Assembly (NCBI RefSeq): GCF_964194155.1
Contig: NC_135894.1
Coordinates: 20,336,001 to 20,400,000, forward strand
Direction: 5' to 3'
Length of the DNA stretch: 64,000 nt
Source: Cetorhinus maximus
Taxonomy: Eukaryota
Positions 1 to 64,000 of this stretch are shown one piece after another. Both the position numbers and the translations under genes were made by a program. A model generated the notes under the pieces. It was not told the DNA's origin, ran no database searches, and saw only the letters and a program-made list of their open reading frames with translations. Every line of letters starts with the position of its first letter. The stretch's first letter is position 1.

Positions 1-368
1 TTTTCCCAATGACGCCTCTGCTTCCGCCAAAGGGAGGGAGAGGGAGGAGGAGGAGGGAGAAGGAAAGAGGACTAGTCAACGACAAAGAGGACAGCCCCAG
101 TGCACCGTCAGCCATTTTACAGCCGCTGCCTGCACCATCCAAGTCCTTTCTTTCCACAATCGGAGGATGGGGGCGATGGCCCTGGCCCATCCCCGGGGCT
201 GGCGGGCGGTTTGAGGCACCCGAGCCACCAAAGGCTGCACCGAGGGCTATAAAACGGGAAGCAAAAGCCCGACCAACGCCGCCCGGAACAAGCCGCACAA
301 ACTCGGTAAAGGTCCGGGACAGCCTGTAGTCGCCGGACAATTCCTCCACCAACCCGCAGACCACGCAC

Positions 369-455
369 CTTCTCGGGGATTATGAGCGCCTCGTTGTTCT
401 CGTCCTTCTTGGGCTCCTTCTGACTCAGCGACGAGTTAAAGGAGACTTTCACCAT
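369..455 (-). CDS. ITM2B: Integral membrane protein 2B (BRI2), coding exon 1; the gene continues off the left edge of the window
   Basis: Translates MVKVSFNSSLSQKEPKKDENNEALIIPEK, close to the human N-terminus MVKVTFNSALAQKEAKKDEPK..EALIIP. Kozak GCCGCCATGG; phase-0 donor AAG|GTGCGT at 368; lies in a CpG island; syntenic with MED4. Confidence 0.93.
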
Positions 456-606
456 GGCGGCAGCGGAATCAGACGGCACAGCAACAACACCGTGACTGAA
501 CCCCCCCCCCCTACTGCGTTTCGACCGCCTCACTCTAACCCCCCTCTAAACCATCCGCGTGACGCAGCACCCAAACACTACATCCGACCGCACTCGGGAA
601 AAAGAG

Positions 607-838
607 ATCGCCCCGCCCCCGAGGGCGCTCCAAACCTGTCGCCCCGCCGCCTGAGAGCATTCCGAACATGTCGTCCCGCCCCCTGAGGCATTCCGAACAT
701 GTCGCCCCGCCCATTGAGGGCATTCCGAACATGTCGCCCCGCCCCCTGAGGCATTCCGAGCATGTCGCCCCGCCCACTGAGGGCGCTCCGAAGCTGTGGC
801 CCCCGTCCCCTGTCAATGCTCCGAACTTGTCGACCTCC
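607..838. repeat. ~31-32 bp minisatellite (~7 copies), most units carrying a GC box
   Basis: Unit approximately TGAGGGCATTCCGAACATGTCGCCCCGCCCC, repeated with variants. Confidence 0.9.
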
Positions 839-1287
839 TCCACAACGATTTGCAGCTAAATAGCGCTTTTGACTTAACAACATTTTCTATGTCGTTCCAC
901 AGGAGAGTTAAAAAGCGAAATTTGACACCAAGGGTCACAAGGCAGCTGACCAAAAGGCTGGTAGAATAAATAAGTTTTAAGAAGTGGCCAAAAGAAGGTC
1001 GAGGCTTCTTCTTTGCGATCTTCCGGGGATCCAGTGTAGTGTCTTTAACATCGGAAAACGTCCCAAGGAGTTTTACAGAGCGGAATGAGGGACCGATAGC
1101 TGGAGAGGTAACTAAAAGATCAGGCAAAGAATCGGTTAAGAAGAGTTTTAAAGGAGGTGGAGAAATCTGAGGGGCTGGAATTCCAGAGACAGCTGAAGCC
1201 AGGGAAGCCAAAGGTGGGATGAAAAAGAATCTATATCAGGGTTTCAACAAAGGATAAGCTGAGGCAGAGGTGGAGATAGACAATATT

Positions 1288-2740
1288 TGTGCCTTTATTA
1301 CAAGAGGATTTGAGTACAGGAGTAAAGATGGCTTACTGCAATTATATAGAGCCTTGGTAAGACCACATCTGGTGTAATGTGCGCAGTTTTGGTCTCCTTA
1401 ACTAAGGAAAGATATACTTGCCATAGAGGGAGTGCATGAAGGTTCACCAGAATAATTCCTGGGATGGAAGGTTTGTCCTATGAGGAAATATTAAATAGAC
1501 TGAAGAACATAAGAAATAGGAGTAGGCCATTTGGCCCCTCAAGCCTGCCCTGCCATTCAATAAGATCATGGCTGATTTGCCCCAGGCCTCAACGAGGAGT
1601 CAGCTCCTCATAGCCCTCAACTCCCCAATATTTGAAAAATCTATCTAGTTCCTCTTTAAATACTTTCAGTGATCTAGCCTCCACAACTCTCTGGGGTAGA
1701 GAATTCCAGGAATTCATTATCCTCTGAGAGAAGAAATTCCTTCGATCTCACTCTTAAATGAGTGTCCCCTTATTCTGTAACTATGTCCCCTAGTTCGAGA
1801 CTCTCCCACTAGTGGAAACATCTTCTCAACATCTACCCTATCAAGCCCCCTCAGAAGCTTGTACGTTTCAATAAGATCACCTCTCATTTTCATAAACTCT
1901 AATGTTTATAAACCTAACTGTTTAGCCGTTCTTGATAAGTCAACCCCTTCATCCCAGGAATCAGCCTAGTGAATCTCTTTTGATCTGCCTCCAATGCCAG
2001 TATATCCTTTCTTAAATACGGGTACCAAAATTGTACACAGTACTTCAGGCACCAACACCCTGTAGAGTTGTAACAAGCCTTCCCTATTTCTAAACTCCAA
2101 CCCCCAAGCAATACAGGCCAAAATTCCATTTGCTTTCTTAATTACTAGCTGCAGCTTCGTGCTAAGTTTTTATGTTTCATGCACAAGAACACCCAGATCC
2201 CTCTATGCTGCACTTTTTTGGGGTCTCTCTCCATTTAAATAATAGCCTGCTTTTTGATTCTTCCCACCAAAGTGCATGACCTCACACTTTCCTACATTAA
2301 CCTCCGTCTGCCAAATTTTGGGGCTTTTATTCTCTGGAGTTTCGAAGGATGAGAGGTGATCTCATTCAAACAGACAAAATTCTTACAGGGCTCGACAGGG
2401 TAAATGCAGGAAGGATGTTTCCCTGTCGGGGAGGTCTAGACCTAGGGAACACAGTCTCTGAATAAGGGGAAGGCCATTGAGGACAGAGATGAAGAAGAAT
2501 TCCTTCATTCAAAGGGTGGTGAATCTCTGGAATTCTCTGCCCCAGAGGGCTGTGGAGGCTCGGTCATTGAATAAGTTCGAGACTGAGATCGATAGATTTC
2601 TAGATATTAAAAACATCAAGGGATATGGGGATAGTGCAGGAAAATGGTGTTAACGTCAAGATCAGCCATAATCTCATTGAATGGTGGAGTGGGCTCAAAG
2701 GGCTGAATGGCCTACTTCTCCTATTTCTTATGTTCTTACC
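1288..2740 (+). mobile_element. CR1-type LINE 3' fragment (+) interrupted by a second CR1 3' fragment on the minus strand (~1505-2320)
   Basis: ORF2 C-terminal motifs ([18 protein letters not shown]..RFTRLIPGM in ORF 1914..2129). Typical 3' tail ...TTCTTATGTTCTTA at ~2725-2740 and its inverse at ~1505. Confidence 0.85.
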
Positions 2741-4029
2741 TCAAAGCTCGAAGTAGGTAAAATCTCCTGAAAACTATGAACACCAACACTCTGGAATTGG
2801 AACCTGGTTAAATCTATTTTTTGCAGCAACTTAAAAAGGGTCCGTCCCTAATAATTGTTCAGTCTGCAGATTAAAAATTTGAACACGTACAAAATACCTG
2901 CAATGTTTGCAGGAGGACAGCCGAATGATATAAAATCAACCCCGTATAAGTCTCACATGAACTCAGACAAGTGATTTTCAGGTTTCTTGTCCGGTGCCTG
3001 CTACCTCATCTTTCACATTCTTTTTAAAGGAAAACATAACAGAGCAACAGATAGAGAACAGCCCTCTTAACCTTACAAGGGGGAAGCTCTACAAATTGTG
3101 TGTTGGGAGGCCATATAGGATGTTGGCCACAGGTTCATAACGATAGTCTCCTTTTCCTAATCTGTACCCACATTACATGTCAGCACAATAGACCATGCCA
3201 CTCGTACTGGAAGTGATTCAGGAAATCTGCTCATTAAACTATCTAACCTCTTCCTCCCTTTTACCCCTTCCAGATTTCTCTTCTAGCTTCTAAACAATTA
3301 GAATTGGGTTGTAGACAATGAGCTGTTGGCACTGGTTTGACCTCACTGATGACTTAAGGAAAAAACAGTTCAAAATTTTCAAATCCCAGTAAAAATCAGT
3401 AACACTGGAACCATAATACTGGAGTTCCATTTTAAGCTATACAAGACCAGTTCGGACAAGTTTTACTCAGATCCTTCATTTCTAAGTTTTACTTGTTTTC
3501 CCTTTTGTGGTTTCCCACAGATCGGAAGCCACGAGGAATCAGTTCACAATAGTAGGGGACATAAAAATGAAATACATATTATTCTCCCAGGATGGTTTAT
3601 CTCAGTCCCAAGAGGGATCTATGTGAACACGCCAGCCAACCACGTCACACACTCCTGCCACTCGGTATGTGAAGCATGAGGATAGGTTCAAACGTTCAGG
3701 TATCACACATTGACACCAAGGAGAAACAGGGTAGTAATATAAGGTTTTTATAGAATATTTGCAGCACAGAGGCCGTTCAAGCCGTTGTTTCCATGCTGGT
3801 GCTCTGCAAAAGCAACTCTGATAGTCCCACTCTCCTTTGTTAAAATTATGGTTGCACTAAAGTCATTGTGTGTACAGATGGTGTATTTCGCAAGGATTGG
3901 AACTGGCTTTCTGTCAGACAATACAAAAAGAAAACAGCATGAGTTGATGATGGCCTTTTTCTCCAACAAAAGGGTACACCAAACATTTTTTCATGAATAA
4001 ATATATTGTTTACATTTAAGAAAAAACTT

Positions 4030-4400
4030 GCAGGGCATTTTATAATGTCTTCAGGATATCCCAAAACACTTCACTTTCAATTAATTATCTTTTAAGTGTT
4101 ATCACTATGGTGATGCCAGCAAATACAGAAGCCAATTTCACACAGTATGATTCCTCAAACAGCAAACAAGATGAACAGCCAATTATTTTCTTTTTTAGTG
4201 GCATTGAGTAAGGGAGAATTCTCTGCTCTTCTTTTAATAATACCATTGGGATCTCTTACACCCACCTGAATCGGCAGGACCTTTCTGAAACACAGCACCC
4301 ATAACAACTCAGCACGTTCTCAGTATTTAGGGTACAAGCTCAAGTCCACTGTTGTCTGATTCAGAGGAAAGAGTAACATCAACTGAACCAAACTGACATC
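4030..4400 (-). mobile_element. Deu-domain SINE (SacSINE1/AmnSINE1-like), degenerate
   Basis: Minus strand reads GATCCCAATGGTATTATTAAAAGAAGAGCAGAGAATTCTCCC...; same family as the copy at 22660. Confidence 0.55.
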
Positions 4401-5074
4401 TAGGTAACAATCTTCAATATTTATATGCACAATTGAACTGATATATCTGCTATCAGAGATCTTTGGAAATCCTGCCATGACATAAAACTAATACTTGGTT
4501 CTAGATTCTGGTACTTCACTCTATAGAATTCATCTGTATGTAATTGCTGACTTGACCAATCTTCTACAGTTAGCAGTATGCAGTTCCACTTGGGTGATTG
4601 GCTTCTTGTGGAATAATTATTGAAAGACATCCAAAAAAAAATTAGTAGCACAATAACTTTATGGGAATAAAATTACATTTTTCAGTTTGATAGATTAGTG
4701 AAAACATTTTTGTTCAGCCAAGTCTCCTTAGGCATTGACTTTACTATCATAATACAATTCACTGTAATTCACATGACAGGATACTCCATCTTTATGGTTT
4801 CTCCTCACTGAAATATCAACTGAAATTTGATCACTGTCAATCCTTAAATCATAACCAAAGTGCTCTGTGCTCCTTTCAGCACATTTATTGCACTTTGGCC
4901 TGCCTGAATGTGTTCAACAGACTTATCTATTTTCTATGGAAATGCATGATAAAAGGTTCCTGGACAATTCCACTTGTCCACTGGACAAAATATTTGGATT
5001 AGCAAAGGAATAATTACTTTTAGGGGTGGTCAAAATATGAAAATTAATGGACAAGGAATCATTTTTTTATTAAT

Positions 5075-6365
5075 TTACCCACAATATATCCTGCCTACAA
5101 AGACCAGGACAAATCCAGTCCAGCCAATAAGCGCCCTACTTAGCAAAATGACGAAAGGTGTCATCGACATTGCAATCGAGCACTAATGCAAGAATGACCT
5201 GCTCGCTGATGCTCAGTTTGGGTTCTGTCAGGATCACTTGACTTCTGACCTCATTACAGCCTTGGTCCAAACATGGACAAAAAAGCTGAACTCATGAAGT
5301 GAGGTGAGAGTGACTGCCTTTGACATCAAGGCAGGATTTGACCGAGTTGGCATCAAGGAGCCCTAGTGAAACTGAAGTCAATGGGAATCAGGAGGAAAAG
5401 TCTCCACTGGTTGGAGTCATATCTAGCACAAAACGAGATGTTGTTGGAGGCAAATCATCTCAGCCACGGGACATTGCTGCAGGAGTTTCTCAGGGTAGTG
5501 TCCTAGGCCCAACCATCTTCAGTTGCTTCATCAATGACCTTTCCTTCCATCATAAGATCAGATTTGGGAATGTTCGCTGATAATTGCACAACATTCAACA
5601 CCATTCACAACTGGCTTCAGCTGATAAGTGGCAAGTAACAGTTGCATCGCACAAGTGCCAGGCAATGACCATCTCCAGAATCTAACCATCGCCCCTTGAC
5701 ATTCAATAGCATTATCATCGCTGAATCCTCCACTATCAACATTCTGGGAGTTACCATTGACCAGAAACTGAACTGGACCAACCATATAAATACTATAGCT
5801 CTAAGGGTAGGTCAGAAGCTGGGAATTCTGCAGTGAGTAACTTACCTCTGACTCCCCAAAGTCTGTTCACTACATACAAAGCACAAGTCAGGAGTGTGAT
5901 GGAATTCTGCCCATTTGACTGAATGACTGCAGATCTAACCACACTCAGAAGCTCAATACCATCCAGAACAAAGCAGCTCACTTGATCAGCACCCCCTCCA
6001 CCACAGATTCACAGCGGCAACAGTGTGTACATATCACAAAATTCACTGCAGCAACTCACCAAGCACCTTCCAAACCTGTGACCTCTATCACCCGGAAGGA
6101 CAAGGTCTGCAGATGCATGGGAACACCACCACCTGCAAGTTCACCTTCAAGTCACACACCATTCTGACTTGGAACTATATCGCCGTTCCTTCATTTTTTA
6201 AATGGATCTCCACTTAACTCTCTCCCTAAAGCAGTGTGGGTATACCTGCACCAGATGAACTGCAGTGGTTCAAGAAGACAACTCATCACCACCTTCGCAC
6301 AGGCAATTATGGTTGGACAGCAAATGCTGGCCGCAAAAGTGTCATCCACATCCCATAAAAGAATT
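5075..6365 (+). mobile_element. Non-LTR retrotransposon RT fragment (CR1/L2 superfamily, distinct from the main CR1 family), frameshifted
   Basis: RT motifs DIKAGFDRV.. and AGVSQGSVLGPTIFSCFINDL; its 3' tail resembles that of the SINE at ~8790-9180. Confidence 0.8.
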
Positions 6366-6819
6366 TTAAAAATTGCGAAGTTCTGCTCCTCTAATGGAGC
6401 CTCACGAGATTAGAGCATTGGAAATAGGGCAATAATACAAGAGGAATGGGATAACCAAACCCAGATTATCTCCATCAAAGACCTAAATCAGGAGCAGAGC
6501 TTTAACAAAATTTCCATATATCAATTTGCAATAGCAGTGAATATGCGGGCAGCAATACATCAACTCGAAAGAGAAAATGCAGTGACAGCTATGGTGTTGA
6601 ACTTCAGTATATTGAGGACAATGATGATAATTATTGTTTATAATGAGTTGCTCTCCTATGGCATGGCAAAAAGTCATATGCAGTCTTCAGGTGAAAAGTG
6701 GGGTTAAAGGGCAAGGAGTAACAGGGCCAGGGTGTGCACAAGCAGGTCTCATCCCATTTTCAAAACATGCTCTCTTTCCTTATTTTTATACTTTTGTTAT
6801 GAATCTAATGGGCATGATT

Positions 6820-7920
6820 TAAACAAATTTCATTTGTACAGTACCTTTAATGTAGAAAAACATTCCAAGATACTTCACACGATCATTAGCAGATAAAATG
6901 TGGTATTGAGACATATTAGGACAGCTGATCAAAAGCTTGGTTAAAGAGTTAGGTTTTAAGGGGCATATTAAAGGAGGAGAAAGAAGTGGTGAGGTTTAGG
7001 AAGAGTATTTCAGAGACTACAGCCCAGGCAGAAGAAGGCACCAAAATTGGAGTGATTGAAATCAAGTATGTGCAAGAGGCCAGAATTGGAGGAGTGTAGA
7101 GCTAGAGGATTGTAGAGCTAGAGGAGGTTATAGAGATTTGAATGTGCAAAGCCATGGAGCAGTTTGAAAACAAGGATGAGAATTTTAAAATAGAGAAGTT
7201 GTCACACTCAGAGCCAATATAGGTCAGCAAACACAGAGGTGATAGTTGAATGGGACTTGCTGCAAGTTAGGGTGTGGGCAGCAGAGTTTTGACTAAGCAC
7301 ACCTTTATATCGGGTGGGAGATGGGAGGCCAGTCAGGAATGCATTAGAATAGTCAAGACTAATGATAACAAAGGTATGAATGTTTTGTTAGCAGAAGAGC
7401 TGAGGGAGGTGCAGAGATGATTTGTTATGCAGATGGAAGTAGGCAGTCTTGGCAATGGAGAACCTAAATTGCGGGTTCAAAGTTGTGAATAGACTTGATT
7501 CAGTCGCAGACAATTACTAGACAGAGGGCTAGGGAACGGAGTTCACAGCAGGGATGGAAGACAATAACTTCAATCGCAATATTTGGTTGAAGGAAATTTC
7601 TGCTCACTTGATGTCAGACAAGCAGCATGACATATCAGAAACAGTGGACAAGTCAAGAGAGGTGGTGGTGAAATGGATGTAGGTGGAAGTTGTCTGTGTA
7701 CATGTGGAACCTGACGTGTTTTCAGCTGATGTCACCAAGGAATAGCATTTGGTGAGAAATAGAAGGATAGATCTTTGAGGATTCAGAGGTAATGGTGTGG
7801 GAACAGGAAAAAAGGGGAGCTATACTGGTGATTCTCTGGCCATCACTGGACAGAAAAGAATGGAACCGGACAAAGGCAGTCCTACCCAACTGGGCAACAG
7901 AGGAGAGGTGTTGGATTAGG
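6820..7920 (-). mobile_element. L2-like LINE 3' fragment, degenerate
   Basis: Shares sequence with the L2-like fragments at 860-1270, 37270-37520 and 57290-61890 (e.g. ...AAAATTCTCATCCTTG... on the minus strand). Confidence 0.6.
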
Positions 7921-8194
7921 AATTTTTAATGGGGATATTGAATGGAAGTGTGCACAGAGGTAAAAACAGGTCGTGTAAAGTCTGAAATAGAAACATAAAA
8001 TGTTGGAGAGGAAGCAAAAATCAGGCAGCACCAGACAAGATTTTGTATCGAAGTGCATTCATACAAATACAAACTGTGAATTACGCTATTTATATACTGC
8101 AGACTAAGTTCATGATATTCCTAACAGGGGTTTAGAGTGACATGCTGTCCTAGTTGGAGTGTAGTACATATTTCCAGTTGCTGTAGTTGCAGCT

Positions 8195-8380
8195 CACGCT
8201 CCAACCGGGGCCGCGCATGCGCAGATGCGGCACTCGGCCGGCGATAATGGCGGCCTCAGAGAGAAGCACCAAGGAGAAGCTGCTGGCGGTGCTGGATGAT
8301 CTGGAAGTATTGTGCAGGTAAGAGGCCACTCCCCATGAGGAGCGGATTTAATGGCGGGATCGCTTCCCCGCGTCTGTGTC
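8195..8380 (+). promoter_or_regulatory. MED4 CpG-island promoter with an NRF1 palindrome and a YY1-like motif over the start codon
   Basis: CGCGCATGCGCA at 8212-8223 (NRF1 consensus); AATGGCGGC overlaps the ATG at 8247. Confidence 0.7.
8247..8317 (+). CDS. MED4: Mediator subunit 4, coding exon 1
   Basis: MAASERSTKEKLLAVLDDLEVLC(R) vs human STRERLLSALEDLEVLSR; donor AG|GTAAGA; phase 2. Confidence 0.95.
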
Positions 8381-8789
8381 TTTTGTTTTAAGGGTTTCCC
8401 CTACTCTTGGCTCTTAACACCCAGCGGCCTGTGAATGGCTGGAAAATATAGTTGGTGGGGGTTGTAAAGTGTGTCAGATATTCCCAACAAATATTGGGAA
8501 GCGGTAAAGAGATTTGGGAGGGAACTCGAGCAAACAGATGATGGGGAGGGAAGGAAAGGATCTGTGGGGACATTAGGCTGAGAGGAGGTCGCTGGGGGAG
8601 GTGAGGAGAGGCGAGGGCAAGAATTTGGATTTGGATTTGAAAGAATTGGGGAAGCCTGCTGAGGACTAGGATTAGGGAAGTTTAAGCTTTGAAGAGGTAA
8701 GGGTAGGTAGCTGGAATGACAAGTAATAGCTTTAGTATCAAAACGTAGAATAGAAAGTTCTAGAGGGTTTACCTGGGGTACAATACTGT

Positions 8790-9180
8790 GTATTTTACTG
8801 GATTAGTAATGAAAAGGACTGAAAATCTAATCCAGAGAATGAGTTCAAATCCCAACACGCTAGTTTAATATTCTGGATTCCGTTTAAAATAAATAAAATC
8901 TTGGTATCAGTAAAAACGACCATGAACCTGCCGGATTATTGTAAAAATCCAACTAACGTAGTTTAATAATGTCCTTTAATGAAGGAAACCTGCTGTCCTA
9001 GTCCACTCTGACTCCAGTCCCATACTGATGTAGTTGACTCTTAGCTGCCCTCAGAAGCAGGTGAGTAAGCCACTCAAGTTGTGTCAAATTACTAGCCGAT
9101 CAAGAAGGCAATTCTCAGGGCAATTAGGGACTATAAATGCCAGCCTTCTCCATGATACCAACATCCCCAATAAGTAATTT
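8790..9180 (+). mobile_element. tRNA-derived SINE sharing its 3' tail with the LINE at 5075-6365
   Basis: B-box-like GAGTTCAAATCCC at ~8841; tail GGCAATTAGGGACTATAAATGCCAGCC...CATCCCC resembles 6300-6360. Confidence 0.6.
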
Positions 9181-10329
9181 AAATTATAAATCTTTGTTTC
9201 TGTAGGGGTTCTTTTGATTTGTAACTATAACGTCCAACATGCCTCTGCTGAAGTTACTGTGAAAGTTGAGGAAAACGCAATTGAAATACAAACCCTATTC
9301 TAAATAAAATAGATACAGACAATGTTAGGTAAAGTTTTCTTTTTAATGATCTCACAGTGATTTGAAAAGCTGTTAATTTTTTTATGTGTTCTGATATTTT
9401 TCACATTCCATGCAAACATAGAGGAGCAATTACATTTTTACTTAAGCCCTTACAATTTTGACAACTTGATCAAGTGTCTTGTAAATACTTGTCTAAAAGA
9501 GCAGATGACTTGGGCACAGAATAGTGCCAGTGCCATTCCTGAATTAGCTGAAACCTAGTAAATAGTCAAGATATGCACTTGAGTCCTTGTTGCCACTCTT
9601 TGCTGCTTTTCTTAAAACCAAGAACCGTATTTTTTCATCTCTGCTCGCTGTTTCTTTGTAAAGAGAGATGAACATTGCTAGTTTTAAAAAAAAGATTTTC
9701 CTTTCTCTGTTCTGCAGGTATTTTTAAAAAATAGCTCAGTCTGTTTCGAATATACACCTAATGCGAGGCTGGTCTATTCTCCCCAGAGTTGGGCATTGCC
9801 TGTGATAAACAAAGGCTGAAGTGCTTGTATTCATGACCACACTGAGATGTTTGTTGTGTATTTCCCCACAAAAGTAATGTTTTATCTTGGGTATTGGTGC
9901 TCTCTCCATACCTGATCTAACTGAGCATTCATTGTGAACCTAGTTTCAAAAGGCTATTTGTCTTTTGGGGTTGTGGAGGGGTGGGCTGGTGGGTGGAAAA
10001 ATAAAACTTGGTCTATCTTATTCGATAATTTTTCCCCAAAAATACTTTATTCATAAAATTTATTAAAGTACATTACATGACAGTTCAAAGTTGACTTTAC
10101 ATGAAGAGCATATGAGATCAGTTTCTTTCAATACAGCAGAAAGGCACTCTGAGGTGCCTCACTACGCTTAGAATTACAGCTTGTAATTTACAGTATCTCA
10201 CTCAACATTCTTACTTGTCAGTAGGGGCTGCTAATAGGGTTAGTGTTTCCTAACATTTTCTGGCTACCACCTCCCCCACCCATCCCCACTTTTTTATCAG
10301 ACTAATTTGGTTTAAATTTTTTGTCCCTT

Positions 10330-10895
10330 TTCTTCGTTGTTTCTTCATCTAACAACAGTTAGGATGGCTGCTGCAGCCAGTGCCCTTGCTGCTGATTGCC
10401 AGAAAGTATCAGGACTGTCACAATTTGCATGGCTGTAGGGAACGAGATGGAGAGTGGGACTAATTGGATAACTCTTTCAAAAAGCCAGCACAGGCACCAT
10501 GGGCCAAGTGGCCTCCTTCAGTAATGCCACTTGCTACCACTACTCTTCTTGCGTCACATATGATCATTTTGGTAGATACAGAAATTCCATTTTGCCTGTG
10601 GTCTATTATCCAATTTTTCACCTCCTTCCAGCTCCAGCCATTTTGCAACATGCCCACAAAAAGTGTGCTTGCTCCATTCTATTTTCACAAGTTCTTCCTC
10701 TTGCTTCTCCAATTCCTGAATCATTTTCTTGGTTGGAGGAGGACCAAAATGTTTTTCAGTGGCTCTATTTCTATGCTTTTTACATACCTTACCGCTTCCT
10801 GTTTGATCCTATGGTATACGAAAATCTTTGGATTGCGTCAACTGTCATTAGGTTGCGTCACTCTCAAACACGTACTAATAATGATCTGTGTGATA
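10330..10895 (-). mobile_element. pogo/Tigger-superfamily (POGK-like) DNA transposase N-terminal remnant
   Basis: Minus-strand frameshifted peptides ..QRFSYTIG..EKHFGPPPTKKMIQE (Brinker-type DNA-binding-domain-like) and EVKNWIIDHRQNGISVSTKMIICDARR..GIT (CENP-B-type HTH). Confidence 0.7.
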
Positions 10896-13800
10896 GTCAT
10901 AGAGGTCTACAGCACAGAAAAAGGCCCTTCAGCCCATCAAGTCTGTGCCAGTCAAACAAGTACCTAACTATTCTAATCCCATTTTCCATCACTAGGCCCT
11001 TGGCCTTGTACACTATGGCATCGCAAGTGCACATCCAAATACTAGTTAACTGTTATGAGGGTTTCTGCCTCTACCACCCTTTCGGGCAGTGAGTTCCAGA
11101 TTCCCACTACCCTCTGGGTGAAAAAATTCTTCCTCATATCCCCTCTAAACTTCCTGCCCCTTACCTTAAATCTATGCCCCCTGGTTATTGATCCCTCCAA
11201 CAAGGGGAAAAGTTCCTTCCTGTCTACATTATCTATGCCCCTCATAATTTTATACACCTCAATCATGTTCCCCCTCAATCTCCTCTGCTCCAGGGAAAAT
11301 AACCCCAGTCTATCCAATCTCTCCTCATAACTAAAACTCCAGCCCAGGCAACATCCTGGTAAATATCCTCTACACTCTCTCTAGTGCAATCACATCCTTC
11401 CTATAATGCGGATTCCACAACTGCATGCAATACTCTAGCTGTGGCCAAGCAGGGTTTTATACAGTTCCAGCATAACCTCCCTTCTCTTATATTCTGTGCC
11501 TCGGCTAATAAAGGCAAGTATCCCATATGCCTTCTTAACCACCTTATCTACCTGTCCTGCTACCTTAAGGGACCAGTGGACATGCATACCAAGGTCCCTC
11601 TGATCCTCGGTACTTCCCAGGGTCCTGCTATTCATCGTGTATTCCAGTGCCTTGTTTGTCCTGCCCAAGTGTATCACCTCACACTTATCCGGATTAAATG
11701 TGCTGCCTGGGAGGGTGGTGGAGGCGGGTTGCCTCACATCCTTTAAAAAGTACCTGGATGAGCACTTGGCACATCATAACATTCAAGGCTATGGGCCAAG
11801 TGCTGGTAAATGGGATTAGGTAGGTCAGGTGTTTCTCACGTGTCGGTGCGGACTCGATGGGTCGAAGGGCCTCTTCTGCGCTGTGATTCTATGAAATTCC
11901 ATTTGCCACTGATTAGCCCATCTGACCAGCCCGTCTATATCTTCCTGTAATCTAAGGCTATCCTCCTCACTATTTACCACCCCACCAATTTTCGTGCCAT
12001 CCGCAAACTTACTAATCAACCCTCCTACATTCAAGTCTAAATCGTTTATAAATAACACAAACATCAAGGGACCCAACACCGATCCCTGTGGAACCCCACT
12101 GGACACAGGCATCCAGTCACAAAATCACCCCTTGATCATCACCCTCTGCTTCCTGCCACTCGGCCAATTCTGGATCCACTTTGCCAAATTGCCTTGGATC
12201 CCATGGGCTCTTACCTTCGTTATGAGTCTACCATGCAGGACCTTATCAAAAGCCTTGCTGAAGCCCAAGTAGACTACGTCAAATGCATTGCCCTCACCAA
12301 CACACCTGGTCACCTGTTCGAAAAATTCAATCAATTTGGTCAGACATGACCTCCCCTTAACAAAACCATGCTGACTGTCCTTGACTAATCCCTGTCTCTC
12401 CAAGTGTAGATTAATTCTGTCCCTCAGAATTGCTTCTAATACTTTCCCCACCACCGAGGTTAGACTGACTGGCCTGTAGTTCCCTGGTTTGTTCCTTCCT
12501 CCCTCATTGAATAACAGTACCACATTGGCTGTTCTCCAGTCCTCTGGCACCTCTCCTGTGGCCAGAGAGGTATTGAAAATTATTGCCAGCGCCCCTGCTA
12601 TCTCCTCCCTTGCCTCACTCAACAGCCTGGGATACATTTCACCCAGGCCTGGAGATTTATCTACTTTTAAGCCTGCCAGACCGCTTAGAACCTCCTCCCT
12701 TTCTATGCTAATTTCTTTAATTATATCACAGTCCTTCTGTCTGATTTCTGTTCTCCCATCGTCCCTCTCACTTGTGAACACTAACATAAAGTATTTATTT
12801 AGAACTCTACCTACGTCTTCCTGCTCCACACACAAATTACCACTATGGTCCTTAATTGGCCCTACTCTTTCCCTAGTTATCCTCTTACTCTTAATGTACT
12901 TGTAAAATGACTTTGGATTTTCCTTTATTTTACCTGCCAATGTTCTTTCATGCCCCCTTTTTGCTCTCCTAATTTCCTTTTTAAGTTCCCCCCCTACACA
13001 TTCTATACTGTAGGGCTTCGGCTGTTTTGAGCCCTCGGTATCTGCCATAAGCCTCCCCTTTTCTCTTTATCCAACCCTGTATATCCCTCGACATCCAAGG
13101 TTCCCTGGATTTGTTGGTCCCACCCTTTGTCTTTACTGGAATATGTTGGCCCTGTACTCTCCCTATTTCCTTCTTGAATGAGTCCCACTGCTCTGATGCA
13201 GATTTACCTAAAAGTAGCTGCTCCCAGTCCATTCTGGCCAAATTATATCTGATCATATTAAAATTGGCATTCCCTCAATTTAGAACTCTGATTTCTGGCC
13301 CATCCTTGTCCTTTTCCATAACAACCTTGAATCTAATGGAGTTATGATCACTATCTGCAAAATGCACCCCCACTGATACCTCTACCACTTGCCCGGCTTC
13401 ATTCCTTAAAATTTAGTCCAGGACCTTCTCTTGTAGGACCTTCTACGTACTGGCTTAAAACACTCTCCTGGATGCATTTTAAGAATTCTGCTCCCTCTAA
13501 ACCTATCACACTGTGACTAACCCAGTTAATTTTGGGAAGTTGAAATCTACCCTGTTATTGAATACTACCCTATTATTTTTACACTTCTCTGAAATTTGCC
13601 TACATATCTGCTCTTCTATTTCTCTCTGACTGTTTGGGGGCCTATAGTGCACTACCAGCAATGTGATTGCTCCTTTTTTGTTTTTAAATTCTACCCATAT
13701 GGCTTCATTTGAGGAGCCTTCTATGATGTCATCTCTCCTTACTGCTGTGATTGATTCCTTGAACAATATTGCGATACCCCTTTCTCTTTTACCTCCTTTC

Positions 13801-14060
13801 CTGTGTTGCCTGAAGACCCTATATCCTGGAATATTGAGCTGCCAATCCTGCCCCTCACGCAACCATGTCTCTGTGACAGCAATGACTTCATACTTCCATG
13901 TGTTAATTTGTGCCTCCAACTCATCTGCCTTATTTGTCAGACTCCTTGCATTAAAATAAATACTATCCAACCTTGCCAAACTCCCTTGTGCGTTAACTGG
14001 CCTATAATTTCTATGCCTTCCAGACTCACTTGCTTTCTCTTCTAATTTTGGCTGTGCATC
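10896..14060 (-). mobile_element. Young CR1 LINE with nearly complete ORF2 (APE endonuclease + RT), few disruptions
   Basis: APE motifs YFNARSL, AVTETWL, YRPPN (ORF 13506..14093); RT motifs YRPVSLTSVVGK, FSKAFDKV, GVPQGSVLGP, KFADGTK; 3' tail at 10896. Confidence 0.95.
11699..11892 (+). mobile_element. Short 5'-truncated CR1 3'-end (or CR1-tailed SINE) inserted into the young CR1
   Basis: Interrupts host sequence GGATTAAAT|TCCATTTG with AAAT on both sides; near-identical copy at ~31545-31740. Confidence 0.8.
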
Positions 14061-15419
14061 TGATGTGGGTGACATTTTGACCATATGATGCACAGAAATT
14101 CTAAGTGACTTTTTTACCAGAAAAAAAGTACATCTGACAGTCCAGCAAATGCAGTTGATTAAAAGAAACGGCTAACAATATTTCCAAAAGAGTAGTAAGC
14201 TTGAAGATTGGGAGGATTTTAAAAATCAGCAAAGGATGACTATGAAAGTGATAAAGTGAGAGGAAATAGGATATAAGAGCAAACTAGCAAGAAATATGAA
14301 AACAAATGGCAGAGACGTTAAACAAATATTTTGTCTGGCTTAATAGCAGAAGACACAAAGAACATTTGGGAAAATGTGAGGAACCAAGCATCCAAGTGAG
14401 AGTGAGGAACTTAAAATAATGAATATTAGTAGAGAAAAGATCCAGAGGAATTAATGGAACTAAAAGCCAACAAACCCCCTGGTGGCCTACATCCTCGGCT
14501 TTTCAAAGAGATGGCTGCAGAGATGGTGGATGCATTGTTTTTGATCTTTCAGAATTCCCTATATTCTAAAACGGCCCCCATGGATTGGAAGGTAGTAATT
14601 GTAATTCCATTGTTCAAAGATGGGAGGGAGAGAGAAAACGGAACCAAACGGCAGTTAGCCTAACATCAGTAATTGTCAAAATGCTGGAATGTATTCTTAA
14701 GGACATGATAACAGGGAACTTGGAAATTCGCTGTGATTGGGCAGTGTCAACATAGATTTATGAAGAGGAAATCCTGCTTGACAAATCGATTTTTTTGAGG
14801 GCATAATTGGGAGGGTAGATGTGGAAGAGCCAGTGAATGCCATGCGTTTGGATTTTCAGAAGGCCTTTAAGTTGCCACACGATGGGTCATTACACATAAT
14901 TAGTGTTTATGTGGATGGGGGCTCCTTCAGTAATACCACCTGGGGGGGTGGGTGGTTGAGGAATGTAAAAATTCAGCCATGATCTTATCATATCAAATCT
15001 GTGGATTTGTGGGGCTTTATGGCCTACAAAGCATCTTCCAGTGTTATTTATAATCAGCATATTGACTCGGAATGTTTAGATTTGATGCCTGGTCAGTCAG
15101 TAAATTTTAGTTGCTGCAGTGATGTGATGCTATAGTCAGCCTCATCTCCTCCGGGTTCAAGAATTGGAGAAGGTAAACTGGGCTTCACTGCGTAATGATT
15201 CTTCTCCTTCCTTGATAATTGTTCAGAGAGTCCTAATGGACTCTCTCTTCCAATATGAAGATATGATTGATTTATTGAATAATCTCAATCAAAGTGAAGT
15301 GAAGAATAGATGCTTGGGCAAGATACTGACTGGCTATTACACATTTAGGCACTGGAGGACTTATTTTGTCGCATCAATAATCGGACTAACAGGGGAACTA
15401 GGTGATATAATGGATTAGC

Positions 15420-15830
15420 ATGATGCTTGCACATGGGTTCAAATCTTGCAACATCTGGAGGGATGAATGTCTTCTGTTTCTGCCAGTGGTAAACATTTCA
15501 TATGAAGTAAGTTTTCAGTATCTCAATTCGGTTATTCCTGGGTGTGAGAATACGTCACTAAAGTACCCATGATTTGATAAAAGTTGTACAAACGTATCAG
15601 TCATTGAGCCAGTCCACAATGTTGGCTAGCCTGGGAAATGTACTAGTGGTGCAATAGAAGGTGCTCTTTTAAGGTTGTAGTTAAGGTATATTGTTGATTC
15701 AGAGTAGAGGGACATTTTCTTTCCTTCTGGCTATGCTGTACTTAACCTGGAAATACTTCATGTTGTCGTTAGTTGTAAAAAGCTTTCTTTTTCCCAACAT
15801 TGACATCGTTCACCTTGGTGAAAACAAAAA
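15420..15830 (+). mobile_element. LF-SINE-like ancient tRNA SINE, degenerate
   Basis: GGGTTCAAATC B-box followed by ATATGAAGTAAGTTTTCAGTATCTCAATTCGGTTATTCC, resembling the recalled LF-SINE core; related sequence on the minus strand at ~40140-40260. Confidence 0.4.
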
Positions 15831-15946
15831 AAAATACTGCATTAAGTAATGCAAATTTGTACAAACAGGCCAGTGAAGTTTTTATTCTCTCAAATTGGGG
15901 GTCATACGTTTACTTCCTTTCTAATAATACTACTTTCCATCTATAG

Positions 15947-16013
15947 GGAGCTGATCGAACTGCTTGCATTGTCCAGAAACCAGAAAATTGCACAACCAGG
16001 AGAGGAAAATCAG
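15947..16013 (+). CDS. MED4: MED4 coding exon 2 (67 nt)
   Basis: ELIELLALSRNQKIAQPGEENQ; TAG| acceptor and |GTGAGG donor; phases fit exons 1 and 3. Confidence 0.96.
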
Positions 16014-16814
16014 GTGAGGAATGAAAGATGCCTACCTCAGGCAATGCATTAAGTCTTGTATGATTTCTAAGAAGTCCTTGTCTCTGAAGGTTTTCGGATC
16101 TTTTTAGAATTATTCAGCTGAATTTGATCAGATTTAGTTAAAAGAAAACTCATCCAGATTGACTGACAAATGTAGAAATATCGCAGGAACAGTGGGCATT
16201 GCTCAGTCTAAAAATGTAAGCTTAATTGCGTTATCCAGTATAATTGCTTCCAATATTTCCCCATTATAGTTGTTTCAAGCTATAGACGGTTATGACACCT
16301 GATGAGTACATGCTTCCCCTCATGGGGGAATCTAGAACTAGGGGACACAGTTTAAAAATAAGGGATCTCCCATTTAAAATGGAGATGAGGAGGAATTTCT
16401 TCTCTGAGGGCTATTAGTCTTTGGAATTCTCTCCCACAGAGAGTAGTGAAGGCTTGGCTATTGAATATACTCAAGACTGGGTTAGACAGATTTTTGAGCT
16501 GCAAGGGAGTCGAGGGTTATGGGGAGCAGGCAGGAAAGTGTTGAAGCCACAATCAGATCAGCCATGATCTTATTGAATGGCAGAACGGGTTCAATGGACT
16601 GAATGGCCAATCGTGCTCCTGCTCCTATTTCTTATGATCTTATGATATTAAAAAACAGCCCACCTGAACTCAATGGAAATTATGAATAAAGGATCCTGGA
16701 ACAGGATTCTACTACCAGCTTTTAAGAACTAATTAGTTCAAGTAACTGAATAATGTCTGTAAATTGTATTTAATAGTTCAATCAGCTTCTTAAACTATAG
16801 TATTTATTTTTCAG

Positions 16815-16985
16815 ATCCTGACTCTGTTGATTCAGAAGGATGGAGAATTCCAAGAAATAGTAAGAGTAGCGTTGGAACAAGGCAAAATCCAAGAGGAAAT
16901 GCACCTTCTGGAGAAAGAGGTGGAAAAAAGAGATGGTGACATCCAGCAGTTACAGAAACAGCTCAAAGAGGCCGAACACATATTA
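16815..16985 (+). CDS. MED4: MED4 coding exon 3 (171 nt)
   Basis: [57 protein letters not shown]; CAG| acceptor and |GTGAGT donor. Confidence 0.97.
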
Positions 16986-17224
16986 GTGAGTTATAGCTAC
17001 CTTGCAATGTAAATGTTTCACAAGTCTTAATCAGAAGCAGACTTTTCTGTTGAACATTTGGAACTTGCAGATAATTGAAGGTTCCCTTATCCTTTGTCTT
17101 ATGGTACAGCCTTTTTAAGCTTCCAGTTGGATTATTTAAATTACCTAATCAGGTTCTCAAAATGTGCAGATCAAACAGATTTTTTCTACTTTATAAATTT
17201 CTTGACACTTGTTGATCTGGACTC

Positions 17225-18900
17225 ATAGAAATATAGAATCATTGAATGGTTACTACACAGAAGGAGGCCATTCAGCCCACCAAGTCCATGCTGGTTCCCT
17301 GCAAGAGTAATATTGTACAGTAGTTCCGCCCTTTCCCTATAAACCTTGCAAATTTTTTCACTTCAAGTGCTTATCCAATCCCCTCTTGAAAGCCCTAATT
17401 GAATCTCCCTCAAGAAGTGTATTGTAGATTGCAACCACTCACCACATACAAAAGCTTTTCCGAAAGTCGCCACTGGTTCTTTTGCCAATCACCTTAAATG
17501 GGTGTCATCTGGTTTCTGACCCTTCTGCCAGTGGGAACAATTTCTATCTGTTCTGTTGACACTCCTCATGATTGTGAAAATCTCTATCAAATTTCTTCTC
17601 AATGTTCTCTAATGAGACCCACCCCAGCTTTTCCAATCTAACCAGTAATTGAAGTCTCTCATCCCTGGGACCATTCTTGTAAATCTTTTCTGCACCCTAT
17701 CTAATGCCTTCACATCTTTCCTAAAGCGTGATGCCCAGAATTCAAAATAATACTTCAGCTGAAGCCAAACCACTATGTAAAGGTTCGCCATAACTTCCTT
17801 GCTTATGTACTATGCATAAAGCCCAGGATCCTAAATGCATTATGAGCTGCTTTCTCAACCTGTTCTGCCATCTCCAACAATTTGTGCATGAATCCCCCAG
17901 ATCTGTCTGCAACCTGCACCTTTAGAATTCTATCCTTTATTTTACATTGCCTCTCCTTGTTTTTCCTACCAAAATGCATCACTTCACATTCCTATGCATT
18001 AAATTTCATCTGCCACATGTCCACTTATTCTACCAGCCTGGCTATGTCTTGAAGTTTATCACCACCTTCCTCATAGTTCATAATATTTCAAGTTTAGTGT
18101 CATCTGCAAATTCTGAAATTGTGCCCTGTACAGCCAAGTCTATGTCATTAATATATATCAAGAAAAGCAGTAGTCCTAGTACTGACTCTTAGGAAACTCC
18201 ACTAAGAACCATAAGAAATAGAAGCAAGAGTAGGCCATTGTTTCGAGTCTGCTCCACTGATCTTCTACCTTCGATATTCCTTAATCTCCTTAGTATCCAA
18301 AAATCTATTGATCTCTGTCTTTAAATTATTCAACAACTGAGTAGTCACTGCCCTCTCAGGCAGAAATTTCTAAAGATTCATAACTCTTTGAAGAAATTTC
18401 TCTTCACCTCAGTTCTAAGTGGGGTGCCTTTATTCTGAGACCGTGACCTCTGAGTTCGAGATTCCCTAGCCAAAGGAAATATCCTTCCAGCATCTACGCT
18501 GTTAAGTCCCTTTAAGAATTTTATATATTTCAATGAGATCACCTCGCATTCTTCTGAATTCCAGGGAATCTAGTTCCAGTCTACTCTATCTCTCCTCGGA
18601 GAACAATCCCCAGGAACCAGTTTCATTAACTTGCATGACACTTCCGACAAGGCCATTATATCATTCCTTAGGTAAAGAAACCAAATGTGTACAAATAACT
18701 CCAGGAGTGGTCTTACCAAGGCCCAATACAATTTCAGTGACTCTCCTTCACTCTTGTACTTTAATCCCTTTGTATTAAAGGCTAACACCATTTGCTTTCC
18801 TAACTGCTTGCAGTATCTGCATGTGAACTTTCTGTGATTTGTGTATAAGGACACCCAGGTGCCTCTGAACTCTAATATTTCCAAATCTCTCTCCATTCAT
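17225..18900 (-). mobile_element. Older CR1 3' fragments (two adjacent copies)
   Basis: FWASRFRKDVKALDRVQKRFTRMVPGM and similar motifs; the second copy resumes at ~21231 after the young CR1 insertion. Confidence 0.85.
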
Positions 18901-18904
18901 CTCT

Positions 18905-21230
18905 CTCCGCCAGGGGACGGCCCTGGACTTAATTTTAGGGAATGAAGCCGGGCAAGTGGAAGAGGTATCAGTGAGGGAGCATTTTGCAAATAGTGATCAT
19001 AACTCCATTAGATTCAAGGTTGTGATGGAAAAGGACAAGGATGGGCCAGAAATCAGAGTTCTAAATTGGGGCAACGCCGATTTTAATATGATCAGATATA
19101 ATTTGGCCAGAATGGACTGGGAGCAGCTACTTTTAGGTAAATCTGCATCAGAGCAGTGGGACTCATTCAAGAAGGAAATAGGGAGAGTACAGGGCCAACA
19201 TATTCCAGTAGAGACAAAAGGTGGGACCAACAGATCCAGGGAACCTTGGATGTCGAGGGATATACATGGTTGGATTAAGAGAAAAAGGGAGGCTTATGGC
19301 AGATACCGAGGGCTCAAAACAGCAGAAGCCCCACAGGAGTATAGAATATGTAGGGGGGGAACTTAAAAAGGAAATTAGGAGAGCAAAAAGGGGGCACGAA
19401 TGAACATTGGCAGGTAAAATAAAGGAAAATCCAAAGTTATTTTAAAAGTACATTAAGAGTAAGAGGATAACTAGGGAAAGAGTAGGGCCCATTAAGGACC
19501 ATAGTGGTAATTTGTGTGTGAAGCAGGAAGATGTAGGTAGGGTTCTAAATGAATACTTTGTGTCGGTGTTCACAAGTGAGAGGAACGACATGGGTATGGA
19601 AATCAGGCAGAAGGACTGTGATATAATTAAAGAAATTAGCATAGAAAGGGAAAAGGTTCTAAGCGGTCTGGCAGGCTTAAAAGTAGATAAATCTCCAGGC
19701 CTGGATGAAATGTATCCCAGGCTGTTGAGTGAGATAAGGGAGGAGATAGCAGGGGCACTGGCAATAATTTTCAATACCTCTCTGGCCACAGGAGAGGTGC
19801 CAGAGGACTGGAGGACAGCCAACGTGGTACTGTTATTCAATGAGGGAGGAAGGGATAAACCAGGAACTACAGGCTAGTCAGTCTAACCTCAGTGGTGGGG
19901 AAAGTATTAGAAGCAATTCTGAGGGACAGAATTAATCTACACTTGGAGAGACAGGGATTAGTCAAGGACAGTCAGCATGATTAAGGGGAGGTCATGTCAG
20001 ACCAATTTGTTTGAATTTTTCGAAGGGGCGACCAGGTGTGTTGGTGAGGGCAATGCATTTGACGTAGTCTACTTGGACTTCAGCAAGGCTTTTGATAAGG
20101 TCCCGCATGAGAGACTGATAACTAAGGTAAGAGCCCATGGGATCCAAGGCAATTTGGCAAATTGGATCCAGAATTGGCTGAGTAGCAGGAAGCAGAGGGT
20201 GATGATCGAGGGATGTCTGAGTCCAGTGGGGTTCTACAGGGATCGGTGTTGGGTCCTTTGCTGTTTGTGGTATTTATAAACGATTTAAACTTGAATGTAG
20301 GAGGGTTGATCAGCAAGTTCGTGGATGACACGAAAGTTGGTGGGATGCTAAACAGTGAGGATAGCCTTAGATTTCAGGAGGATGTAGACGGGCTGGTCAT
20401 ATGGGCTGATCAGTAGTAAATGGAATTTAATCTGGATAAGTGTGAGGTGATACACTTGGGCAGGACAGACAAAGCACGGGAATACACAATGAATGGTAGG
20501 ACCCTGGGAAGTACCAAGGATCAGAGGGACCTTGGTGTGCATGTCCACTGGTCCCTTGAGGTAGTGGGACAGGTAAATAAGGTGGTTAAGGAGGCATATG
20601 GGATACTTGTCTTTATAAGCCGAGGCATAGAATATAAGAGCAGGGAGGTTATGCTGGAACTGTATAAAACACTGGTTAGGCCACAGCTAGAGTATTGTGT
20701 GCAGTTCTGGAATCTGCATTATAGGACGGATGTGATTGCACTAGAGAGAGTGCAGAGGAGATTTACCAGGATGTTGCCTGGGCTGGAGAGTTTTAGTTAT
20801 GAGGAGAGTTTGGATAGACTGGGGTTATTTTCCCTGGAGCAGAGGAGATTGAGGGGGAACATGATTGGGGTGTATAAAATTATGAGGGGCAATAAATAGG
20901 GTAGACAAGAAGGAAATTTTCCCCTTATTGGAGGGATCAATAACCAGGGGGCATAGATTTAAGGTAAGGGGAAAGAGGTTTAGAGGGGATGTGAGGAAGA
21001 ATTTTTCACCCAGAGGGTGGTGGGAATCTGGAACTCACTGCCTGAAAGGGTGGTAGAAGCAGAAACCCTCATAACATTTAAGAAGTATTTGGATGTGCAC
21101 TTGTGATGCCATGGCATACAAGACTATGGGCCTAGTGCTGGAAAATGGGATTAGAATAATTAGGTATTTGTTTGACTGGTGCATACTCGATGGGCTGAAG
21201 GGCCTTTTTCTGTAGACCTCTAAGATTCTG
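18905..21230 (+). mobile_element. Young CR1 LINE (5'-truncated ORF2), same subfamily as 10896-14060, nested in an older CR1
   Basis: ORFs 18956..20899 nearly identical to those of the minus-strand copy (MIRYNLARMDWEQLLLGKSASEQWDSFKKEIG.., EIAGALAIIFNTSLATGEVPEDW). Confidence 0.95.
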
Positions 21231-22130
21231 TTTTAAAAATCCTGTTTTCTATTTTCCTCCCAAAAATGGATAAGTTCACACTTTTCCACGTTATATTCTG
21301 TCTGCTATGCTCTTTCCCACTCATTCAACCTACCCATATCTCTTTGCACCTTCTTTGCCTCTAACTTTGTATTGACAGGAAATGTGGATACATTACTCTC
21401 CATACCCTCATCTAAGTCATTTATATAAATTGTAAATAGCTGAGGCCCAAACACTGCTTCATGTGGTATACCGCTAGCTACAGCTTGCCAACTCAGGAAT
21501 TACCAGTTAATTCTTACTTTGTTTTTTGTCCATTAATCAGTCCTCAATCCATGCTAATGTATTGCCCCCAATCCCATGAACCCTAACTTTATGTGATAAT
21601 CTCGTGCATTATCTTATTTTTGAAAATCCAAATACACCACAATCACTGGTTCCCCCTTATCTACCCTGCTGGTTACAACCTTAAGGAATTCTTAACAGAT
21701 TTGTCAAACATGATTTCCCTTTCATAAATCTGTATCGACTCTGCCTAATCATGATTTTCTAACTGCTCTGTCATCGCATCTTGAATAATAGATTCTAGCA
21801 TTTTCCGTACTATTGTCATCAGGCTAATTGTCCTATAGTTCCCAGTTTTTTTTTTAACCTCCCTCCTTTCTAGAATATTGGGATTACACTTGCTACCTTC
21901 TGATCTCTGTGGACTGTTCTATGTTCTAGGGAATTCTGGAAGATCAAAACCAATGCAGCCACCTTTTTTTAAAACCATAAGATACAGGCTGTCAGATTCA
22001 GGGGATTTGTCAACCTTAAGTCACATCAGTTTCTCCTACAGTATCTCTACTGATAATATACATCATTTCCAATAGACCTTTGGTTCACCACTATTTCTTG
22101 AAACCTTTTTTGTCTTCCAGTGTGAAGGCA
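21231..22130 (-). mobile_element. Older CR1 RT fragment (continuation of the ~18210-18900 copy)
   Basis: Degenerate RT-region sequence on the minus strand, ending in the 31-bp minisatellite. Confidence 0.75.
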
Positions 22131-22401
22131 GTCCCACTGTTTGTCTTCCAGTGTGAAGGCAGTCCCACTGTTTGTCTTCCAGTGTGAAGGCAGTCCCACT
22201 GTTTGTCTTCCAGTGTGAAGGCAGTCCCACTGTTTGTCTTCCAGTGTGAAGGCAGTCCCACTGTTTGTCTTCCAATGTGAAGGCAGTCCCACTGTTTGTC
22301 TTCCAATGTGAAGGCAGTCCCACTGTTTGTCTTCCAATGTGAAGGCAGTCCCACTGTTTGTCTTCCAATGTGAAGGCAGTCCCACTGTTTGTCTTCCAAT
22401 G
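22108..22401. repeat. 31-bp minisatellite, ~9.5 copies
   Basis: Unit TTTGTCTTCCA(G/A)TGTGAAGGCAGTCCCACTG; explains the 31-aa periodic ORFs at 22047-22606. Confidence 0.97.
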
Positions 22402-22659
22402 TTGCCCGGCATTCCTTTGCTTCGCGCCACAATGGGGAGTTGTACATTGAACTATCAGGACTTCTGGTCAACCTCAATTCTGTTAGTGGTGTCTGGCTTT
22501 CCTGAATGCCAGAGCCACCAGCTACTCCTCGAACCACCCTGCAAAATGGAGCCTGGCCTGCCTCTGGGAGAGGATGTGGTGCCACAACCAATGACACCAG
22601 CAACATCGGAGTTAGGATCCTCCAGATCCACTGGCATTTCAGCTAACAGATTAAAGGAA

Positions 22660-22895
22660 GGATGAGATATTAAACCGAGACCTGCCTGCTCTCTCAGGTG
22701 GACATAAAAGATGCTATGGCACTACTTTGAAGAAGAGCAAGGGAATTAAGCACATTATCCTGGCCAATCAACATTTCTAAAAACAGATTATCTAGTCATT
22801 ATCACGTTGCTGCTTGTGAGAACCTACTGTGTACAAATTGGTATTTCCTTAATTAGTACGTACTTAATGGGCTGCAAAGTGTTTTGGGGATGACC
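22660..22895 (+). mobile_element. Deu-domain SINE (SacSINE1/AmnSINE1-like)
   Basis: GGATGAGATATTAAACCGAGACC...AAAAGATGCTATGGCACTACTTTGAAGAAGAGCAAGGG...TCCTGGCCAA matches the recalled Deu core. Confidence 0.7.
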
Positions 22896-22909
22896 TAGGT
22901 TGTTTACCT

Positions 22910-23700
22910 AGAAACAGGCCATTCGGCCCAATCAGTCCATGCTGATGTTGATGCTCCACTTGAATCTCTGACCATCTTTTCTCATCTAAATATGTCATTG
23001 TAACCCTCTATTATCTTCTCCCACATATGCTTCTCCAGCTTCACCTTAAATATATCTATACTATTCACTTCAACCACTTCCTGGTACCGAGTTCTACATT
23101 CTCATCACTCTTTGGGTGAAGAAGTTTCTTCTGAATTCCCCATTGCATTCCTTGTTGACAATCTTATATTGACGGCTTCTAGTTATGCTCTCCCCCACAA
23201 GAGGAAACATTCTCTCTATCCACTCTATCAAAACCTTTCATAATTTTAAATACCTGTATTAGGTCACCCTTTAGCCTTTTTTTTCCCCCAAGAGAAAAAA
23301 GACCCAGTCTGTCAATCCTTTCCTAATATGTATACCCATGCATTTCTGGTATCATCCTTGGAAGTAAATCTTCTCTGCAACCTCTTCAGTACTTCTATAT
23401 ATCCCTTTTATAATATGGTGACCAGAACTGCACACACTGCTCTTAAGTGTGGTGTAACCAAGGTTTGAAACAAATTTAGCATAACTTCTCTACTTTCTAT
23501 CCCTCTAGAAATAAAGCCTAGTGCTTTATTTATGGCCTTACTGTAGCACAACTTGTAGTGATTGGTGTTTGTACTTGGAGATCTCTTTGTTCCTTTAACC
23601 CACCTAAACTTGTAACTTCCAAGTAATGTGACCTCTCTATTCTTCCTACAAAATATACTACCTTACATTTATCTGTGTTGAACTTCATTTCCCAGTTGTG
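22910..23700 (-). mobile_element. CR1 3' fragment
   Basis: WEMKFNTDKCKVVYF..EQRDL motif and CR1 3' tail. Confidence 0.8.
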
Positions 23701-25276
23701 AAAGCTGCTATAGAAGTACCAAGTCTGCCTTTTTTTTCTTTTCTCCAGTACATTCAGATCAGTCATCAGTTGACTTTGTGGTCACAACTTACACTTTTAA
23801 GTCGACAGAAATTTTTTTTTTCCCCTAGGACAGGAACACTTCCCTGTTGATGTACTTTTGTCTTTATGGAGTTACAATTTAATTTAAGTAGCTTTGGTCA
23901 TTGCCCATATTGGGCGTCAGATCCTCCGTAACCAGTTATGGGACTCTCACTGGGTTTTTCCTCCAATAGTGCCCCTTTCTTTCACCCTCTCTCCTGCAAG
24001 CACCGACTGTGCTGGGGTAGAGTTTCCTGGAGACTGGCACATATCTTCTGTTTTATTCAAGTAGCCATTTTTTCATGGTTCGGCTTGAATACCAGCTGAA
24101 CTAAATTCTCTTTTCATTGATCTGTGTGCACTTTCCAGCAATTTAGCAACGGGAAAGAATCACCCAGCTTTGTTTCACTTCTCTTTGATAGCCTATTGCA
24201 GCAATACTGAGAACAAGTTACTCAGCAGGAATCATACCAGGGACCATCTGACTTTTATGACTTATTAATGCAGATTGCAGTGTCTGTGCTAACAAGGCTA
24301 TCAGACAAATAGAGCCTTCGTTATGTTTCCTTGCAACACAACTTTTACTTGCCAGTGCTTCAGTCATTCCCATGTTCTGGAGAGAAGCAGATGATTTCTT
24401 GAAGGTTAATGCTTCAAGAAGCACTCAATTTAACTGAGAAAGACTGAAACATTAGCACTTGATCCTCTTAGACAGGATGACTTCATTCAAGGGCTGCATT
24501 GCATGGACTGAGAGTGTTTGGAACAGAATCTGCCATTCAGATCTAAAAGGTTAAGTGCTTGTTTATTACAGAGAGGCTATTTTGATGATTATGGGGCAGA
24601 ATCAGAGGCATTGTGTGAATCATGTGCAGCTGAGAATACAGCAAAACCTCTGGGCTACTGGTATAGATTATATCCAGAGCTGTATAATATATGTATCACT
24701 GATTTAAGGTCTTCTCTTACGCATGATACTACCCATGGTTTTAAGCAGGTTAGTAGACCAGTAATTGCTTCCTCAACTCCCATTTAAAGGTATACGTGAA
24801 AATGGTCAGTACAATCCCTGAAACTCTTTCGGGAGTACTTGCATAAAAATCAACCATATCCAAGGGTCACATCCAATCACAAGCAATTTGGACGTCAACT
24901 ATCTGTGCTTCAGGCAGTAATCCTACTGTTTTGTCAGGAGATCTAATCAGCAGGCAGCAAAGAAGAAGCTGGATTACGCTTTTTGAGGATAGTGCTAGAT
25001 CTGGTGCTGGCCCCAGATTGCTTTTCTGCACGACATCTCACACAGGTGCAGAATGTAGCAAGAGATTTTCACATCACAGACACAAATGAACACCTCACAA
25101 TCCAACTCGTCTTTGGTGGATGACATTTCCCAGAACTGAATTTAATGACTTCTTTTCAGACCAAGAAGCTGGACACGTTTTTCTGCAGGACTGAAGAGCT
25201 GTAACCCTTGGTGGCATCTTTTCACCTCCTGGACATTATTTCTTGTGTGTTTCCTAAATTTTATCTGGTCCCAAGA

Positions 25277-26600
25277 ATTTACTCCCTTGTTCGAAAAAGG
25301 ATGTAAAGACAAGCCCAGCAACGACAGGCCAGTTGGTTTAACTTCGGCGGTGGAGAAACAATAATTTGGGACAAAATAGATAGTCACATGGACTAATGCA
25401 GATTAATTAGGGAAAGCCAGCATAGATTTTTTGGGGGAAATCATGTTTGATTAACTTGCTGGAGTTTTTTGAATTGGTAACAGAGAATGTGGACGAGGAC
25501 AATGCTGTTGATATGCTATACGTGGACTTCCAAAAAGCATTTGATACAATGACGCGCAACAGACTTGTGAGCAAAGTTATAGCTCATGAAATGAAAGGGA
25601 CAGCAGCAACATGGATAGGAAATTGGCTGAGTGACAAGAAACAGCGAGTAATGGTTAATGGATGCTTTACGGGCTGAAGGAAGGTTTGTAGTGGAGTTCC
25701 CTAGGGGTCAGTGTTGGGGCCTATGCTTTTCTTCATTTATTAGTGACCTGGACCTTGGTGTACAGGGCACAATTTCAAAATTTGTGGATGATACGAAACT
25801 TGGAAGTTTTATGAACTGAGAGTGATAGCGTAGAACTTCAAAAGGACATGGACAAGTAGGTGGAATGGGCAGACAGGTGGCTGATGAAGTTCAATGCAAG
25901 AAATGTGACAATTCATTTTGGTAGGAAGAACATAGAAAGACAAAATAAAACAATGGATGCAACTCTAAAGAGGGTTGCAGGAGCAGAGGGACCTGGGTGT
26001 ATATATGCATAAGTCATGGAAGATGACAGGACAGGTTGAGAGCACAGTTAATAAAGCATACAATTACCTAGGCTTTATCAATAGGTGCAGAGTACAAGAG
26101 CAAGAAGGTTTGTTGAACTTCTTTCAGACATTAGTTTGGCCACAGCTGGATTATTGTGTCCAGTTCTGGGTGCCGCACTTTAGGAAGATGTGAAGGCATT
26201 GGAGAGAGTGCAATAAAGATTCCTGAGCATGGTTCCAGGGATGAGGAACTTCAGTTATGAAGATAGTCCCAATTTCTCCTGTGTTCGTTGGAGAAAAGAC
26301 TGAGGAGATTTGATGGAGATATTCAAAATCATAAGGGGTCTGGACAGTAGATACGGAAAAACTTCCCATTCATGAAAGGATCGACAACAAGAGGGTACAG
26401 GTTTAAAGTAATTGGCAAAAGAGATACAAGAAAACATTTTCACACAGCGAATGGTTAAGGTCTGGAATGCACTGAGAGTTTGTGGAGGCAGGGTTACAGG
26501 GAGATGGCGGGAGAATGACATAAGTGAATTGCTCATTCAGAAATCCAGTGCAGACATGATGGGCTGAATGGCTTCTATCTGCGCTGTAACAATTCTGTGA
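25277..26600 (+). mobile_element. CR1 RT/3' fragment
   Basis: NLLEFFE..YVDFQKAFD, LDYCVQFWVPHFRK motifs; 3' tail. Confidence 0.88.
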
Positions 26601-26721
26601 AAGAAGCATTAATTCTGATAACCTTGCACACCAAGAAAAACTTAGTCAGCTGTAGCAGGTTCAAGCACTATCACAGTCAACCTATGTTTTTCCATATAGT
26701 ATACGACAGTATCTCAAGTTG

Positions 26722-26953
26722 AATAAAAACAGAAAACGCTGTAAAGACTCAACAGGTCTGGCAGCATCTGTGGAGAGAGAAACAGGGTTAATGTTTCGCG
26801 TCTGTATGACTCTTCAGCCCTGAAGAAGAGTCATACGGACTCGAAACCTTAACTTGGTTTCTCTCTCCACAGATGCTGCCAGACCCGCTGAGTTCTTCCA
26901 GCATTTTTGGTTTTTATCTCAGATTTCCAGCACCCACAGTATTTTGTTTTTAT
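26722..26953. mobile_element. Palindromic Penelope-derived mini-element with hammerhead motif
   Basis: Two ~95-nt inverted arms (AAAACAGAAAACGCTG...GCAGCATCTGTGGAGAGAGAAACAG / GTTTCTCTCTCCACAGATGCTGCC...TTTTT) meeting at ~26818; CTGAAGA-A-GAGTC-ATACG-GACTC-GAAAC at 26820-26847. Confidence 0.8.
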
Positions 26954-27365
26954 CTTAAGTCGAATGCTTGTCTCTTTAGAAGAATAAACTGCCAGATAAG
27001 ACTTCCACCTGGTTACATATTAAGATGAATTGGAAGAGATTAGTATCAGATTAATTACTTGAACTCAGTAAACATAGAATCATTCAACAAGATCCATCAG
27101 AATTCATCTGAGCCCATGACAAATATGTGGATACTGTTTTGTTCTTAAATGCATCTTTCTCTTGTTTTGCAGAAACTTGTTTGGAACCTATGTCAATGTG
27201 CAAGCTTAATTTAACTTTCACAAGATTTCAAGACTAACAGAGCTCCTTAGCCCCATCAGTAGTTTAATGGTTATTTAAAAAAAACATTTCAATCTGTACC
27301 TCTTGTCTATACTTACATGCAGTAAATTTGTATCTGTTAAATAATAACTGTTCATTCTTTTCAAG

Positions 27366-27423
27366 GCAACTGCTGTGTATCAAGCCAAAGAGAAGTTAAA
27401 ATCAATAGAGAAGGCAAGAAAAG
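27366..27423 (+). CDS. MED4: MED4 coding exon 4 (58 nt)
   Basis: ATAVYQAKEKLKSIEKARK(G), matching human as recalled; AAG| acceptor and |GTAGAC donor. Confidence 0.96.
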
Positions 27424-28003
27424 GTAGACATTTTTTAGCTAGAAAAAAATCTTTTAATAGTTGCACACAGTTACTCTACTGCTGAGACAATTAAGCATGG
27501 ATCCAATAATAGACTTCCTTTCCAAAGGAAAGTTGGCATGATCATAAATATATTATATGCTTTTTGCTTGGTAGTGAACGCTCTATGCAATTGTGATATC
27601 ACAGTGTTAGTGTTCCAATAGAGTACAGCTAAAACCTGCTCCCTCTTGCTGAGGTATTTCTGATGCCAAACCCTCCTTTGTTTTGATATCAGTGAACACA
27701 ATAATTAAAACTTCCTTCATAGTAAGCTTTTGTAATTCTTCTGAAGGTTGCTTTGTTTTTTTTAAAGTGTATGTATTCACTATACACCAACTGTAATGTA
27801 ATATTTTTCACTTTCATGTGTTTTGGATGACTGGTGCATGGCCGAAATGTGACCAGCTTATCTTCAGTGTTCTGGCTCCTTGTTCAAGTTAATACATGTA
27901 AAGAATTTTCAGATTTTTTTTTAAAAAAAGTGTGGCAGCTGAGTGTTTTTTATATATTTAAGGATCAGGTCAGTAAAGAATTATGGTTCTCTTTTCTTGG
28001 CAG

Positions 28004-28090
28004 GTGCCATCTCATCTGAAGAGCTTATCAAGTACGCACATCGAATAAGCGCCAGTAATGCTGTAGCAGCTCCATTAACATGGGTTCCAG
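28004..28090 (+). CDS. MED4: MED4 coding exon 5 (87 nt)
   Basis: [28 protein letters not shown](G); CAG| acceptor and |GTATGA donor. Confidence 0.97.
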
Positions 28091-31073
28091 GTATGAATCT
28101 AAATATTATTGATCGTGAAGAGCTTTCCTTGACATTGATCTTGGGCTTCAACTGCACTTTCTTGCCCACTCCCTCGATTCCCTGAGACACCAAAAGTCTG
28201 TCTGTTTCAGCCTTAAGTATAGTCAGTGATAGGGCATCCACTACCCTCTGGGGTGGAGATTCCAAAGATTCACAGTCCTTTGAGTGAAGAAATTTTTCCT
28301 CGTCTCAGTCCTAAATAATCGACTCCTTATCCTGAGACTGTGCCCTCCTGTTCTAGATTCCCCAGACAGGAGAAACAACCTCTTTGTGTCTACCCTGTCA
28401 AACTCCTTCAGAATCTTGTTTATTTCAATGAGATCACCCCTCCTCCTTCTAAACTCCAGACAGTATAAGCCCAATTTACTCCACATCTCATCATAGGACA
28501 ATCCTGTCAAACCAGGGACCAATATAGTGAATTGCCTCCAATGCAAGTATATCCTTCCTTAAATATGGAGACCAATACTGTATACAGTATTCCAGGTGTG
28601 GTCTCACCAAAGCTCTGCACAATTACAGCAAGGCTCCTTTATTCCTATATTCCAATTCCCTGGCAATGAAGGCCAACATGCCATGTGCCTTCCTAATTGC
28701 TTGCTGGACCTGTATGCTAACCTCTTGAGTTCCTAGTATGAGTGCATTCAAGTCTCTCTGAATATCAACATTTGCAAGTTTTAAGCCTTTTAAAACATAT
28801 TCTGCTTTTCTATTCTTACTCATTCAAAGCAAATTACCTCGTACTTCCCCCATTATACTTCATCTGCCATCTTGTTGCCCACTCACTTAACCCGTCTATA
28901 TTTCTTTGCCACCTGTGTCCTCCTCACAGCTTACATTTCCACCTAGCTTTGTATCATCAGTAAACTTAGATACATTACTCTGTGTCTAAGTCATTAATAC
29001 AGATTGTAAATAGCTGAGGCCCCAGCACTGATCCTCGTGGCTAGTTACAGCCTGCCAACTTTAAAATGCCTCATTTATGGTTACTCCTTGCATCCTGCCC
29101 ATTAACCAATCCTCTATCCATGCTATTATATTACCCCAAACTCCATGAGCCCGTATCTTGCCTATTAACTTTTTCTGTGGCACCTTATGGAATGCCTTTT
29201 GGAAATCAAAGTATACTACATCTACTGGTTCCCCATTATCTACCCCACCGGTTACATCCTCAAAAACCTCTGATCATACTATGCTTTTCTAAATGCTTTA
29301 AAACTTCCTTAATAATAGATTCCAGCACTTTCTTGATGCTGATGTCAGGCTAACTGGCCTGTAGTTCCCTCTTTTCTATCTCCTTCCTTTCTTGAATACC
29401 GGTGTCACATTTGCTAACTTCCAATCTGCTGGGATTATTCCAGGCTCCAGGGAATTTTGGAAATCATAGCAGAACATTCACTATCTCTTTTAGAACTCCA
29501 GGATGTAGGCCATCAGTTCCTGGTGAATTGTCAGATTTTTGTCCCTTAAGTTTCTCCAATACATTTTCTCTGCTGATCTTAATTTCCTCACTGCTTTTAG
29601 CACCTAGGTTACCCTGTATTATTGGTATGCAACTTGTGTCTTCTACTGTGAAGAAATATTTGTTTAATGTCTCTGCCATTTCCTCATTCCCCCTTAATTT
29701 TTCCTGCTTCTGAGGGACCAATGTTTACTTCAGCTACTCTCTTCCTTTCTATATACTTGTAAAAGCTTATATTCTGCCTTTATATTCATTATTTTCTCTC
29801 TCATTCCAATTTTTCCCCTGTGTATCAATTTTTTGTGGCCCTTTGCTGGTTCCTAGAACACTCCCAATCCTCAGACTGGCTATTATTATTTACAACCTTA
29901 TAAGCCTCTTATTTAAATCTAATTTTATCCTTAACTTTGAGTAAGCCACAGATGGATCTTTCTTGCTGAGCTTTTGTTTTTCAAAAGTATGCATTTTTAT
30001 TGAACATTTTGAATTGTTTCTTTAAATGTTTCTCTCTGTTTATTTGTGGCCATATCTTTATGTTTACCCAATCAAGCTTAGCCAGTTCTATCCTCATACC
30101 GATATAATTGGCTTTAAGATTCAGACTTAACATGGAATTCAATTTTATTATGATCACTAGTTACAAGCAGATCTTTTACAATTACATTACTTATTAACCC
30201 TGCCTCATTACATAATACTAGATGTAAAATAACTTTATCCGCAGTCGGTTCCACAACATATTGCTCCAGGAAAATGTCACAAAATCATTCTGTAAACTCA
30301 TCTTCTAAAGCACCCTTGCCAACTTGATTGGTCCAATCTACATGAAGATTAAAGTCCCCCACAATTATTACGTTATCTTTGTTACACACTCCAATAATTT
30401 GTTTAATGTTATTTCCAGGACTTCAATCGCTAACGCATAATTACTATTAAACTCTGTCCCTCCCTGTCCTACCCTGCTTGTTTTTACCTGCATCTCTACA
30501 CTGTTCTGTTGCTTCAGCTTTTCTCTTTGGATTTGTAAATCTTCACCCGAACTCTTTCTCCCCCATTAGTTTAAAGCCCTATACATAGCCGTAGTTATAC
30601 AAATCACAAAAACACTGGTACCAGCCCAGTTTAAATGGAGCCTATCCCAATGGAACAGCTCTTTCCTGTGTACTGGTGCCTGTGCATCAAAACCCTTTCT
30701 TCCCACACCATTCTGAGCCATGTGTTTATTTCTTTAATCTGTTTGACCCTATGCCAATGACACGTGGCTCAGATAACAATCCAGGATATGATTACCTTTG
30801 ATGTTCTGCATTTTAATTTGGACCCTAACTCTTCAAACTCAGCAGAGCTTCATTCCTAGTCTTATGTTGTTGTGGAACCAACAACTAGATCCTCCCTCTC
30901 CCACTGCAGGTTCGTGTCCAGCTGCGAGGCCTGGGACTGGGTAAGCAACATAATCTTAGGAGCTCCCTGTCGTTACTGCAGAGAAGAATGTCTGTCCCCC
31001 TGATTTTACTCAAATGAATACAAAGTACTGGAAAAATTCAGCAGTTCAGCAGCATCTGTGGAGAGAGAATCAG

Positions 31074-31113
31074 AGTTAACATTTCAAGTCCAATATGACT
31101 CTTCTTCAGAACT
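31074..31113 (-). ncRNA. Minimal type-I hammerhead ribozyme motif in a Penelope terminal-repeat fragment (~31020-31115)
   Basis: Minus strand: AGTT CTGAAGA A GAGTC ATATTG GACTT GAAAT GTT AACT = stem I, core, stem II, GAAA, NUH, stem I'. Confidence 0.6.
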
Positions 31114-31140
31114 GGCATTCTGTCCCCTGATTATGTGGTC

Positions 31141-31262
31141 CCCTGTCATTACCAGGTTTCTTTTTGCTCCCCCCACTTGTCCCCTGTCACTACCATGTTC
31201 CTTTTTGCTCCCCCCACTTGTCCCTTGTCACTACCATGTTCCTTTTTGCTCCCCTCACTTGA
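31141..31262. repeat. 41-bp tandem repeat x3 inside the CR1 ORF1 region
   Basis: Unit CCCTGTCACTACCATGTTCCTTTTTGCTCCCCCCACTTGTC. Confidence 0.85.
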
Positions 31263-34220
31263 ATGGCATCCTGCAACATGGTGCCACGGTCAGTTTGCTC
31301 ATCCACACAGATGGCAAGCACTTTGTACCTGTTTATAAAAATCAAAAGCTGAGGCTCCTCCATCACTACCTGCTTTATCCTTATGCCTGACTCGGAGTCT
31401 CAACCTCCTGTCCCTGACCATTGACCACCTCTAAAATTCTGCCTAGCCTAAGAGTTGTGACTGCCTCCTGGACCAATTAGGTAATCTTCCTCCCTTACTG
31501 ATGCTCTGCAATGTCTGCAACTCAGAGTCCAGCTCAGCAACTGAATGCACTGCCTGGGAGAGTGGTGGAGGCGGGTTGCCTCACATCCTTTAAAAAGTAC
31601 CTGGATGAGCACTTAGCACGTCATAACATTCAAGGCTATGGGCCAAGTGCTGGTAAATGGGATTAGGTAGGTAGGTCAGGTGTTTCTCACGTGTGGGTAC
31701 AGACTCGATGGGCCTCTTCTGCACTCTGTGATTCTGTGAAATCTGAGCCAAAGTTGCTCAAACCACAAACACTTAATTATGGCAAATATGTTTGTCCAGG
31801 ATTGCAATGCATTCCAGATTCTTGCATGTTGCAGTCATTGTACACCAATACCCTGCCATGTCTGTCTAACCATATTGATTGTAATAAGTCAATTAGTTAT
31901 TAATTTACACAGCTAAAGTAATAGCAAGTCTCCTAGCCTGGAGACAAAAAAAATACTCACCAACTATTGGAGGCTGAAAAAGGAGCACCCTCTGCATAAA
32001 ATTCCTGACTTAGCACTAGTTCCTTGACGCTCCCAGACCTCTTCATCTCACTTGGTGCTTCTGCTCTGTGCTGTAGCAAACAAAACCTGTCTGTTTTTAT
32101 AGAGGGCTAATGACTCATAGCCAAGTTGCAACTACTAAGTGAGCTTCCTGCTACAGTAATTAACAGCTATTCAGGCCAACACCTTCAGTTATTTGACCAA
32201 TAACTGCCACTACCAGGCATCTTCTGTTAAACTAGGTTTATTAACTATTTAAAATAGTGCCATTTAGCTGATTTTGCCTCACCCCATATCTTGGCAAGGT
32301 GCACCACTTTGCAGTTCTCCGCTTTAGATTTGGTGGGCCATGGAGTCTGTTGTTCTCCATCTTGTTTGCTGTGTTTTGTATCAACTGCAGGATTTGGAGT
32401 TGTGCCCTGTGTTCAGCTCCAGGTCAGTAGTTTGGCAGGGGAGCGATATTCTTTGTGCTGGCCCCGAGGGAGCATAGTTGTGTATGTCACTCCAGCCTGA
32501 ATCTGCAGCTTGCTGATTCATTGGATGCTCCATCTGTTGAATCCCTCATTATGTCTGGTTTTAAACTCTAACCCAGTTACACAAGAATAATTCCTAAACA
32601 ATCAGGAAAGAAGTAATTTTATATTCAGAAGATGTAGTGCTGGTTCTATGCTGCTTACACCAGTACAGGCTGATTGCTGTTAGTTTGAATGGTGCATCCT
32701 CACTGTCTGACATTCACCTGGTGAATTCCAAGTTCAGGTAGGAGGAAGAGTGAAGCAGAGGAAGAATCTATTCCAATTCTAGTTACCTCAGTAACCAATG
32801 ATTGGAAGATGTGTCTGCTACATGCTTAAAGTACTTGCATCATCTAGCTGTTAATTACATACCCAGCCAAAGAAATTCTTTGTTCAATCTACAAATTTCA
32901 ATCAGATTGCAACCAGGACAACTGGGGATGATAAAGTTAATAGGTCACTTAGAGTTTGTGGCTGGGCCAAAATCAATGGCTTTGATCTTCAGTCTTTAAC
33001 TGGAGGAAATTGTGACCCATCTACGACTGGGGTGTCAGAGAGTCAGTCTCCGAGCACAGACAGAGAGGTAGAGCTACTGTCTGACCTCTTCTTTGAATGA
33101 TGTCACTGAGAGGCAGCATGTGGATAAGTGATCAAATTCTCTAGCTTAGAGGGTTGAGGATGCTACAACGTTGAATACATTTAAGATTAGGATAGACAGA
33201 TTTTGGTGTCTCGGGCAACCTAGTGATATGGGGAGTGAGTAAGAAAATAGAGTTGAAGCCCATGATCATATTGAATGATGAAGCAGGCTAAATGGGCTGT
33301 ATGGTCTTCTCCTTCTGTCTTGTGTCCTTGTGTTTTAAATTTCTAGGTCAGATTCTGACCATTAATCAACATTATAGCTCGAGACAAACTCACCAGAAAT
33401 ATCCCAACTGTGCCAAATTTTCAACTTGGCACTCATTCCTCATTGCACTCAGTCCTTGTTATCTAACTCTGTGCTCCCACTTTGAATCATTAAGTATACT
33501 TAACCATGTTTAATCTGTTAAAATTGTACTATTCCCCCTAAACATGTAGAAGATACTAACCCCGAATGTGTATAATCATCAAATTTCACAACACAGGCCA
33601 TCACACCTGTACCAGCTCTCCGAAGAAGTTGTTCACTTAGTCCCATTTTGCTGCCATTTCCCCATATTCTTTTAAATTTTTTTTCCCCCAGATATTTATT
33701 CACTTTTATCCCTTTGAAAGCTATTATGGATTCTACTTTCACCACTGTTTCTGGTATGGCATCCGTCTCCTTAAAACTCTTGTGTTCAAAAGTAAATAAT
33801 TCTCTAAATGTTTCCTTTAATTGTTTATGATCTTAAATAACACCGCCCCCCCCCCAAACAGTTACCAACTCAATGACCTGTGGAAATAGATTTTCCCAAT
33901 TTACTTATTAAAATATCTCATTCAATTCTAACATGTTCTGTGACTGTGTTCCTCTGTGAATGCAAATTATTTAAAATAAGGATTGCTTGATTCCTCAAAA
34001 AGTAAAAAGTGAGGAGAGTATTGTGATTTCAGTACTATCACATTTCTGGTATTTGTAAATAGCATTTTTTAAAAATCAGCTGTGTTCCAATTTCCAATGT
34101 GTTCTCCTGTTTATGGGAAGCTGCTATTCACAATGAATTATATGGGGGAAGGGAACAAGAAAGTTTACTTCACAGTAACAATTACACTGAATGATTCTGA
34201 ACATTATATATTTGATTCAG

Positions 34221-34352
34221 GTGATCCACGAAGACCTTACCCTACTGATCTGGAAATGAGGAGTGGTCTTTTGGGACAGCAAAGTAATCTTTCTACCAAT
34301 GGGGTGAATGGACATTTACCTGGGGATGCATTGGCTGCAGGCAGATTACCAG
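34221..34352 (+). CDS. MED4: MED4 coding exon 6 (132 nt)
   Basis: [43 protein letters not shown]; CAG| acceptor and |GTAAAA donor. Confidence 0.97.
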
Positions 34353-35763
34353 GTAAAAGCTGTCAGCAATTTTTAAAATTAAAACTTGTGTAAGACAAAC
34401 TATAACTCGACGTTGGAAGCTAGTGGTGTTGACTATAAAGTGACACTTCGGCCATTAGAATTTCTGGTTAGTTTACTTTGTGTCACTCTTTAAGCAATGA
34501 TTAAAGTCTTTTGGCAGGTTTCATCTCGTTCTGACTCAGTTGCTGAAGACAGTGTCATTGAGCCATTCGGATTCAGATTCCACTCAATGCTGCATTAGAT
34601 AATCGCAGCAGAGGTGTGATAGGAGTGCTACAATTGGCCTCGATCTCTAGGTTAAAGAGGGGAATGTCCATTCGGGTTATAATTGCTGTACAGTAGAAAT
34701 TGTATTTGCATGACCATGGGAATGGGTTTGAGTCTGCTGCCCATCATGGTTAATATGCCGATACTTACTTTAGACTCTCTTGATTGGCCAGTTAGACAAG
34801 GTATTAGAGACTGAACAGCACTGTATCTCAGCAGGAATCTGACATCCTCAGGAGGGAAGAGAAAATGGTAAAGTACATTAAATTGAAAGCAAAAAAAAAA
34901 ATAATGATTTTGTCACAAGTTGAAGCTAAACTTTCAACAGCTGATTTGTAGTAAACTTGGACAAATCATAATATGTACAGATTGCTTTTAATAAAAGAAA
35001 AATAAGAATACTTTTGTTTTTACAAGTTATTGATGACAAGGATAAGTACTTGAGGTAGGCCATCTGGGCCATTTCACCCATCCTGTTGTAGAAATCTACA
35101 ATTTCTTCTTCTCTCTCCTCATTCCCTCATCGTCAGAGTAGCCAGTTTCTCTTGAATGACTCATGTTTCTGCCTCCTTTCCCCTAACTGGAAATCTTATT
35201 GCGATTGAATCATTTGAAATCCAACATAATGTGACATTTAAAGTTCCAGGTTTACACAAAGATAGTTGTTTTCTAACATATGTATAGTGTATATGGATTG
35301 CGTTTATATTTTGATCTTTTATACATCTATTTCAATTCAGAGCAGCATAGCTTGTGATTTTGTGATAGAATTTAGTACTATTTTAAGTTGAGACACTGTC
35401 CAAGGTTCTGCACTTTAATATTCTTGGAAGGGAAAATAATTTGATAAAGAATTTGAAATAGTGTTACAAAGCTAAATATATATAAATAGGCAAGAATGGA
35501 TCATCTCAGGTTTTTTTTGGAGAAGGGGCCAGGGGCACGAGAGGGGTTGGGTGTTCAGTATAAAGATTTATTCTGTAAATGAGCCTTTGGGCTGCTATTG
35601 TTTTTGTTCCAGCAGCAAGAGTTTAACTCAAAGCACAACTGAAACTGTAACAAAGCCACATTATCGGTTTCAGAGGCATCTTGAATTAAGCTTTAAGAGA
35701 CCAGTATTGTTATGATTTTGGAGAAAATACAAATGTGCTTTATGAAAACTTTCTGTATTTCAG

Positions 35764-35936
35764 ATGTACTTGCACCTCAGTACCCATGGCAGTCAAATGA
35801 CATGTCCCTCAACCTATTGCCTCCAAACCACAGCAATGATTTTATGCTGGAGCCTCCTGGACATAACAAAGAGAATGAAGATGATGTGGAAGTTATGTCA
35901 ACTGATTCTTCAAGCAGTAGTAGTGACTCTGACTGA
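35764..35936 (+). CDS. MED4: MED4 last coding exon; joined CDS is 759 nt = 252 aa + stop
   Basis: [56 protein letters not shown]; all intron phases are consistent. Confidence 0.97.
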
Positions 35937-36343
35937 AACGAAGAGAACATGTCTTTTTTAGTTCAATGTTTGGACTTATGGCATTGGAAAATCTTTTTGT
36001 TTCTCCCACTGCCTACTCCTTCCCATCTAATACTGATGATGCTGACCTGGTACGGGTACATCAAGAAAATGTATTTTGACAAGCATTGCAATAAGATAGG
36101 TAAAGTTCTGCTTAAAAGACATCTTTCCCCCAGTGTTGAATTCACTGTCCAATGTGAATATATAGTAAGAAACCAGGCATTAATTTATTCTACAGACCTT
36201 CATACCCAATACAAAAGTCCAAATAATTGATTTATGGTTTGACATTACTATTTAACATTTTCCCTACAGACTATTTTAATTGCATAACAATGCAGCAAGG
36301 AGAACTGAAAAAAATGGTAATTTACAACAGGAAAGTACTGTAC

Positions 36344-37057
36344 AATAAAAACAAGAGCTGCAACGAATGCATGTTACTGAGAATTAAAAACATTTTCATA
36401 AAGCAACAGTTTAAGCTGGTGATAACGTGAGGTAAAGGAAACCATAACCTTTTCAAGAGGAGAGGTTTACAATGACATAATTCCTGAAGTGGACTGGCAG
36501 TTTTAGATCTGCCTTTTTGCCTCTGTTTGGCACTTGAAACCCAAACCCAGTTTGATGACATAGAAATCTGCTCCATATACATGCTCCAATCACCCTCGGT
36601 GAAATTAGTTGGGGCTATCATAATGGCTATAGGTACAAGAATAAAACTAGCTGTAATTTGATACTTCGGCACTGAAGCACAAAAGGTCATTGTCATGGAT
36701 ATTGAAGGAGGTAGGAGAATTTGCATCTGCTGCAACAAGAATTATTGTTCTGAGGTTTTGTTAAAGCACACTATTGAGATAGGGTGGATGGAACTGTACT
36801 TTGTATCTTGGTGTGTCATGCCTGCCTGACATTGAATGATTGTTGCCAGCAGATGCCTAAAATGTTTATTGACCTCATCTACCTTCTCAAATTGACATCG
36901 ATAAGCTCCAAAAAGACTTTATTAAAGGCAATTAGACGGATTATTTCATTGTGACATTAAAATGATCTTTCTACAATAACAAAAACTAAAACAGTTGTAA
37001 ACATTGTTTGAGATGTACATTTCATAGTATAACTGTGATTTCTATATTGTAAATAAA
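36344..37057 (+). terminator. Candidate MED4 polyadenylation signals (AATAAA at 36344, 36640, 37052)
   Basis: Hexamers in AT-rich, apparently repeat-free sequence downstream of the stop; which one is used cannot be determined. Confidence 0.45.
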
Positions 37058-37522
37058 AATAGAAAACTGTCTTTTATATTATCAGCAAGGAATATTCTCC
37101 ATCTACTTACTTGCAGGGTATTTTTCTGATCATTTGTTAATGCACAATAGCCCCACAGTTCCAAATCTCATTTAAGCGAAATCAAAATTGATGAATGCCA
37201 GTTATATTTCCTGACTGCATGCAATGTTGTAGGTGAGATTCATTTTTGCTGAGCTCTTATTTGCTGTCAGTGGCATGCAAGTTAACAATAGCTTGCTGTA
37301 AAACATCAAAGTGCTTCACAGCGTGATAAGCCAAAGGAGCAGACATTAGGACAGGTAACCAAAACCTCAGTCAAAGTAGTATATTTTAAGGAGAAGTGGT
37401 TTAGGGACGAAATTAGAATTTCATGTCTAGACAGCTGAAGACACGGTGCTCAATGGTTGGGCAAAAGAAGTCATGGGTGCACAAGAGGCCAGAATTAGAG
37501 AAACGCAGAATTCATAGAGGGA

Positions 37523-38055
37523 TAACAAAAGCAAAATACTGCAGATGCTGGAAATCTGAAATAAAAACAAAGTGCTGAAAATATTCAGCTGGTCTGGGTA
37601 GCATCTGTGGAAGCAGAAACAGAGTTAACATTTCAAATCAAATATGACCCTTCAGAACTAAAGGAAGGTAGAAGGGCGATGGGTTTTATGCTGTTGAAAT
37701 GGGGGGGGGCGGTGAGGAAGAACAATAGAGAAGGTCTAGGATAGGGTAGATGGCAGGAAAGATTAAATGACAAAGATGTCATGGAACAAAAGGAAAAGGG
37801 AGTGGTAATGGTTATAGTAAAGAAATGAAGCATTTGTCCAGAATGTGAATGTTCGAATAATGGACAGCTGTCCTAAATCAAAAACATGAAAAACAAGATT
37901 CAAACCATCCCATGGCAAAAAAAGAATCAAAATGGAGGTGGAGTTCATGGTTTGAAATTGAGTCCAGAAGGCTGTAAAGTGCCTAATCAGAAGGTCAAAC
38001 ATTAACTGTCTCTCTCTCCGCAGATGGTGCCAGAGTTGCTGAGTAATTCCATTGG
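37523..38055 (-). mobile_element. Penelope-like terminal-repeat fragment with a short inverted arm
   Basis: Same AAAAGCAAAATACTGCAGATGCTGGAAATCTGAAATAAAAAC terminus as the element at 54603; degenerate hammerhead motif at ~37622-37660; inverted arm at 38000-38050. Confidence 0.75.
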
Positions 38056-38367
38056 ATGTTGGCCTGAAGCAGGTTGTGGAGGTTTGGTAGGGATGAGCCT
38101 ATGAAGGGATTTGAATATAAGGATGAGAATTTTAAATTTGAGCTGTTGGTGAATTGGGAGCCAAAGTAGGTCAACAGTGCACATGTGATAGGTTAACAGG
38201 ACTTGGTTCAAGTTACAATATGGGCAGTGTTTTAAGTTAAGTATTAACTACTTCTAATGCTGTGCCAAATACGGTTCTAAGTTTGCAATAAAAAAAGTCA
38301 ATGGAAGCCTAACACAAGCTACATTGCAAGCATTGTATGGTGTGTGAGTGGAACATAAATCACATTG

Positions 38368-38532
38368 CAAAAGCAAAATACTGCGACTGCTAGAAATCTA
38401 AAATAAAAACAGAAAATGCTGGAAAAACACAGCAGGTCTGGCAGAATATGTGGAGAGAGAAACAGTTAACGTTGAGTCATACAGACTCAAAATTAACCCT
38501 TGTTTCTCTCTCCACAGATGCTGCCAGATATG
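38368..38532. mobile_element. Short palindromic Penelope-derived element
   Basis: Inverted arms flanking a residual GAGTC-ATACA-GACTC hairpin. Confidence 0.7.
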
Positions 38533-39828
38533 AGTTATAAAAACAGGAAATGCTGGGGAAAAAAATCATTGTTTTGCTTTCAGTAATGAACTTACAAAGT
38601 CGCAGTTTTAATACAGTACTGTGGCTGGGAACAGGATGCAGATGCTTAGATAGCAACCAACATGTCAGTCAATGATGCTCATTATTACAAATGCATTGAA
38701 TGTTCTCCAACCCATTGTTATACTAAGGAAGCAATGCATATGTCAAGTGGTGACTGCTCCTCTTTCAACCTAGGGGACTAAGATTGCTGTCCTGGCTCGG
38801 CTCACGTTGCATAACTGAGGCTGAACCATCAATTGTACTTGGGAGTCCCTACTACGGTTCAGTGTTAGAATATGTGGTACATTTACATACTCAGTTTTCT
38901 ACTGTTTTAAGCTTCATTTTCATACAAATGGTCCCAAATAGCAAATATCCTAGCATATAAATTCCAGCAGGAGCTAATTCTACAGCCTTGTTTGCCTGAG
39001 GCCAGACTGTACTTCTGGATATGCTATGCCATAGCAAGGGAAAAAATGCAAAAAATCCCTAGAAATAGGGCACTTGTTGAAGATAAACAGTTACAAAGCC
39101 TCTGAAATCATGAAAGGGCAGATCCTTCTGCTGTAGAATGGAAAGCCCATTCAATCCAGAAATTAATAAAATCTGCTATAAGACATGCCAGCCCAATTGT
39201 AGACCTCTTAAAAATTTAAATTAAGGCACTAACCCTCTAAAATGCACTGACTTTCAGGGGAATGCATAAACTGTTAGGACTAATTCTTGATAATAGAAAA
39301 AAAATATATAGTTCAGAATGCAACTTTGTACATAACTGAAGGGAGTGGGGAGAATCACTTGACCAGGATGGTAGTGCTGTGGGATGAATTTCTTAGTATT
39401 CCAAGGTTTTTCATCCCTACTGGGTAAAGTCAAAGGAATGACTAAGAATGGTAAATGATGCATCTAAGTCCTCATTCTTTCAAAAGGATATATACATAAA
39501 GGATACAAACACCATCTGTTACATAACTGAGCATGAGTCTGAGGGATTTTAAGTGCAATTTATTTTCCCCAACCCATCGATCTCTCGTATGTTTCCAAAA
39601 TAAAACTACATCTTAAGAGTTTTGAAATTTTATTAACTCATTTGATACCATTTTCATGTACACTATTTAAATGTGGGGAGATGCATGCAAGGCTTTGTTC
39701 AGATCACTGACTTTAGTATCTTCGTTAATGTATGGCTTCATGATTAAAATCAATTAGTTCTACTGGTTGCCTCCGATTCAAAACCATCATTTGTGATTCC
39801 GCACTTCTTGTAAACACTTTATTCAACA

Positions 39829-39989
39829 TTATATGCAATGAAGAGGCTGATTACCATCAGTTACTGGTGAATTTGTAGCAGCATTTTTAAGTCTTTCTTC
39901 AAAAGGATGATAAACTTGTCGCACACAAGCTAAAGGACAGAACAGCTGGTCTGTTGGTGGAAAATCTTCCCACTTGATCCAATCCCATC
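39829..39989 (-). CDS. NUDT15: Nudix hydrolase 15 (MTH2), last coding exon; joined CDS is 516 nt = 171 aa + stop
   Basis: (G)[35 protein letters not shown]...LHCI* vs human [36 protein letters not shown]| acceptor; AATAAA 5 nt after the stop (39818-39823). Confidence 0.9.
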
Positions 39990-40806
39990 CTAGAATAAAG
40001 ACAAGCTCATGTGAAACTTATGTTTAATAATTAATAATACTTAATTGGATGTGAAATACTCTGGGCTGCTCTGAGGATGTGAGGGGTTATGTAAGTCTGA
40101 GTTCAATTGTTCTCAGCTCTGGCTCTGAAACAGCTGAGAACATGCAGAAACCCTTAAGTCTCAAATTCAAACTGCAAACTCAACTCCCACTTGTAGGATT
40201 TCAATTTGGCCTATGAGAGGTGAAAAAGGGCCATGTCCCATTTAACCAGATCCAGGAGCTTCAGCCAGTTGAAAATCACATAGCTTTCCAGAGCAGCTCA
40301 TAGTTTCCCTGCTTGCACAGGTTGGATCACCTTGTCTGCTTGGTCTGTGGGCTGTATGGTTATCTGGAGCTGAATTGTAAGAGTCCCTGGTTTAGCTTTT
40401 ACAGGTTCCATTCAGGAAACATCTTAGCCATGGTCTTTCAAAGGTCTCTTAATTCAGGAATTGTCCCTTTAGATCAGAAAACTGTAAATATTGCTCTGTT
40501 AATTAATGAAGGCTGGGGGGCGTTGTGAAGGTGGGCGGCTTCATTAATAATTATATTAATGACTTAATCATATATACGTTCAGCCAGGTTTGCTGATGGC
40601 ACAAACAATGTAAGTAATATAGATGAGAGCATAAAACTATCAAGACATTGAAAGATAAAATGACTGGGCAATACTGTGGCAGATGGATTTTGATACATGC
40701 AAGTGAAAGATCATCTGTTTTGGACCGAAAAGAATTAGATCTGCATTTTTTGTTACAATGGTGACACGCTTTGGGTTTGTTTGTTTACATACATTTTTAA
40801 TTATTA

Positions 40807-41562
40807 TCTTACAACCCCTGAAGTTAAAGAGATGGGTTAAAAGTGGTTGAAAGTTCAGTAATTTTGAAAAAAAAAGTAGAAACACCTTACTATATCCTAG
40901 TTACAGTGATCCAGGAACAGACACACAAAAGACAGGAGTTGAGAGGGAGCATTCAGTGTGTGAGAGAGAGAAGATAGGGATTTTAAGCTCTCTGAGAAGA
41001 AAAACTACAAGACTAGTGGACAGCAGTTAACTGAATAATCAGTTATAGGGCTCAATAAAGTGGTCAGTTTAGCAGAGGTGCTACTGGAAGATGAGTTTAG
41101 GAAACTAATTTATTTACTTTGCAGTTGAAGAAACTGAGTTTAGAGTGTGGTTTTTGGTGGTCTTGGGAAGAGATAAGAGTTGGATGAGAAGCATCAAGCG
41201 AAAAATCAGGAATTCACTGGAAGAAGACCATTTGCAACTGTGCCAGTCCTAGGCGAGAAGCCTTTTTGTCAAGCTAGTGGTGTCCCTTCACTGGTTTGCC
41301 TGTCTGTAAAGATTGCTGGGGTAAAGGAATTGTAGGAATTTTAATAGTCTTGTGTTTGTATTGAGATCTTACCATCCGTTTTTGCTGGTGTAATATAGTT
41401 CACTTTTCTTGTTTTAATAAATATTTTATTTTTATAAAAGTTCATCAGTAGACTCCTGTGCATTTTCCTCCATGGTTTGTAAAAAAACATTAGGATCTAT
41501 CAAGCCAGGTTTCATTCTGGGATATAATTTGTGCAGCATTAACAGCAGTTGGGATCGTAACA
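40807..41562 (+). mobile_element. Candidate solo LTR splitting a CR1 fragment in NUDT15 intron 2
   Basis: Imperfect inverted termini TCTTACAACCCC ... GGGATCGTAACA; internal AATAAA at ~41416; CR1 sequence on both sides. No clear TSD. Confidence 0.5.
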
Positions 41563-42890
41563 CTATATATTAGTATAGGGAGGAGCGCAGTGCAGATTCA
41601 CCAGAATGTTATCAGGATTCCAAGGGTTAAATTCTGAGGGGAGATTACATAAACTAGCTTTGTTATCCCTGGAACATAGGAGGTTAAGAGGTAATTTAAT
41701 AGCTGTTCTTAGGATTTTAAGAGCAATTGAAAGGGTGGGTAGAGAGAAACCTTTTCTGTTAGTAGGGAAGTCTAAGACACAACTATAAAATCAGAGCCAA
41801 GCCATTCACACAAGGTGGTAGAAGTGTGGCTCTCTCCCACAAAAAGCAGTAAATATTAACTCGATTAATAACTTTAAATCTAATATTGATAGATTTTTGC
41901 TAGCCAAGGGTATTAAGGGATATGGAGTCAGGACGGGTGGATGGAGTTAGGATAGAGATCAGCCATGATCTCAATGCATGGCAGAATAGGCTTGAGGCCA
42001 AATATCCTACTCCTGTTAAATGTTTTTCTGACTGGTTAATCATCAACAATCATGGTAGAATATAGGCTAAACAAGTTTTGTCTCCAATGAATAAATTATA
42101 TGATTCCAAACTCCCATTGCTAAATGAGTCATTCTGAAGCCATTTTGATCCCAAAGAGACCCCCAGGATAATCAATATTTGGTATAAACAGTAACCGATG
42201 AGAGGTGTGCACTCTCACTGCATGGGTAGCTGAACTGACTGGAATTTCTGCTTCAAGAGTCAAATTATCACACCCCATTTCAACCGTACTTTTTGCTCTG
42301 TAAATCTCAACATTTTGGGATGCAAAGAATACTGGGACAAAATTTGAGGCAATATAGCTTAAAACCAGTCATGCGTTCATCTCTGGAGTCAATCTCATTG
42401 TTATAAACATGAGTAAACCTAGTAGTATGTACATGTAGCACATAAAACATTTTTTAAATGAATATAAAAAAGCCGACAACATAAATGAAGTACTCTGCTG
42501 GATTCAAAAATTTCAGACAGATCAGTGTCAGTGTGGGGAGAATCAATATAAATATACTTTAATATCAATGCTAAAGCATTTCTGCTTGTTCTGTTTCATT
42601 ATTGATGTGCTTTTAAAAACACATGTTAGTGGCTGGGTCAAATATTATAAGTACTTCTACAATGAGTATTGAGGCCAAGATTGCTGTAAAGACTCGTTCT
42701 GGAGAATTAATTTTGTCTTGAAGTCATAAGTTAATACAACATAGCGTTAGAAAATATTTCACATTTCTTTTATAAACAACGTAAAATAGAAAGACACTGT
42801 GAGGGGATAAGGGGTTCCGAGGCTGTGAACAGATTTACAATCATGCTCAAATCACTTGTACAAAGGTAGAACTTAATGTAACAAATTTAC

Positions 42891-43087
42891 CCTCATTCTT
42901 CTGTGGTTCTAAATTCTTTGGCTCTGAATCGTAGTCCATATTGACTACTCCTTGCATGAAAATTGTGACGTAGTGATAATTTTCTTCTAACTTGATGCTA
43001 TTTACAACAGTTGCGAAGTACACATTCTTCAAGTGAAGCCCTGTCTCTTCAAGAACTTCCCGTTTAGCACAATCTTCCCAGCTTTCT
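42891..43087 (-). CDS. NUDT15: NUDT15 coding exon 2 (197 nt), containing most of the Nudix box
   Basis: [65 protein letters not shown]; TAG| acceptor and |GTAAAT donor. Confidence 0.96.
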
Positions 43088-44110
43088 CTATTAAAATTAA
43101 TGAGTTTAAAAAGAAGCCATGTCAAAACAAATTCTCAAACTCTTCAAACTTATTTACAAAGGCTGTCTAAAATTAAGTTCTAGCGTGGCATATACAAAGA
43201 AATCCCAATCCAGGTCTCATTTTCAAATTTCCATTTACAGCAGATAGAGGCTATTCTGCCCAGTGTCTTTGTCTTGTTAATTCTTTAGTTGATTGAACTG
43301 CACTATAAACTGTACTCTTGGTTTTCCCTCCCGTCCTCATAAATCAAGGAAAATATCATGAATAAAACTGAAAGGTATAACGTGTTGGGTATTCCAATAT
43401 TTGCATCTATGACAGTCTCCATCAGGCCTTTCCCTACTTCAAGTACTTGATCTACTTCATGTATGTTCCAGTCATATACAGTGCAAGTCCTCACTTAGAG
43501 TTATAATTGTGTTCCTGAAAAGTGCAACTTCAAGTGAAACAACTTTAAACAAATCAGATTTTCCCATTAAAACCAATGTAAAAGCTGTAGATAGATTCCG
43601 TAGGACCTTTGTCAGAAGAAAAGAAACATTCTAAGTGAAATACCTTACATTGCTAAATTCCTATGCTGGTAAATGAAATAACTTGAAAAAAGTAAATTTT
43701 AAAAATTAACAGAAATATGTTAACTTTCCACTTACCTCCTACTCGCTGCCTCTCCTGCTCACCATCAATCCTGCTTGCCAAACCCAATCACCACACATCT
43801 GGCTCCCTCACCCACCCAGTCCCTACAGATCTTTCTTCTCACTGACCCCCTAACTCATGGTCTCTGCCACTCCTTGACCCTCCCTCTCCCCACAGACCAT
43901 CCAATTCACAGCCTCTGCCACTCCCTGATCCTCCAGGTGACTGCAGACCCTTCCTCTCACCAATCCTCCTACTCCCCTTTCCCAAACCCTCGCTGTGAGC
44001 GAGGACTCAGTAGACAACTGGCGAGAGGCAGGAAGAGCAGCTTCGACTTTCAGGAGGTAAGCCACAAGCTGGAGGGTTGGCAATGAGATGAAGGGTCAAG
44101 GGCCAGCGAT

Positions 44111-45070
44111 AATAAAAACAGAAAATGCTGGAAAAACTCAGCAAGTCTAGCAGCATCTGTGGAGAGAGAAACAGAGTTAATGTTTCGAGTCCATGTGGCT
44201 TCTTCAGAGCTGGGGAGGTAGAAATGTGATGGATTTTATACTATTTAAAGTGGGGGGTGGGGGTGGCGATGGAACGAAATAGAAGGTCAGGGATAGACAG
44301 GAGCTCAGGTGAGATTTGACAAAGATGTCACTGACACAAGACAAAGGGGCTGTCATTGGTAGTGTTAAAGACTGAGGAAGGTGCTAATGTGGCATAAAGG
44401 CAAGACAGCAGAATATGTCAATAGCATAACAAGAGTCAACACTCTTTGAAAGGAAAACATAAGAACAAGTTACAGATGACTTGGGGGGGGGGGGGGGTGT
44501 GTGTGTGGCTGGGAAAAATAATTTTTAAAAGATCAAAATGGAGGACAGGGTTCATGACCTGAAGTTGTTATACTCATTGTTAAGTCCAGAAAGCTATAAA
44601 AGTGCCTAATCGGAAGATGAGGTGCAATTCCTCCAGGTTGCATTGGGCTTCACCGGAAGATTGCAGCAAGCTAAGGACAGAAATGTGGGCATGAGATGGT
44701 GAATTGAAATGGCAAGTGACAGGAAGGTGGGAGTCATGCTTGTGGACTGAGCGAAGGTGTTCCACCCAGTCAACGTTCAGTCTCCCCAATGTAGCGGGGA
44801 CTCCCTTTGTCTTGAGTCCATGACAACTCTGTCAAGTCTACTGAGCTCCTACCTATCCCTAAGCCTCTATTTTGCTCCACCTGCTCTACATCCCCACCTC
44901 TTCAACAGGATAAATCCATCACATTTCTACCTCTCTTCAGCTCTGAAGAAAAGTCATACGGGCTCAAAAGGTTAACTCTGTTTCTCTCTTCACAGATGCT
45001 GCCAGACTTGCTAAGTTTTTCCAGCATTTTCTGTTTTTATTTCAGCATCCGCAGTATTTTGCTTTTATTT
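44111..45070 (-). mobile_element. Penelope-like element 3' portion (GIY-YIG C-terminus) with inverted terminal arms
   Basis: ORF 44580..44789 HLRSVHKHDSHLPVTCHFN..LEELHLIFRLGT; inverted arm at 44803-45070; hammerhead motifs at ~44175-44211(-) and ~44939-44977(+). Confidence 0.85.
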
Positions 45071-45164
45071 TAGGTCATGGAGTGGCAGAGCCAGTCCAAA
45101 ATGGCGCCAATCAGGTCACGCAGCCCTACATTAGACCCGACGCAAAATGACCTTAAGATGAAAC

Positions 45165-45811
45165 AAAAACAGAATTACCTGGAAAAACTCGGCTGGTCTG
45201 GCAGCATCGGTGGAGAAGAAAACAGTTGACGTTTCGAGTCCTCATGACCCTTCGGCAGAACTGAAGTATAGTTAGGAGAGGGGTGAAATATAAGCTGGTC
45301 TAAGGTGGGGGGCGGGGGGAGAGAGAAGTTGAGGGTGGGGTGGTTGTGGGGATAAGCAAGCAGTGATAGGAGCAGATAATCAAAAGATGTCACAGACAAA
45401 AGGATCAAAGAGGTGTTGAAGGTGGTGATATTATCTAAGAAAAGTGCTAATTAAGAATGGATGGCAGGACACTCAAGGTACAGCTCTAGTGGGGGTGGGG
45501 TGGAAAGACTAACAAAGTATTCGTTGTAGATTTAAAAATAATGGAAATAGGTGGGACGGTTAACCTGGGCTTGTTCCCGGTAATAAGCCCCGGTGCTGCA
45601 TACACGAGACTTGCAGCGTCTTATTTGGGATTTGGAGCTGACAACAGCTATTTATGAAGCCTCCTCTCCCTCCCCATTGCCCCATCCAATTCCCGACTCC
45701 CTTCCTTCCTCTATCCCGCTGACTCTAACCCGTTGCAAGAAGCGTCTCCAGCACTGGCAGGGTTCTCGTTTTGGATTTCCAGCATCCGCAGTAGCTTTTA
45801 GCTTTTTGTTT
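45165..45811 (-). mobile_element. Penelope-derived non-autonomous element of a second subfamily, with a 17-bp TSD
   Basis: TGACCTTAAGATGAAAC at 45148-45164 and 45812-45828; hammerhead-like fold at 45223-45263. Confidence 0.8.
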
Positions 45812-46585
45812 TGACCTTAAGATGAAACTCATTATGCTAAACAAAAATACAGACCCCATTCATTGACATTAAAGCAAAATGATTTAAAACAGGACATCTT
45901 CAAACAGGGACTTGCTGTAGTCCATTTAGGCTCTTAATTCCACCCCACCCCCAAACTAGCCCCTGCTTCAGCTCTGATTGCTGATGGCAAAAGGCACATG
46001 TGGAGAAATCACTGTGATGCAGCATGTCAATACACAAGCACTATGCCAAGCCCCCTCAATTTTGTAATCCCTAGTGTAAATAGTAAGAGGATAATCAAAG
46101 CAAGGGTGGGGCCAAAAGGAGATCATCTTGTGGAGGCAGAGGCACTTTGCCTCTATCATCACTGGAAAAGAGGATGCTGCCATTGCAGCAGTAAAGGAGT
46201 TGCGGTTATAATGGACAGGATAAAAAGGGAGGTAATTAAAAGGTTGGCCATAAATCTTTGAGATCACTCGCTCCAGTCAGGATGTTGAGGGAAATAAGGG
46301 TGGAAATTGAAGAAGCTCTAGTCAGAATTCTCCAAACTTCCTCGGATTTAGCGGTGCTGTTAGAGAAGGTTCCCAACCCGTTAACACTACAGAACTTCAA
46401 TAACTGATTCCAATGGCTGTTAACTTTGCATTTTGGACCCAACTGTGTTAAGTTGGGATGCAACAACTGGTTAATCCATTTTAAAAAGGAAACCCTGCGA
46501 TATGAATGAAAGACTGTGAACTGCAGAAGCCCCCGCCATCATTCCAATGTGACCATGAATAGTGGTGCAGAGAGAGAGACTGTAC

Positions 46586-46743
46586 CCGAATTCCAGGTGG
46601 CCCCCAGGTAGCTGGAAAGTACCTGCGCCGATAGAGCCTTTCCTTTTACCCAGCAGGACACAGCCCGATCGCTCCCGGCAGGTCACCACAACCGCTACTC
46701 CTACTCCCGGCCGCCGCGCCGGACTCCAGCCGCTACAAGCCAT
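46586..46743 (-). CDS. NUDT15: NUDT15 coding exon 1 (158 nt)
   Basis: [52 protein letters not shown](G) vs human [44 protein letters not shown]; donor |GTACAG. Confidence 0.96.
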
Positions 46744-46789
46744 CCAAAGCCAGAGAGATAGCGACCCGCACTGAGAGTTAACACACACA

Positions 46790-46935
46790 CCAACTCCGGG
46801 TAGACTGAGTGCGGCCCGGGGCGCCTGCGCGGACCGGTTACTATAGAGGGGGTGGGGTGTGCGCATGCGCGGGGCGTTCCGGTTGTTTCATTGATAACTT
46901 GTCTGCAGCGTAACCTGCCCCCCCCTGCCGCACTA
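46790..46935 (-). promoter_or_regulatory. NUDT15 CpG promoter with NRF1 sites and an ETS-like TTCCGG
   Basis: TGCGCATGCGCG at 46860-46871, GCGCCTGCGC at 46821-46830, TTCCGG at ~46877. Confidence 0.7.
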
Positions 46936-47566
46936 GCAGAACAGCTCTGATCAAAACCCTTCGTGACATGTGTAAACTATCCCTCCTGTCTGTACATGGG
47001 CACCATCCTGCTCCAATGACCCTTCACCGTCATTCGCGCCTGGGTTCATTCTTACACATAAGATCAGTTCTATCACATACCCGTTGTCACATATCACTTA
47101 TCAATTACAGTTATCACTGGCACAAGCCTCTCTTCCTGCTCCCTCGCTGTTACCTGTGGCGTCCCCCAAGGATCCATCCTTGGCTCCCTCCCAATCCACA
47201 GAACCATTTCGGCACAGAAGGCGGCCCTTTGGCCCATCGTGTCTGCACCGGTTCCCCCAAAACAGCAATTCGTCAAGTGCCAGCCTCCCACTTTCTCCCC
47301 GTATGAAATTCTTTCTTTTCAGACAACAGTTTAATTCCCATTTGAATGCTTTGATTGGACCTTCCTCCACCACACACTCAGGAAATGCATTCCAGATCTT
47401 GACCACTTGCTGCGTGAAAAAGCACTTTTGCCAATTTCTTTAAACCCGTGTCCTTTCGTTCTCGATCCTTTCATGAGTAGGAATAGTTTCTCCCTATCTA
47501 CTCTGTTCACCAGCTTGCTGCCCTCGGCAACATCATTCAAAAGCACAGTGTTAGCTTTCACAGATT

Positions 47567-47910
47567 CCTGGTTATATTCTGCTCGGCAAAAGGAAAGGCT
47601 TGATAGGAGCAGGTAATTTCCAGCTACCAGGGGCTACCTGGAATTCGGGTATAGTCTCTGCAACGGATTAATGATCAAATTGTAATGAATGCAGCAATGT
47701 CTTTCTTTCATATCTCAATTAGTTTCCTTTTTGGAATGGATTAACCAGTTCTTGCATTCCAACTTCTCACAAATTTGAAGTCAAATGCAAAGTGAATTAG
47801 TCATTGGAATGTTATTGAAGCTTCATAATGTTAACAGGTTGAGAATCTCCTCTAACATCACTTCTATATACGAGGAAGATTGGAAAATTGTGACCAGAGT
47901 GTCCTCAATT
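47567..47910 (+). pseudogene. NUDT15: Inverted, decayed partial duplicate of NUDT15 exon 1 and the start of intron 1
   Basis: Plus strand reads PGYILLGKRKGLIGAGNFQLPG-(1-nt deletion)-YLEFG|GTATAG, then sequence alignable by eye to NUDT15 intron 1 (46305-46585, minus strand). Confidence 0.9.
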
Positions 47911-48355
47911 AGCTGATAGCATCCAGCTCTACCACTACTTCCCTGGGCTTCCACACTACTGTAGCCAGTTTGGAGGAACAGGGAGACTCAGTCGGTGATG
48001 GCAGCCACAATCTTGTGAGACAGTGGAGTGGAACTTGGCAGCTGTAGATCTAACAAGGTGCCTGTCAGTGGAGCATCAGAGGGGAGTTACAGTCACATCA
48101 TACCCATAAAGCTTATTGGGAGATGGACACAACTTTTAAAAACCAACATGACATATGACACTGTGCCTTCATAAAATGGACCCCAGTCAGGTAACTTCTT
48201 TTGTGGTGCCTGTATGGACATGTCTGCACATATCTCTGGGAAGTTACTTAGAATGTAAATGGCCTTCCCAGGTTCTGAAGGGTTCTCAAAATTCCCACAT
48301 TTTTCATATCATCAACAAGGATATGACTTTTGGACTTTTAAACTGCTGAGTTAAG

Positions 48356-49497
48356 TGTAAAACCCTGCAGACAGGAGGCTGGGACCATGAAGGCCTGAGG
48401 CTGCACATGCCCAGGCTGATAGAGTGCAGTGTGGATTGTTTTGCCTGCAACCAGACAACGAGAGGAGACAGAATACACATTCTTCCCTTTAATACAATCA
48501 ACTCAGAGAAAGACTTCAACTCATACGGAACTGAAGCCCATCAAAATCTTTCATAAATAATCGCTACTAACTACTAAGGCAGGAAGGCACAATCAATTCA
48601 ATTATGCGAACCCATCAATACTCCACACATACAATGGCTTTCAGTTCAAAACTAGTTACTAGGCAGGAAGACAATGATAAACATCATGCGAGCCCATTAA
48701 AAACAACGAGACAACAATCACCGGGGGAAGCCCACCAAAGTCAAACAAAGAACTAACCTTGATTTGGATTCCGATAAGAAATTCGAAAGACAGTATAACT
48801 GGCCAGTCAGTTACGAAGGAGAGGGAGAGAAACCAGCTAGCAGGCAGTGAGCAGTTGGGAGCAGTTGAAACAGAGCTTAAGCAAGAAGATCTGGAGGTTT
48901 TGCAGGCCCGCAAGCAACATCACGGCATGGGGCACGGGGTGGCAGGCTCAACCGAAGACAAGGCCACAACCGCAGCCCTCCACGAAGATCGAGCACCCAC
49001 AACCGTGTCCTTCATTCAACAGGCCCCAGAGGACACAAAGAGCGTAACCCAAAACTGCAACCGGCTTACCTGGCTGAATTTCCAACTGTCAAGGAACCCT
49101 GGGTTGGTGAGCATGATCCCTGACCTCTCCTAGTTTAATTTAGTTAGGTTTTGGGGGTGGGACAAGGGTAAGGGGATTAGTAGCGTGATTTTTCCCTCAT
49201 TATGCCGTGTGTTCCCCATTCTTAACTAAGTGTACTTTGTAAGTCTGTATAATCTCAGTGTAATCCTAATGTTATAAATTCATAATGTTATAAGACTTCA
49301 ATAAACTCAGTTTTTCTTGCACCAAAACCAGTTGTCTGCTGCACTTTGTCACAGCCCCCAAATAAGTCCAAGGTCTAGAACCCAGGGAGTGGGAGCGATT
49401 CGAACCGCTTAGAAGTCAGAGGCAAAACTGACACACACTACCACCCCCTGCAGTTCTGATTGACCACCCCTCACTATTTCAATGGAGGCGAGTTACA
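48356..49497 (+). mobile_element. Candidate solo LTR (TGTAA...TTACA)
   Basis: Inverted 5-nt termini, AATAAA at ~49300, LTR-like composition; no matching TSD found. Confidence 0.4.
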
Positions 49498-49914
49498 ATG
49501 ACAATGGCTGCCAGGTTGGCTGGTCCCATGAAGAAGGAATTTCAAATGAAGACATTTCAGAGGCTAATCATAGCTGGAATGTCAATGAGATAACAGCCAT
49601 CCTCCATTGTGTGGTGATTGCTTAGCTGTCAACGCCTTATGTGGACAATGGAAAACATTGATACTGGTGTCACATGACAGAAACTGGCTTGTGACAGGAA
49701 ATGCCTTATTAATCCACAAGAGCAGCCCAGCAGGTCAGTCTGGGATACTTCAGGTGGCAGCCATTTCTCACCCAATGCAAGGGAGGAATTTGCTCAAAAG
49801 TCACCTTAGGCAGAGAAGAGAGGCTTATTTGTTTTACCTGCAAGGCTTCACTACAGAAACTTGGCCACAATTACGTCTGAGTCAGCCAGAAACCTCCAAC
49901 CTCCATTCTTTCCA

Positions 49915-51753
49915 GTGGATGGAATATAAAGAACGACAGAGAATGACTAAATGGTTAATCAGGAGAAAGAAATTAGAGTATAAAAGGAAGCTAGCTAGAA
50001 ATGTAAAAACGGATAGCAAGAGTTTCTACAGGTATTTAAAGAGGAAAAGAGTAAGTAAAGTGAGTGTTGGTCCTCTAGAGAGTGACAGTGGGGAGTTAAT
50101 AGTAGATAATAAGGAAATAGCAAAAGAAATTAACAAATATTTTGCTTCTGCATTCACTATAGAGGATACAAAAAACATTCCAGTAATAGCTGCAAATCAG
50201 GAGGTGAATGGGAGAAATTGGTGAAATTGAAATCACTAGGGAAGTGGTACTGAGCAAATTGATGGAGCTTCAGGTTGGCAAGTCTCCAGATCCCGATGTA
50301 CTACATCCTAGTGTCTTAAAAGAGGTGGCTAAAGAGGTAGTTGATGCGTTGGTGTTAATTTTCCAAAATTTGCTAGATTCTGGAAAGGTTCCATCAGATT
50401 GGAAAGTAGCAAATATAATCCCTCTATTCAAGAAGGGAGGGAGGCCGAAAACAGGGAACTATAGGCTGGTTAGCTTGACGTCTATCATGGGGAAGTTATT
50501 GGAATCGATCATTAAGGAGGTTATAGTGGGCACTTAGATGCAATAGGGAAGAGTCACATGGTTTTATGAAAGGAAAATCATGTTTAACCAATTTATTGGA
50601 GTTTTTTTGAAGGAGTCATGTGCACAGTGGATAAAAAGGGAGCCTGTAGACGTACTGTACTTGGATTTCCAAACACATTTGATAAGGTGCCACATCAAAG
50701 ATTGTTATGGAAAATAAAAGCACATGGTGCAGTGGGTAACATATTAGCATGGATAGAGGATTGGCTGGCTGGCAGAAAGCAGAGAGTATGCATAAATGGG
50801 TCTTTTTCTGATTGGCAGGATGTGATGAGTGGAGTCCCACAGGGGTCTGTACTGGAGCCTCAACTTTTTACATCATTTACGATTTACATCAATGACTTAG
50901 ATGAGGGGAGTGAAGACATGGTAGCTAAATTTGCAAATGACACAAAGATAGGTAGGAAAGTATGTTGTGAAGAGGACATGAGGAGGTTGCAGATGGATAT
51001 AGATAGGTTGAGTGAGTGGGCAAGGATCCGGCAAAAGAATTTTAACGTGGGAAAATGTGAAGTTGTTCACTTTGGCAGGAAGAACAAAAAAGCAGAGTAT
51101 TACTTACATGGAGAAAGGCTGCATTATTCTGAGGTGCAGAGGGATCTAGGTGTTCTAGTGCATGTGTCACAAAAAAGTTAGTATGCAGGTACAGCAAGTA
51201 ATTAAGAAGGTTAATGGAATGCTATCCTTTATTACGAGAGGAATTGAACATTGAAAAGTTATGCTTCAGTTATACAGAGCATTGGTGAGACCGCACCTCG
51301 AATAGTGTGTGCAGTTTTGGTCTCCTTATTTAAGGAAGGATGTAAATGCATTGGAGACGGTTCAAAGGAGTTTTACTAGATTGATACCTGGAATGAGTGG
51401 GTTATGACAGACTGGGCTTGTTTCCACTGGAGTTTAGAGTCCAGAGCTAGGGGGCACTGTTTTTTAGGAGCCGTCCTTTTAGGACAGAGGTGAGGAGAAT
51501 TTTTTTCCCTCAGAGGGTTGTGCGACTTTGGAATTCTCTGCCTCAGAAGGTGGTGGAGGCAGGGTCGTTGAATATTTTTAAGGCAGGGGTAGTTAGATTC
51601 TTGTTAGGCAAGGGAATCAAAGATTATCGGGGTTAGATGGGAATGTGGAAATCAAAACACAAGAAGATCAGCCATGATCTTATTGAATGGCACAGCAGAC
51701 TCAAGGGGCCAAATGGTCTACTCCAGTTCCTATTTCTTATGTTCTTATGTTCT
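49915..51753 (+). mobile_element. CR1 LINE ORF2 fragment with 3' tail
   Basis: NYRLVSLTSIMGKLLESII, GVPQGSVLEP, KFANDTK; tail TTCTTATGTTCTTATGTTCT. Confidence 0.92.
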
Positions 51754-53139
51754 AACCAACAGAGAATCCTTCAGGCCTTCAATGTTTCAACCGCTATCTT
51801 AACGACTGTGTAAACAAGTGACCTGTTTCTTTTTACTCTGGAGATATTCTAAGTGCATGTTAAATCTTTAGAAATCATATTTTCTTTTCTGAGTGTCTGT
51901 CTGTTTGGAGAGTAGGTATCTGTTGTGTTTACATTTTGGGTTTTGTGAAAAATAAATGTTTATCCTTTTTTTGAATTAAACTTACAAGAAAGCCTGCTTT
52001 TTGTCTATTCTTTAAACTCACAGCACTAAAAATGAAAAAAAAAACACTCTTTCTCAGAAATACACCTTGTTGTGGTCAGCTGACAGGTGAGACAAAGAGG
52101 GAGATTATCCTACAACTCCCTGTCCGTAACACGGGCATGAAAACTCTGGGGACCATCAGCAGTAACTTGCTGGTGAGGCCTCTGATATCCTGTAATGCTC
52201 AATACCAACATTGCACAGGCAGTGTTCGAGCTTTGAGAATCAATGCAGAATGTGGCTATTGCATTAAGACATGCAGCAGGTCCCCTGAAAGGGGATGGTG
52301 AGGCTACAATCGGAATACCCACCTTCATGGATGCTCAGACTTCTGCTCCTGAATCTTTGAGTGACAGACTGAATGGACTGATGAATCTTGGCTTTCAGTC
52401 TCTTATTCAGGCATTGTGGGATCTGACAGCTGCCATCATGCTACATCAGATCGCTGTATGGGGCTACAGGTGATGACTGCATTGGAAGAAAAGCTGGTAT
52501 GCGTCAGGCACCAGCCGCTGTCACCTCCCCAGGTGTGAGACCGGGCTCCAGCCTTCTGGCAGCAAGCACCATACACAATAGGCCGCATGCAAGGCAGCTC
52601 TGGAACTTCCTCCTGGAACATAGGCAGCAGCAGGTCTGGTTCAGGAGCAAACAACCATCATCAAAGACTGACCACAGGCCCAAGACTCATCACCTCCATC
52701 AGTCTTTCCTATACACCTCACCTTTCCAGTCCTATGTTTACTGGGAGACAGTTCAGGGTAGCAGCTGGTCAACAAGCTCACCTGGCAATGAGGACAAGCA
52801 GGTTGCCAAGAGCGAGTTGCGGAGATTTAATTGCTAGCACTACCTCCTTTTCCCGTTTTGTCATGAAGGAGGGAAACTGCCTGGCTGGAACATTGTAACA
52901 TTCACACACATTTCCCACTTTTTTGTTCACTTATCGAATGTGTGCATAGCTGACAAGGCCAAAATGTATTGCCCATTTCTATTTGCTCTTGAGAAAGTGG
53001 TGATGAGTTGCTATCTTGAACCCTGAAGTCCATGGATGTAGGTACACCTAAAGTAGTGAGGGAGACCCAGCAACAGTGAAGGGATGGCAATATATTTCCA
53101 AGTCAGGATTGTGTGTGGCTTGGAGGGGAAATTGTAGAT

Positions 53140-53385
53140 GAAACCTTCATTCATGCCTCATTCAGACTCAACTACTACAATGTGCTGCTAGTCGGTCTCC
53201 CACCTTCCATCCTCTGAAAGTTGAGCTCAAAAGCTCTGTTGTCCTTATCCTGACTCACACTAAGTTCTGTTCACCCATCATCCCTGTGTTTGCCAACCTA
53301 CATTGGCTTCCAGTCTGACAATTCTCATCCTTGTTTTAAATCTTTTCATGACCTTCCTTATCTCTGTAGCCTCCTCAAGCCTCCT
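53140..53385 (+). mobile_element. L2-like fragment paralogous to 57450-57643 + 61555-61620
   Basis: Alignable by eye across the Penelope insertion site of the other copy. Confidence 0.75.
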
Positions 53386-54602
53386 ATTGACCTGCTAACC
53401 TTGTTCTTCCAGGTAAAGACGCTGCTGGAACAGGATGTCAGTTAGCTAAAACATCCATGACTACTGCATAGGTGCTTCCTGGCTGCATGGAAGGATCCAG
53501 ACTCATAAAAGTTGAATCCTGCTGAGACATTCATTTCTATAGTTAAGGCTGTGCTGCATTAGGAAGCAAGTTATAGAGTTTACCAATTAATTCCTTTATA
53601 AAGTATGGCTGCTGAACAGTCAGCTCCTCAGACATCTCTCTGAATGTCAGTCAATGCCTATATATTCTCTGATCCAGTATTTGAGTATGGGGTGTTGTCT
53701 CTGCTGGCTGTTCATCACTCTCTGGCCTCCACTGTCTCAGGTCTATGCCTCCACCTCCTCCATTATATTATTAGACAGGGTTGGACACACTGAAAGAGCC
53801 ATTTTTATTTCTTAAATCAACTGTAAAATGGCCATCTTCAGTAACAGGATGGGAATGGCTGCAATACTTCCTGGAACAGTTGATTCGCACCTGCCTCAGG
53901 TCTGCATGAATATCTGGCCCCAATTTGAAGAGACCCTCTGAGAAAATGCAATTTGAGGAAACTTTATAACTTGGTGGCAAGGACAGTTATATGGACAGAG
54001 ATGCATTCTGCCAGGGGATTTGGTAGATGATTGTAAAATATTGAGGAGATTTACTTGTCCCAAATTACACACTTAATGTCCTAAATTCCAAAATCTTTTA
54101 GGCTACACATTTACTTTATGCCATGATGTATATGTCTCTAGGTGCAAATATGCAGGAAAGTAAAAATCAATTTTTTTGACTGTTATGTTTTGATAAAGTT
54201 GAGCATTTAATTTTTGAGAGAGGAGCAATGTATTATTTAAGACCATTTTAAAACTAGAATGATATCCAAATTGTCATCACCATGTCTATTCCCTTTACAG
54301 TTGCTGTAACCTACATTACAACAATGACTACGCTTCAGAAGAAGTTCATTGGCTTTGAAGCGCTTTGGGATATTCTGAAGTCAAAAAGGCATTATCTAAA
54401 TGCAAGTCCTGTGGAATTGCAGATGGGTAGTCAAGCCTAAGTGTTGTCTTAAAGTAAAGCATAATTAGAGGGTAAGGGACCAGGGAACCAAGGCATAATT
54501 CAGTTTCCATTCTAAAGTTACATATTTTGTCCTTTTGTTATTTTAAACAGAATTATGTATATATATCAGATTGGCTTATAAATCAAACTATTGGTGTAAT
54601 AT

Positions 54603-57007
54603 AAAAGCAAAATACTGCAGATGCTGGAAATCTGAAATAAAAACAGAAAATGCTGGAAAAACTCAGCAGGTCTGACAGCATCTACAGAGAGAGAAACAAA
54701 GTTAACGTTTCGAGTCTGTACGGCTCCCTCAGAGCTAAAGAGAAGTAGAAATGTGATAGAATTTATACTGTTTAAGTGGGGTGGAGCAGGTGAAGCTGGA
54801 TAGAAAGTTAGCAATAGGTCGGGGATAAGGAGGGATTGACAAAGATGTCATGGACACAAGACAAAGGGAGTGTTAATGGTAGTGGTAAGGGCTAAAGAAG
54901 GTGTTGACAATTGCATAAGGTTAGAAAGCAGAATGTGTGAATAGCAGAACAAAGGTCAGCACTCTGAAAGAACAACATAGAACAAGTGACATGTGGCCCT
55001 TTTGGGGGTGGAATGGGGTAGGGGGCAGTGATTTGGGAAAAAGGATGGAAAAGGGGATAAAACAATGAATAAATGAATAAAAATAAGTAAATAAAAATAA
55101 ATTTTTAAAAAGGGATTAAAAAAGGGGCAAAGATGTAGGGGAGAGTTCATGGTCTGAAGTTGTTGCACTCAATGTTAAGTCCGCAAGGCTGTAAAGTGCC
55201 TAATTGGAAGACCGGGTGCTGTTCCTCCAGTTTGTGTGGGCTTCACTGGAACATTGCAGCAAGCCAAGGATGGACATGTGGGGCATGAGAGCAGGATGCT
55301 GTGTTGAAAAGGCAAGTGACAGGGAGGTCTGGGTCATGCTTGTGGTCAGACCGAAGGTGTTCCGCAAAGTGGTCACCCAGTCTGCATTTGGTCTCTCCAA
55401 TGTAGAGGAAACCGCATTGGGAGCAGCAAATGCAGTAGACCAAATTGAAGGGGGTGCAAGTGAAATGCTGCTTCACCTGAAAGGAGTGTTTGGGCCCTTT
55501 GATGGTGAGGAGGGAGGAGGTAAAGCGGCAGGTGTTGCACCTTCTGCGATTGCATGGGAAGGTGCTGTGGGAAGGGGAAGAGGTGTTGGGGGTGATGGAA
55601 GAGGTGACCTGGAGGGAATGGTCTCTTCAGATTGCTGACAGAGGGTGGGGGGTCAGGGGGGTGGTGGTGGGGGGTGGGGTGGGGGAGGTGGGTGTGGTGG
55701 TGGCATCATGCTAGAGTTGGCAGAAATGGTGGAGGATGATTCTTTGAATGCAGAGGCTGGTGGGGTGAAAAGTGAGGACAAAAGGGACCCTATCATGATT
55801 CTGGGAGGGCGGGGAAGGTGTGAGGGCGGATGTGCAGGAGATGGGTTGCACACGGTTGAGGGCCCTGTCAACCACAGTGGGTGGAAAACCTTGGTTAAGG
55901 AAGAAGGAAGACACGTCAGAAGTGCCATTTTGGAAGGTGGCATCATCAGAACATGCAATGGAGGCAGAGGAACTGAGAGAATGGGTGGAGTCCTCACAGG
56001 AAGCAGGGTGTGAGGAGCTGTAGTCGAGTTAGCTGTGGGAGTCGGTGGGCTTGTAATGAATATTGGTGGATAGTCTATCACCAGAAATGGAGAATGGAAG
56101 GGAAGTATTGGAGATGGACCATGTGAAGGTGATAGAGGGGTGGAAACTGGAAGCAAAATTGATAAATTTTAATTGGTCCAGACGAGAGCATGAAGCGGCA
56201 CTGATACAGACATGGATGTATCAAAGAAAGAGTTGTGGGAGGGGGCCTGAGTAGGACTGGAACATGGAATGTTCCACATACCCCACAAAGAGGTGTGGGA
56301 GATAGTGGAAGCCTTTGTACACCCTCCTGCTCTCATGCCCACATGTCCGTCCTTGGCCTGCTACAACGTTTCAGTGAAGCCCAACGCAAACTGGAGGAAC
56401 AGCACCTCATCTTCCGACTAGGCACTTTACAGCCTTGTGGACTTAACATTGAGTTCAACAGCATCAGACTATGAACTATCTTCTCTATCCTTACCCCTTT
56501 TTTAATCCCTTTTAAAAAAAATGTATTTCTATTTACTTATTTTTATTTTTTTTCATTTATTCATTGTTTTATCCCCTTATTATCCCTTTTTCTATCCTTT
56601 TTCCCCAAACACCATCCCTCCCTCCCGCCATTCCACCCCCAAAAGGGCCATCTGTCACTTGTTCTATGTTGTTCTTTCACAGAGTGCTGACCCTTGTTCT
56701 GCTATTCACACATTCTGCTTTCTTACCTTTATGCCGCTATCAGCACCTTCTTTAGCCCTTACCACTACCATTAACACTTCCTTTGTCTTGTGTCCGTGAA
56801 ATCTTTGTCAATCTCTCCTTAGCCACCACCTTTCGCTGACATTCTATTCAGCTTCGCCTGCTCCACCCCCCTTAAACAGTATAAACCATCATATTTCTAC
56901 ATCTCTTTAGCTCTGAAGAAGAGTCATACAGGTACGAAATGTTAACTCTGTTTCTCTCTCCACAGATGCTGTCAGGCCCGCTGAGTTTTTCCAGCATTTT
57001 CTGTTTT
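54603..57007 (-). mobile_element. Penelope-like retroelement (RT C-terminal remnant + GIY-YIG endonuclease) with an inverted duplicated 3' end and a 14-bp TSD
   Basis: ORF 55243..55476 FTCTPFNLVYCICCSQCGFLYIGETKCRLGDHFAEHLRS (GIY-YIG with the Cys/His motif of PLEs); FFLNQGFPPTVVDRAL..RVPFVLTFHP; TSD TATTGGTGTAATAT at 54589-54602 and 57008-57021; inverted arm at ~56320-57007. Confidence 0.92.
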
Positions 57008-57643
57008 TATTGGTGTAATATTATAGGGATTAAAGTTGGGTAAATGGAATTGAGGTACATGATCTAATCAAGTGCTGAAAAGACTTAATGGCCTACCTCT
57101 GTAAGAATGCAGATAGTTTTTTTTTTCATTATTGGCACCTCTGTGCAGAGCTTTGACATCATGGGCCAGCAAGACTAATTGTAATGCAAAAAAAAAACAG
57201 CTTAGGAGATTGTCAGGGGATGTGATGTGAGGTGAAGTAGCCCTTGCCAGAAACTCTGTTCCCTAATCATTGACTCCATTTCACCCTTGGCCACTATCTA
57301 AAGCTGAACCAGGAAACCCACAACCTTGGCATCCTATTTGATGTTGAGCTGATCTATCAAATCTATTTCCTCTCTGTCACTAGGACTGCTGATTTCCACC
57401 TCTGTAATATTGCTGACCTCTGTTCCTGGCTTGGCTCATCTGCTGCTGAAGCCCTCATCCATGCACTTGTCGCCTCCAGACTCAACTACTCCAACGTGTT
57501 GCTAGTCGGTCTCCTGCCTTCCATTCTCTGAAAATTGAGTTCAAAAGCTCTGCTGTCCTTATCCTGATTCACACTAAGTCCCACTCACCCATCATCCCTG
57601 TGCTCAGCAACCTACATTGGCTTCCAGTCTGGCAATGCTCATC

Positions 57644-60600
57644 AAGATAAAAGCAAAATACTGAGGATGCTGGAAATCTGAAATAAAAACAGAAAAGGCT
57701 GGCTCCACAGCATCTGTGGAGTGAGAAACAGAGATAACATTGTGAGTCCATATGATGCTTCTTCAGATCTAAAGAGAAGTAGATGTGAAGGAATTTATAC
57801 TGTTTAAGGGAGAGTGGGTAGAGCAGGTAAAGCAGGTTAGGTGGGAGCTAAGGAGAGATTGATAAAGATGTCATGGACACACGACAAAGGGAGTCTTATT
57901 GGTAGTGGTGGAGACTAAAGAAGGTGCTGATAGTGGCATAAAGGTAAGAAAGCAGAATGTTTTAATAGCAGAACAAGGGTCAGCACTCTGTGAAAGAACA
58001 ACATGGAACAAGTGACAGATGGCCCTATTGGCGGTTGGGGCAAGGGGGCGGTGGTTTGAGAAAAAGGGATTTAAAAATGGCAATAAAAAGGGATAAAATA
58101 GTGAATAAATGGATAAAAATAAAAATAACATATCTGTCCTTGGTGTGCTGTCATATTCCAGTGAAGCCCAACGCAAACTGGAGGAATAGCACCTCATCTT
58201 CCGATTAGGCACTTTACAGCCTTCTGGACTTAACATTGAGTTCAACAACTTCAGACAGTGAACTCTCTCCTCTATCTTCATCCCATTTTTAGAATTTATT
58301 TTTATTTTTTATTGACTGATTTTTATTTTTATCCATTCATTTACTGTTTTATCCTTTTTTAAAATCCCATTTTCTATTCTTTTCCCCAACCACAGCCCAC
58401 TCCCCCCAACCCTCCCTCCCCTCCCCAAACCCCACCACAATAGGGCCATCTGTCACTTGTTCTATGTTGTTCTTTCACAGAGTGAAAAAGAGACATGATT
58501 ACAAGGAGATTGAAGCTGGGAACTAAATATTCAGGGGTATGTGACTTTTCGAAAGGGCAGGAAGGAAGGAAAGGGTGGTGGAATAGCTTCATTAGTATAA
58601 GATGGAATAAGTATGATAGCAAGAAATGACCTTGGATTGGAAGATATAGAATCCATATGGGTGGAGGTAAGAAAGAACAAGGGGAAGAAGACACTAGTGG
58701 GAGTAGTCTATAGGCCTCCTAACAGTAGCTATACTGTAGGACAGAGAATAAATCAGGAGTTAATGAAGGCATGTAAAAAAGGCAGTACATAATCATGGGT
58801 GACTTTAATCTTCATGTAGATTGGGAAAATCAAATTGGCAGAGGTAGCTACAAGCAAGAATTCATAGAGTGTATTTGGGACAGTTTCCTAGGACAATATG
58901 TTATGGATCCAACCAGAGATCAGGCTATTTTGGATCTGGTAATGTGTAATGAGGCAGGTTTAATAAATGATCTCGGAGTAAAAGATCCCCTAGGAAACAG
59001 TGACTAACATGGTAGAATTTAGCATTCAGTTTGAGAGTGAGAAACTTAGGTCAGAAACAACTGTGCTAAACTTAAATCAGGGTAATTACAAAGGAATGAG
59101 GGCAGAGATGGCTGGTGTGAACTTGGAAAGGGGTTTAGCAGAAAAGATGGTTGATGAACAATGGCAGATGTTTAAGAAAATAGTTCATGATTCATAACAA
59201 AGGTATATCCCAGTGAGGAAGAAGGATTGTAGGAAGGAGATAAACCAATCATGGTTAACCAAGGAAGTTAAGGATAGTATCAAATTAAAAGAAAATACAT
59301 ACAGTGTGGCAAAGATTAGTGGTAAGCCAAAGGATTGGGAAAGTTTTAAAATCCAACAAAAGATGACCAAAAAATAATAAAGAGGGAGAAAATAAACTTT
59401 GAAGGTAAACTAGCAAGTAATATAAAAATGGACAGTAAAAGCTTATTTAAATATATAAAAAGGAAGAGAGAGGCCAAAGTGAACATAGGCCCCTTATTGA
59501 ATGAGGCTGGAGAACCAGGAAATGGCAGAGGAGTAGAATAAATTATTTGCATCAGTCTTCACTGTGGAAGACACTAATAGCATTCCAAAAATACTAAATA
59601 ATCATGGGGCAAAAGTGGGGGGAGGAAATAAATACAATAACTATCACTGGAGAAAAAGTACTAGGGAAACTAATGGGGCTAAAGGCCGACAAGTCCCTGG
59701 GCCTGATGGGTTGCATCCTAGGATATTAAAGGAAGTAGCTACAGAGATAGTGGTGCAATCTTCCAAGAATCCTTAGACTTTGGAAAAGTTTCAGAAGATT
59801 AGAAAACTTCCAATGTAACAACATTGTTCGAAAAGGGAAGGAGACAAAAAACAGATAACTATAAGCCAATTAGCTTAACATCTGTCATCGGGAAAATGTT
59901 ATCGTGTATTATAAAAGATGTAATAGCAGAGCATTTAGAAATACATAATCTAATCAAGCAGAGTCAGCATGGCTTTATGAAGGGGAAATTTATTAGAATT
60001 CTTTGAGGATGTAACAAGCAGGGTAGATAAAGGGGAACCAGTAGATGTAATATATTTGGATTTCCAAAAGGCATTCAATAAGGCACTGCACATAAGGCTA
60101 CTTAATAAGATAAAAGCCCATGGTGTTGAGGGTAGTATATTAGCATGGATAGAGGATTGGCTAAATAATAGGAGACAGAGAGTTGGGATAAGGGGGTCAT
60201 TTTCAGAATAGCAACCTGCAACCAATGGAGTGCCACAGGTATCAGTGCTGGGGCCACAATTATTTACAATATATATTCATGTATTGGATGAAAGAAGTGA
60301 ATGTACTATCGTCAAGTTTACTATCGTCAACAGGTGGAAAGGCAAGTGGTGAGGATGATGCAAAGAGTCTACAGAGGGATATAGACAGGTTAATTGAGTG
60401 GGCAAAAACTTGACAGAAGGAATATAATGTGGGAAAATGTGAGGTTATGCACTTAGGCAGGATGAATAGAGGAGCTGAATATTATTTAAATGGAGAAAGG
60501 CTCCAGAAAGCTGCAGCGCAGAGGGAATTCGGGGTACTCGTGCATGAATCACAAAAAGCTAGCATACAAGTTCAGTGGGTAATAAGGAAGGCAAATGGGA

Positions 60601-61554
60601 TGTTGGCCTTTATTTCAAAGGGAATGGAGTATAAAAACAGGAAGTCTTTCTCAAACTATACAAGGCACTAGTTAGACCACACCTAGAATAGTGTGAACAA
60701 TTTTGGTCCCCTTATATAAGGAAAGATATACTGGCATTGGAAGCAGTCCAGAGAAGGTTCACTAGGTGCACATTGGTATGGAGGGATTTTCTTACGAGGA
60801 GAGGTTGAGTAGGTTGGGCCTGTATTAATTGGTGTTTAGAAGAATGAGGTGACCTTATTGAAACAGATAAGATTTTTAAGGGGCTTGTCAGGGTAGATAC
60901 TGAGAGGTTGTTTCCCCTTGTTGGAGAGTCTAGAACCAAAGGGCACAATCTCAGAATAAGGGGTTGCCCATTTAAGACAGAGATGAGGAGCAATTTCTTC
61001 TCTCAGAGGGTAGTGAGTCTGTGGAATTCCATACCGCAAAGGGCTATAGAGGTTGGGTCATTAAGTATATTCAAGGCTGAGAAGACATATCTTTAATCAG
61101 TAAGGGAATCAAGGGTTGTGGGGAAAAGGCAGGAAAGTGGAATTGAGGATTATCAGATCAGCCATGATCTCATTGAGTGGTAGAGCAGACTCGATGGGCC
61201 AAATTGCCTACTTCTGCTCCTACGTCTTATGGTCTTATAGTGCTAACCCTTGTTCTGCTATTCACACATTCTGCTTTCTTACCTTGATGTCACTATCAGC
61301 ATCTTCTTTAGTCTTCATCACTACCACCAACGCTTCCTTTGTCCTGTGTCCATGACACCTGTGTCAAAGTCTCCTTAGCCCCCAACTATTGCTGACCTTC
61401 TATCCTGCTTTACCTGCTCCCCCACCCCTAAACAGTATAAATTCTTTCACACCAACTTCTCTTTAGCCTCTGAAGAAGTCATACGGACTCGAAACGTTAA
61501 CTCTGTTTTTCTCTCCACAGATGCTGTCAGACCTGAGTTTTTCTGTTTTTATTA
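57644..61554. mobile_element. Palindromic Penelope-derived element interrupted by CR1, itself inserted in an L2-like fragment
   Basis: TSD TGGCAAT(G/T)CTCATC at 57630-57643 and 61555-61568; arms at 57646-~58130(-) and ~58130-58484 + 61239-61553(+); hammerhead motif at 61470-61502. Confidence 0.85.
58485..61238 (+). mobile_element. CR1 LINE ORF2 (APE + RT) inserted in the Penelope arm
   Basis: MGDFNLH, LDLVMCN, NYKPISLTSVIGK; host sequence CACAGAGTG|CTGACCC is split, with AGTG repeated at both junctions. Confidence 0.93.
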
Positions 61555-62245
61555 TGGCAATTCTCATCCTTATTTTAAATCTTTTCATGGCCTTCCCTAT
61601 CTCTGTAACCTCCTCAAATCCTGAAAACCTTTAAGAATTCTGTGCTCTTCCAGTTCTAGCCCCTTGCGCATCCCTGATTTTGATAATTCCACCATTGATG
61701 GCTGTGGTTCCAGCTGCCTATGCCCTGAGCTTTGGAAATTCCCCCTGAAAGCTCTTCACCGCTCTGTTTTTAAAATCACTCCTTAAAATCTTTGACTAAG
61801 CTTTTGGTCACCTGCCCTAATATCACTTAATGTGGTCAATTAATCTAATAATTTAATCTGATAATGGAGCTGTGAAGCACCTTGGGTAAACTTGTCAAAT
61901 TTTCAGAATTGCCCCGGAATCTGCAGGAAGTGAAGATTAATTTCAAGGACACTGCTGCAATTAGTCAAGGAGAAAAACTGAAGGAGCATAAAACAAGGAA
62001 TCTTTTCATTTTCTTGTAACATTTTTACTCATTTGTTATAAAAATATGAGTGATCAGAAGAAAGAGTGACTGCACGGACAAGAGATCATGTGATTAATCC
62101 TCCAGGGATACATCCAACTATATACACCTATGTAAATGCAAATTATTGTTGCTGCGGCTCTCTATGATAGACTTTTGGAAACTTTTCTTTCATGCTTGGA
62201 GCGAGAAAGTGCTTTGGAGGTAAAGCACTTAGCACTTGCGAGTGG

Positions 62246-63035
62246 AATAAAACAGAAAATGCTAGAAAAACCTCAGCAGGTTTGGCAGTATCTGTGGGGA
62301 GAGAAACAGAAGTACAGTTTCCAGTCCGTTAAGACATTTCTTCAGAGCTAAAGAGTAGAAATATGATGAATTTTATACTGTTTAATTGGGGGGAGCGGCA
62401 GGTGGAAGAGATAGGTCACGGATAGGTGACAGCTAAGGAGAGATTGACAAAGCTGTCATGAACACAAATCAAAGGGGGTGTTAATGGTAGTGGTGAAGGT
62501 GCTGAGAGGGGCATAAAGGTAAGATAGCAGAAGGGGTTAATAGCAGAACAAGGGTCAGCACTCGTGAAAGCAAACCATAGGAAAAAAGTGATAGGTGGCC
62601 CTGGGGGGGGTGGGGAGAAGGAGAGGGGGAGAAGGAGAGGGGGGAGGGGGAGAAGGAGAGGGGGGAGGGGGAGAAGGAGAGGGGGGAGGGGGAGAAGGAG
62701 AGGGGGGAGGGGGAGAAGGAGAGGGGGGAGGGGGAGAAGGAGAGGGGGGAGGGGGAGAAGGAGAGGGGGGAGGGGGAGAAGGAGAGGGGGGAGGGGGAGA
62801 AGGAGAGGGGGGAGGGGGAGAAGGAGAGGGGGGAGGGGGAGAAGGAGAGGGGGGAGGGGGAGAAGGAGAGGGGGGGAATATAAAATAAATAAATATTGGA
62901 TGGGAGCTGGACATATTCAGCAGCTCTAGCTGCATCAATGTGGTGTGAAAATATCCTCGACCTGCAATGGCTCAATCTGTTTCTCCCTGCGGATGTTGCC
63001 AGGGCCCGCTGAGCATTTCCAGCATCAGCAGTATT
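62246..63035 (-). mobile_element. Penelope-derived terminal-repeat element abutting the SUCLA2 promoter
   Basis: Same arm sequence as 54603-55000; residual inverted arm at ~62975-63035. Confidence 0.75.
62612..62877. repeat. 21-bp pure-purine minisatellite, ~12 copies
   Basis: Unit GGGGGAGAAGGAGAGGGGGGA; gives the SPSPLSF and GGGEGEG repeat ORFs. Confidence 0.95.
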
Positions 63036-63039
63036 TGCC

Positions 63040-63560
63040 TCTGGCGGCGCCATACCCTGATTGCCAACATCCCCAACCGACCGACCACCCGAGCCTCGCC
63101 TCGCGGCCGCTTCAGAGCAGTTGGCTCGCAGCCTCGAGCCCGCCTGCGCGGTAACTGAAGCCAGCCCGCGCACGCGCGTTCCTGTGTGCCCCGGCGGGGA
63201 GGACGGACGAACGATGGCGACAGCGGTGCTGAGGTGCCGGTTCTTAGCGGCTTTGAGCGGCGGCGGCGGCGGCAGCAGCTGCTGTTGCGGTGTCAGCGCC
63301 TGTCGCTCCCGGGCTGCCAGGGTAAGTGACGGGAAGTGAAGGTGGATTCAAGCGGGGCTGATCCTGGGGAAGGGGCAGGGGGGGGGGGGATGTTTGCCTG
63401 CCGCTGTGGCTGTCGGGCCCGGAGTGGCAGCAGCCGGGGAGGTCAGTGCCGGGGTTTAAATCCGAGCTCGCGATCGTGGTGCACGTGAGAGCTGTTGACG
63501 CCCCCCCTCCCCCCCGCGCCAATGTCATTGGGAGGCTGATGGAGTAGAGGTTATCCGATG
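63040..63560 (+). promoter_or_regulatory. CpG island / promoter of the probable SUCLA2 gene, with NRF1-like motifs
   Basis: CGCCTGCGCG at 63141-63150 and GCGCACGCGC at ~63168; CpG-dense. Confidence 0.7.
63214..63321 (+). CDS. SUCLA2: Probable succinate-CoA ligase ADP-forming beta subunit, coding exon 1 (mitochondrial transit peptide)
   Basis: ACGATGG Kozak; MATAVLRCRFLAALSGGGGGSSCCCGVSACRSRAAR is Arg/Ala/Ser-rich with no acidic residues; strong phase-0 donor AGG|GTAAGT; head-to-head with NUDT15 as SUCLA2 is in human. Identity rests mainly on synteny. Confidence 0.72.
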
Positions 63561-63689
63561 GGCGTATTGGTGCAAAGCCAACATCCAAATGTCATTGTAA
63601 CCCACGGGCTCTTTGCATGGTACATGCAGACTTGTTCACCCGTATTCTCCCTTGCATTGCCACCCCATTCGGTTCCGATTTCTGCTTAA

Positions 63690-63887
63690 ATAAAAGCAAA
63701 ATGGTGCGGATGCTGCAGAGCTGATAAATAGAAAGCGCTGGAAAAACTCAGCGGGTCTGGCAGCATCTGTGGAGGGAGAACCGAAGAGTCCTATCGGACT
63801 CGAAACGTTAACTCTGTTTCTCTGCCCACAGGTGCTGCCAGACCCGCTGAGCTTATCCAGCATTTTGTTTTTATTTCGGATTTCAGC
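63690..63887. mobile_element. Short palindromic Penelope-derived element in SUCLA2 intron 1
   Basis: Inverted arms CTCAGCGGGTCTGGCAGCATCTGTGG / CCACAGGTGCTGCCAGACCCGCTGAG around a partial hammerhead GAAGAGTC-CTATCG-GACTC-GAAACGTTAACT. Confidence 0.75.
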
Positions 63888-64000
63888 GCAGACATTTTCA
63901 CAGACTCTCTAGACCTGTTTGGAGAAGTGCAGTTGCTGTGCTAGTGTATGCAGTCATAGTAATTCTCAACCTTGTTTTAGCTAGTCTGCTGAAAATAAAA

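What the first reader, a model, noticed from the sequence alone, without database searches (positions are those of the whole stretch)
26722..63887. Dispersed family of Penelope-derived fold-back elements carrying minimal hammerhead ribozyme motifs
Seen: about 10 insertions (26722, 31020, 37523, 38368, 44111, 45165, 54603, 57644, 62246, 63690) share one terminal arm. The arm contains AG(T/C)T-CTGAAGA-A-GAGTC-(ATACG)-GACTC-GAAAC-GT(T/C)-AACT, i.e. stem I, CUGANGA core, an extra A, 5-bp stem II, GAAA, a loop-less palindromic ACGU stem III and an NUH site. Most copies have the arm twice in inverted orientation, and sizes run from ~170-230 bp pure palindromes up to a 2.4-kb GIY-YIG-coding copy. Established: Penelope-like elements carry minimal type-I hammerheads in their pseudo-LTRs, thought to cleave as dimers (Cervera and de la Pena). 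Inference: this is a full size series from GIY-YIG-coding element to ribozyme-only mini-palindrome, possibly a non-autonomous mobile family. Several copies lie inside MED4, NUDT15 and SUCLA2 pre-mRNAs. Most individual copies carry mutations and may be inactive.
Basis: partly seen in the sequence, partly recalled or inferred. Interest (0 to 1): 0.7.

Follow-up and report, generated by a model that had tools for sequence, protein, structure and literature searches.

The report
Shark Penelope fold-back insertion series
These ten repeats are end-pieces of a very common Penelope-type jumping gene in a shark-like genome, and each mirror-image copy was likely built on the spot during insertion rather than spreading as its own ribozyme element, so the finding is real but mostly a known pattern.

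Summary
The ten insertions and the minimal type-I hammerhead motif are real. The arm is the pseudo-LTR (pLTR) end of a Penelope-like element of Neptune/Nematis type, with intact 925-aa copies elsewhere in the genome and about 440,000 arms by extrapolation. Inverted pLTR, one-sided tail, target-site duplication and opposite-strand hammerhead pairs are all published.

An independent mini-family is not supported. 75 mini-palindromes fall into 59 junction classes (largest 4), recurring junctions appear in different subfamilies, and sizes form a continuum.

Short arms stop at hammerhead stem I, 29-31 nt below a TATA-like box, and the two arms are often non-nested. The likely mechanism is two cDNAs primed from the two nicked strands, running off the RNA's 5' end. 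The youngest intact subfamilies carry A6C or A6U cores with a compensated stem II; cleavage is untested.

The scan noted this pattern many times before, in this and other shark genomes.

The parts
26722..26957 (.). Mini fold-back, 236 bp: tail-less arm (-) 26722-26818, tailed arm (+) 26810-26957; 15-bp TSD (13/15) at 26710 and 26951; MED4 intron 3
31010..31113 (-). Solo tail-less stub that begins exactly at hammerhead stem I; TSD-like flanks (9/9 by script, about 15 bp with one indel by eye); MED4 intron 5, antisense to the pre-mRNA
37527..38051 (.). Decayed 525-bp fold-back: tailed arm (-) reaching about 290 nt from the element end, short arm (+) 37997-38051; no TSD found
38369..38528 (.). 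Mini fold-back, 160 bp, joined through the stem II microhomology; hammerhead 5' core absent; no TSD found
44111..45072 (.). 962-bp fold-back: tail-less arm (-) reaches about 810 nt from the element end (internal deletion), tailed arm (+) only 274 nt; NUDT15 intron 1
45165..45812 (.). Young-subfamily insertion (96% to an intact copy): tail-less arm (-) 45161-45556 with an intact-geometry A6C/GUC hammerhead at about 45227-45263, a 205-nt captured host segment 45557-45761, and a 51-nt tail (+); perfect 17-bp TSD; NUDT15 intron 1, hammerhead in the pre-mRNA sense
54597..57011 (.). 2415-bp fold-back: 5'-truncated body (-) 54597-56330 with the RT 3' part, CX4CxxC linker and GIY-YIG remnant (55243-55626), inverted arm (+) 56319-57011; 14-bp TSD; intergenic
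57644..61553 (.). One fold-back (57644-58484 plus 61239-61553) split by a later LINE-like insertion; 14-bp TSD (13/14); intergenic
   Evidence: (D18)
62246..62613 (-). Tail-less arm reaching about 414 nt, followed by a 21-bp tandem expansion (62623-62875) and a doubtful, very diverged (+) arm remnant at 62969-63050; upstream of the inferred SUCLA2 exon 1
63690..63886 (.). Mini fold-back, 197 bp: tailed arm (-) truncated 3' of the cut site, tail-less arm (+) lacking C3-G5; inferred SUCLA2 intron 1

Best explanation
These are ordinary-to-minimal insertion products of one abundant Neptune/Nematis-type Penelope-like retrotransposon, and each fold-back was likely made at its landing site from two separate cDNAs joined head to head. 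Shown: the arm is the element's pLTR end; one arm keeps a 35-45-nt tail and the other lacks it; 14-17-bp TSDs; varied junctions, often at stem II microhomologies; short arms stop at stem I of the hammerhead. Inferred: the endonuclease nicks both strands about 15 bp apart. Each nick would prime reverse transcription at one of two internal start sites (tail end and tail start, as shown in vitro for the anole element). cDNAs started on the 5' leader would run off the RNA's 5' end, predicted to be the first base of stem I, giving arms of at most about 140 nt; cDNAs started at the 3' pLTR would give longer arms. The two ends would then be joined by microhomology. The hammerhead is a passenger in these copies and is predicted to be inactive in them, being mutated, single or locked in a hairpin; in the parent element it is likely a slow, dimer- or protein-assisted cutter.
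For: Arm sits at both ends of full units with a 923-958-aa ORF in 19 of 20 fetched regions. One-sided tail in 70 of 75 mini-palindromes; 3' ends bimodal, 44 tailed and 34 short of 86 unselected arms. TSD scores 17, 14, 11, 9 and 9 for five insertions; 1 of 150 random pairs reached 9 or more. 59 junction classes among 75, largest 4; the (-13,-23,5) class occurs in subfamilies A and B. Arms of one palindrome resemble each other more than arms of others (21.4 vs 19.4; maximum of 1000 permutations 20.1; n=62 of 75), with no A/B mixture among 36 pairs classified on both sides. 5' wall: of 35 unselected arms reaching -28, 22 stop by -50, and only 1 of the 13 that pass stops in the next 100 nt (14 of 23 and 1 of 9 at >=88% identity). 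TATA-like box to stem I: 29-31 nt in 14 of 14 subfamily-A matches and 27-30 nt in 79 of 79 B matches. Non-nested arms: tail-less arm reaches >=8 nt further 5' in 27 of 70 minis and in 3 of the window's 4 long, clearly bounded fold-backs, most strikingly 45165 (51-nt tailed side against a 396-nt arm, perfect TSD). Literature: both strands cleaved and extended, two internal RT starts, predicted dimer (PMC11167929).
Against: No transcription start was measured; contigs cannot show ends, and the runs may be of a related species. Deletions at palindrome centres after insertion could also give varied junctions and non-nested arms. The 5' extents are inflated beyond -35 by chance pyrimidine matches, and 24 of 70 arms are equal within 8 nt. 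Concordant arms fit one template as well as two. No TSD was found for 37527, 38369 or 62246, and only weak ones for 44111 and 63690. Arkhipova et al. 2013 explain junction palindromes by self-priming. D. virilis Penelope has a TATA-less internal promoter. A few junction classes do recur (10 of 59 have 2-4 members).
Confidence: 0.72

Rival explanations
1. Same origin at insertion, but by fold-back: one cDNA self-primes on a hairpin or microhomology (or copies an antisense template), and the centre is later eroded by deletion.
For: Proposed for PLE junction palindromes in PMC3846280. Junctions cluster at stem II and other short palindromes. Arms of one palindrome are concordant. The tailed arm is equal or longer in 43 of 70 minis.
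Against: Simple fold-back makes the inverted arm a subset of the tailed arm, yet it is longer in 27 of 70 minis and in the young, TSD-perfect 45165 copy. It does not explain why the inverted arm starts at the second RT start site.
Confidence: 0.2
2. The ~200-bp palindromes are an independent non-autonomous family (retrozyme- or SINE-like) copied as whole units by the PLE protein.
For: About 74,000 minis by extrapolation from 19 in 1.03 Mb. Some junctions recur. pLTR-derived non-autonomous retrozymes exist (bioRxiv 10.64898/2026.07.22.740005), and pLTRs can mobilise unrelated DNA in trans.
Against: 59 classes in 75 despite selection for shared junctions; the same class in different subfamilies; a size continuum; head-to-head rather than tandem arrangement; only one sense hammerhead, predicted to be sequestered. 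Minis also lack the upstream TATA-like box.
Confidence: 0.06
3. Intronic copies act on host pre-mRNAs (cleavage or cryptic splice acceptor) in MED4, NUDT15 or SUCLA2.
For: 45165 and 44111 give two same-sense motifs about 1 kb apart in NUDT15 intron 1. The arm has an acceptor-like pyrimidine tract ending in CAG in 127 of 175 arms.
Against: 44111 is mutated and paired with its inverted arm; 45165 has A6C; 31010 is antisense; 63690 lacks the 5' core. The acceptor AG is CCG in 39 of 175 arms, including the youngest. No GT..AG joint was listed in either read-laying run.
Confidence: 0.02

Closest known systems
EN+ Penelope-like element insertions with inverted pLTR, one-sided tail and TSD (Pen2a_Av, PMC3846280; general scheme in PMC8557442 Fig. 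2 legend; D. virilis Penelope, PMC2377424)
   Same: Partial tandems, inverted 5'-truncated copy, 30-45-nt tail on one side, TSD, palindromic or microhomology junctions, host DNA captured between pLTR ends.
   Different: Here the series reaches hammerhead-centred stubs of 110-240 bp at about 74,000 copies, short arms stop at stem I, and the long ORF starts about 36 nt past the tail rather than inside the pLTR.
Minimal type-I hammerheads of metazoan PLEs (Cervera and de la Pena 2014, PMC4209133)
   Same: Short helix I, extra base between A9 and G10.1, G10.1-C11.1, palindromic loop-less helix III, mostly single dispersed motifs; opposite-strand pairs 100-700 bp apart were already noted there.
   Different: Helix II is 5 bp, H17 is mostly U, and the young intact subfamilies have C or U at position 6. 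'Shark' does not occur in the paper's main text.
PAc, Poseidon of Anolis carolinensis (PMC11167929)
   Same: Two internal RT starts that define the tail, extension of both strands, a hammerhead upstream of the starts.
   Different: Poseidon clade lacks the CX2-5CxxC linker, and its ORF begins inside the hammerhead. The parts I read do not address inverted products.
Non-LTR retrozymes (bioRxiv 10.64898/2026.07.22.740005)
   Same: pLTR-related, non-coding, type-I hammerhead.
   Different: Retrozymes are head-to-tail tandems with at least two same-sense hammerheads; these are head-to-head with one sense motif and varied junctions.
A6C hammerhead of phage Bcep176 (PMC3088659, PMC7151607)
   Same: Same core change, reported to slow cleavage in Mg2+ and favour Mn2+.
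   Different: Here it is fixed in a recently spreading vertebrate retroelement and lies in a minimal motif; activity untested.

Membership tests
EN+ Penelope-like element | Single ORF with RT and C-terminal GIY-YIG | tested here: met
   923-958-aa open frames in 19 of 20 fetched regions. RVT_1 E 8.5e-6 and GIY-YIG E 0.045 in P0002, both under Pfam's cut-offs. DKG, YIDD and YIGET motifs. 2186 homologues at E<=1e-20.
EN+ Penelope-like element | pLTRs from partial tandems; inverted copies; optional 30-40-bp tail | tested here: met
EN+ Penelope-like element | Target-site duplication | tested here: met
   14-17 bp in 4 of 10 window insertions, a likely fifth, weak or none in 5
Neptune or Nematis clade | CX2-5CxxC linker before the GIY-YIG | tested here: met
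   CX4CxxC at aa 783; diagnostic per PMC8557442
Neptune clade specifically | Placement in an RT tree with reference PLEs | not tested
   No named reference set was held; Neptune versus Nematis not resolved
Minimal type-I hammerhead of PLEs | Core CUGANGA, GAAA, NUH with extra base 9b and palindromic helix III | tested here: met
   Met in subfamily A and older ones: A6 in 86 of 175 arms, 14 of 22 unselected
Minimal type-I hammerhead of PLEs | Invariant A6 in the young intact subfamilies | tested here: not met
   Of 19 intact copies, 17 gave a motif: 15 C6, 2 U6, none A6
Minimal type-I hammerhead of PLEs | Covariation in stems | tested here: inconclusive
   Stem II pair 4 U-A (139) to C-G (12), pair 2 A-U (81) to G-U (72), and an older AGGUC/GACCU form. 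These are few independent events. No compensation in stem I, which has a C-A mismatch in subfamily A.
Minimal type-I hammerhead of PLEs | Self-cleavage as dimer or with protein | not testable with these tools
   Only contigs available
Non-LTR retrozyme | Tandem units with two or more same-sense hammerheads | tested here: not met
   No such array in the window; arms are head-to-head
Independent non-autonomous family | Shared internal junction across loci | tested here: not met
   59 classes in 75, largest 4

The most novel reading that the evidence does not exclude
The element's capped RNA begins at the first base of the hammerhead, so cleavage would remove only a 35-nt capped leader. The tens of thousands of stubs and palindromes would be a genomic record of twin-primed, run-off reverse transcription, which would explain how PLEs make their inverted ends. 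The currently spreading subfamilies would have detuned the ribozyme (A6 to U, then C) while keeping stem II paired.
Probability: 0.4. Interest if true: 0.6.

Novelty: new member of a known kind. Interest (0 to 1): 0.3.

Why it matters
How Penelope-like elements make inverted pLTRs, and what their hammerheads do, are open questions (PMC8557442, PMC11167929). A genome with hundreds of thousands of ends, intact recent copies and natural A6, U6 and C6 cores makes both testable. The architecture itself is published and the scan has reported these points on other windows, so this window adds examples, notably the 45165 copy, rather than a new system.

Tried and rejected
Rfam search of the window and of L317, L298 and L304: no hammerhead family. 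Rfam models evidently miss the minimal form, so this is not evidence against it.

Splice-acceptor idea (pyrimidine tract, CAG, then ATG right after the cut site) and a possible 5'-UTR intron across the pLTR/body boundary: no GT..AG joint in the listed tables for 4+4 runs (lists were cut, contigs only, and the youngest subfamily's diagnostic stretches had no cover even in the large, probably DNA, run). The AG is lost in young subfamilies. Left unsupported.

The ATG in the arm as ORF start: rejected; the long ORF starts 24 nt after an in-frame stop downstream of the tail.

Copies beginning at the cut site as a sign of cleavage in vivo: among 25 listed arms starting at -10..+8 none was clean. Five of those near -2 share the end of another repeat upstream and look like secondary insertions.

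Monomer folding of four motifs gave no signal over shuffles (z -0.8 to +0.1). PDB search with the full protein: 0 hits at E<=0.01. An extra cap-derived G at stub junctions was not tested.

L299 was cut on the wrong side and dropped from the intact-copy count. The junction script caught only 5 of the 19 unselected minis.

Literature searches with no useful hit: Neptune + Penelope + cartilaginous + GIY-YIG 0; Penelope + shark genome + repeat + PLE 0; twin priming + Penelope 3 unrelated listings; Penelope-like + hammerhead + shark 1 review listing, not read.
Full report
Setting. The window is G000:C16:20336001-20400000 of a 3.99-Gb genome. The best named protein relatives of the element are from Chiloscyllium and Rhincodon, so the host is shark-like; the species was not determined. 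MED4 exons map on + at 8241, 15945, 16811, 27366, 28002, 34218 and 35761-36449. NUDT15 runs on -, with exon 1 near 46.6-46.8 kb, exon 2 from 43086 (E 7.5e-21 to NUDT15) and a likely exon 3 near 39987. SUCLA2 exons lie 60 kb past the window on +; its exon 1 at about 63215-63322 is inferred from an ATG, a donor-like site and a CpG-rich context.

Observation. All ten positions carry the arm. Seven have two hammerhead-region arms head to head. 31010 is a solo stub, 45165 has one arm plus a bare tail, and 62246 is uncertain. 57644 and the arm ending at 61553 are one insertion split by a LINE-like element (TSD 13/14; homology to an RVT_1-coding stretch). TSDs of 15, 17, 14 and 14 bp flank 26722, 45165, 54597 and 57644; 1 of 150 random position pairs scored as high as the weakest of these. 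None of 18 window arms is a fully canonical hammerhead.

Parent element. A search with the window's GIY-YIG piece gave 76,071 first-look candidates, 150 scored. L100 shows arm-ORF-arm. A search with its N-terminus listed many 925-aa open frames. 19 of 20 fetched regions hold 923-958-aa frames, 96.3-98.9% identical in 28 pairs among 8 copies. The unit is about 3.3 kb, preceded by a truncated tandem copy and sometimes an inverted one. DKG, YIDD, CX4CxxC and YIGET motifs fit the Neptune/Nematis type as defined in PMC8557442 (passages). These intact copies were found with a subfamily-B query; no intact copy of the window's main subfamily A was seen, but the search was not exhaustive. The 2.4-kb window copy covers aa 538-916 only. 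In 103 stretches taken at round coordinates on large contigs (1.03 Mb) there were 114 arm hits and 19 mini-palindromes, extrapolating to about 440,000 and 74,000.

Junction test. The three window minis have different centres. Searching the genome with each centre (candidates scored each) and adding other loci gave 75 distinct centres in 59 classes; ten classes recur, the largest with 4 members. The recurring classes mostly use 3-6-nt microhomologies or overlaps, often in stem II, and the (-13,-23,5) class occurs in subfamilies A and B. The two arms of one palindrome share variants (21.4 against 19.4, permutation maximum 20.1, n=62 of 75; 34 of 36 doubly classified pairs concordant, none A/B).

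Ends. 70 of 75 minis have the tail on one side only. Unselected arms end either at the tail end (44 of 86) or 24-50 nt earlier (34 of 86). This matches the published tail, which PMC11167929 (main text read, parts 1-2 of 4) ties to two internal RT start sites on a protein that cleaves and extends both strands. At the 5' side there is a wall: 22 of 35 arms that reach -28 from the cut site stop by -50, while 1 of the 13 that pass stops in the next 100 nt. Stubs often begin at or within a few bases of stem I. A TATA-like box lies 27-31 nt above stem I in long copies. In the all-against-all control, nearly all upstream-flank matches were to partner inverted arms; L065/L088 was the clear case of a separate older upstream sequence. 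I infer that the RNA starts at stem I. The run-off and twin-priming readings came from earlier scan notes; the tests are mine. The tail-less arm extends further 5' than the tailed arm in 27 of 70 minis, the reverse holds in 19, and 24 are equal within 8 nt. The tail-less arm is also longer in 44111, 45165 and 57644 but not in 54597. Simple fold-back cannot give this, but later central deletions could.

Ribozyme. The motif matches the minimal hammerhead of Cervera and de la Pena (PMC4209133, parts 1-2 of 4 read), who also noted opposite-strand pairs 100-700 bp apart and found no monomer activity and low dimer activity. Stem II shows one clear double change (U-A to C-G) and a wobble change. Stem I shows none and has a mismatch in subfamily A. 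Position 6 is A in 86, U in 59, C in 26 and G in 4 of 175 arms (a set enriched for young copies), and A in 14 of 22 unselected arms. Of 17 intact copies with a detected motif, 15 have C6 and 2 have U6. A6C is known from phage Bcep176 and lowers activity in Mg2+ while sparing it in Mn2+ (PMC3088659 passages; PMC7151607 part 1 of 4). The window's 45165 copy has this core with otherwise intact stems. A fold-back transcript has one sense motif and is predicted to pair end to end. Contigs of probable RNA runs carry the arm but showed no splice joint in the listed tables and cannot show cleavage.

Prior art. Inverted pLTR, tail, TSD, junction palindromes and host DNA captured between pLTRs are in PMC3846280 (passages); inverted-repeat Penelope forms in PMC2377424 (passages). 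Retrozymes as PLE derivatives are tandem (bioRxiv 10.64898/2026.07.22.740005, part 1 of 5 and passages). My searches found no paper on this shark family or on twin priming in PLEs; supplements, Repbase and most subscription journals were not seen. The scan's own index holds 177 findings with these words in at least 16 genomes, and 46 in this genome; they are unchecked notes, not support.

Verdict. Real, correctly recognised as Penelope-derived with minimal hammerheads, but a new member of a known kind rather than a new mobile family. The residual value is as material for the insertion mechanism and the detuned core.

Noticed in passing
window 45557-45761; L317:1495-1702: The filler inside the young 45165 insertion is 93-96% identical to a multi-copy, non-PLE sequence clustered on contig C24 and small contigs, flanked there by GCGCATGCGC-like motifs (label NRF1 recalled). 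It is possibly the 5' end of a host RNA captured by template switch.
   Followed up: partly
L070:8886, L076:7516, L082:5452, L091:5204, L228:5272: Five old arms are cut 2 nt before the hammerhead cleavage site and share the end of another repeat upstream, apparently secondary insertions at the TTAA there. This can mimic copies that start at the cut site.
   Followed up: no
window 10914-13438 and 18906-21213: A pair of LINE-sized inverted repeats, 90-94% complementary over about 2.5 kb, within the MED4 gene, in the introns on either side of exons 2-3.
   Followed up: no
G000:C13:82071232-82071636 (L314): Intronless MED4 retrocopy, 97-100% identical to the window's exons and 3' UTR, with a 269-aa open frame.
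   Followed up: partly
window 32696-32825: Weak SNORA7-like match (39 bits, E 1.5e-4, below the gathering score of 100) in MED4 intron 5.
   Followed up: no
L309: In one young tandem the 5' and inverted pLTRs share one stem II variant while the 3' pLTR has another, suggesting the inverted arm was copied from the 5' leader.
   Followed up: no
L298:1927-2024: Young subfamilies have a donor-like GT in the pLTR and, in some copies, an acceptor-like site just before the ORF start, a possible ~95-nt 5'-UTR intron; no joint was seen in contigs.
   Followed up: partly
window 22109-22402, 608-812, 62623-62875: Tandem arrays of 31, 31-32 and 21 bp.
   Followed up: no
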